A DNA stretch of 41,727 nt. It comes from a virus (lineage: Duplodnaviria > Heunggongvirae > Uroviricota > Caudoviricetes). Position 1 is the first letter of the stretch; every line of letters begins with the position of its first letter. Position numbers and translations under genes: made by a program. Below the pieces are notes generated by a model. It saw nothing but the letters and a program-made list of their open reading frames with translations, was not told the origin of the DNA and ran no database searches. The stretch lies in the IMG/VR virus record IMGVR_UViG_3300045993_000138. One strand, 5' to 3'. Shown here piece by piece: positions 1 through 41,727 of the stretch.

Positions 1-1
1 T

Positions 2-706
2 GTAAACTCTCCAACCATAAGTGTTTCTGTTGGTGCTGGATCTCTTGGCAATGCTAACATATCTTTTGCAGTAGTTGGTGGATCTGCTCAAGGTATTCAA
101 GGAACTAGAGGTAATAGTGTTCAAGGAACTTCTGGAACTAGTGTTCAAGGAACCAGAGGTATTCAGGGTGCTGATGGCGGCGGCGGTGGCGGTGGAGGCT
201 CACAGGGTGTTCAAGGAACTCTCGGAGCAACAGGTCCACAAGGAACATCAGGTGGTGGAGGTGGTGGAGGTGGTGCGCCAAATCTAAGACATGTAAGTGG
301 TGGATACACATCTGGTGGAGAAGTTTTTGTTGCCACAGCAACACCAACTGCAAACAATGTCGGTGACGTTTGGTTCGATCTAAATGCTACTGCCGGATTT
401 AGTGGAACTCTAGCTGCTTCTGGATGGACAAAACTACCAAATGGAATGAAAATGGCATGGGGAACCGTCACATGTTCTCTAACTGGTGGAGCTTCATTCT
501 CTTATGCTTCTGGAGTCGCATTCACGACAGTATACAACATTCAATTAACGGCAGTTAACTCAGCTAATAGTGCTGCCGGAAATTACGATTTCTGGGCACA
601 ATTGGTCAGTTTCAATTCTTCAACATTCAACGCAATGCTACAAGGTGACTCTAGTACTGGTACTCCTTCAACTGCAACAGTACACTATCTAGCGATTGGT
701 GTTTAA
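2..706 (+). CDS. C-terminal part of a collagen-like tail/neck fibre protein (5' end outside window)
   Basis: Frame 2 is open from position 2 (VNSPTISVSVGAGSLGNANISFAVVGGSAQGIQG...) through Gly-X-Y and poly-Gly segments into GWTKLPNGMKMAWG...VHYLAIGV, a common phage fibre C-terminal domain. The listed ORF 446..706 is only its last 86 aa. Confidence 0.8.
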   Translation, partial: VNSPTISVSVGAGSLGNANISFAVVGGSAQGIQGTRGNSVQGTSGTSVQGTRGIQGADGGGGGGGGSQGVQGTLGATGPQGTSGGGGGGGGAPNLRHVSGGYTSGGEVFVATATPTANNVGDVWFDLNATAGFSGTLAASGWTKLPNGMKMAWGTVTCSLTGGASFSYASGVAFTTVYNIQLTAVNSANSAAGNYDFWAQLVSFNSSTFNAMLQGDSSTGTPSTATVHYLAIGV

Positions 707-1201
707 ATGTCAGTCAGTCGTATATGGGATGGATCAGCATGGACACCACCATTTTACAAATATCCTAAGATTTGGAATGGATCAACTTGGGTTTATGCAA
801 ATCCAAAGATCTGGAGTGGAACTGCGTGGGAAGATTATAGAGTTCTAGATACTCAATCGGTCACTATTGGTGAAAGTAGTGGTACTACCAAAGTGTCTGT
901 TTGGGATAATAGAGGATTTGGAACTGGAGCGCATTTTTCTGGAAGTATATCTTCTGGAGTTTCTGCGATTTATGGAAGTGCAATTACTTCGGCATATAGT
1001 GATCTAGTTAATGGCATATTCAAACTTTCTATCACAGGATCCACTAATACTGGATGGACTTATCTTGTTTTTGGTGGAAATTTTGACAATAAATTGAGCA
1101 GATCTTCTGCATCTTTCTCTTCGTCTAGTTGGTCTTGGACAACATCAGACCCATTTGCATCTTACGCAAATGGGGCTACAGTAGCGGTAGAATTCGTTTA
1201 A
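707..1201 (+). CDS. Fibre-associated protein or putative adhesin with three N-terminal W-rich repeats
   Basis: ATG directly follows the fibre stop. N-terminus has RIWDGSAW / KIWNGSTW / KIWSGTAW, then a Ser/Gly/Trp-rich domain. Confidence 0.6.
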   Translation: MSVSRIWDGSAWTPPFYKYPKIWNGSTWVYANPKIWSGTAWEDYRVLDTQSVTIGESSGTTKVSVWDNRGFGTGAHFSGSISSGVSAIYGSAITSAYSDLVNGIFKLSITGSTNTGWTYLVFGGNFDNKLSRSSASFSSSSWSWTTSDPFASYANGATVAVEFV

Positions 1202-1219
1202 CACCCAATACCCCTGTGA

Positions 1220-1227
1220 TATAAATA
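1220..1227 (+). promoter_or_regulatory. T4-type late promoter (gp55 sigma)
   Basis: Exact TATAAATA in the intergenic space 36 nt upstream of ATG 1264. Confidence 0.8.
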
Positions 1228-1263
1228 GACTTTGTAATACCAAACTATTATGGATATCATAAA

Positions 1264-1599
1264 ATGGGCGCATATTCAGACCTTTGCATCGATCAAGGGA
1301 CCGATTTCGAGACAGATTTAGACCTTATCGCGGATGACGGAACCACGATAAATGTGCATGGCTACGTCTTCAATGGTCAAATTCGAAAGGCTTATACATC
1401 AGCAAATACTAGTGCATCTTTTTTATTCAATACTGCTGATGCCAACAATGGTAATGTAACGGTTTGGATGGATAGTGCTAATACAGCAAACATTCCATAC
1501 GGTCGTTACGTATATGATATAAAAATGACAGATTTGCGTAATATAACAACCAGAGTTGTCGAAGGAATTCTAACAATCAATCCGAGCGTTTCAAGATGA
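1264..1599 (+). CDS. Small virion structural protein, possible fibre adaptor
   Basis: Pattern IDQGTDF...GQIRK...GRYVYDI...RVVEGILTINPSV recalled from structural genes of environmental T4-like phages. Follows a late promoter. Confidence 0.6.
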   Translation: MGAYSDLCIDQGTDFETDLDLIADDGTTINVHGYVFNGQIRKAYTSANTSASFLFNTADANNGNVTVWMDSANTANIPYGRYVYDIKMTDLRNITTRVVEGILTINPSVSR

Positions 1600-1835
1600 A
1601 AGTAGTTCTTTCAAACAAGTCCAAAGTTGGTCTTGGGAAAGTTGTTGTTGATACGCATAACAAAATCGCCAAAGTCAATTTTACCAAGGCTCCAGTGGCA
1701 GGACCACTTGGCTTAGGAGATCTTAATAATGTGAATGTATCTGGTCAACGTAACGGAGATGTTCTAGTATTTAATGCAAATACTAATTCTTACATCATTG
1801 AGACTCTTCCAGATATTGATGGTGGAATATTCTAA
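1596..1835 (+). CDS. Small fibre-associated structural protein
   Basis: ATGA overlap with the upstream gene. LGDLNNVNV...NGDVLVFN fibre-type motif and terminal IDGGIF. Confidence 0.55.
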   Translation: MKVVLSNKSKVGLGKVVVDTHNKIAKVNFTKAPVAGPLGLGDLNNVNVSGQRNGDVLVFNANTNSYIIETLPDIDGGIF

Positions 1836-1838
1836 ACC

Positions 1839-4800
1839 ATGACTCAGAACACAATCATTCAGATAAAAAGATCTACCGCTAATGCTGCACCAAATTCTCT
1901 TGCATATGGTGAACTAGCATATTCTTTTGCGGCTAACACTCTTTACATCGGTGATTCAAATTCTGTTCCAGTTCAAGTAGCATCGACAGTCGAGGTTGTC
2001 GGTGATGCCTATGACACTGCCAACAGTGCAGCCAACACTGTTTCTGTATATCAAGACGGTGCGAATGCACTATATGCACAACATCTAAATTTTAGAAATA
2101 CATCTTCCATAGTTGTAAGTGTGGTTCCAGGGTCTGGACCATTCTCTGGAAATGCAAATATATCCTTTGATTATATCGGAGCAGTTCAGGGAACCACAGG
2201 AGCGCAAGGTACTCAAGGTACTTCTGGAGCGCAAGGTGTATTTGGTACTCAGGGTGTTACTGGTGCGCTACAAGCATGGGCATTAAAGACTGCTGATTAC
2301 ACTGCCGTCGATGGTGATAGAATCATTGCAGATACTTCATCTGGTTCATTCACTGTAACACTTCCATTAAATCCAACTAGTGGTGCATATATCCAAATTA
2401 CCGATGGTAATATGTGGAGTGCAAATAGTTTGTTCATTGCAAGAAATGGTTCTACAATAGAACACATTTCAGATGACATGAGAATTGATATTACCGGAAT
2501 TACTGTCGAACTTATTTTCAACGGTAATCCATCTGTTAATACTTGGGAAGTAACTGCAACCACTGGTGTTCAAGGTGTTCAGGGACCAACTGGTTCTGGC
2601 GCACAGGGAACTCAAGGTGCTGGTTCACCAGGAACTCAAGGATCACAGGGAACTCAGGGTGCCGGGACGGCAGGTACACAAGGTGTTCAAGGTCGAGCAG
2701 GATCTGCACAAGGTACACAAGGTACTCTTGGTGTAACAGGTTCGCAAGGTATAACTGGTGCAGGAGTACAAGGCGTTCAAGGTACTATCGGTATTCAGGG
2801 AACCATTGGCACTCAAGGTGTTCAGGGTCTTACTGGTTCTGGTACTCAAGGATCACAAGGAACTCTCGGCACACAAGGATCCATTGGATCACAAGGTGTT
2901 CAGGGTCTTACTGGTTCTGGTACTCAAGGAACGCAAGGCGTTCAGGGAATGCAAGGAACTCAGGGCAGACAAGGCACTCAAGGTGCAACTGGTGCTGGAG
3001 TACAAGGTACTCAAGGAACTCTAGGAACTATTGGTACACAAGGAACACAAGGTCTTACAGGTGCGGGTACACAAGGTACTCAGGGAACTATTGGTACACA
3101 AGGTTTACAAGGTACATTTGGAACACAAGGTCTTACTGGTTCTGGAACACAAGGTGTTCAAGGAACTCAGGGTGCTGGAACTGCTGGTACTCAAGGAACT
3201 CAGGGTGCAACTGGAAGTGGTTCACAAGGCACTCAAGGAACTCTCGGTGTTCAAGGATTTACTGGAACAGGAATACAAGGCACTCAAGGTGCAACTGGTG
3301 CTGGTGTACAAGGAACACAAGGGACTCTAGGTGCGACTGGATTACAAGGAACTCAGGGTCTTACCGGAACTGGATCACAAGGAACGCAAGGTGTTCAGGG
3401 TGAAAAGGGAACACAAGGATCTCAAGGAACTCTTGGAGTTCAGGGACTCACTGGAACAGGTTCACAAGGAACACAGGGTTCTCAAGGAACTCTTGGAACA
3501 ACCGGAACACAAGGCACTCAAGGTGCAACTGGTGCAGGAACACAGGGAACTCAAGGACTTACAGGAACTGGTTCACAAGGTGTTCAAGGACTTACTGGAA
3601 CTGGTTCGCAGGGAACACAAGGTGTTCAAGGTGAAAAGGGAACTCAAGGCACACAAGGAACACTTGGAACCACTGGTTCTCAAGGCACACAAGGAACATT
3701 AGGTACCTCTGGATCGCAAGGATCGCAGGGAACTCTAGGAGCAACAGGATCGCAGGGAACTCAGGGTCTAACTGGTGCAGGAACACAGGGAACTCAAGGT
3801 ACATTAGGTTCTTCTGGATCTCAAGGAACACAAGGACTTATTGGAACTGGCTCACAAGGTGTTCAAGGAACACAAGGTGCTGGTACTGCCGGTACACAAG
3901 GAACACAAGGTCTTACTGGTTCTGGTACACAAGGAACACAAGGAACACAGGGAACTCTAGGTGCGACTGGATTACAAGGAACTCAGGGTCTTACCGGAAC
4001 TGGATCACAAGGTGTTCAGGGAACTCTTGGAACAATTGGTTCGCAAGGTACTCAGGGTTTAACTGGTGCAGGAACACAGGGAACTCAGGGTGCGGGTTCT
4101 GTAGGAACTCAAGGTACACAAGGTGCTATTGGATCACAAGGTCTAACTGGAATTCAGGGATCACAAGGTGTCCAAGGACTTACTGGTGCGGGAGTGCAAG
4201 GAACTCAGGGTACACTTGGATCAACAGGATCTCAAGGAACTCAGGGTCTTACTGGAACCGGAACTCAAGGTCTACAAGGAACACTTGGAACAACTGGATC
4301 GCAAGGTGTTCAAGGAACTCTAGGTGCAACTGGATCTCAAGGTACTCAGGGAACATTGGGTGCTACTGGTTCACAGGGAACTCAAGGTCTTACAGGAACT
4401 GGTACACAAGGCACTCAAGGTCTTACAGGAACTGGTACACAGGGAACTCAAGGATTGACTGGAACTGGAACACAAGGTGTTCAAGGAACACTCGGTGTCT
4501 CTGGATCACAAGGTACTCAAGGTCTGACTGGAACAGGAACACAAGGTACCCAAGGAACAATTGGTGTAACAGGTTCGCAAGGAACTCAGGGTACAACTGG
4601 AACTGGAACACAAGGAACTCAAGGTCTAACTGGAACCGGATCACAAGGCGTTCAAGGTGCAACTGGTGCAGGAGTGCAAGGAACACAAGGTCTGACTGGA
4701 ACTGGTTCACAAGGAACACAGGGTGTTGCTGGTGCAGGAACTCAAGGTGTTCAAGGAACAACTGGTGACACCGGATCACAAGGCACTCAAGGTGCGTCTG

Positions 4801-6461
4801 GAACTGGATCACAAGGATCACAAGGAACTCAGGGTCTGACTGGAACCGGAACACAAGGAACTCAAGGTCTAACTGGAACCGGAACACAAGGAACTCAAGG
4901 TCTAACAGGTGCAGGAACACAAGGAACACAAGGTCTGACTGGAACTGGTTCACAAGGAACACAGGGTGTTCAGGGTCGTATAGGAACACAAGGACTTACA
5001 GGTGCAGGTACCCAAGGCACTCAGGGTACAATTGGAACCGGAACACAAGGTACTCAAGGTGCAACTGGTGCAGGAACACAGGGAACTCAAGGTCTTACTG
5101 GAACAGGATCACAGGGTGTTCAAGGTGTTGCCGGTGCAGGAACACAGGGTGTTCAAGGAACTGTAGGAGGTGTCGGACCTAGTGGAAACGTTGTTCCATA
5201 CGCAGACGCAACTGGTACAGATACGATCACTGCAACTTACAGTCCAGCACTGGCATCATTGTATGATGGGCTGTTCGTACTATTGGATTCGGCAGGAAAC
5301 AATACTACAACTACACCAACATTCAATCCAAATGGACTCGGTGCTAAAACCATTACGAGAGATGATAATACTCCACTAGTTGTTGGTGATACCGGACCAA
5401 CTGGTTATGTAATGCAACTAGTTTACAACACTGTTTCTGGTGGTACTTGGAGATTAATGAATCCAGAATTTACGGATGCGTCCGGTAATACAAACGAAAT
5501 TCAAATTAATTTTGGTGGAGTTCTTGCTGGAGATCCTGATCTTACTTTTGATACTGGAAATAATATTCTAATAATCGGAAAGACTGGATCATCTCTTAAT
5601 ACTGGTATCAACTTATATGCAGCAAACACGCAGCCACCAACTCCAGCAACAAATACTATAACATTATTCGGAAGGAGTATTGCAGGAAGAGTGTTACCAT
5701 CTTGGGTTGGACCTTCTGGATTAGATTCACCAGTACAACCATTTTTTGGTCGTAATCATGTCGGATATATGCACTGGACTGGAAACGGAACTGGTGCTGC
5801 AAACACTATTGGTATTTTACCTCCTACAATGGCAGGAACTGCAACCGCAAGAACCGTATTGGCAACCACTTTATATCATTCACTAAGACGTATTGGATAT
5901 CTTTCAACTGCCGTTGCTGGTGGTGCATGTTCATTGCGTGTTGCTACAGCAAGTTGGTTGAGAGGAAACACTACTGGTCAAGGCGGATTTACTTTCGTTT
6001 CACGTTTTGGAATTTCTGATCCAGCACCAGTCACAAATGCAACGATGTTAATTGGACTTTCTGCAACTACTACTGCATTGTCTAACACTAACAATCCATT
6101 GACAATTCAAAATTTTATTGGAATTGGTCAGGTACCAAGTTCTAACAATCTTTCTATCATAGGAAATGCAACAAACACTAGTGCTCTTATCATAGACACT
6201 GGATTACGTTGCAACGTAGGAAACGTAAACGTTTGGGATTTTTCGATGTTCGCTGCCCCAAACTCAAATACAATCGGAATTCAAATTATGGATATGACTA
6301 ATCCTACATTGAATACGTATTCTACGGTGTTGTCAAATACTGGTGTGAATATGCCATTCGGAAATACATTGTTAACAGTACAACAATTCAGAACAAATAA
6401 CTCTGCTGCTCAGGTTGTAGGATTGGATTTCATCAGTTTGTATATTGAAACTGATCTATAA
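1839..6461 (+). CDS. Collagen-like fibre protein, 1540 aa
   Basis: N-terminal IQIKRS...LAYGELAYS...LYIGD attachment-type domain. KTADYTAVDGDRIIADTSSGSFTVTLP domain resembling T4 gp9/gp34-type repeats. GTQ/GSQ/GVQ repeat at about 2560-5185, then a globular C-terminal region. Confidence 0.85.
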   Translation: MTQNTIIQIKRSTANAAPNSLAYGELAYSFAANTLYIGDSNSVPVQVASTVEVVGDAYDTANSAANTVSVYQDGANALYAQHLNFRNTSSIVVSVVPGSGPFSGNANISFDYIGAVQGTTGAQGTQGTSGAQGVFGTQGVTGALQAWALKTADYTAVDGDRIIADTSSGSFTVTLPLNPTSGAYIQITDGNMWSANSLFIARNGSTIEHISDDMRIDITGITVELIFNGNPSVNTWEVTATTGVQGVQGPTGSGAQGTQGAGSPGTQGSQGTQGAGTAGTQGVQGRAGSAQGTQGTLGVTGSQGITGAGVQGVQGTIGIQGTIGTQGVQGLTGSGTQGSQGTLGTQGSIGSQGVQGLTGSGTQGTQGVQGMQGTQGRQGTQGATGAGVQGTQGTLGTIGTQGTQGLTGAGTQGTQGTIGTQGLQGTFGTQGLTGSGTQGVQGTQGAGTAGTQGTQGATGSGSQGTQGTLGVQGFTGTGIQGTQGATGAGVQGTQGTLGATGLQGTQGLTGTGSQGTQGVQGEKGTQGSQGTLGVQGLTGTGSQGTQGSQGTLGTTGTQGTQGATGAGTQGTQGLTGTGSQGVQGLTGTGSQGTQGVQGEKGTQGTQGTLGTTGSQGTQGTLGTSGSQGSQGTLGATGSQGTQGLTGAGTQGTQGTLGSSGSQGTQGLIGTGSQGVQGTQGAGTAGTQGTQGLTGSGTQGTQGTQGTLGATGLQGTQGLTGTGSQGVQGTLGTIGSQGTQGLTGAGTQGTQGAGSVGTQGTQGAIGSQGLTGIQGSQGVQGLTGAGVQGTQGTLGSTGSQGTQGLTGTGTQGLQGTLGTTGSQGVQGTLGATGSQGTQGTLGATGSQGTQGLTGTGTQGTQGLTGTGTQGTQGLTGTGTQGVQGTLGVSGSQGTQGLTGTGTQGTQGTIGVTGSQGTQGTTGTGTQGTQGLTGTGSQGVQGATGAGVQGTQGLTGTGSQGTQGVAGAGTQGVQGTTGDTGSQGTQGASGTGSQGSQGTQGLTGTGTQGTQGLTGTGTQGTQGLTGAGTQGTQGLTGTGSQGTQGVQGRIGTQGLTGAGTQGTQGTIGTGTQGTQGATGAGTQGTQGLTGTGSQGVQGVAGAGTQGVQGTVGGVGPSGNVVPYADATGTDTITATYSPALASLYDGLFVLLDSAGNNTTTTPTFNPNGLGAKTITRDDNTPLVVGDTGPTGYVMQLVYNTVSGGTWRLMNPEFTDASGNTNEIQINFGGVLAGDPDLTFDTGNNILIIGKTGSSLNTGINLYAANTQPPTPATNTITLFGRSIAGRVLPSWVGPSGLDSPVQPFFGRNHVGYMHWTGNGTGAANTIGILPPTMAGTATARTVLATTLYHSLRRIGYLSTAVAGGACSLRVATASWLRGNTTGQGGFTFVSRFGISDPAPVTNATMLIGLSATTTALSNTNNPLTIQNFIGIGQVPSSNNLSIIGNATNTSALIIDTGLRCNVGNVNVWDFSMFAAPNSNTIGIQIMDMTNPTLNTYSTVLSNTGVNMPFGNTLLTVQQFRTNNSAAQVVGLDFISLYIETDL

Positions 6462-6464
6462 ATA
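6457..6464 (+). promoter_or_regulatory. T4-type late promoter
   Basis: Exact TATAAATA overlapping the upstream stop codon, 24 nt before ATG 6489. AGGAA lies in between. Confidence 0.8.
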
Positions 6465-6488
6465 GAAAGAAACAGGAACGATTTCTAA

Positions 6489-9400
6489 ATGACATTTCCA
6501 ATCGAGCAAGTATTAGCCAGCCAATTACCTCCCGGCGCACAAGGTGTGCAGGGTGTTCAAGGTATTGGAGCGACTGGTGCACAAGGTATTGCTGGATCTG
6601 GTATCGTAATCAAAGGAAGTGTTCCAACATTTACTTCACTTCCTGGATATCCAAGTTCTTATGTTGGTTCTGCTGGTGATTCTTACATCGCAATTGACAA
6701 TGGACATCTTTGGGTTTGGAGTGGATCTCTTTGGGTTGATGGTGGAAACATCTCAGGTCCACAAGGCGCACAAGGATCCATTGGACTGACTGGATCACAA
6801 GGTGTTCAAGGTGCAATTGGAATTCAAGGTTTCACTGGAACTCAAGGAGCATTTGGTACACAAGGTGCAGTCGGCGCACAAGGTACACAAGGCACTGTTG
6901 GTTCACAAGGATCTCAAGGAACATTTGGTGTACAGGGTTCAGTTGGAACACAAGGTTCTGTTGGATTGCAAGGAACTCAGGGAACAACAGGTTCACAAGG
7001 TCTAACTGGTACCCAAGGTTCATTCGGCACGCAGGGAACACAAGGCACTCAAGGTGCGACTGGATCACAAGGATCGCAGGGTACAACTGGAACACAAGGT
7101 TCGTTCGGCACACAAGGCACTCAAGGTGCAACAGGATCACAAGGAACTCAGGGAACAACAGGATCTCAGGGATCTCAGGGTGTTCAAGGTTCATTAGGTG
7201 TCACAGGATCACAAGGTACTCAGGGAACTGTTGGATCACAGGGAACCATTGGTACTCAGGGAACACAAGGTGTCCAAGGTGAAAAGGGAACACAGGGAAC
7301 TGTTGGTTCACAAGGAACATTCGGAACTCAAGGATCACAAGGTGTTCAGGGTGAAAAAGGAACACAGGGAACTCAGGGCACATTAGGTGCAACTGGTTCT
7401 CAAGGTATTCAAGGAACTCTTGGAACAACAGGTTCACAAGGTTCACAAGGAACTCAAGGTGCTGTAGGATCTCAAGGAACAACTGGTTCACAAGGATCTC
7501 AAGGTGTCCAAGGTGAAAAAGGAACTCAAGGTCTACAAGGAACACTTGGCACTCAAGGTATCGTTGGTTCACAAGGATTACAAGGAACACTTGGAACACA
7601 AGGTCTTACTGGATCTGGTACACAAGGAACACAGGGTACTATTGGATCACAAGGTCTGCAAGGAACATTCGGAACACAAGGTCTTACTGGAACTGGCGCA
7701 CAGGGTGTTCAAGGAACTCTTGGTGTTCAAGGTATTCAAGGAACACAAGGTGTTGGAACTCCCGGTACACAAGGTATTCAAGGAACACAAGGTGCGGGTA
7801 CTGCCGGTACTCAAGGTACACAAGGTGCAACAGGTGCAGGTTCTCAAGGTACACAAGGAACACTAGGTTCTACTGGATCACAGGGAACACAAGGTCTAAC
7901 TGGATCTGGAACTCAAGGTACACAAGGAACCTCTGGTGTTAATGGTTCACAAGGATCACAAGGTCTAACTGGAACTGGTACACAAGGAACACAAGGTCTA
8001 ACTGGTACTGGAACTCAGGGCACACAAGGGACTCTTGGTGTTCAGGGTCTTACTGGAACGGGAGTACAAGGAACACAAGGTGCAGGTTCTGTAGGCACAC
8101 AAGGGTCGCAGGGAACATTCGGTATTCAAGGAACTCAGGGTGCCGGAACTGCTGGTACACAAGGTGTTCAAGGAACTCTAGGTTTACAGGGAACACAAGG
8201 TGCTGGATCTGCCGGAACACAAGGAACTCAGGGCACATTAGGTGCAACTGGTTCACAAGGAACTCAGGGTGTTCAAGGTGAAAAGGGAACTCAAGGATCA
8301 CAAGGTGTTCAAGGAACACTTGGAGCAACTGGTTCACAAGGTGTGCAGGGTACATTAGGTGCAACAGGATCACAAGGTGTGCAGGGTATTCAGGGTGAAA
8401 AAGGAACCCAAGGTACATCTGGTTCACAGGGAACTCAAGGTTTAATTGGTCCGACTGGTGGTGCCAATACTCAAATATTGTTTAACAATAATGGTATTGC
8501 CAATGGATCTCCATATCTAACATATAACATTGCATCAAACACCATGACATTTGGTGATAAAGCATTTTTCCAGAGTTCTGGGGCAACCGATTATTCATTG
8601 GGAATTTATGGCGCTCTAAAAGTTGGATTAACTATTCCACCAAATGATGCACCAACCAACGTAAATGATATAGAAATTAGTTATGATTATATTGCTAGTA
8701 CTACTGATACTGGAATAGCAAATTTCAATCTAAGAGGTCCGGGTGGGATCGGTAATGCTACTGGTCAATCATACATGAATTTCAGTGTGAATAGCACGGT
8801 TGGAATGTCCCTTTTTGGTGGCGCAGTAATATTTCCAGGATCATTCTCTGCTGCGACTGGATCTTTCACAGTAGAACCTTCTGTAACTGGTCCAGCACTC
8901 ACATTATATGAAACAAATTATGCTGGTCCACCAAATAATTTAAACACCACATATCCGTGGATGATCAACAAGTATGAAATGATCACAGTGCAGAATGGTT
9001 CTGCTACATTCTATTTCGATGGTTCTGCTGCCAATACAGCACCAGTAAATATTTGGAATGATACTCTCGGAACTGGTATATCCAGATTCTTAAATTTCTA
9101 TGTTGCTGCACAAGGCGCACAAGCGGGTTGGAATATTGCAGCGGGATATATCGGAGCAAACTCAAGAAACTTTACACAGTTACAGGTAAGCGGTAATAGT
9201 GGTGTTGCCTTGATGGCAAACGGAAACTATGTACTGAACGTTTCTGCAACTGGCGTCACGATAAAGACTGTATCTGGAACTGGAACTGCACTTACAGTTA
9301 CTGGTAATACTTCGACAGGAAATCTTCTTGCAACTACTGGTGTTGTAAATGCAAAAACGTTCGTGACTGTTTCTGGAATGGATCTTGCTAACTCGATTAA

Positions 9401-12400
9401 TACAGCAGCGAACAGTGTATCGGTATCTTCGAATGGTGGATCTACTCTCAATAACCAATCACTAAATTTCGTTAACACTGCTACAGTATCAGTTGTCGTA
9501 AGTTCTGGTGTTTCTGGAAATGCAAATATTGCGTTCAGTGTCATTGGATCTGCACAAGGTACAACAGGTTCGCAGGGAATGCAAGGTGTTCAGGGTGTCA
9601 AGGGTAATGATGGAACATCTATCAACATTAAGGGTTCTGTTCCAACTGCCAATGCTTCGAACTTCGCAGCAGCCGATCCTTCTCCAACTCTTGGTGATGG
9701 ATATATTGCAACAGACACAGGACATTTGTGGACATATACTGGAAGTGGTCCTGTTGGTGGATTCACAGACGCAGGAAACGTAACCGGACCTCAAGGTACG
9801 ACTGGAACAAATGGATCTCAAGGAACACAGGGTGGGGTTGGCACACAAGGTTCGCAAGGTGTTCAAGGTGAAAAAGGAACTCAGGGTACCCAAGGTACAA
9901 TTGGAACTAATGGTTCTCAGGGCACTCAAGGAACAATTGGATCACAAGGTCTAACTGGAACACAAGGCACTCAAGGTTCTGTTGGTTCACAGGGATCACA
10001 AGGTGTACAGGGGACAATTGGAACTCAAGGTGTACAGGGAACACTAGGAGCAACTGGTTCACAAGGCACTCAAGGAACACTTGGCGCTACAGGATCTCAA
10101 GGTTCACAAGGAACTCTAGGTGCAACTGGATCGCAAGGAACACAGGGATTACAAGGAACTCTAGGTTCACAAGGAACACAGGGCACACTTGGAGCAACAG
10201 GTTCTCAGGGTTTGCAAGGTGCAAGTGGATCTCAAGGTTTAACAGGATCTCAAGGTTCACAAGGTACTCAAGGATCAACTGGTTCACAAGGTTTACAAGG
10301 AACAATTGGATCTCAAGGTCTAACTGGAACACAGGGATTACAAGGATCGCAGGGAGTTCAAGGAACTCTAGGAACCACTGGATCACAGGGAACTCAGGGC
10401 ACAATCGGTGCGACTGGAACACAAGGCACTCAAGGCACACTTGGTTCGCAAGGTCTAACTGGAACACAAGGATCACAAGGAATTGTTGGCTCACAAGGAA
10501 CACTAGGATCACAAGGAATTGTAGGATCACAGGGTCTACAAGGAACACTTGGAACTCAAGGTATTCTAGGATCACAGGGAACTCAAGGTACATTCGGAAC
10601 TCAAGGTACTGTAGGATTACAGGGTACACAAGGAACACTTGGAACTCAAGGATTACAAGGAACTCTTGGTGTACAAGGTCTAACTGGAATACAGGGTGTC
10701 CAAGGTACACTCGGAGTAACTGGTTCTCAAGGATCTCAGGGGACTGTTGGTTCTCAGGGTACGCAAGGAACATTAGGTGCCACGGGGTCACAAGGCACAC
10801 AAGGAACTATTGGATCACAGGGAACTACTGGTACTCAGGGATTACAAGGAACTGTAGGTTCGCAAGGAACGATAGGTTCACAAGGATCTCAAGGTGTTCA
10901 AGGTTCATTAGGATCAACTGGAACTCAAGGTTCTCAGGGTACATTTGGTACTCAAGGTTCTCAGGGTGTTCAAGGTGAAAAGGGTACTCAAGGATCGCAA
11001 GGAACACTTGGTGCAACTGGTTCTCAGGGCACTCAAGGAACTATTGGATCACAGGGATTACAAGGAACACTAGGTTCTCAAGGAACCACTGGATCACAGG
11101 GAACACAAGGTGTACAAGGAACTCTAGGTGCTACAGGATCTCAGGGAACACAAGGAACACAAGGAACCATTGGATCACAAGGAACCACTGGTACTCAAGG
11201 TTCGCAAGGTGTTCAAGGTGAAAAAGGAACTCAGGGAACACAAGGCACATCTATTCAAGGTACACAAGGTACTCTTGGTGTACAAGGTATGCAGGGTGTC
11301 CAAGGTGTTAAAGGTAATGATGGAACATCTATTAATATTAAAGGTTCCGTTCCAACTGCTAATGCTCCTAACTTCGCTGCTGCCGATCCTTCTCCAGTTT
11401 TAGGTGATGGATTCATTGCAACAGATACTGGTCACTTGTGGACATATACGGGAACTGGACCTGTTGGTGGATTTGCAGATGCTGGTAACGTCACTGGTCC
11501 TCAAGGTACAACCGGAGCAACTGGATCACAAGGTACGCAAGGAACTGTTGGTACTCAAGGTTCGCAAGGTGTTCAAGGTGAAAAAGGAACTCAGGGCACT
11601 CAAGGAACAATTGGTGTAACAGGTTCACAAGGAACACAAGGTACTCTAGGATCACAAGGTTCTGTTGGAACACAGGGATCACAAGGTGTCCAAGGTGAAA
11701 AGGGAACTCAGGGATCTCAAGGTACACTTGGAGCAACTGGAAGTCAAGGTACCCAAGGAACTTTGGGAACTACAGGATCACAAGGTACACAAGGAACAAT
11801 TGGAGTCACTGGATCACAGGGTACACAAGGTACTCTAGGAGCTACTGGTTCTCAAGGATCACAAGGTGTTCAGGGAACTCTTGGTGCCACAGGATCACAA
11901 GGTACACAAGGCGTCCAAGGTGAAAAAGGGACTCAAGGTTCACAAGGAACTCTTGGTACAACTGGTTCTCAGGGTACACAAGGAACACTTGGAACAACTG
12001 GATCTCAGGGTACACAAGGTGTACAAGGTGAAAAAGGAACTCAAGGTTCACAAGGAACTCTTGGTACACAAGGTACCGTAGGAACTCAAGGATCACAGGG
12101 AACTTTTGGTTTACAAGGTACACAAGGTCTTGTCGGTCCTGTTGGTGGCGCAAATACTCAGATCATATTCAACAATCAAGGTTCACCTGCCGGTTCTATA
12201 AATTTAACATTTAATGTTGCAACAAATACATTTGCAACTTATAATTCTAACACTTATGGCATACATGTCGTTGGAAGTATTATTCCAGATGTATCGTATG
12301 CCACTTCATTTACAACTAACCCAGGTACAATATATTATAGTGATTCTCAGACTAGTGTATGGAATACAGCATTCAAGTATTGGGCTAGTGGAAATAATTT

Positions 12401-15400
12401 CTTTGGAAGTGTGTATTCTGAATCTGGAGTTACCCAAGATTTCTTGTCCGTATTAACTGATCCGAATGGATCTCTTAATGGCATCTGGATTGGACATTCT
12501 TCTGGTCCAAATATTCAGTTACGAGGCAACGTACAGTTTTTCAAATCATTAACCGTTGGACCATTTGGTTCGCAGTGGGATCTTGTAGACCAAGCAAACA
12601 ATGCAGCAAATACTGTTGCTGTTTATGCCAGTGGAAATTTAATACTTGCGAATGCCAACCTCAACTTTAACAATACCTCTACAATAAACGTTTCGGCTAC
12701 TGCAAATGGAACTCGTCAAACAAATGTTTCATTCAGTGTCAATACTTCTGCTATCATAGGAACACAGGGAACAACTGGTTTACAGGGTACACAAGGAACT
12801 ATTGGTATTCAAGGAATGCAAGGTACACTTGGAACCACCGGATCACAAGGATCACAGGGTGTTCAAGGTGAAAAGGGAACACAGGGTACACAAGGAACTC
12901 TAGGTGCTACAGGATCTCAAGGCACACAGGGCACATTAGGAACAACTGGTTCACAGGGTGTTCAAGGTACACTTGGATCAACTGGTTCTCAAGGAACTCA
13001 AGGAATTCAAGGTGCTGTCGGCACACAAGGATCTCAAGGTGTTCAGGGTGAAAAGGGAACACAAGGATCTCAAGGAACTATTGGAACTCAGGGTGCTGTT
13101 GGTACACAAGGCACTCAGGGTACTCTTGGTTCTCAAGGTATTCAAGGAACTCTTGGAAGTCAAGGTCTGGTTGGTACGCAAGGTTCACAAGGAACTCTAG
13201 GTGTACAGGGGCTACAAGGAACATTTGGTACACAAGGCACCGTTGGATCACAAGGCACTCAGGGTGCAGTTGGATCACAAGGTCTACAAGGAACACTTGG
13301 AACTCAAGGTGCTGTTGGAACACAGGGTCTAACTGGTTCTCAAGGAACACAGGGTGCATTAGGCGTTCAAGGAACACTAGGAACTCAGGGTACACAGGGA
13401 ACTACTGGTTCACAAGGTACATTAGGCGTACAGGGTCTAACTGGAACTCAAGGTTCTCAGGGTGTTCAAGGTGAAAAGGGAACTCAGGGTCTACAGGGCA
13501 CACTAGGAACTCAAGGTTCTGTTGGTTCTCAAGGATCTCAGGGAACTGTTGGTTCTCAGGGCACTCAAGGAACACTTGGATCAACAGGTTCTCAGGGAAC
13601 TCAAGGAACTGTTGGATCACAGGGCATAACTGGTTCTCAGGGCACACAAGGTACAATTGGAACACAGGGTCTACAGGGCACACTAGGAACTCAAGGTTTT
13701 GTTGGTTCTCAAGGATCTCAGGGTACTCTTGGTTCTCAAGGTATTCAAGGAACTCTTGGAACTCAAGGTACAGTTGGATCACAGGGTTCACAAGGAACAT
13801 TGGGTATTCAGGGTACTCAAGGAACATTCGGTACACAAGGATTCGTAGGATCACAAGGTGTTCAAGGAACTCTTGGAGTTCAAGGTATTCAAGGTGTTCA
13901 GGGTGAAAAGGGAACTCAAGGTCTACAAGGAACACTTGGAACTCAAGGTGCTGTTGGAACACAGGGTCTAACTGGTTCTCAAGGAACACAGGGTGCATTA
14001 GGCGTTCAAGGTGCTGTGGGAACTCAAGGATCACAAGGAACACTAGGAACTCAAGGTGCTGTTGGTTTACAGGGAACTCAAGGCACATTAGGTGCTACAG
14101 GATCACAGGGAACTCAAGGTACTCTAGGAGTTCAAGGTACTGTAGGTTCACAGGGAACTCAGGGAACTTTAGGTGTACAAGGTCTACAAGGAACTCTTGG
14201 TGCTGGATACTTTGGTCTAACATCAACAACATCTGATACAATAGCACTTGGAGCATCCACTCTTACAGTTTCTCAAGCGGCTGGAACAAATGCATTTCAG
14301 GTTGGAGAACGCATTCGTGTTTACAACACTGCAACTCCAACAAACTTTATGGAAGGTTTGATTACTAGTTATGCCACAACAACATTAGGTTGGACTACGG
14401 ATTATATTGGTGGATCTGGTACGTTTACTGCGTGGACAATTGTACCAACAGGAAATGTTGGTTCACAAGGAACACAAGGAACTCTTGGTGCTACAGGATT
14501 ACAAGGTGTTCAGGGTACACTTGGAGCAACAGGATCACAAGGTGTTCAAGGTTCTATTGGAACTCAGGGATCACAAGGAACATTCGGAACTCAGGGTACT
14601 GTTGGATCACAAGGTGTTCAGGGTACACTTGGAGCAACTGGAAGTCAAGGAACACAAGGAACTCTAGGAGCTACAGGAAGTCAAGGAACACAAGGAACAC
14701 TTGGTGCGACTGGTTCACAAGGTACACAGGGTGTCCAAGGTGAAAAGGGAACACAGGGTACTCAAGGAACTGTTGGAACTCAAGGCGCAACAGGATTACA
14801 AGGTACTCAAGGTGCTGTTGGAACACAGGGCACACAAGGAACATTCGGTGCAACTGGTTCTCAGGGAACACAAGGAACAATCGGGACACAAGGTTTAACA
14901 GGAACACAGGGATCACAAGGAACTCTTGGAGCAACAGGTAGCCAAGGTTCACAAGGTGTTCAGGGAACTCTAGGTACACAAGGAACACAAGGTGTTCAAG
15001 GTGAAAAGGGAACTCAAGGATCACAAGGTGTTCAGGGTACATTGGGAGCAACTGGATCACAAGGAACTCAAGGAACACTTGGTGCTACAGGATCACAAGG
15101 CACTCAAGGAACTCTTGGTGCCACAGGATCACAAGGTGTTCAAGGAACATTAGGTGCGACTGGTTCTCAAGGCACCCAAGGTGTTCAAGGTGAAAAGGGA
15201 ACTCAGGGTGCTGTTGGAACACAAGGAGTACAGGGAACTCTAGGAACTCAAGGTGCTGTCGGCACTCAAGGATCACAAGGTGTTCAAGGTGAAAAGGGAA
15301 CTCAAGGTGCTGTCGGCACTCAGGGTACAACTGGATCACAAGGTACACAGGGTACGACTGGTTCTCAGGGATCACAAGGCGCATCTGGAGATAAAGGTGG

Positions 15401-17069
15401 TCTAAGATATTTCTATGATGCATCTTCAACTGCGGCAGGAACAACAAGTGCTGGTGGTGTAAGATTCAATCAGGTTATGGGAAGTATTGCGAGCGCAACA
15501 CACATCTACGTAACTAATACAGACGTTTTCAGCACTGACTGGTCTGCGTGGTTAGCTGCACTAGACGACAGTACAAATCCAACTAACAGGGGTATCATTA
15601 CTTTCGAAAGTAATATTCCTTCTGATGGATCTGCACTCAAATTCTTTGTAAGTATTGCTACATTGGCAGCAGGATATTACGATCTAACCGTTACCTTTAT
15701 TTCTGGAACAACATTTACTGCCAGTGAAGCACTGGTTGTGTTCTTTGCTCGCGCAGGAGATTTAGGGTCACAAGGTGTTCAGGGAACAATTGGAACTACC
15801 GGAACTCAAGGTACACAGGGTGTTCAAGGTGAAAAGGGAACTCAGGGCGCAGTTGGATCACAAGGAACCCAAGGAACTCTAGGTGCTACAGGATCTCAAG
15901 GCACACAGGGCACATTAGGAACAACTGGTTCACAGGGTGTACAAGGAACTCTAGGTGCCACTGGATCACAAGGCACTCAAGGAACTCTAGGTGCCACTGG
16001 ATCTCAAGGAACACAGGGTGTTCAGGGTGAAAAGGGAACTCAGGGTACACTTGGTTCTCAAGGTGTACAAGGAACTCTAGGTGCCACTGGATCACAAGGC
16101 ACTCAAGGAACTCTAGGTGCCACTGGATCTCAAGGAACACAGGGTGTACAAGGTGAAAAGGGAACTCAAGGAACTCAAGGAACTCTAGGTGCCACTGGAT
16201 CACAAGGCACTCAAGGAACACTCGGAGCAACTGGATCACAAGGAACCCAAGGAACTCTAGGTGCCACTGGATCACAAGGCACTCAAGGAACACTCGGAGC
16301 AACTGGATCACAAGGAACCCAAGGAACTCTAGGTGCCACTGGATCTCAAGGTTCTCAAGGTGTACAAGGTGAAAAGGGAACTCAAGGATCGCAAGGAACA
16401 CTTGGAACCACTGGATCTCAAGGTGTACAAGGAACTCTAGGTGCAACTGGATCACAAGGAACTCAGGGTCTAACTGGTGCAGGAACACAAGGAACTCAAG
16501 GTTCATCTGGAACTAATGGTACTCAAGGTCTAACTGGAACAGGAACACAAGGTACTCAAGGAACACTCGGAGCAACTGGCACAGGAACTCAGGGAACTGC
16601 TGGAACAGGAACTCAGGGTACACAAGGTACTGTAGGAAACACTGGTACAGGAACTCAGGGTACACAGGGTGCAACTGGTGCTGGTACACAAGGTACACAA
16701 GGAAATCTTGGTCCACAGGGTCCAACGAACCTAACTCAAAATATTCAGAATGCAAACTATGACTTTAAACTTCCAGATGCTGCAAACGTTGTATATCACA
16801 CCAGTGCTACAGCACACAACTATAGAGTTAATACTAATGCCAACACCGCATTTACAATTGGAACCATTCTTACCATTGTAAATGGAAGTGGTGCTGGAAA
16901 CTTGCAAATAAATACAGCATTCTCTGCAACAACCATAAGATTCTTTGGAACTTCGTTGTCAGTAACTAACGCAGCATCACCAACTAGAAACTTGGCTGCG
17001 AATAGCATTGCGACAATCATGAAAGTTGCGGCAGACGAGTGGTATATTAGCGGTATAGGTATTTCATAA
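6489..17069 (+). CDS. Giant collagen-like fibre protein, 3526 aa
   Basis: Uninterrupted 10.6-kb ORF with six long Gly-X-Y tracts separated by globular modules. C-terminal domain ends ...SIATIMKVAADEWYISGIGIS, typical of phage fibre ends. Confidence 0.88.
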   Translation: MTFPIEQVLASQLPPGAQGVQGVQGIGATGAQGIAGSGIVIKGSVPTFTSLPGYPSSYVGSAGDSYIAIDNGHLWVWSGSLWVDGGNISGPQGAQGSIGLTGSQGVQGAIGIQGFTGTQGAFGTQGAVGAQGTQGTVGSQGSQGTFGVQGSVGTQGSVGLQGTQGTTGSQGLTGTQGSFGTQGTQGTQGATGSQGSQGTTGTQGSFGTQGTQGATGSQGTQGTTGSQGSQGVQGSLGVTGSQGTQGTVGSQGTIGTQGTQGVQGEKGTQGTVGSQGTFGTQGSQGVQGEKGTQGTQGTLGATGSQGIQGTLGTTGSQGSQGTQGAVGSQGTTGSQGSQGVQGEKGTQGLQGTLGTQGIVGSQGLQGTLGTQGLTGSGTQGTQGTIGSQGLQGTFGTQGLTGTGAQGVQGTLGVQGIQGTQGVGTPGTQGIQGTQGAGTAGTQGTQGATGAGSQGTQGTLGSTGSQGTQGLTGSGTQGTQGTSGVNGSQGSQGLTGTGTQGTQGLTGTGTQGTQGTLGVQGLTGTGVQGTQGAGSVGTQGSQGTFGIQGTQGAGTAGTQGVQGTLGLQGTQGAGSAGTQGTQGTLGATGSQGTQGVQGEKGTQGSQGVQGTLGATGSQGVQGTLGATGSQGVQGIQGEKGTQGTSGSQGTQGLIGPTGGANTQILFNNNGIANGSPYLTYNIASNTMTFGDKAFFQSSGATDYSLGIYGALKVGLTIPPNDAPTNVNDIEISYDYIASTTDTGIANFNLRGPGGIGNATGQSYMNFSVNSTVGMSLFGGAVIFPGSFSAATGSFTVEPSVTGPALTLYETNYAGPPNNLNTTYPWMINKYEMITVQNGSATFYFDGSAANTAPVNIWNDTLGTGISRFLNFYVAAQGAQAGWNIAAGYIGANSRNFTQLQVSGNSGVALMANGNYVLNVSATGVTIKTVSGTGTALTVTGNTSTGNLLATTGVVNAKTFVTVSGMDLANSINTAANSVSVSSNGGSTLNNQSLNFVNTATVSVVVSSGVSGNANIAFSVIGSAQGTTGSQGMQGVQGVKGNDGTSINIKGSVPTANASNFAAADPSPTLGDGYIATDTGHLWTYTGSGPVGGFTDAGNVTGPQGTTGTNGSQGTQGGVGTQGSQGVQGEKGTQGTQGTIGTNGSQGTQGTIGSQGLTGTQGTQGSVGSQGSQGVQGTIGTQGVQGTLGATGSQGTQGTLGATGSQGSQGTLGATGSQGTQGLQGTLGSQGTQGTLGATGSQGLQGASGSQGLTGSQGSQGTQGSTGSQGLQGTIGSQGLTGTQGLQGSQGVQGTLGTTGSQGTQGTIGATGTQGTQGTLGSQGLTGTQGSQGIVGSQGTLGSQGIVGSQGLQGTLGTQGILGSQGTQGTFGTQGTVGLQGTQGTLGTQGLQGTLGVQGLTGIQGVQGTLGVTGSQGSQGTVGSQGTQGTLGATGSQGTQGTIGSQGTTGTQGLQGTVGSQGTIGSQGSQGVQGSLGSTGTQGSQGTFGTQGSQGVQGEKGTQGSQGTLGATGSQGTQGTIGSQGLQGTLGSQGTTGSQGTQGVQGTLGATGSQGTQGTQGTIGSQGTTGTQGSQGVQGEKGTQGTQGTSIQGTQGTLGVQGMQGVQGVKGNDGTSINIKGSVPTANAPNFAAADPSPVLGDGFIATDTGHLWTYTGTGPVGGFADAGNVTGPQGTTGATGSQGTQGTVGTQGSQGVQGEKGTQGTQGTIGVTGSQGTQGTLGSQGSVGTQGSQGVQGEKGTQGSQGTLGATGSQGTQGTLGTTGSQGTQGTIGVTGSQGTQGTLGATGSQGSQGVQGTLGATGSQGTQGVQGEKGTQGSQGTLGTTGSQGTQGTLGTTGSQGTQGVQGEKGTQGSQGTLGTQGTVGTQGSQGTFGLQGTQGLVGPVGGANTQIIFNNQGSPAGSINLTFNVATNTFATYNSNTYGIHVVGSIIPDVSYATSFTTNPGTIYYSDSQTSVWNTAFKYWASGNNFFGSVYSESGVTQDFLSVLTDPNGSLNGIWIGHSSGPNIQLRGNVQFFKSLTVGPFGSQWDLVDQANNAANTVAVYASGNLILANANLNFNNTSTINVSATANGTRQTNVSFSVNTSAIIGTQGTTGLQGTQGTIGIQGMQGTLGTTGSQGSQGVQGEKGTQGTQGTLGATGSQGTQGTLGTTGSQGVQGTLGSTGSQGTQGIQGAVGTQGSQGVQGEKGTQGSQGTIGTQGAVGTQGTQGTLGSQGIQGTLGSQGLVGTQGSQGTLGVQGLQGTFGTQGTVGSQGTQGAVGSQGLQGTLGTQGAVGTQGLTGSQGTQGALGVQGTLGTQGTQGTTGSQGTLGVQGLTGTQGSQGVQGEKGTQGLQGTLGTQGSVGSQGSQGTVGSQGTQGTLGSTGSQGTQGTVGSQGITGSQGTQGTIGTQGLQGTLGTQGFVGSQGSQGTLGSQGIQGTLGTQGTVGSQGSQGTLGIQGTQGTFGTQGFVGSQGVQGTLGVQGIQGVQGEKGTQGLQGTLGTQGAVGTQGLTGSQGTQGALGVQGAVGTQGSQGTLGTQGAVGLQGTQGTLGATGSQGTQGTLGVQGTVGSQGTQGTLGVQGLQGTLGAGYFGLTSTTSDTIALGASTLTVSQAAGTNAFQVGERIRVYNTATPTNFMEGLITSYATTTLGWTTDYIGGSGTFTAWTIVPTGNVGSQGTQGTLGATGLQGVQGTLGATGSQGVQGSIGTQGSQGTFGTQGTVGSQGVQGTLGATGSQGTQGTLGATGSQGTQGTLGATGSQGTQGVQGEKGTQGTQGTVGTQGATGLQGTQGAVGTQGTQGTFGATGSQGTQGTIGTQGLTGTQGSQGTLGATGSQGSQGVQGTLGTQGTQGVQGEKGTQGSQGVQGTLGATGSQGTQGTLGATGSQGTQGTLGATGSQGVQGTLGATGSQGTQGVQGEKGTQGAVGTQGVQGTLGTQGAVGTQGSQGVQGEKGTQGAVGTQGTTGSQGTQGTTGSQGSQGASGDKGGLRYFYDASSTAAGTTSAGGVRFNQVMGSIASATHIYVTNTDVFSTDWSAWLAALDDSTNPTNRGIITFESNIPSDGSALKFFVSIATLAAGYYDLTVTFISGTTFTASEALVVFFARAGDLGSQGVQGTIGTTGTQGTQGVQGEKGTQGAVGSQGTQGTLGATGSQGTQGTLGTTGSQGVQGTLGATGSQGTQGTLGATGSQGTQGVQGEKGTQGTLGSQGVQGTLGATGSQGTQGTLGATGSQGTQGVQGEKGTQGTQGTLGATGSQGTQGTLGATGSQGTQGTLGATGSQGTQGTLGATGSQGTQGTLGATGSQGSQGVQGEKGTQGSQGTLGTTGSQGVQGTLGATGSQGTQGLTGAGTQGTQGSSGTNGTQGLTGTGTQGTQGTLGATGTGTQGTAGTGTQGTQGTVGNTGTGTQGTQGATGAGTQGTQGNLGPQGPTNLTQNIQNANYDFKLPDAANVVYHTSATAHNYRVNTNANTAFTIGTILTIVNGSGAGNLQINTAFSATTIRFFGTSLSVTNAASPTRNLAANSIATIMKVAADEWYISGIGIS
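16176..16345 (+). repeat. Exact 72-bp tandem repeat (about 2.4 copies) inside the collagen tract
   Basis: The unit caaggaactctaggtgccactggatc... starts at 16176, 16248 and 16320. Confidence 0.85.
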
Positions 17070-17614
17070 TGTATATTGTCAATTGTTTTCCACAATCCAC
17101 TATTTTATTCTATAAAGGAAATGTGACTTCCTCGGACACGCCAATAACAAAAACCAAAACGACGACAGAAACATATTTTAGAGCTAACACTACTATTGGA
17201 GTTGTTAGTGGTAATGTTCAGATAAGACCATCGAGTATGGCAGCAAATACTGTCAATGGTAATGTGGCTCTTTCTAGTGCCGATGCGATGGTGTATACTT
17301 ACATGGATGGTGGACCCGGAGGATTAACTACAAGAACTTATTTGACATTATTTCTATATAACGCTGCTGGTAGTACTTTAGCACCATCAAATGGAATGAT
17401 TCAAAGACTAATTACAATGGCAAATACTAATAGTAGTTCTATAGGTACATACATAGAATATGATACCGCAGACTGTAATAACATCATAATCTCTGGAACA
17501 ACTATAAGATATATGTGGAATATAGGAACAGCTACAGGTAGACCAGCACCGTGGTTTGTGGATAATCTTGGCGCTGCTACCACTCAAAATGTGACTGTTG
17601 GACTAGTTCTTTAG
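17069..17614 (+). CDS. Putative fibre-tip protein or adhesin
   Basis: TAATG coupling to the giant fibre. Thr/Asn/Gly-rich with few charged residues, like the other virion proteins. Confidence 0.55.
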   Translation: MYIVNCFPQSTILFYKGNVTSSDTPITKTKTTTETYFRANTTIGVVSGNVQIRPSSMAANTVNGNVALSSADAMVYTYMDGGPGGLTTRTYLTLFLYNAAGSTLAPSNGMIQRLITMANTNSSSIGTYIEYDTADCNNIIISGTTIRYMWNIGTATGRPAPWFVDNLGAATTQNVTVGLVL

Positions 17615-17623
17615 GGGAAAATA

Positions 17624-17761
17624 ATGAACATAGCATTAAGTACAGAAGCAACTCCACAACCAAATAATCTTCCAACATCAACACAAACTATCATAGAACA
17701 ATATGATGATCCGGTTGAAGGTATGATGTTTGTCACTGAAACAGCAGTGGTGGAGTTATAA
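17624..17761 (+). CDS. Small acidic hypothetical protein (45 aa), not in ORF track
   Basis: AGGGG RBS-like sequence upstream. MNIALSTEATPQPNNLPTSTQTIIEQYDDPVEGMMFVTETAVVEL exactly fills the gap between its neighbours. Confidence 0.55.
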   Translation: MNIALSTEATPQPNNLPTSTQTIIEQYDDPVEGMMFVTETAVVEL

Positions 17762-17762
17762 A

Positions 17763-18260
17763 ATGAAGACACTAATAAAATATGATTATAGTCCGGGTTT
17801 CTATATCTACAGAGTGTGGGTAGATAATGTTCCAGTTTGGAAATTTGGTCAAAATGGAGAGATTCATACATCAGTGAAAGCCACCTTCTATAAAGGGACT
17901 TTAACTGTGACTGATGCTTTTGACACATCTTTGATAGGGACACGATATAATGGGTTCTTCGATTTTGTGAAAGATACTCACTATAACGTCTTGAATGAAT
18001 ACCAAATATGTTCTTTAAGTGGAGCGTGTGAATGGTGGTGTCTACATAATGATAATGGAGATCTTTCAACACAGTATCTTGCACTTACTACACAAACTAC
18101 TGTTCCAGTAAATACACATGTTGTGGTTCTAGAAGGTAACGTAACAGCAAATGACAATGGAACTATTCTGAATGCGACTGATATGAATCTAATCAAAGCA
18201 AGAGATTATACTTACACTATCGATGGTGACGCAAAATTATTTCTAATTAATGTTCTATGA
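17763..18260 (+). CDS. Hypothetical beta-rich protein, possibly cupin-like
   Basis: Start moved from TTG 17730 to ATG 17763, which has GGAG upstream and follows the stop at 17761. The fold is a guess from the beta-strand pattern (HVVVLEGNVTAN...IDGDAKLFLI). Confidence 0.55.
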   Translation: MKTLIKYDYSPGFYIYRVWVDNVPVWKFGQNGEIHTSVKATFYKGTLTVTDAFDTSLIGTRYNGFFDFVKDTHYNVLNEYQICSLSGACEWWCLHNDNGDLSTQYLALTTQTTVPVNTHVVVLEGNVTANDNGTILNATDMNLIKARDYTYTIDGDAKLFLINVL

Positions 18261-18952
18261 AGAGTGTTTGGGTATTTGCCGAAGAAAGATCTGGTAGTAC
18301 ATGGACTGCTATCACTCTTTCTGAGATTCTTGGAATAGAGTATGAGTATGTGGAATGGGAAAACGAGAATATTACAGATACTGAATGGAATAATAATATA
18401 GAAGGTAATCTAGAACGATACTCTATCAATAGAGTCTATCACACTCATAGATATCCGATTCTAGAAGTACTTCATAAACTGAAATCATCTACGGTCTTGA
18501 TCAGAACTACACGAAAAGATACATTCGAACAATTACTGAGTTATGTGTTCATGGAGAGGTCGAAAGGTAACTTTCCAGACTGGTGGAAAATACCACATCT
18601 TTACAGAGATCCACCACATACATTTGAAGAACGAAAGAAGAAATTTTATGAAATGGTATCGGAAAATTCCGGTATTACCATTACAAAAGAGGAAGTGGAA
18701 AAGTACCTAAAACGCAAGAAATGGCGCGGAACACTCTGGGATACCTATTCTCTCCATTTTGAGCATCAAACGTTGTTTTACGAAGATTTATATAATGGTG
18801 TACAAATTCCATCGGTAAAAATAGATGATTTTGGGTTCAATATGGGAGGCATTTTCGTAAAACTGCCTTATGATAAAAAGACTACAGTCACGAATTCGGA
18901 GCAAGTTCTGGAGTGGATTACAGAGATAAATAAGACGTTGGCGATTAAATAA
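18257..18952 (+). CDS. Sulfotransferase-family (PAPS-dependent, P-loop) protein
   Basis: VFAEERSGSTW resembles the 5'-PSB loop and LIRTTRKDTFEQLLS the 3'-PB motif (R...S). LFYEDL is also typical of the family. Confidence 0.7.
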   Translation: MKSVWVFAEERSGSTWTAITLSEILGIEYEYVEWENENITDTEWNNNIEGNLERYSINRVYHTHRYPILEVLHKLKSSTVLIRTTRKDTFEQLLSYVFMERSKGNFPDWWKIPHLYRDPPHTFEERKKKFYEMVSENSGITITKEEVEKYLKRKKWRGTLWDTYSLHFEHQTLFYEDLYNGVQIPSVKIDDFGFNMGGIFVKLPYDKKTTVTNSEQVLEWITEINKTLAIK

Positions 18953-18955
18953 ATA
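18948..18955 (+). promoter_or_regulatory. Probable late promoter for gp13
   Basis: AATAAATA (7/8 match) 31 nt upstream of the gp13 ATG. Confidence 0.6.
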
Positions 18956-18986
18956 CTTTTTAATCATAGCAAGATATGGAACCAAA

Positions 18987-19745
18987 ATGGCAGTACCAAA
19001 TAGCAGACAGACTCTTAAGGATTATTGCCTTAGAGAACTAGGTTTTCCAGTAATTGAAATCAATCTGGATGACGATCAGATCGATGATCGTATTGATCAG
19101 GCAATTGATCAATTCCAGCATTTCCACTATGATGCTGTGAAGAAGATGTACATGAAGCATCAGGTCACACAGACCGACATTACGAATAAGTGGATTCCAG
19201 TAGATTCGAAGGTTATCGGCGTAAACCGTATTTTCAGTCTATCTACAAATGGAGTCAACTCTGCTGCCACCAACGGCTTCAACATGTTCGATATCAACTA
19301 TCAGGTTCGTTTGAACGAACTCTATGACTTCACTTCGGCTGATTATGTATACTTCGAACTAGCCAACCAGCACATTCGTACACTAGAACTATTATTCATT
19401 GGTGAACAGCCAATTAGATATAATCGATATGATAATCAGTTGTACGTCGATGTCGATTGGGGTGGAAAAGTTCAGGCTGGAGGATATTTGATTGCGGAAG
19501 TCTGGATGACTCTTGCAGAAGATACTACACTTTTCTGGAATGACAATTGGCTCAAGAGATACACCACCGCATTGCTAAAGCGTCAGTGGGGAACTAACAC
19601 TAAAAAATTCCAAGGCGTTCAGTTGCCAGGTGGAATCGTACTAAATGGTCAGCAGATTTATGATGAAGCTAATAATGCATGTATAGAACTTGAAAAAGAA
19701 CTTAGGGACGCCTACGAAATGCCCGCCGAATTTCTTACGGGCTAA
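18987..19745 (+). CDS. gp13: Neck protein gp13
   Basis: PNSRQTLKDYCLRELGFPVIEINLDDDQIDDRID and WLKRYTTALLKRQWGTN...QLPGGIVLNGQQIYDEA are hallmark T4-like gp13 motifs. Confidence 0.93.
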   Translation: MAVPNSRQTLKDYCLRELGFPVIEINLDDDQIDDRIDQAIDQFQHFHYDAVKKMYMKHQVTQTDITNKWIPVDSKVIGVNRIFSLSTNGVNSAATNGFNMFDINYQVRLNELYDFTSADYVYFELANQHIRTLELLFIGEQPIRYNRYDNQLYVDVDWGGKVQAGGYLIAEVWMTLAEDTTLFWNDNWLKRYTTALLKRQWGTNTKKFQGVQLPGGIVLNGQQIYDEANNACIELEKELRDAYEMPAEFLTG

Positions 19746-19749
19746 GATT

Positions 19750-20271
19750 ATGCATAAGCATCATATTATACCTAAACATGCTGGCGGCACAGATGATCCA
19801 TCAAATTTGGTGAAGTTGACTGTTGCAGAACATGCTGAAGCACATCGCATACTATTTGAACAATATGGTCGAGAAGAAGACCGTATTGCTTGGAGGGGAC
19901 TTGCTGGTATTATAGGTCACGAAGAAGCTGTTCTAGAAGCAGCAAAACTTGGTAGTCGTAATGCACGACGCTTAAAAGGAAAAGAACATCCATATTATGG
20001 AAAGAAAAGACCAGAGCATAGTGCTAAAATGAAAGGTAGAAAAGCTGTTCGTAGTGAACAACACACAAATAATTTGAATAAGAGATTTACATCAGAATAT
20101 CTAGAGAAAGTATCAAATTCTATTTCAAGAAATTGGAAAGTAACATTTCCTAATGGAGAAATTCATATTATTCGTAATATGGCTAAATTCTGTAAAGAGA
20201 ACGATTTGAATAAAAGTTGTATGTCTAGTACAGGGAAGTCGAAAGGCTACTCTTGTAAGAAAATAATCTAA
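19750..20271 (+). mobile_element. Free-standing HNH homing endonuclease
   Basis: HKHHIIPKHAGGTDDPSNLVKLTVAEHAEAH HNH motif and a basic NUMOD-like tail (HPYYGKKRPEHSAKMKGRK). ATG 19750 is preferred over the TTG at 19690 inside gp13. Confidence 0.88.
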
Positions 20272-20285
20272 AGGTATTTGCACAA

Positions 20286-21158
20286 ATTCCAACAAATCTA
20301 TTTTTTAATAATTTCAACTCCAAACCAGAACAAAGATTATATGAGGATCTTATAGGCGAAGTAGTCAAACAATATGGGATAGACTCATTCTACATGCCAC
20401 GTACTTCCAAGTCTTCTGTGGATCTTTTGTTTGGTGATGATCCAACGAAGAAATTCGATGAAGCATATCCAGTAGAAGTCTACGTCAAGAACGTAGATAA
20501 CTTTGAAGGACAAGAAATGTTCTCCAAGTTTGGTCTTGAAATACAACACCAAATGCGTTTTCTAGTCACCACCAGAGCATTCAAGGCTCGCGTCCCTTCT
20601 ACATATTCCAGACCCCGTGAAGGTGACTTACTTTGGCTCACTAATTTTCAGGCACTCTTCGAAATCAAGTTTGTCAATCAGGAACATTTCTTCTATGCAT
20701 TTGGAAACAAGAATTTTTATGGATTCGAACTCATTTGTGAGAGATTTCGTTACAGCAACGAAACAGTTGATTCTGGTATCGTTGAAATTGATGATGCAGT
20801 AGATACACAAGTGTTCACATACGATTTCCAAATGAGTTCAGTTGGTGCAAATGCTAATTTGACATATGTTGCTACTGAAACAGTATATCAAGGTGCTTCT
20901 GCTAATAGTGCTACAGCATCAGGTATTGTTGTATCTTGGGATAAACCAACATTGTTGTTGAGAATCAAGAATATCAACGGAATATTCATACCAAACAACG
21001 TAATACATGGAGCAACATCTGGTGCCAATTACACCTTGAGTACTCTCGATATGCTTGACAATACTAATGATGGGTTGGACAACAACAGTGAACTAAAGAC
21101 GCTTGCGAATACGTTCTTAGACTTCAGTGAGAAAAACCCCTTCGGAACTCCTGAATAA
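20286..21158 (+). CDS. gp14: Neck protein gp14 (start non-canonical, probably ATT 20286)
   Basis: The frame upstream of ATG 20394 reads IPTNLFFNNFNSKPEQRLYEDLIGEVVKQYGIDSFYMPR, the conserved gp14 N-terminus. Core motifs FSKFGLEI, RPREGDLL, LFEIKFV and terminal DFSEKNPFG are present. Confidence 0.88.
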   Translation: MPTNLFFNNFNSKPEQRLYEDLIGEVVKQYGIDSFYMPRTSKSSVDLLFGDDPTKKFDEAYPVEVYVKNVDNFEGQEMFSKFGLEIQHQMRFLVTTRAFKARVPSTYSRPREGDLLWLTNFQALFEIKFVNQEHFFYAFGNKNFYGFELICERFRYSNETVDSGIVEIDDAVDTQVFTYDFQMSSVGANANLTYVATETVYQGASANSATASGIVVSWDKPTLLLRIKNINGIFIPNNVIHGATSGANYTLSTLDMLDNTNDGLDNNSELKTLANTFLDFSEKNPFGTPE

Positions 21159-21160
21159 TC

Positions 21161-23317
21161 ATGGCAGCTAACACCAGTGGAGTAAGTTTTACCGATAAGG
21201 GTATGGCACTCGGCGGTGCTAATGTTGCCAATGTTGTCATCGACGCATCGGCAGCTACAGATGCTTTTGCACTTCCAGTCGGCACGATTGCCGAAAGACC
21301 CGAAGGTGCCAATGGGTATATTCGCTATAATGATGAAATACACCAGTTCGAAGGTTTCAAAGATGGAAACTGGTCTGGTATTGGTGGTGCGGTTGTAATT
21401 CAGAATAACAATGTATTCGTAAACAGTACGAGTACGATTGATTTTAGTAGTGGCAACAATATCATAATGTCTATCACAGATGACTATGCCAACGGCAGAG
21501 TCAATGTCTGGATTGATTCCGTCAGTGGTAACGGAAGAGTCGCAATTGGTAGTGATACATTCACATCTACTGCCGGTCAAAACACATTCTATCTTTCTGC
21601 AAATGTTGCCGGTGATAACCTTTCATTCGTGACCAGAAATGGTATTCTTCAAGTTCCATCTGATCATTATACAGTCAACGGAAACGTACTGACATTCACT
21701 ACAAATTGTGTCGTTGGTGAATTGATCGAATCCAGAAATTTCTATGCATTCACTGGGATCATCGGTATCGGTGATCGTGGTCCAATGGGTGATCAGGGTA
21801 TTCAAGGATTCACTGGTACGCAAGGTTTCGGTGGTGTTCAAGGAACACAGGGTACATTTGGAACACAGGGTATTCAAGGTACTACTGGTATTCAAGGATC
21901 TTTCGGCACTCAAGGTGCCCAAGGTCGCACAGGATCTCAGGGAGTTCAAGGTGTTCTCGGAACACAGGGTTATATTGGATCTCAGGGTACCCAAGGTGTT
22001 GCTATTCAAGGTCAGGCAGGAACTGCACAAGGAACACAAGGTGCATTTGGTCTACAAGGAACACAAGGAACTCAGGGAGTTTCAATTCAAGGTCAAGCAG
22101 GATCTGCACAGGGAACACAGGGAACACAAGGTCCGCTCGGTATTGGTTCACAAGGTGTTCAAGGAACATTAGGTGTTCAGGGAATCGGTGGAACTTCTCA
22201 GGGAACGCAAGGAACTCAAGGTGCTGGTTCTACAGGATCTCAGGGTATTCAAGGAACACAGGGTGTTGGAAGTCCGGGTGTTCAGGGTATACAAGGAACT
22301 CTTGGAGTACAAGGTCTTTCTGGAACTTCTCAAGGTACTCAAGGAACAACTGGATCTGGTACACAAGGTGTTCAAGGAACTCTAGGTGTTCAAGGTATCG
22401 GTGGGACATCTCAAGGAACACAGGGTTCGACAGGATCGCAAGGATCACAGGGAACTCTTGGTATTCAAGGATCACAGGGTGTTCAAGGTGAAAAGGGAAC
22501 TCAGGGATCACAAGGAACTCAAGGTTTAGGTACTCAGGGTGTTCAAGGAACACAAGGTACCGGATCCACTGGTTCACAAGGATCTCAGGGAACATTCGGT
22601 ATCCAAGGATCTCAGGGACTTATTGGAACCGGATCTCAAGGAACTCAAGGTGCTGGATCTGTTGGAACGCAAGGAACGCAGGGTACAACAGGAACTGGAA
22701 CTCAGGGTGTTCAAGGATCTCTGGGTTTACAAGGAACTCAAGGTGCTGGAACCGCAGGTACGCAGGGTGTTCAGGGACAGGCAGGAACTGCACAAGGAAC
22801 TCAAGGTGTTCAGGGCACACAAGGTCCATTTGGTTTACAGGGAACACAAGGTGCAGGAACCGCAGGAACACAAGGTGTACAAGGTCCAGCAGGATCCGCG
22901 CAAGGTACTCAAGGAACTTTAGGTATACAAGGAGCTACTGGATCTGGTACTGGTGGTGGTGGAGGAACATCTAAAGTCACAGTTCTGAACCTATCTCTTG
23001 GATCTCAGAACTACAATACCTCATATACATACTATACAGTAGCCAACGTTGCTCAAAGAGGCATCGTAAGTTACTTCTATGTGACTGCCAATGTAACTGG
23101 TCTATTTGATATTGTTGTTCGTGGATCATCTAATGACAATGGATCTTTGATGCTTGCAGCAACAGACATTTCTTCGAATAACTATACAATGAGTTATATT
23201 TTCTATTATGAAAATGATGATGTTACGAGCAATAATGTCTTCATTGGAATCAAGAACAGAGGCGGAGTTTCACAATCATACAATCTCGCATCATTGCGTG
23301 TTGAAAAATTTGCTTAA
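21161..23317 (+). CDS. Collagen-like fibre protein, 718 aa
   Basis: LPVGTIAERP...GYIRYN...FEGF fibre module, FTSTAGQNTF...NGILQ...YTVNGNVLTF module, GXQ tract at about 21770-22950 and a C-terminal globular domain. Confidence 0.8.
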   Translation: MAANTSGVSFTDKGMALGGANVANVVIDASAATDAFALPVGTIAERPEGANGYIRYNDEIHQFEGFKDGNWSGIGGAVVIQNNNVFVNSTSTIDFSSGNNIIMSITDDYANGRVNVWIDSVSGNGRVAIGSDTFTSTAGQNTFYLSANVAGDNLSFVTRNGILQVPSDHYTVNGNVLTFTTNCVVGELIESRNFYAFTGIIGIGDRGPMGDQGIQGFTGTQGFGGVQGTQGTFGTQGIQGTTGIQGSFGTQGAQGRTGSQGVQGVLGTQGYIGSQGTQGVAIQGQAGTAQGTQGAFGLQGTQGTQGVSIQGQAGSAQGTQGTQGPLGIGSQGVQGTLGVQGIGGTSQGTQGTQGAGSTGSQGIQGTQGVGSPGVQGIQGTLGVQGLSGTSQGTQGTTGSGTQGVQGTLGVQGIGGTSQGTQGSTGSQGSQGTLGIQGSQGVQGEKGTQGSQGTQGLGTQGVQGTQGTGSTGSQGSQGTFGIQGSQGLIGTGSQGTQGAGSVGTQGTQGTTGTGTQGVQGSLGLQGTQGAGTAGTQGVQGQAGTAQGTQGVQGTQGPFGLQGTQGAGTAGTQGVQGPAGSAQGTQGTLGIQGATGSGTGGGGGTSKVTVLNLSLGSQNYNTSYTYYTVANVAQRGIVSYFYVTANVTGLFDIVVRGSSNDNGSLMLAATDISSNNYTMSYIFYYENDDVTSNNVFIGIKNRGGVSQSYNLASLRVEKFA

Positions 23318-23328
23318 AGGTAATATAA

Positions 23329-24342
23329 ATGTTTAGAACTGGAACACTTGTAAGTCCGACACCAGCACCAAATTTGGTGATCTCACTCATGGAATCTGAC
23401 ATGCTAAATGTCGGATGGGTGAAGGCATCCACCAATGTTGCTTCCAGTAGTTACATCTGGAATGTCTACAAGAGTCCCGGCACGAACAATTCAATTTTCA
23501 CAGATTTCTATGTGGCACTTGGATGGGACAATACATCGAATGCAAATCTGATGATCACGCTATTTGAAAGCTGGAATACCACCACAAACACAGCATCACA
23601 ATATTGTCCAAATACTGCACCAACACCATTAGCCAATGCAACTGCCAATGCGTTTCCATCGGCACTACCAAATGTGGCTGGTTCGAATATTGGATATTTT
23701 GGAACTGGTACGACTGATTCGAATTTCTCACAGACTAACGAAACATATTGGTACTCAATAACCATTGATCGTGTTATGGTTCTTACGTCAAATGCTGCAT
23801 CCAATATAAATGCCGGTGCATCCTTCTATGCTGGTGTGTATGAAAGTTTCATGGCAAATACTCTAGATCCGGTTCCTATTGTTCTATATAATATGGGAAG
23901 CACATTAGCGTACAATACAAATGCTCCATTTCCATATCCAAACTATAGTACGGCAGGTGCGATTTTCACAAGAGAGCCAAATCAACCTTCTGCGTGTACT
24001 AGCAATTTTTATGGTGGTGTTACTTCATTGTTTAATTGTTTTGGACAATTTCAAACTCTTTCAAATTCAACAGACGTATATACTAATAGATTTTTAGTTT
24101 CAAGAGGCGTTCTCACCGGAAGGGGTTCATCGAATCCATCTACGCCAGTAGGGGTTCGTGGGTTAATCAAAGACATCTGGTATATTAACATCAATACTCC
24201 AACCAGAGGTGATCTTATTCAATTCATACAGAATGGAGTTACCATCAACGCATATTGCGCTCTTGGAGGTTCTGGGTGGACTAGTATTACTCTTGGAGCA
24301 GCAAATCCTACAACAATCCGCCCATACATGGCAAATGTCTAA
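23329..24342 (+). CDS. Putative virion protein, paralog A
   Basis: Shares DMLNVGWVKASTNV, WNVYKSP, LGWDN.SNAN, SI.IDRV, LDP.PI and RGL.KDI...RGD with the next gene. Confidence 0.65.
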   Translation: MFRTGTLVSPTPAPNLVISLMESDMLNVGWVKASTNVASSSYIWNVYKSPGTNNSIFTDFYVALGWDNTSNANLMITLFESWNTTTNTASQYCPNTAPTPLANATANAFPSALPNVAGSNIGYFGTGTTDSNFSQTNETYWYSITIDRVMVLTSNAASNINAGASFYAGVYESFMANTLDPVPIVLYNMGSTLAYNTNAPFPYPNYSTAGAIFTREPNQPSACTSNFYGGVTSLFNCFGQFQTLSNSTDVYTNRFLVSRGVLTGRGSSNPSTPVGVRGLIKDIWYININTPTRGDLIQFIQNGVTINAYCALGGSGWTSITLGAANPTTIRPYMANV

Positions 24343-24351
24343 GGAATAACA

Positions 24352-25344
24352 ATGTATCGCACAACAATAATCTCAAGCAGTAATTCTCCGGCAGTCGATC
24401 TAATTAGAATTGGACTGGAACCTGACATGCTGAATGTCGGTTGGGTGAAGGCATCCACGAATGTAGTAACTAATGCCGCAAACTCTTCTAATAGCTGGAT
24501 TTGGAATGTTTATAAAAGTCCAGCAGGAAATAACTCTCTTGGAAAAGATTGGTATATCAGTCTTGGTTGGGATAATGTCTCTAATGCAAACATTGCAATA
24601 ACTTGTATGGAACAATGGACTGGTGGTGCATCTAACGTTGCACTAGGTTATGTTCCTAGACAGGGTGATGGTTCTATGGCACCACAGGGGTCAAATGGAT
24701 GGGTTAGCCTCGGTTCATCTGGATTACCTTTGACTCCAGGTGGAAATGTTGGACATATGACAATTGGTGCCATAGGTGCTAACGCGCTACCGACATATTC
24801 ATATACACTCTATCAAAGTATTAATATCGATAGAGTTATATTTACTACATCTAATACACAAACGTTTAATGATGGACCTGCGTTTTATGTGGGAATGTAT
24901 GATACATTCTTAAATCCATTACTAGATCCATACCCAATAGGTATGTTTAATCTGAATAGATGGGGTGGTGCTAACCTCTTGACAAACGGTAATGCATTAA
25001 CCATCGAAGGTGCTGCTACCAGAAATATTATGCCATCCGTATCTCAATATAATTTCATGTTGACTAAAAATACTACTATGCAAACATTGAATCCTATTGG
25101 ATATGGTGGACAAGAAACTTTTTCTAATCGTTGGCTATTCGGCAGAGCAATGATATTTTCTTTAAACAACCCAAACCAAGGGACAAGTGGAGGAATGCGT
25201 GGATTATTAAAAGATATTTATCTAAGTGGTATTCCTGTTATAAGAGGCGACACCACACAGATTGTTATCAATGGTGTAACATATAATGCTACTTCGATGA
25301 TTGGACCCGGTACGACAGCTTTTCCGTGGATGTTGCAGGTGTAA
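24352..25344 (+). CDS. Putative virion protein, paralog B
   Basis: AAGGA RBS. Full-length paralog of 23329..24342. Confidence 0.65.
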   Translation: MYRTTIISSSNSPAVDLIRIGLEPDMLNVGWVKASTNVVTNAANSSNSWIWNVYKSPAGNNSLGKDWYISLGWDNVSNANIAITCMEQWTGGASNVALGYVPRQGDGSMAPQGSNGWVSLGSSGLPLTPGGNVGHMTIGAIGANALPTYSYTLYQSINIDRVIFTTSNTQTFNDGPAFYVGMYDTFLNPLLDPYPIGMFNLNRWGGANLLTNGNALTIEGAATRNIMPSVSQYNFMLTKNTTMQTLNPIGYGGQETFSNRWLFGRAMIFSLNNPNQGTSGGMRGLLKDIYLSGIPVIRGDTTQIVINGVTYNATSMIGPGTTAFPWMLQV

Positions 25345-25347
25345 ACA

Positions 25348-25704
25348 ATGACTACAACAGTAGTAGTTTTACCAAGTTTGAATTCTGATAATGTATCACA
25401 GAGTGGAGAAACTTCTCTTGCTAATGTCGCTCGTATTACAATTCCAAATTCGGCAAATCCATTTGCCACGATACAGTATTGTAGTCTTGCGTGCAATATA
25501 TCCATAGATCAAGGATATGCAAATCAAAATGTTGCGAACTCTGGATTGTTAACATTAAATGTAATAAGTATATCACATTCATCAAACGCAGTATTAAATC
25601 CATTCGATAGTTTCAACATGATAAGATACCAGTCACTTGGAGACCCTAAGCAAACCATAGCACCTAATAGTGGTTCTATAACCAAGTATCCAAACGAGCC
25701 ATAA
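25348..25704 (+). CDS. Hypothetical Asn/Ser-rich protein
   Basis: Tightly packed in the operon, with the same composition as neighbouring virion proteins. Confidence 0.55.
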   Translation: MTTTVVVLPSLNSDNVSQSGETSLANVARITIPNSANPFATIQYCSLACNISIDQGYANQNVANSGLLTLNVISISHSSNAVLNPFDSFNMIRYQSLGDPKQTIAPNSGSITKYPNEP

Positions 25705-25709
25705 AAGCA

Positions 25710-26144
25710 ATGCAAAATTCACCATATACAGAACAGATTCGCGATGCCAATAACGTCACTCTAGATCAAATTCTAGCCGTCGTTGCGTATCTCAATACTG
25801 TCAATCATTTCAGCAAGGGTAATGCAACCAATGCTCATACTGTTGTAGTCAATGCTGGTCAGATTGCCATAGATGCTTCTCTCGGCAACGTGCATAAGTG
25901 TGTTCTGAATAACAATGCCATGCTCATGAATCCAACTAATATGTTGTCTGGACAAGTCATAAATATCATTCTAAAAGAGGATTCAATTGGAAATCGAATA
26001 CTAACATTCGACACTAAGTATAAGTTTCCTGGTGGATTCGTGCCATCACTTACTTCTACACCAAATGCAACAGATCTTTTGTCTTGTCAGTATGATGCGG
26101 GTGACGACATTTTGCTTTGTACTATGAATGCAGATTATGGATAA
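25710..26144 (+). CDS. Tail-fibre C-terminal-type domain protein
   Basis: IDASLGN...NPTN...GQVINIILKEDSIGNRILTF...KFPGG..PSLTSTPNATDLL is a recurrent phage fibre C-terminal pattern. Confidence 0.6.
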   Translation: MQNSPYTEQIRDANNVTLDQILAVVAYLNTVNHFSKGNATNAHTVVVNAGQIAIDASLGNVHKCVLNNNAMLMNPTNMLSGQVINIILKEDSIGNRILTFDTKYKFPGGFVPSLTSTPNATDLLSCQYDAGDDILLCTMNADYG

Positions 26145-26150
26145 TACGGA

Positions 26151-26570
26151 ATGTTTCCAACGTTTTATATTAGTGGTGGAGGTTATCTATTCTTAACGAG
26201 TAACGTATACCCTATTATTGCATATGAAAACGTCACTGCTAATATCGCATTTGATAACGGTGTCGAAAGAGATAGATTGCTTGACAATGTTTCGGCAAAC
26301 ATTGCATTCTCTTATGGAACATTACATACTATCCTCTTGGCATATGCTAATAACCAACTAGATAATAATGTCACTGCTAATATTGAATTTGCTAATGGAA
26401 CATTACATACTATCCTCTTGGCATATGCTAATAACCAACTAGATAATAATGTCACTGCTAATATTGAATTTGCTAACGGAACATTGACAAGAATATTGGT
26501 TTCATATGACAACTATCCAAGAGAGAACGTTAGTGCTAATATTTCGTTTGTTTCTGGTACACTTACTTAA
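26151..26570 (+). CDS. Fibre-associated repeat protein (phiKMV gp39-like by recall)
   Basis: LTSNVYP motif followed by five NV(T/S)ANIxFxxG repeats. Confidence 0.55.
   Translation: MFPTFYISGGGYLFLTSNVYPIIAYENVTANIAFDNGVERDRLLDNVSANIAFSYGTLHTILLAYANNQLDNNVTANIEFANGTLHTILLAYANNQLDNNVTANIEFANGTLTRILVSYDNYPRENVSANISFVSGTLT
26314..26476 (+). repeat. Perfect in-frame 81-bp tandem duplication
   Basis: 26314-26394 equals 26395-26475 and encodes GTLHTILLAYANNQLDNNVTANIEFAN twice. Confidence 0.92.
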
Positions 26571-26582
26571 GATTCGGAGTTT

Positions 26583-27500
26583 ATGAAAATGGAAGAACTA
26601 AAATTAAATTCATCAGTTGCTGGAAAGTACAAGCTTACAGTAAGAAAACCAGATGGTGAAGTAAGACTGGAAACGGGTTGGTTTGATAATCTCATAACCA
26701 ACAAGGGACTGGATAATTATTTTACTGGTGGTGTAGTTATGAACTACTGTCATGTTGGATCTGGAACTTCAACTCCAACTGTCACCCAAACTACTCTAGA
26801 TAGTAGAATAATGTCTACGTCAACTCGATCCAGTTCAACACAAAGTGCTAATGGATCTGCTCCATATGAATCCACTTCAGTCGCAACGTATAGATTTGCG
26901 GCAGTTGGTGGTGCAACTAATATTTCAGAGATTGGTGTTTCACCAGATTCTCTTGGAACTTCTTTGACTTCTAGAGCATTGATTCTAGATGTTTCTGGAA
27001 GTCCTATTACCATCTCTCTGAATACTGGAGAGGTTCTGGATGCCACATATGCTTTGTCAGTTTATCCAGCATTAATTGCTGGTGATTATTCACATACGGC
27101 AGTTGTGAGTGGAAATACACACACTTTCACTTGGAGAGCAGCAACAGTTGGAAACCCTAGATATTGGAATCCAGAAGGGGGAATAGGTGCTACTGCTATG
27201 GCATCCAGTGTGTCAAATACTGGTGTTCAAGCAATTACGAGTATTCCTTACGTCAATCAAGTTTCACAGGCAACTCTAAGTTCTTACACAACTGGTACTT
27301 TTTTCCTTACTATGAGTTACTTCTATGATCTAACTGCTGCTAACTTTTCAAATGGAATTAATGCAATCGGAATCGCTGGCGGCGCAGGATTTTCAACTCC
27401 CTCTCTATTCTCATACCAATGTGGTGTAAGTCCTGCCATACTAAAACTTCCAACTCAAACTCTTTCATTTACTATAAACATAAGTGTATCAAGATACTAA
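26583..27500 (+). CDS. Putative tail-fibre protein (phiKMV gp40-like by recall)
   Basis: GGAG RBS. GKYKLTVRKPDGEVRLETGWFDNLITNKGLD...CHVGSG...NISEIGV...SRALILD...ITISL...EVLDATY pattern. Confidence 0.6.
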   Translation: MKMEELKLNSSVAGKYKLTVRKPDGEVRLETGWFDNLITNKGLDNYFTGGVVMNYCHVGSGTSTPTVTQTTLDSRIMSTSTRSSSTQSANGSAPYESTSVATYRFAAVGGATNISEIGVSPDSLGTSLTSRALILDVSGSPITISLNTGEVLDATYALSVYPALIAGDYSHTAVVSGNTHTFTWRAATVGNPRYWNPEGGIGATAMASSVSNTGVQAITSIPYVNQVSQATLSSYTTGTFFLTMSYFYDLTAANFSNGINAIGIAGGAGFSTPSLFSYQCGVSPAILKLPTQTLSFTINISVSRY

Positions 27501-28081
27501 TGCTCCCCGGAAATAACATATCATCCATCACACAGTATGCTCCATTTTTGGATGCAGATAAACTACCTACTAATAATTTATTGGATTATGAAATGGGTGG
27601 TATTGCATTGAACGATGGCACTAAAGGATTGAATTTTCAATTATGGACACTGCGCTTAACTGGAAATAATGTAATTATTTCTGCAAATACTGTTAGTCCA
27701 ACAACATTATTCTCTGGAACACACATTACTGAAATATCTCTAACATTCGATCAGAATATGAATCCAGTTGTGGCATATGTACAAAGTGGTCAGCCAAAAC
27801 TATATTGGTTCGATTCTCTTGTTAATCTGCAAGTGTTGACTGATCTAGATCCTACAATAAGAACTCCTAGAGTCTGTATGGATGATAAACGTCGATTGAC
27901 TACTCAACTAGGTCAAAATGATGCTATTCTAGGGTATATCAGAAATAACAATTTATACTACTGTCAGCAAAGAGAGAGATATACAGTCGAACGATTGTTG
28001 GCTAGTAATGTACGAGGTAGATTGGTGAAAATTGGAATGAACAAAGGAAATAGACTCCAGTTCATGATCAAAAAGTATTGA
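27500..28081 (+). CDS. Putative tail-fibre-associated protein, 193 aa (phiKMV gp41-like by recall)
   Basis: Start moved to the TAATG-coupled ATG 27500. Motifs DYEMGGIALND, EISLTFDQNMNP, LYWFDS, PRVCMDDKR and LYYCQQRERY. Confidence 0.6.
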   Translation: MLPGNNISSITQYAPFLDADKLPTNNLLDYEMGGIALNDGTKGLNFQLWTLRLTGNNVIISANTVSPTTLFSGTHITEISLTFDQNMNPVVAYVQSGQPKLYWFDSLVNLQVLTDLDPTIRTPRVCMDDKRRLTTQLGQNDAILGYIRNNNLYYCQQRERYTVERLLASNVRGRLVKIGMNKGNRLQFMIKKY

Positions 28082-28087
28082 TAAATA
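28080..28087 (+). promoter_or_regulatory. Probable late promoter for gp15
   Basis: GATAAATA (7/8 match) 24 nt upstream of the gp15 ATG. AAGGT RBS lies in between. Confidence 0.6.
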
Positions 28088-28111
28088 AGACATGTATCAA
28101 GGTAACTACTA

Positions 28112-29113
28112 ATGCTTTCGAATCAACATTTCTATCACAGAACAATCAGACGCAACGTTATTGCGTTTGGTACGCTATTCAAGCACATTCAGATGTTGAC
28201 CTATGACAAGGATACAACCACTGAAATCGATAGAATCACAGTCCCTCTGAGTTATGCTGGTAAGGAAGACTATATTACCAGACTCTATGCCAACCCCGAT
28301 CTTCACAAAGAAACTCAGATAGATCTTCCAAGAATGTCATTTGAAATGACTGACATTTCCTATGACTCATCTAGAAAACTTTCATCGTATCTGAGTTCAT
28401 TCAGCCAGATTCCAGGTCAGGCTGGAGCATATCAACAGTACATTGGAACTCCATACAATCTAGGATTTGAACTGAGTCTCTACATTCGTAATGTGGAAGA
28501 TGGCACTCAGATTGTCGAGCAGATTCTTCCGTACTTCAATCCAGACTATACTCTTTCGATGGTGTTCGTAGACAGCATGGGCATTTCTAAAAACGTTCCT
28601 ATCATTCTTGAGTCCGTCAGATACGATCCAAATTACCAAGGAGCGGCAGATAGTGCCACCAGAATTCTGACTTGGACTCTATCGTTCAAGATGAAGACGT
28701 ACTTCTTCGGACCTATCAATTCTGGATCTATCATCAGAACTGCCACTGCAAACACATACCTCTATAATACGTCGCATTTGGATAATATCGAAATGTTACT
28801 AAATCCTAATGGAACTGGAAATTTCAGACTCGGAGAAACGGTATATCAGGGAAGTTCACTTCCAGATGCCACTGCAACGGCAGATGTACTCGCATGGGAC
28901 AGCATATCTGGAAAACTCATTGTGACAAACACCGTAGGAAACTTCCATGCAAATGCAAATGTACATGGCACCATAAGCAGTGCGTCTCATAATGCCAATA
29001 CCATAATAACTCAGACCAAGTTACTTGACACTATCGTTATTACTCCAAATCCACTTAATGCCAACTTGAATGATGACTTCGGATTTACGGAAGTAAATAC
29101 TGAGTATGTATAA
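28112..29113 (+). CDS. gp15: Tail sheath stabilizer/terminator gp15 with an extra C-terminal domain
   Basis: FYHRTIRRNVIAFGTLF, VPLSY, LPRMSFEM, QIVEQILPYFNP and WTLSF...YFFGP motifs. Confidence 0.93.
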   Translation: MLSNQHFYHRTIRRNVIAFGTLFKHIQMLTYDKDTTTEIDRITVPLSYAGKEDYITRLYANPDLHKETQIDLPRMSFEMTDISYDSSRKLSSYLSSFSQIPGQAGAYQQYIGTPYNLGFELSLYIRNVEDGTQIVEQILPYFNPDYTLSMVFVDSMGISKNVPIILESVRYDPNYQGAADSATRILTWTLSFKMKTYFFGPINSGSIIRTATANTYLYNTSHLDNIEMLLNPNGTGNFRLGETVYQGSSLPDATATADVLAWDSISGKLIVTNTVGNFHANANVHGTISSASHNANTIITQTKLLDTIVITPNPLNANLNDDFGFTEVNTEYV

Positions 29114-29121
29114 GGATCATC

Positions 29122-29580
29122 ATGGAAATAGTTAATAATACACTTGCAGAAACTTTTGATGTGGAACCCCAACAACAGCCACAACCTGTTGTGGTGTTAG
29201 AATCCAATCCAGTTGTCACCACTACAGTTGGAAACGAAGTGGAAAATGATGCCACATATGCCAGAGACTCAATATACAATGTTCTCGAAAAAGGTCTAGA
29301 GGCTATCAACTTCACTATGGATGTTTTGAAAGAAACACAACATCCTAGATGTGCCGAAGTTCTCGGTCAGTTACTAAAGATTCAATCAGACAACACAGAC
29401 AAGTTATTGAAAATTCAAAAAGATAGAAGAGAACTTGTTGATAGTGGAAGCGAAAGATCTGGTGATGTTAACATCGATAAGGCAATTTTTGTCGGCAGTA
29501 CTCATGAATTGCTCAAAATGATCAAGAATGAACAGGAAAAACAGATATCCGATGACTCTGTAGTATCAGATGGCAAGTAA
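29122..29580 (+). CDS. gp16: Terminase small subunit gp16
   Basis: D..YAR, HPRCAEVLGQLLK and AIFVGSTHELLKM motifs. Lies directly before gp17. Confidence 0.9.
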   Translation: MEIVNNTLAETFDVEPQQQPQPVVVLESNPVVTTTVGNEVENDATYARDSIYNVLEKGLEAINFTMDVLKETQHPRCAEVLGQLLKIQSDNTDKLLKIQKDRRELVDSGSERSGDVNIDKAIFVGSTHELLKMIKNEQEKQISDDSVVSDGK

Positions 29581-31294
29581 TAAAAAAACTACGATTAATC
29601 GTCCGACTGTAGCCAAAGTAAAGAAAAATATTTACTTAGGAAACCCTCAACTCAAGAAGATTGGGGTTCCGGTTGCAATGTCGCAGGACGACATTACAGA
29701 ATATCAGAAGTGCCAAGTCGATCCAATTTACTTTGCTCAGAATTACGTAAAGATTGTTACTCTTGATCGTGGTTTCGTTCCTATCGATTTGTATCCGTTT
29801 CAGAAGGATGCCATCGAAAAAGTACAAGATAATCGATTTGTTATTATGAAGGCAGGGCGTCAGGTCGGAAAGACCACGATGGTTGTTGCCTATATTCTTT
29901 GGTATATTCTTTTCAGTGAAGACAAGACTGTTGCGATTCTTGCAAACAAGGCAAAGACCTCCAGAGAAATTCTTAATCGTATTCAAATTGCTTATGAAGC
30001 ACTTCCAATGTGGCTTCAACAGGGTGTCAAGGAATGGAACAAAGGTTTCATTCTATTGGAAAACCAATGCAAAGTTTTCGCAGACTCCACTGCGTCCAGT
30101 GCAGCCCGTGGATTCACCATTAACTTCCTGTATCTCGATGAATACGCATTCGTTCCCAATAACATTGCGGATGAATTCTTTACGTCTGTATACCCAACAA
30201 TTTCATCAGGTAAGACATCAAAGGTTCTAATTTCCTCCACTCCTAATGGTATGAACCACTTCTACAAGATGTGGAAAGAACAAGAGCAAGGGATCAACGG
30301 GTTCATTGGAATTGAAGCAAACTGGCGTCAGGTTCCTGGTCGTACAGAAGAATGGGCAGCGCAACAGAAGAAGGCACTTGGAGAACAGAAGTACATGCAG
30401 GAAATGGAATGTTCATTCCTTGGGTCCTCTGGAACTCTCATTTCTGCAACGGCACTCAAGAACATGGCATTCATTCGCGCACTCAAGGAAATGTTGGGTG
30501 GCTTGGAGATTTACGAAGAACCAAAACCAGATCATTTCTATGTCCAGTCAGTAGACTGTTCTAGAGGCAGTGGTCTGGACTATTCTGCATTTGTAGTGGT
30601 AGATGTCACTGAACATCCTTATAGGGTTGTCGCGAAGTACAAAAACAATGTGGTATCTCCACTACTCTTTCCTAACGTAATTGTTAATACTGCAAAATGG
30701 TATAACAGTGCATGGCTAGTTGTCGAAAACAACGATATTGGTGGTCAGGTTGTCGATCTGGTCTGTCATGAACTGGAATACGAGAACGTATTTCACGGTG
30801 AAGAATCGAATGGTAAGTATAATCTGACTGCACATGGCAGAACCAAACAATTGGGTCTGAAAACGACCAAAAAGGTCAAGCGTCAGGGATGTAATGCTCT
30901 TAAAGATTTGATTGAAAACCAGAAGCTCATTATTACAGATTTCAACATTATCGAAGAACTTTCGACGTTCGTGGTCAAGAACAATGGTTACTATGCTGCC
31001 GAAGAAGGTATGCACGATGACTTGGTAATGTGTCTGGTTCTATTCAGTTGGTTGACGATTCAGCCATTCTTCAAAGACATGACCAATCACGATATCAGAA
31101 AGCGTCTATTCGAAGAAAGAATGCGAGCAATGGAAGATGAAATGCCCCCTCTTCCTGCAACATCAGATGACATTTCTGATAACCCTAAATACTTTAGACA
31201 AGACAGTGTAGTTTGGGAAACTGTCATGCCAGGTGATGGCTTGAATACCGAAGACTATTACGGGGGATATTTCAAGGATTTCGGAAATCAATAA
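29570..31294 (+). CDS. gp17: Terminase large subunit gp17
   Basis: LYPFQ adenine-binding motif, Walker A GRQVGKTT, Walker B FLYLDEYAF, SSTPNG coupling motif, nuclease motifs VDCSRG..LDYS and HDDLVM. Confidence 0.97.
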   Translation: MASNKKTTINRPTVAKVKKNIYLGNPQLKKIGVPVAMSQDDITEYQKCQVDPIYFAQNYVKIVTLDRGFVPIDLYPFQKDAIEKVQDNRFVIMKAGRQVGKTTMVVAYILWYILFSEDKTVAILANKAKTSREILNRIQIAYEALPMWLQQGVKEWNKGFILLENQCKVFADSTASSAARGFTINFLYLDEYAFVPNNIADEFFTSVYPTISSGKTSKVLISSTPNGMNHFYKMWKEQEQGINGFIGIEANWRQVPGRTEEWAAQQKKALGEQKYMQEMECSFLGSSGTLISATALKNMAFIRALKEMLGGLEIYEEPKPDHFYVQSVDCSRGSGLDYSAFVVVDVTEHPYRVVAKYKNNVVSPLLFPNVIVNTAKWYNSAWLVVENNDIGGQVVDLVCHELEYENVFHGEESNGKYNLTAHGRTKQLGLKTTKKVKRQGCNALKDLIENQKLIITDFNIIEELSTFVVKNNGYYAAEEGMHDDLVMCLVLFSWLTIQPFFKDMTNHDIRKRLFEERMRAMEDEMPPLPATSDDISDNPKYFRQDSVVWETVMPGDGLNTEDYYGGYFKDFGNQ

Positions 31295-31305
31295 AACCCA
31301 TTTTT

Positions 31306-31313
31306 TATAAATA
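31306..31313 (+). promoter_or_regulatory. T4-type late promoter for gp18
   Basis: Exact intergenic TATAAATA. AGGAG RBS precedes ATG 31356. Confidence 0.85.
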
Positions 31314-31355
31314 CTAGTAAATATTGATATAACCCCTTCAATTAGGAGTACCCAC

Positions 31356-33065
31356 ATGAGTTCTTTCCAAGTTTCCGCTGGCGTCAATGTATCTGAAATT
31401 GACCTAACTTCTTCCATTCCCGCAATTTCAGTGTCAACTGGAGCGATTGCCGGACTTTTTTCATGGGGACCAGTCGAAAAGATCGTTTCCGTATCAACCG
31501 AAGTCGATCTTGTCAATAAGCTAGATGCTCCGAATGACAATAATGCAATCACATTCTTAACCGCAGCAAGCTTCCTATCATATTCAAATGATCTGTTGGT
31601 TGTTCGTTCTTCTGCTAACGGTCAGTTGAACTCTGTCGCAACAGCGAATGCGAATGCAAACGTTGTGGTGTCTGGTGTTCTAGTCAAGAATGAAGATGCC
31701 TACTTCAACAACGAATATGTTACCGGAATTGCAAACGTAGCGTTTATCGCTAAGTACGCTGGCGCACTAGGAAATTCTCTACAGGTTTCCGTCTGCCCAT
31801 CAGCAACCGCATTCGCAAGTTGGGCATACTCAAGTGCGTTTGATTCTGCTCCAAGTACATCAGTATATGTTGCTGCACAGGGTGGAGCAAACGACGAAAT
31901 GCACATGGTAGTTGTAGATCAAGACGGTCTATTCACCGGAACTGCAAACACAATTCTAGAAAGATACTCACACATCTCCAAGGCTGTCGATGCCAAGGAT
32001 GACACTGGTGCAAGTTCTTACTACAAGGAAGTTCTATACAGACAGTCACTTTATGTGTACTTCTCAAGCACAATCGCAAACGATGCAGTAACAGGAACCA
32101 ACACCACAAATTGGGGTGGAGTATCAACCTCCACATTCGGTGCAGGAAATACTTACACAGTATCCTTCACAGGTGGTGCGGATGGAACTCCAGTAACTGC
32201 CAATATCGAATCTGCATATGCATTGTTCGCAAATCCAGAATATGTCGATATCTCACTAATCATGACGGGTGGTGCGGATCAGACTGTTTCTGAATATGTC
32301 GTTGACCTTGCCGGAAGTAGAATGGACTGCTTGGCATTTGTTTCCCCATCACTTGCCGCAACTCAGAACACTTCTGGACCAGCAGCAGCAATTGCAGCTT
32401 ACAGAAATGCGATGACTTCATCTTCATACGCAGTAATGGATAGTGGTTGGAAGTACATGTACGATAAGTACAATGACAAGTATCGTTGGGTTCCATTGAA
32501 CGGAGATATTGCCGGTCTTTGCGCTCGTACAGATAACCAGAGAGATCCTTGGTTCTCACCAGCAGGATATCAGCGTGGTGTTATTAAGAATGTCATCAAG
32601 CTAGCATTCAACCCTAACAAGCAGGATCGCGACACGCTTTACAAGGCTGGCATTAATCCAGTTGTCGCATTTCCGGGTGAAGGAACAATCCTATACGGTG
32701 ATAAGACCCTATTGGCTCGTCCATCATCCTTTGATCGTATCAATGTTCGTAGATTGTTCATTGTTCTAGAGAAGGCAATTTCAAGAGCAGCAAAGGCAAG
32801 CTTGTTCGAATTCAACGATGAATTTACAAGAGCAGCATTTGTCAACTTGGTAGAACCTTTCCTACGCACTGTTCAGGGTCGTCGCGGTATCTATGACTTC
32901 CGTGTAGTTTGTGACACCACAAATAACACACCAGATGTCATTGATGCCAACCAGTTTGTTGGTGATATCTACATTAAGCCAGCACGTAGTGTAAACTTTA
33001 TTCAGCTTAATTTCGTAGCAGTTCGCACTGGCGTTGCCTTTGAAGAGATTGTTGGGCACTTTTAA
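31356..33065 (+). CDS. gp18: Tail sheath protein gp18
   Basis: SAGVNVSEIDLT, FSWGP, YDKYND..RWVPLNGDIAGLC, PWFSPAG, FDRINVRRLF, FEFNDEFTR and IKPARSVNFIQLNFVA motifs. Confidence 0.97.
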   Translation: MSSFQVSAGVNVSEIDLTSSIPAISVSTGAIAGLFSWGPVEKIVSVSTEVDLVNKLDAPNDNNAITFLTAASFLSYSNDLLVVRSSANGQLNSVATANANANVVVSGVLVKNEDAYFNNEYVTGIANVAFIAKYAGALGNSLQVSVCPSATAFASWAYSSAFDSAPSTSVYVAAQGGANDEMHMVVVDQDGLFTGTANTILERYSHISKAVDAKDDTGASSYYKEVLYRQSLYVYFSSTIANDAVTGTNTTNWGGVSTSTFGAGNTYTVSFTGGADGTPVTANIESAYALFANPEYVDISLIMTGGADQTVSEYVVDLAGSRMDCLAFVSPSLAATQNTSGPAAAIAAYRNAMTSSSYAVMDSGWKYMYDKYNDKYRWVPLNGDIAGLCARTDNQRDPWFSPAGYQRGVIKNVIKLAFNPNKQDRDTLYKAGINPVVAFPGEGTILYGDKTLLARPSSFDRINVRRLFIVLEKAISRAAKASLFEFNDEFTRAAFVNLVEPFLRTVQGRRGIYDFRVVCDTTNNTPDVIDANQFVGDIYIKPARSVNFIQLNFVAVRTGVAFEEIVGHF

Positions 33066-33068
33066 TAA

Positions 33069-33593
33069 ATGATTTCATACACATACTTAATAGGTTGGTC
33101 AGAACACCGTAAATTTTATTACGGTGTTCGCTATTCTAAAAAAAGTAATCCTAGTGAATTATGTAAGACATATTTTTCTAGTTCAAAGTATGTTAAGGAA
33201 ATGATAAAAAATCATGGTGTTCCCGATATACAAGAAGTCAGAAAGATTTTTCCGAATGTGAATTCGGCTAGAAAGTGGGAGCATAAAGTTCTTAGAAGAA
33301 TGAAGTGTGTTCAAAATATTGATTGGTTGAATAAAACAGATAATATTTCTATATCACCAGATGCTGCTAAATATGTTCATACAGATGCTACTCGTTTGAA
33401 AAAGTCTATTTCCCATAAAGGAAAAGTTCATACTGCGGAAACTAGAGCGAAAATAAGTGCTGCTCAAAAAGGAAAGCCTAGAGAGTATTTAAAAGGTATA
33501 AAACGTCCACAACATTCATCTTTAATGAGTATCAAGATGAAAGAAATTTGGGCAAATAGAAAGTCCAATATATCAGGAGAATTATTAAAATGA
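33069..33593 (+). mobile_element. Free-standing GIY-YIG-like (Seg-type) homing endonuclease with NUMOD3 repeats
   Basis: YTYLIGW...FYYGVR...YFSSS, ARKWEHKVL and WLNK catalytic-domain pattern, with HKGKVHTAETRAKISAAQKGK NUMOD3. More AT-rich than its flanks. Confidence 0.82.
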
Positions 33594-34168
33594 GCTTTAA
33601 CGTTAACGATTTTAGACAACAGATTGTAGGTGACGGTGCCCGTCCTAATCTATTCGAAGTTCGCATGAACTTCCCAAGCTTTGCGGCACAGGGTGATGTA
33701 AATCGTAAGATTTCATTCTTCTGTAATGCAGCGCAGTTGCCGGGATCCACTATTGGTCTTACACCAGCATTCTACTTCGGTCGCGAAGTCAAGCTAGCCG
33801 GTAATAGAACCTTTCAAGAGTGGAACATTTCTATTATGAACGACGAAGATTTCGTTGTTCGTAACGGATTTGAGCGTTGGATGAACGGAATGAGTGATCC
33901 AGTATTCAACGTTCGTGCAGCAAGCGCAGCAGTGGTAGATGGAGGGTATGGTGTTAACGCAACTGTAATTCAGTACGGCAAGAAAGGCGATGTTATCAAG
34001 ACATACGATTTCGTTGGAATGTTCCCAATTGATATTCAACCAATTGATTTGAGTTGGAGTCAGAACGATACCATCGAAGAATTCCAAGTAACACTCGCAG
34101 TTCAGTACTGGACTTCACAGCAGAATACCTCCGCATTGGGTGGAGTTGTTCGCGGTCTATTGGGTTAA
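33590..34168 (+). CDS. gp19: Tail tube protein gp19
   Basis: GARPNLFEV, AAQLPGS, GREVKLAGNRTFQEW, NDEDF.VR..FERW, FP..I..IDLSW and IEEFQVT motifs. Confidence 0.96.
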   Translation: MSFNVNDFRQQIVGDGARPNLFEVRMNFPSFAAQGDVNRKISFFCNAAQLPGSTIGLTPAFYFGREVKLAGNRTFQEWNISIMNDEDFVVRNGFERWMNGMSDPVFNVRAASAAVVDGGYGVNATVIQYGKKGDVIKTYDFVGMFPIDIQPIDLSWSQNDTIEEFQVTLAVQYWTSQQNTSALGGVVRGLLG

Positions 34169-34177
34169 TGATTGGCA

Positions 34178-34205
34178 GGGGAGAGAACATTTTCGTTCTC
34201 TCCCC
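34178..34205 (+). terminator. Perfect 11-bp hairpin between gp19 and gp20 (weak terminator or RNA-stability element)
   Basis: GGGGAGAGAAC-ATTTTC-GTTCTCTCCCC, followed by ATATAATA rather than a U-tract. Confidence 0.6.
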
Positions 34206-34226
34206 ATATAATATGGAGAAACTATT

Positions 34227-35831
34227 TTGGCTCAATTAAAGTTATTCGGATTTAAGCTTGTCAGGGATGATGAAGAAGAAACTCTACCATCAGTCGTAAC
34301 GCCACAAGTCGAAGATGGTGCTATCAATATCCAGACTGGCGCACACTACGGAATTTACGTAGATCTGGATGGTTCTTACAGAACCGAAGTTGATCTAATC
34401 ACAAAGTATCGCACAATGGCAATGCAGCCAGAAATCGAACAGGCTGTGGAAGATATCATCAACGAAGCAATTGTCCATGATAAGCATGGCAATGTTGTAA
34501 AGATCGTTCTAGATGGTCTTGATCTTCCAGATAGAATCAAAGGAATGATTCGTGACGAGTTCACGACAATTCAAAGACTTCTAGATTTCAATAATTTTGG
34601 TTCAGATATTTTCCGTCGTTGGTATGTTGACGGCAGACTATACTATAACGTAGTCATTGATAACGACAATCCAAGAGCAGGAATTCAACAGCTAGTCTAT
34701 ATTGATCCTCGCCGCATTCGTAAGATTCGTAATATTAACAAGTCCAAGAAAGATGGTGTTGATATCGTTGACAAGATTGAAACATTCTATCTCTACAATG
34801 AGAAGATGGTCAACAACAATGTCCAGTCTCCACAGATTCTTGGTAACTACGCAGGTGGTATTAAACTATCAGATGATTCTGTAGTTCACCTTTCTTCTGG
34901 ATTATATGATCCAGCAAAGTCCACAGTACTTTCATACATTCATAAGGCAATACGCCCTATGAATCAGTTGCGCTTCGTTGAAGATGCAACCGTTATCTAC
35001 CGTGTTTCTCGCGCACCAGAACGTCGCGTGTTCTACGTTGACGTAGGTAACATGCCTAAGATGAAGGCAGAACAATACCTCAAGGACATCATGACTAAGT
35101 TTAGAAATAAGCTTACCTATGATGCTTCCACAGGTGAAATACGTGATGACCGCAAGCACATGTCGATGTTGGAAGATTTCTGGATGCCTCGCCGTGGTGA
35201 AGGTAAGTCTACAGAAATCACAACACTTCCTGCCGGTCAAAACCTCGGTCAGATGGATGACGTATTTTACTTCGAAAAGAAGCTTTACAAGGCACTCAAT
35301 GTGCCAATTTCGAGACTTGAAGCAAGCACTGGATTCTCGTTGGGACGCACCAATGAAATCACCCGCGATGAACTCAAGTTCGATAAGTTCGTAGACAAGC
35401 TTCGTTCAAGATTTTCCATTCTATTCGATGAACTACTGGCTCGTCAGCTTGCCCTCAAGGGCGTCTGTACATTGGATGAATGGAATCAATTCAAGCAGCA
35501 AATTCACTATGATTACATCAAAGACAACAACTTCACAGAACTCAAGGAAGCTGAACTTCTACAGGGTAGAATGCAGACTCTCGTTCAGGTTGAACCATAC
35601 ATCGGAAGATTCTATTCCAAGCGTTGGGTTCAGGAAAACATCCTGCAATTGAACGAAGATGAAATCGAAAAGATGAATGAGCAAATGGATGAAGAAGCTG
35701 CTATGGCACCACAACCAGAAATGGGCACTCCAGAAGAAGAAGAGCCTGATGGTGGTGGGCAAGGAAAGCAGGGTGACGACAAAGAAGATATAAATAAAAA
35801 GGTATCTAAATTGTTCGGAAATCAGCAATAA
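34227..35831 (+). CDS. gp20: Portal protein gp20 (TTG start)
   Basis: KLFGF, FRRWYVDGR, EDATVIYRVSRAPERRVFYVDVGNMPK.KAEQY, MLEDFWMPRRGEGKSTEITTLP and ITRDELKF motifs. GGAG RBS before the TTG. Confidence 0.97.
   Translation: MAQLKLFGFKLVRDDEEETLPSVVTPQVEDGAINIQTGAHYGIYVDLDGSYRTEVDLITKYRTMAMQPEIEQAVEDIINEAIVHDKHGNVVKIVLDGLDLPDRIKGMIRDEFTTIQRLLDFNNFGSDIFRRWYVDGRLYYNVVIDNDNPRAGIQQLVYIDPRRIRKIRNINKSKKDGVDIVDKIETFYLYNEKMVNNNVQSPQILGNYAGGIKLSDDSVVHLSSGLYDPAKSTVLSYIHKAIRPMNQLRFVEDATVIYRVSRAPERRVFYVDVGNMPKMKAEQYLKDIMTKFRNKLTYDASTGEIRDDRKHMSMLEDFWMPRRGEGKSTEITTLPAGQNLGQMDDVFYFEKKLYKALNVPISRLEASTGFSLGRTNEITRDELKFDKFVDKLRSRFSILFDELLARQLALKGVCTLDEWNQFKQQIHYDYIKDNNFTELKEAELLQGRMQTLVQVEPYIGRFYSKRWVQENILQLNEDEIEKMNEQMDEEAAMAPQPEMGTPEEEEPDGGGQGKQGDDKEDINKKVSKLFGNQQ
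35789..35796 (+). promoter_or_regulatory. T4-type late promoter inside the 3' end of gp20, serving the prohead core genes
   Basis: Exact TATAAATA 56 nt upstream of ATG 35853. Confidence 0.75.
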
Positions 35832-35852
35832 CAAGACTATAGGAACAGGAAA

Positions 35853-36020
35853 ATGACCACTAAATTCGTAGAACTAGCACAGACCAAGGATGCATCATCA
35901 TTTAGAGATGCCTTTGAAACTGCCGTTGCTGAAAAGGCATTTGATGCACTAGAAAGTCGCAAGGCTGATGTTGCTCGCGCAATGTTCAATTCTCCAGTTC
36001 AAGAATCAGAAGAAGAATAA
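35853..36020 (+). CDS. gp67: Prohead core protein gp67-like (55 aa), not in ORF track
   Basis: AGGA RBS. MTTKFVELAQTKDASSFRDAFETAVAEKAFDALESRKADVARAMFNSPVQESEEE is a helical protein with an acidic tail, directly after the portal as for T4 gp67. Confidence 0.75.
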   Translation: MTTKFVELAQTKDASSFRDAFETAVAEKAFDALESRKADVARAMFNSPVQESEEE

Positions 36021-36022
36021 AA

Positions 36023-37213
36023 ATGACCACTAAATTCGTAACACTCGCACACGCGCAAGATGCAGATTCTTTCGTAGACACTTTCAATGCAGTTGTTGCG
36101 GAGAAGGTCACAGATGCACTTGCATCAAGAAAGCAAGAACTCGCACAAGGTATCTTTGGAGTTGATGAAGGTATCAATTGGGGTCGTGCAACTGGATTTA
36201 GAGCAGGGCGTGAATTCGATAGTCATCACGATGCCGAATCTGCATTCAAAATTAGCAACCTCTACTCAAAGCATAAGAAATCCTTTGTTCATGGTTTCAA
36301 TAAGGGAAGAGAAGAAAAGTCCAATTGGGAAAAGAATCATCCTAGAAACGAAGAAACAGTATCCGAAGAATATCACAAACTTTCAGACACTGCGAAGGAA
36401 CTAGTTCTTCACGCAGATAACGATAGTCACCTGCACCGTTCAAGTCATGAACCAATCATGAAGAATCTTGCGAAGAAGCACGCCAAGGGTGTCTATGACT
36501 CTGAAAAGGCAAAGAAGCTTTGGGGATATCATGCTGATCGTGCTGCTGCATCCTATCATAAGGAATATAGTGGCGTTGGCAAATGGCATGAAATGTTCCC
36601 TAAGCGTGTTCGTGATGAAGCTGCATCCCATTGGGAAGAGCATCACAGAGAAGATCTGCATGAAGGTGCAAAGCCAGAATGGAGTGATCATTTTAGTAAT
36701 GATCGTGAATCTGGTGCCGAAAAAGAAAAGGCGTATCACGAAAAGATCTTTAAGAGTAGAATAAAGAGTTCACCAAAACCTTCTAAGTTAGAAGATCCAA
36801 CCAGTGTATATAAACCATCTGCTGGTCCGTTCCGTAGAAATGAAGAAGTAGAAAAGGTTGATGAAGTTTCTCTAAAGACTGCCGTAAACGCTATTCGTTC
36901 GTTACATAATACTGCTAGTGACTATGAAGCTTCGAAGGAAGATTCAAAGAGAGTCAATCGTTTCAGAAACAAGATTGCAAGAAAGTGGGGTAAGAAAGGA
37001 ACTGATGTTGCCGACAAGGCTGTGGATGCTCCGAGCACTCGCAAATATCGCCAAGGAGAAAATGATCTATCTGGTGGTCTAAGAGGAACTTGGAGAACAA
37101 CAACAAACCTTACAAAAAGAGGTAAGGTTCCAGCATCAACTCAAAGAGCAATGAAGGACATTGCCAAGCATCGCAATATCAATGGTCCAAATGGTAAGCT
37201 TCCAAAAGAATAA
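36023..37213 (+). CDS. Putative internal head (poly)protein with a gp67-like N-terminal leader
   Basis: First ~48 aa are paralogous to 35853..36020. The rest is His/Lys/Arg-rich modules separated by VDE, VSE and LHE motifs. Confidence 0.7.
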   Translation: MTTKFVTLAHAQDADSFVDTFNAVVAEKVTDALASRKQELAQGIFGVDEGINWGRATGFRAGREFDSHHDAESAFKISNLYSKHKKSFVHGFNKGREEKSNWEKNHPRNEETVSEEYHKLSDTAKELVLHADNDSHLHRSSHEPIMKNLAKKHAKGVYDSEKAKKLWGYHADRAAASYHKEYSGVGKWHEMFPKRVRDEAASHWEEHHREDLHEGAKPEWSDHFSNDRESGAEKEKAYHEKIFKSRIKSSPKPSKLEDPTSVYKPSAGPFRRNEEVEKVDEVSLKTAVNAIRSLHNTASDYEASKEDSKRVNRFRNKIARKWGKKGTDVADKAVDAPSTRKYRQGENDLSGGLRGTWRTTTNLTKRGKVPASTQRAMKDIAKHRNINGPNGKLPKE

Positions 37214-37216
37214 TAG

Positions 37217-37687
37217 ATGAAAACATTCTCTCAATACATTCAGGAATTAAATGAGGCAGTCCCTGCGGCTGATCCTCCTGCTATGATTGTATTGAGACGT
37301 TTGGGTATTCGTAACTATCCTACTGGTGCCAAGGTTGCTCTTTACAGAAATGACAAGATGAACCTTGATGTCAGTGTTCCATACTTTCCAGATTCCGGGT
37401 CTGGTGGAAAAGTAGGGTATGGTTCTATTGTTAAAGAAGATCTAAATACATTGCAAATTGTGATTGATGAATCCATTGTCCAGTCTTTAAGAGCAATCAT
37501 GAAGAAGGATAAGCCTGGAATTGTGACGTTTGCAAATGGAACCACTGCGACTGTACAACCATCGACTGCAAAGAATATTGTCGATCTGCACGGCAAGGTG
37601 AACAAGAGAAATAAGCAGAATTTAGGACAGATGGGAAATTCTCCACAAGATTTTAAGAAAGTTGTTGATTTTACAACAACCATATAA
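37217..37687 (+). CDS. Internal head protein with a capsid-targeting-like N-terminus
   Basis: MKTFSQYIQELNE resembles the T4 internal-protein capsid targeting sequence (MKTYQEFIAE type). Lies in the head module. Confidence 0.65.
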   Translation: MKTFSQYIQELNEAVPAADPPAMIVLRRLGIRNYPTGAKVALYRNDKMNLDVSVPYFPDSGSGGKVGYGSIVKEDLNTLQIVIDESIVQSLRAIMKKDKPGIVTFANGTTATVQPSTAKNIVDLHGKVNKRNKQNLGQMGNSPQDFKKVVDFTTTI

Positions 37688-37699
37688 TAGGAAACTAAC

Positions 37700-38152
37700 A
37701 TGGCAGCAAATGCACCAGAAGTACAAGTAATATTCGATAACGGACAGACTGCCAGAGTCAAAGTTACCGCATATTTCACGGGAGCAACAACTTCCAACAC
37801 AACCATTGTAAGAGCCAACACACTTGCATTTGCGAACACATCAAAGAGTTCCAACGTATGCTCGTTGAGTATCTCACAGGTTCAGTTTGCATCAGACCTT
37901 GCAGGATTCGCTCAGTTGTATTGGGCAGGGGCGAGTGCAAATACTCCGATTTACAATTTCGGAACATCACATGCCGGTACTCTTGATGCATATGTTCAGA
38001 ACAATGCAACTGGTCCTACTGGTGAACTTGGATTGTGGATCAATGCTGCTGCAAACTTAGATACACTGGATCTAATTATTACTATTAACAAAGAAGCTGG
38101 TTATGCTAATGCGTTCATTGAATACAATGATAATAGATATGTCGGTGGCTAA
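37700..38152 (+). CDS. Virion structural protein, possibly exterior
   Basis: AGGA RBS. Ala/Asn/Thr-rich beta-type composition, unlike the charged core proteins on either side. Confidence 0.55.
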   Translation: MAANAPEVQVIFDNGQTARVKVTAYFTGATTSNTTIVRANTLAFANTSKSSNVCSLSISQVQFASDLAGFAQLYWAGASANTPIYNFGTSHAGTLDAYVQNNATGPTGELGLWINAAANLDTLDLIITINKEAGYANAFIEYNDNRYVGG

Positions 38153-38430
38153 TGAAGACGTTCAAGGAGTTCTTGCTCACTGAGGTACAAAGAATTCGTA
38201 TTATCAGAGCGAGAATACGTAACGGAAAAGTACAGAGAAGAAAGAAAGTTTCTGGTGTAAAAGGTTATACGATTCGCGGTGGAAAGTTGATAAGAATGAG
38301 TACTAGCGAAAGAATGCATAGAAAGCGTGGAGCGAGAAGAGCAAAAGTTAAGCGTAGAGCAAAGATGGCACGCGCTTTGATAAAAAGAAAGAGATCGTTG
38401 AAACGTAGAGCATCAATGGGGTTAAGGTAA
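38152..38430 (+). CDS. gp68: Prohead core protein gp68-like, very basic
   Basis: MKTFKEFLLTE leader. C-terminal KRKRSLKRRASMGL parallels the T4 gp68 end (KRKKALKRRKALGL). Lies directly before gp21. Confidence 0.75.
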   Translation: MKTFKEFLLTEVQRIRIIRARIRNGKVQRRKKVSGVKGYTIRGGKLIRMSTSERMHRKRGARRAKVKRRAKMARALIKRKRSLKRRASMGLR

Positions 38431-38432
38431 AA

Positions 38433-39077
38433 ATGAAGCTTATTAAAGAAACAATTGAAGAAGTCAAGTATCTCACCGAAGATGTCGGTGGCGTAAAGAC
38501 TCTCTTTATTCAGGGACCATTTTTGGTTAGCGAAAAGGCTAATCGTAATGGTAGAATATATGCTCGTAACCTTCTTGAGAGAGAAGTCAAGCGTTATAAC
38601 GAAGAATACGTAAACAAAAATCGTGCTTTTGGAGAACTTGGACATCCAGAAACACCAGCAATTGGATTAGAGCGTGTATCACATCTAATCACCAACCTAA
38701 GACAAAATGGTAACGTTTTTGAAGGTAAGGCAAAGATTCTTGATACTCCAATGGGTCGCATCGCAAAAGGTATTATCGAAGGCGGTGGATTGCTTGGAGT
38801 ATCATCAAGAGGAATGGGATCATTGAAGGCTATCAATGGTATTAATCATGTTCAGGAAGATTTCTATCTAGCCACAGCGGCAGATATTGTAGCTGACCCA
38901 TCAGCACCGGGTGCGTTTGTTGAAGGAATAATGGAAGGCAAAGAATGGGTGTGGGACAACGGAATCGTAAAAGAAGCCGATGTCAATTACCTACAGCAAA
39001 CCATTAAGAAAGCAAGAGCAAAGCAACTGGAAGAAGTCAAGCTACGCGCTTTTGAGAATTTTATCTCAAAATTGTAA
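38433..39077 (+). CDS. gp21: Prohead protease gp21
   Basis: NRNGRIY, GELGHP (catalytic His), LDTPMG, GVSSRGMGS (catalytic Ser) and DIVADPSAPGAFV motifs. Confidence 0.97.
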   Translation: MKLIKETIEEVKYLTEDVGGVKTLFIQGPFLVSEKANRNGRIYARNLLEREVKRYNEEYVNKNRAFGELGHPETPAIGLERVSHLITNLRQNGNVFEGKAKILDTPMGRIAKGIIEGGGLLGVSSRGMGSLKAINGINHVQEDFYLATAADIVADPSAPGAFVEGIMEGKEWVWDNGIVKEADVNYLQQTIKKARAKQLEEVKLRAFENFISKL

Positions 39078-39080
39078 TTT

Positions 39081-39088
39081 TATAAATA
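39081..39088 (+). promoter_or_regulatory. T4-type late promoter for gp22/gp23
   Basis: Exact TATAAATA. TAAGGAG RBS precedes ATG 39113. Confidence 0.88.
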
Positions 39089-39112
39089 AAGATATAACTA
39101 AGGAGTTTACTC

Positions 39113-40258
39113 ATGAAAGTTCGAACATTAGCAGAAGCTGCCGCTGACGTACTCGCAAAGTCTAGAGCCGCTGCGCCTTCAGAACCAATGCCATCCATTG
39201 GTGCAGAAGTCGTAGATCTTGGCGGATCTACACAGACCGATCCATCAGGCGGCGACGTTGGTTCCCGTGCCGCAGCAGCGGTCGGAACAGCAACACCACC
39301 AGGCACTCCACCAGCAGCCGATTCAAAGGAAGGAATGAAGAAGCTTGCACAGGAAGAAGCCGAAGTGTCAGAAGATGACGTTGAAGGTACTGAGACTATT
39401 GCAGAAGATGAAGTCGAAGACGAAGAAATCTTCGAAGAAATGACTGCCGAAGAAGTCGAAGCTGCATATGCAGCAAAGGTCGCAATGCTTAAGGAAAAGC
39501 TTGCTGCTCTCGGTTCTAAGGAAGATATCGATGCAATCTTCTCTGGCGAAGAACTTTCCGAAGAGTTCCGCACCAAGGTTTCCACCATTTTCGAAGGTGC
39601 CGTTATTGCTCGCGCAGTACAGGTTATCGAAGAAATGGAATCAGAAATTCTTGCTGCTGCCGAAGAGACAATTGAAGAAGTTAAGCAAGAACTTGAGGAA
39701 CAGGTTGATACCTACCTCAACTATATGGTTAACGAATGGGTACAGGAAAATGAAGTTGCCGTTGATTCTGGTCTAAAGACTGAAATCATGGAAGAATTCA
39801 TGGCTGGACTCAAGAATCTATTTGCTGAACATTATATCGACGTTCCAGAAGAGAAGGTAGATGTACTAGAAGCTATGGCTGAAGAAATCGATGAACTCAA
39901 GGGTAAGTTGAATGAGTCACTAAATGACAACATCAGCCTTGCACTTGCAATCACCGAAGCTCGTAAGGCTGAAATAATTGCATCAGTTTGTGAGGGACTC
40001 ACTGCCACACAATCTGAAAAGGTAAAGACTCTCGCAGAGGGAGTTGAGTTCACCACAGAGGGTGAATATGAAGGAAAGATCAAGATAATTCGTGAGAGTT
40101 ATTTCAATCAGACCGCAAGTGATACAAAAACAGTGAAACAGGCTTCCAATCCAATTGCCATTACAGAAAGCGCGGAACCTGTTGTAACATCAAATGGAGA
40201 TGTATCTCCATCGATGGATAGTTATGTTAAGGCACTCTCTAGAACCAACCCAGTATAA
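39113..40258 (+). CDS. gp22: Prohead core scaffold gp22
   Basis: Acidic coiled-coil with ELSEEF..K..TIFE, VDTYLNY..NEW..EN, GLKNLF.EHYIDVPEEKVDV and IRESYF motifs. Confidence 0.93.
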   Translation: MKVRTLAEAAADVLAKSRAAAPSEPMPSIGAEVVDLGGSTQTDPSGGDVGSRAAAAVGTATPPGTPPAADSKEGMKKLAQEEAEVSEDDVEGTETIAEDEVEDEEIFEEMTAEEVEAAYAAKVAMLKEKLAALGSKEDIDAIFSGEELSEEFRTKVSTIFEGAVIARAVQVIEEMESEILAAAEETIEEVKQELEEQVDTYLNYMVNEWVQENEVAVDSGLKTEIMEEFMAGLKNLFAEHYIDVPEEKVDVLEAMAEEIDELKGKLNESLNDNISLALAITEARKAEIIASVCEGLTATQSEKVKTLAEGVEFTTEGEYEGKIKIIRESYFNQTASDTKTVKQASNPIAITESAEPVVTSNGDVSPSMDSYVKALSRTNPV

Positions 40259-40296
40259 TAAGGGTTTTTACTTAAAATCATAGAAGGATTATAAAA

Positions 40297-41661
40297 ATGT
40301 ATCTCTCAGAAACAATTCAAAAGAAGTGGGCACCAGTATTGGACCACGCTGATATGGCTAAGATCACTGACCCATATCGCCGTGCCGTTACTGCGATTGT
40401 CCTAGAAAATCAGGAACGCGCTCTTCGTGAAGAAGCAGGTATCCTTGCAGAAGCTGGTGGATCCAACTTCGTAGGCGCGGGCGGATATGGTGGTGGAGCA
40501 ACTGCTGGTGGTCCAGTAGCCGGTTTCGATCCAATCCTAATCAGCCTAGTTCGTCGTTCACTACCTAACCTAATGGCATATGACATCTGCGGCGTTCAGC
40601 CAATGACTGGTCCAACAGGTCTTATCTTCGCGATGCGCTCAACCTATGCTAACGCAACAAGCGCAGCACTAGGATCAGCAACTCCAGAAGCGTTCTACAA
40701 CGAAGCAAACGTATCATTCTCTGGTACTGGCGCAACATCACCATTCACTGCGGGTAACAACCCTGATGCGAACGTTAACCCAGGTACAAGCAATGCTTCT
40801 ATCTTCGGTCTAGCGAACACTGGTGAAGGATTCGACACCGGAACTGGTGAAGGTCTATCCGTTGGTACAACAATGAACCAGATGGGCTTCTCAATCGAAA
40901 AGGTTACTGTAACAGCAAACACCCGTGCGCTAGCAGCATCCTACACCCTAGAACTTGCACAGGACTTGAAGGCAGTTCATGGTCTAGACGCAGAAACGGA
41001 ATTGGCAAATATTCTTTCAACAGAAGTTCTTGCTGAAATCAACCGTGAAGTCGTCCGCACCGTGTATGCAACTGCAAAGCCGGGCGCAGCGTTCTCCAAC
41101 ACACCGGGCGTATTTAACCTAGCAACAGGTCTAGATACAGATGGTCGTTGGCAGGTAGAAAAGTACAAGGGTCTTATCTTCCAGATCGAGCGTGAAGCTA
41201 ACAAGATCGCGAAAGATACTCGTCGTGGAAAGGGCAACATCATCATCACATCAACCGATGTGGCATCAGCCCTTGCGATGAGCGGACTTCTTGACTACAA
41301 CTCAGCACTAAGCAACAACACTGGTCTACAGGTTGACGACACTGGAAATACCTTCGCAGGTGTTCTATTCGGTCGCCTAAAGGTCTATGTTGATCCATAC
41401 TCAGTATCAGGCGCAGATTATGTCGTCGTCGGATACAAGGGTGCGGTCGCGTATGATGCTGGTCTGTTCTACTGCCCATACGTTCCTCTACAGATGGTTC
41501 GTGCAATCGATCCTAACACCTTCCAGCCAAAGATTGGCTTCAAGACCCGTTACGGAATCGTTGCAAATCCATTCGCACAGGGAACCACACAGGGTTCAGG
41601 CGCATTGAGCAACAACAGCAACCTCTACTACCGCAAGTTTATCGTAAGCAACTTGAAGTAA
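40297..41661 (+). CDS. gp23: Major capsid protein gp23
   Basis: KKWAPVL, FDPILISLVRR..PNL.AYDICGVQPMTGPTGLIFAMR, ELAQDLKAVHGLDAE.ELANIL, AGLFYCPYVPL and FQPKIGFKTRYG motifs. Confidence 0.98.
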   Translation: MYLSETIQKKWAPVLDHADMAKITDPYRRAVTAIVLENQERALREEAGILAEAGGSNFVGAGGYGGGATAGGPVAGFDPILISLVRRSLPNLMAYDICGVQPMTGPTGLIFAMRSTYANATSAALGSATPEAFYNEANVSFSGTGATSPFTAGNNPDANVNPGTSNASIFGLANTGEGFDTGTGEGLSVGTTMNQMGFSIEKVTVTANTRALAASYTLELAQDLKAVHGLDAETELANILSTEVLAEINREVVRTVYATAKPGAAFSNTPGVFNLATGLDTDGRWQVEKYKGLIFQIEREANKIAKDTRRGKGNIIITSTDVASALAMSGLLDYNSALSNNTGLQVDDTGNTFAGVLFGRLKVYVDPYSVSGADYVVVGYKGAVAYDAGLFYCPYVPLQMVRAIDPNTFQPKIGFKTRYGIVANPFAQGTTQGSGALSNNSNLYYRKFIVSNLK

Positions 41662-41697
41662 TAGTGTAAAACTATAATAATATAAAGCGAAACGATT

Positions 41698-41727
41698 GGG
41701 GAGGGCAGAAATGCCCTCCCCTTTTTT
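41698..41727 (+). terminator. Rho-independent terminator after gp23
   Basis: GGGGAGGGCA-GAAA-TGCCCTCCCC followed by TTTTTT (10-bp stem, GNRA loop). Confidence 0.93.

Follow-up and report, generated by a model that had tools for sequence, protein, structure and literature searches.

The window, a stretch of 41,727 nucleotides from an uncultured T4-like phage, carries neck, tail, terminase and head genes together with two collagen-like fibres and smaller appendage genes (Table 1). An AN-x-AAN-TV unit recurs in the fibre modules. The initial annotation had noted that Ala-Asn (AN) pairs accumulate on outward-facing virion proteins and had proposed a modification system acting on their asparagines. 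A candidate enzyme for such a system, g065, is encoded elsewhere in the genome. ORF 18257, which had been called a sulfotransferase, matched no Pfam or PHROG family, leaving the name without backing; it holds no AN pair (0/0.2). The 150-aa protein may be an outer head or decoration protein.

Table 1. Genes of the window and the candidate modifying gene outside it. AN, Ala-Asn pairs, as observed/expected where two numbers are given.
Feature	Position	Strand	AN pairs and remarks
Small fibre-associated protein (phrog_1084/3304, LtfC-like), ORF 1264	1264..1599	+	4/0.9
1540-aa G-x-Q collagen-like fibre	1839..6461	+	9, in globular modules
3526-aa G-x-Q collagen-like fibre	6489..17069	+	21, in globular modules
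gp13 neck adaptor, inner class	18987..19745	+	2/1.1
gp14 neck	20394..21158	+	5/1.3; all 5 in C-terminal extension past Pfam domain, residues 142-254
Fibre/appendage genes: 718, 337, 330, 118, 144, 139, 305, ~193 aa	21161..28081	+	8, 6, 4, 4, 1, 9, 2, 1; the 9 are in the 139-aa ORF 26151
gp15 sheath terminator	28112..29113	+	6/1.5; 5 of 6 in C-terminal extension
gp16 and gp17 terminase, control class	29122..31294	+	0/0.4 and 2/2.3
gp18 sheath	31356..33065	+	11/5.0; 8 of 11 in variable insertion, residues 86-265 (expected 2.4)
gp19 tube and gp20 portal, control class	33590..35831	+	0/1.1 and 0/1.2
150-aa protein without known family	37700..38152	+	6/2.6
gp21 protease and gp22 scaffold, control class	38433..40258	+	1/1.1 and 0/1.5
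gp23 major capsid	40297..41661	+	8/3.7; 4 widely conserved, 4 lineage-variable (N119, N159, N174, N208)
g065, candidate AN writer	G000:C1:99061-99858; L006:4064-4858	-	Outside window, 12.6 kb downstream of gp23

Every AN count of the initial annotation was reproduced, and the excess lies beyond chance. The 46-protein structural block contains 180 AN pairs against 98.6 expected from per-protein composition (z 8.2), the first rank among 400 dipeptides; the highest count in 900 local-window shuffles was 131. The remaining 210 proteins of the genome hold 93 against 115.9 expected. The excess in the block is directional, with 94 of the reverse pair NA, and A-x-N occurs 92 times against 98.2; NA, SN, GN and TN all lie around or under expectation. 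AN codons are mixed, and of the sense frames, frame 0 holds 107 GCNAAY and the other two 1 and 8, which rules out a DNA-level motif. Simple Ala/Asn compositional bias, earlier named as the alternative, is excluded by the per-protein expectation, the shuffles and the frame test. An artefact of composition or DNA could draw on the repeats in ORF 26151 and the fibre modules and on gp23 sites conserved in most homologues, but against these three tests, the mixed codons and an AN excess at 80 of 80 related baseplate loci it is scarcely credible. With a two-fold excess, roughly every second AN pair is background.

The pairs follow surface exposure at the level of both protein class and domain, as had been proposed. 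Outer non-fibre proteins (baseplate, neck and sheath) carry 66/30.0 and the fibres 83/40.4, about 2.2-fold, against 14/15.3 for inner tail proteins and 4/9.4 for the head interior (ratios of 0.4-0.9 for these two); putative internal head proteins have 14/18.8. Within gp18, the pairs concentrate in a segment that we take, from the T4 sheath structure, to be the outer domains. The AN-free proteins of the initial annotation are indeed free of the pair, but each expects only 0.2-1.5, so a single zero is uninformative and only the pooled contrast counts. For ORF 26151, the count of nine (9/2.1) stands, although it is inflated by an internal repeat.

Evidence from the capsid shell is weak, so that the AN signal is mainly one of tail, neck, baseplate and fibres, not of the entire particle over which a coat had been proposed. 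gp23 is a weak witness and was rejected as an AN marker: because of its conserved sites, AN is about 2-fold in nearly all homologues, and four of its eight sites are common to 43-69 of 79. In its motif, read as TVTANTRALA, the K-to-N change is shared by 6 of 79 homologues.

The residue after Asn is also biased, with ANT (34/8.4), ANI (20/5.4) and ANV (17/6.1) enriched 3-4 fold. The link to N-x-S/T sequons that had been drawn earlier dissolves on comparison with other asparagines: Ser or Thr stands at +2 in 35 of 156 AN sites (22%) and in 147 of 723 other Asn (20%). The sequon itself is not enriched (234 vs 225), and in 176 AN contexts Thr is absent from the seven commonest residues at +3. Canonical N-x-S/T glycosylation (OST/PglB, HMW1C/NGT) is not supported at the motif level, the sequon being unenriched. 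No HMW1C/GT41 or STT3 Pfam match was found in 104 proteins of at least 120 aa outside the window; PF18071, used for HMW1C/GT41, matched nothing in five genomes, and nothing in the controls either.

T4 and the cyanophages lack the AN excess that the related loci share, and a G-x-G-Y beta module has 144/66 inside the clade against 8/10.5 outside. (A scan with gp6 of Cr30 returned only two loci.) Individual sites turn over. Across gp7, gp8 and two further baseplate proteins, columns common to at most 20% of sequences hold 60-74% of the AN pairs, and the within-column A-N odds ratio across the four is 2.09, the highest of 49 pairs. For 10 carriers of g065 this ratio is 1.83 (rank 1), whereas the 14 non-carriers give 1.02 (rank 18). 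Sites thus move between relatives while the A-N coupling is kept, which points to selection acting on the pair, as had been suspected.

Such a pattern could reflect a structural preference of one lineage, with AN serving as strand-start Asn caps, in Asn ladders or in stalk coiled-coil cores, and g065 simply co-inherited. In the gp8 model (mean pLDDT 88.7), four of 11 AN sites lie in strands, two of them at the first strand residue, with six in coil and one at a helix end. The repeated unit of the fibre modules fits this explanation too, as do the small number of independent contrasts and the exception OC, described below. Against it, the same folds in non-carriers show neither excess nor coupling, non-fibre outer proteins alone carry the excess, sites shift between columns, and NA, SN, GN and TN do not rise with AN. 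We consider a purely structural preference unlikely.

The AN excess accompanies g065. Outer-protein AN ratios have a median of 1.77 in 11 carriers (range 1.08-2.23) and of ~0.97 in 14 non-carriers (range 0.53-1.55); a rank test gives p 1e-4 but lacks phylogenetic validity, because two changes suffice to place g065 on the tree and there are only two independent pairs. The cultured phages Cr30 (g065 orthologue AGS81028), phiM12, DLP6 and RHph_I1_18 have both g065 and AN(T) excess, and on the same host DLP6 reaches 1.82 and Marzo 1.02. OC carries g065 without AN excess (25/23.2), as does G029 on small data (8/6.8). In the non-carrier phiM9 AN stands at 15/9.7; NA (1.65) and the inner proteins (1.71) are elevated as well. 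The partial contigs G004, G008 and G025 show the AN excess with no g065 found, but do not cover the replication block, and the comparison of carriers with non-carriers excludes them. ACG-2014f and AG-345-L05, with distant g065-like genes (25-30%) and no AN excess, were scored as non-carriers, a choice that favours the glycosylation reading. Six small phages with g065-like genes, considered as a further independent contrast, were set aside: they have 173/124.0 for AN but also 150/124.0 for NA, without a matched control.

The initial annotation had placed no transferase in the window and looked to a glycosyltransferase or hydroxylase gene co-occurring across genomes. A glycosyltransferase gene does co-occur, on the strength of only two independent contrasts: g065 is the sole sugar gene present in all AN-positive whole genomes, and it is missing from 4 of 4 AN-negative ones. 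The other sugar genes considered as the shared writer (g083-085, g093, g114, g121-123, g127 and g074) are missing from the four cultured AN-positive genomes and were rejected. A hydroxylase finds no such correlate: of the 8 g065 carriers searched, this genome and 6 others lack a PF13640 2OG oxygenase and 1 has it, as does the AN-negative S-SM1. In the PF05118 (AspH-type) search the controls went unmatched, and PF12851 (TET/JBP) matched nothing anywhere, controls included.

AN might instead be an enzyme or binding tag whose reader is not g065 but one of the host's own enzymes, some divergent phage protein such as g129 or non-sugar chemistry, with g065 at work elsewhere. Pair-level selection is seen independently of any enzyme, OC has g065 without the excess, and the uncharacterised gene g129 is present in 5 of 5 AN-positive whole genomes. 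Yet g129 also occurs in the AN-negative BUCT-ZZ01 and has no Pfam match, no PF13640 oxygenase was found in this genome, and a host enzyme sits poorly with AN-positive phages from four host genera (Caulobacter, Sinorhizobium, Rhizobium and Stenotrophomonas) and with the negative result for Marzo on S. maltophilia. A different reader seems rather unlikely.

The g065 model has a GT-A fold (pLDDT 78). Its DxD follows the fourth-strand region, and all 56 close homologues that were aligned keep both D82 and D84. Sequence searches gave a weak Pfam match to Anp1, under the cut-off, and none against the PDB. The top match of the model, both in Foldseek and in a wider fold search, is STIV A197 (PDB 2c0n; Z 16.7, rmsd 2.9, 162 aligned, 18-20% identity). 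LH3 (Z up to 17.3), mimivirus R699 (16.2), COLGALT1 and Mnn9 are the other best folds, with generic GT-A enzymes just 2-3 Z lower. The best LH3 match covers residues 284-533, the accessory domain, which is non-catalytic. In two g065 homologues, the g065-like part follows a PLOD GT domain in a single fusion protein. Among viral models, PBCV-1 Q98454 (E 1.9e-11, TM 0.63/0.72) and an SFV1 glycosyltransferase match. Its modelled fold links g065 to STIV A197 and the PBCV-1 orphan, suggesting an enzyme family that is common to viruses of hosts from all three domains.

The genomic setting of g065 is one of replication genes. gp45 is found no more than 3 kb away in 71 of 80 loci, a dNMP kinase stands beside it in 58 of 80, and a late-promoter core precedes it in 1 of 69 distinct sequences. 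Inteins, common in DNA-metabolism genes, are frequent in its homologues, and DLP6 DNA is listed as restriction-resistant. All this would suit an enzyme that glycosylates DNA, a nucleotide or a host surface molecule and coincides with the AN clade through shared ancestry. However, neither the thymidylate-synthase-family hydroxymethylase (PF00303) nor the PF13640 oxygenase was found in G000 (rated 95% complete), G001 or G002, while the T4 and S-SM1 controls matched. A clamp-binding C-terminal tail, considered for g065, was rejected with 0 of 270 family members, and the enzymes closest in fold act on proteins or glycoproteins. We regard such a target as improbable.

One conserved, predicted sugar-transferase gene accompanying the AN excess makes the pairs likely sites of virion glycosylation. 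Our preferred reading, to which we assign a probability of about one half, is phage-encoded Asn glycosylation of the virion exterior at AN pairs by g065, a GT-A glycosyltransferase as predicted from sequence and model. AN, mostly followed by Thr, Ile or Val, is under selection on outward-facing proteins of the tail, neck, baseplate and fibres in a single T4-like branch, and would be the acceptor motif. The enzyme would act on protein, with Asn as acceptor, attaching a sugar to the Asn amide of newly made late proteins in the host cytoplasm. The variable sugar genes of the genome (GT2, GT25-like, GT17-like, two NDP-sugar dehydratase/epimerases and a methyltransferase) may then lengthen the first sugar into lineage-specific glycans. 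Its purpose, speculatively, could be protease resistance, stability, anti-adsorption or solubility in humic water. We count against this reading the OC exception, the two contrasts, the replication-gene setting without late promoter and the near-identical distribution of g129. More tentatively, a deep T4-like branch (thousands of freshwater contigs together with Cr30, phiM12, DLP6 and RHph_I1_18) might N-glycosylate its tail, baseplate and fibres at Ala-Asn-(Thr/Ile/Val) with a core GT-A enzyme. Such an enzyme, a relative of STIV A197 and PBCV-1 Q98454, would represent a new class among soluble asparagine glycosyltransferases.

Chlorovirus glycosylation sites have a small residue at -1. In PBCV-1, virus-encoded glycosylation of Vp54 capsid Asn lies outside N-x-S/T, and chlorovirus sites read NTGT, NTET, NTAT, NIPG and NVAT (PMC9614988, PMC5408694 and PMC7826918). 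Thr, Ile or Val at +1 of Asn, as in these sites, is also favoured in the phage, and Q98454, the match to the g065 model, is an uncharacterised PBCV-1 protein. The chlorovirus is a eukaryotic virus with one capsid protein and proven chemistry, whereas the putative phage sites lie on many tail proteins and lack a Thr excess at +3. STIV A197 is virus-essential and a proposed glycosyltransferase for capsid protein B345 (PMC10551542). Like g065 it is a minimal stand-alone viral GT-A fold; unlike g065 it comes from an archaeal virus and lacks a known acceptor motif, its donor and acceptor being themselves unproven.

Mycobacteriophage virion glycans are reportedly O-linked to terminal Ser, and we know of no proteome-wide motif for them; these phages are siphoviruses of actinobacteria, unlike the T4-like phage here. 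As proposed for g065, their glycosyltransferases are phage-encoded and act on virion proteins, in Che8 for example (Freeman 2023, as cited in PMC11256854). Collagen glycosyltransferases (PLOD/LH3, COLGALT1 and mimivirus R699) form the closest fold group to g065 (Z 15-17) but act on hydroxylysine; the phage G-x-Q repeats do not follow the distribution of g065, and as its substrate they were rejected, none occurring in Cr30, phiM12, RHph_I1_18, OC or G003. HMW1C/ApNGT enzymes have a GT-B fold and, as proposed for g065, are soluble and transfer from NDP-sugar to Asn in the bacterial cytoplasm. Unlike the phage, with its unenriched sequon and GT-A candidate, these GT41 enzymes recognise N-x-S/T (from the title of a reference cited in PMC9614988).

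To our knowledge, bacteriophage virion glycosylation is documented in only a few phages, and a literature search returned no Asn-linked system or AN motif reported for T4-like phages. If the glycosylation reading is true, the tail of a very abundant freshwater phage clade would be coated in glycans by a small soluble enzyme whose sequon differs from N-x-S/T, a finding of interest to phage ecology, structural virology and glyco-engineering. PBCV-1 Q98454 would become a candidate enzyme for one step in building the chlorovirus capsid glycan, possibly its linkage to Asn. Four cultured phages combine the AN motif with g065, which makes the glycosylation reading directly testable.

The window is the neck-tail-head block (G000:C1:112381-154107, minus strand) of a 178.7-kb T4-like phage, G000, rated 95% complete. 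Wetland and peat metagenomes are the four best holders of the window among those not flagged as a possible source. We called 256 genes on G000 with a simple caller of our own (labels g000-g255 are ours), and proteins were identified by Pfam and PHROG scans.

All Ala-Asn (AN) counts of the initial annotation were reproduced, and the excess is confirmed and strengthened. The 46 structural-block proteins contain 180 AN vs 98.6 predicted by the composition of the individual proteins, with collagen-like runs taken out first (z 8.2; rank 1 of 400 dipeptides), and the highest count in 900 local-window shuffles of the block was 131. The remaining 210 proteins hold 93 vs 115.9 expected. Comparison pairs are unremarkable (NA 94 and A-x-N 92 vs 98.2; observed/expected ratios of 1.11 for SN, 1.0 for GN and 0.79 for TN). 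The AN-coding hexamer occurs 107 times in frame vs 1 and 8 times in the other sense frames, and codons at AN are mixed, indicating that the signal is at the protein level. The proposed link to sequons fails, with Ser or Thr at +2 in 35 of 156 AN sites vs 147 of 723 other Asn. Instead, preference sits at +1 (observed/expected: ANT 34/8.4, ANI 20/5.4, ANA 22/7.3, ANV 17/6.1, ANS 16/7.4). Cultured phage Cr30 (L271-L273) has SNT at 30/6.4 and the related genome G029 has SN at 1.70, which suggests that the motif shifts in flavour, the -1 preference drifting between Ala and Ser.

By our own assignment of outer and inner classes, AN reaches 66/30.0 in the outer baseplate, neck and sheath and 83/40.4 in fibres and appendages, vs 14/15.3 in the inner tail and hub, 4/9.4 in head interior and packaging proteins and 14/18.8 in putative internal head proteins. 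Within proteins, AN lies in variable extensions: residues 86-265 of gp18 hold 8 of 11, the gp14 extension 5 of 5 and the gp15 extension 5 of 6. gp23 is a weaker witness, four of its eight sites being common to 43-69 of 79 homologues. The predicted gp8 model (mean pLDDT 88.7) would place six AN sites in coil, four in strand and one at a helix end.

All 80 loci fetched by gp8, not dereplicated, have AN ratios above 1.2 (1.23-3.03). With each family dereplicated to 17-38 sequences, columns common to at most one fifth of sequences account for 60-74% of AN occurrences in gp7, gp8, g015 and g016, and 39% in gp6. In adjacent columns, A-N co-occurrence has an odds ratio of 2.09 (rank 1 of 49 pairs); repeated on 10 carriers of g065, the candidate writer gene, the test yields 1.83 (rank 1), vs 1.02 (rank 18) on 14 non-carriers. 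One homologous β module has AN at 144/66.3 in the clade (150 instances, IMG/VR loci being assumed to be carriers) vs 8/10.5 in outsiders (36 instances). AN thus differs between phages sharing one fold, which argues against a fold requirement.

Outside the window, G000 encodes many sugar enzymes. We compared all 256 G000 proteins with 11 genomes that are whole or largely so. Two genes alone occurred in every one of the seven clade genomes and were missing from pf16, BUCT-ZZ01, Melnitz and HTVC008M: g065 (see table) and a divergent tail-tube-like gene. With phmmer, g129 and g139 were the only additions, and AN-negative BUCT-ZZ01 has both of these as well. g065 matches 64 of 50,697 phage records. 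Those from T4-like phages that reach 40-55% identity are DLP6, Cr30, OC, the phiM12 group and RHph_I1_18, in which the homologue lies just upstream of clamp gene 45. In IMG/VR, g065 matches about 2,100 stretches, with 70-99% identity for the top 80. Of 13 partial contigs that contain gp45, 12 carry g065 too.

Features of G000 and the window
Feature	Coordinates	Strand	Position	Basis
g065, 265 aa	G000:C1:99061-99858 (L006:4064-4858)	minus	12.6 kb downstream of gp23	
Homing-endonuclease-like ORF	window 19690-20271		inserted after gp13	sequence
Homing-endonuclease-like ORF	window 33069-33593		inserted after gp18	sequence
RSGST-motif ORF	window 18257-18952		within fibre block, adjoins orphan ORF 17730-18260	

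Counting two phages with 25-30% homologues as non-carriers, the AN ratio of outer proteins ranges from 1.08 to 2.23 in 11 carriers and from 0.53 to 1.55 in 14 non-carriers; for ANT the ranges are 1.84-6.11 and 0-4.38. There are exceptions: OC has g065 and no AN excess, G029 gives a weak signal from 1,381 residues, and phiM9 lacks g065 and has a ratio of 1.55, though NA and inner proteins are elevated there as well. In a nine-gene tree the carriers are a single clade, and a five-gene tree of inner proteins needs two changes in g065 presence; this leaves two independent pairs, so that co-occurrence is statistically indistinguishable from shared ancestry. In six small phages with g065-like genes, AN stands at 173/124.0, but NA is raised too (150/124.0). 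A small podovirus has a distant g065-like gene between coat and tail accessory genes (L392, MW202691 27027-28304).

The g065 model (pLDDT 78) has a predicted GT-A fold with D82 and D84 invariant. Its top structural matches are STIV A197, LH3, mimivirus R699, COLGALT1 and Mnn9; viral-model matches are an SFV1 glycosyltransferase and PBCV-1 Q98454. The latter, a BFVD match, is an uncharacterised 227-aa protein (TM 0.63/0.72 to the g065 fold) and a possible candidate for chlorovirus capsid-glycan synthesis. PMC10551542 describes A197 as essential, its substrate unproven. Among 15 longer g065 homologues scanned, nine have intein and LAGLIDADG matches, one matches only LAGLIDADG, and in two (P0155 and P0175) a PLOD GT domain is fused in front. 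Many family members (P0121-P0245) have full inteins with LAGLIDADG endonucleases at two or more sites. To us the inteins suggest that the gene is essential.

Going beyond co-occurrence and fold, we infer, with a probability of about 50%, that g065 glycosylates Asn of the AN motif on the virion exterior. The enzyme would be made with replication genes, be present at translation of late proteins, and use an NDP-sugar of host or phage origin to glycosylate Asn of A-N-(T/I/V). Positions ending outward would tolerate or gain sites, interfaces and interior proteins would avoid them, and variable sugar enzymes may lengthen the glycan. Such variable sets (L005:12555-14705, L005:4285-5265, L003:13046-19778) comprise GT2, DUF7796-like, GT25-like tandem, GH130-like propeller, TPR-GT17-like and NDP-sugar dehydratase genes, most of which G002 shares and cultured relatives lack. 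The hydroxylase that the initial annotation also considered was dropped, PF13640 not being found in G000.

Alternatively, g065 could act on DNA. A late-promoter core is present for g065 in 1 of 69 distinct sequences, vs 12 G000 genes, nearly all structural, that have the core, and a review tabulates DLP6 DNA as restriction-resistant (PMC8228603); the original paper (PMC5349666), in the portion available, is incompletely worded on that result. This alternative is weakened, however, because PF00303 and PF13640 genes were not found in G000, G001 or G002, and clamp tails in none of 270 family members. Virion-protein glycosylation by g065, if correct, would resemble that of chloroviruses, where virus enzymes glycosylate non-sequon Asn of Vp54 (PMC9614988, PMC5408694, PMC7826918), as a candidate only. 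We keep it apart from that type because the chlorovirus Thr at +3 is not in excess here and the chemistry is only predicted. Virion glycosylation is also cited for Che8 in PMC11256854; the parts seen of PMC13326640, PMC7139368 and PMC12801897 hold nothing on g065 or virion glycans. Literature searches, with most subscription papers outside their reach, returned no paper on the AN motif. A candidate enzyme, g065, is named and cultured test phages are identified (Cr30, phiM12, DLP6, RHph_I1_18); the modification itself is a proposal.

The motif of the RSGST ORF resembles a sulfotransferase PAPS loop; the ORF had no match in the Pfam scan. Very long collagen-like fibres, built of G-x-Q repeats (GTQ/GSQ/GVQ) and lacking Pro-rich triplets, occupy window 1839-17069 and 21161-23317; the repeats are present in G001, G002 and G004 and absent from cultured relatives. 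Elsewhere in G000, two anti-defence genes score above the Pfam cut-off, the Thoeris inhibitor Tad3 (L002:4313-4825) and the CBASS inhibitor Acb3 (L002:2916-3575), and ribonucleotide reductase is split into two ORFs with intein-like ends and an HNH gene between (L004:1226-4233). The minus strand at L001:13042-16076 encodes a multiheme cytochrome c of 256 aa, beside an HD-domain gene and a TPR protein of 562 aa whose C-terminus is barrel-like; the cytochrome/TPR pair resembles an outer-membrane electron conduit carried by a phage.
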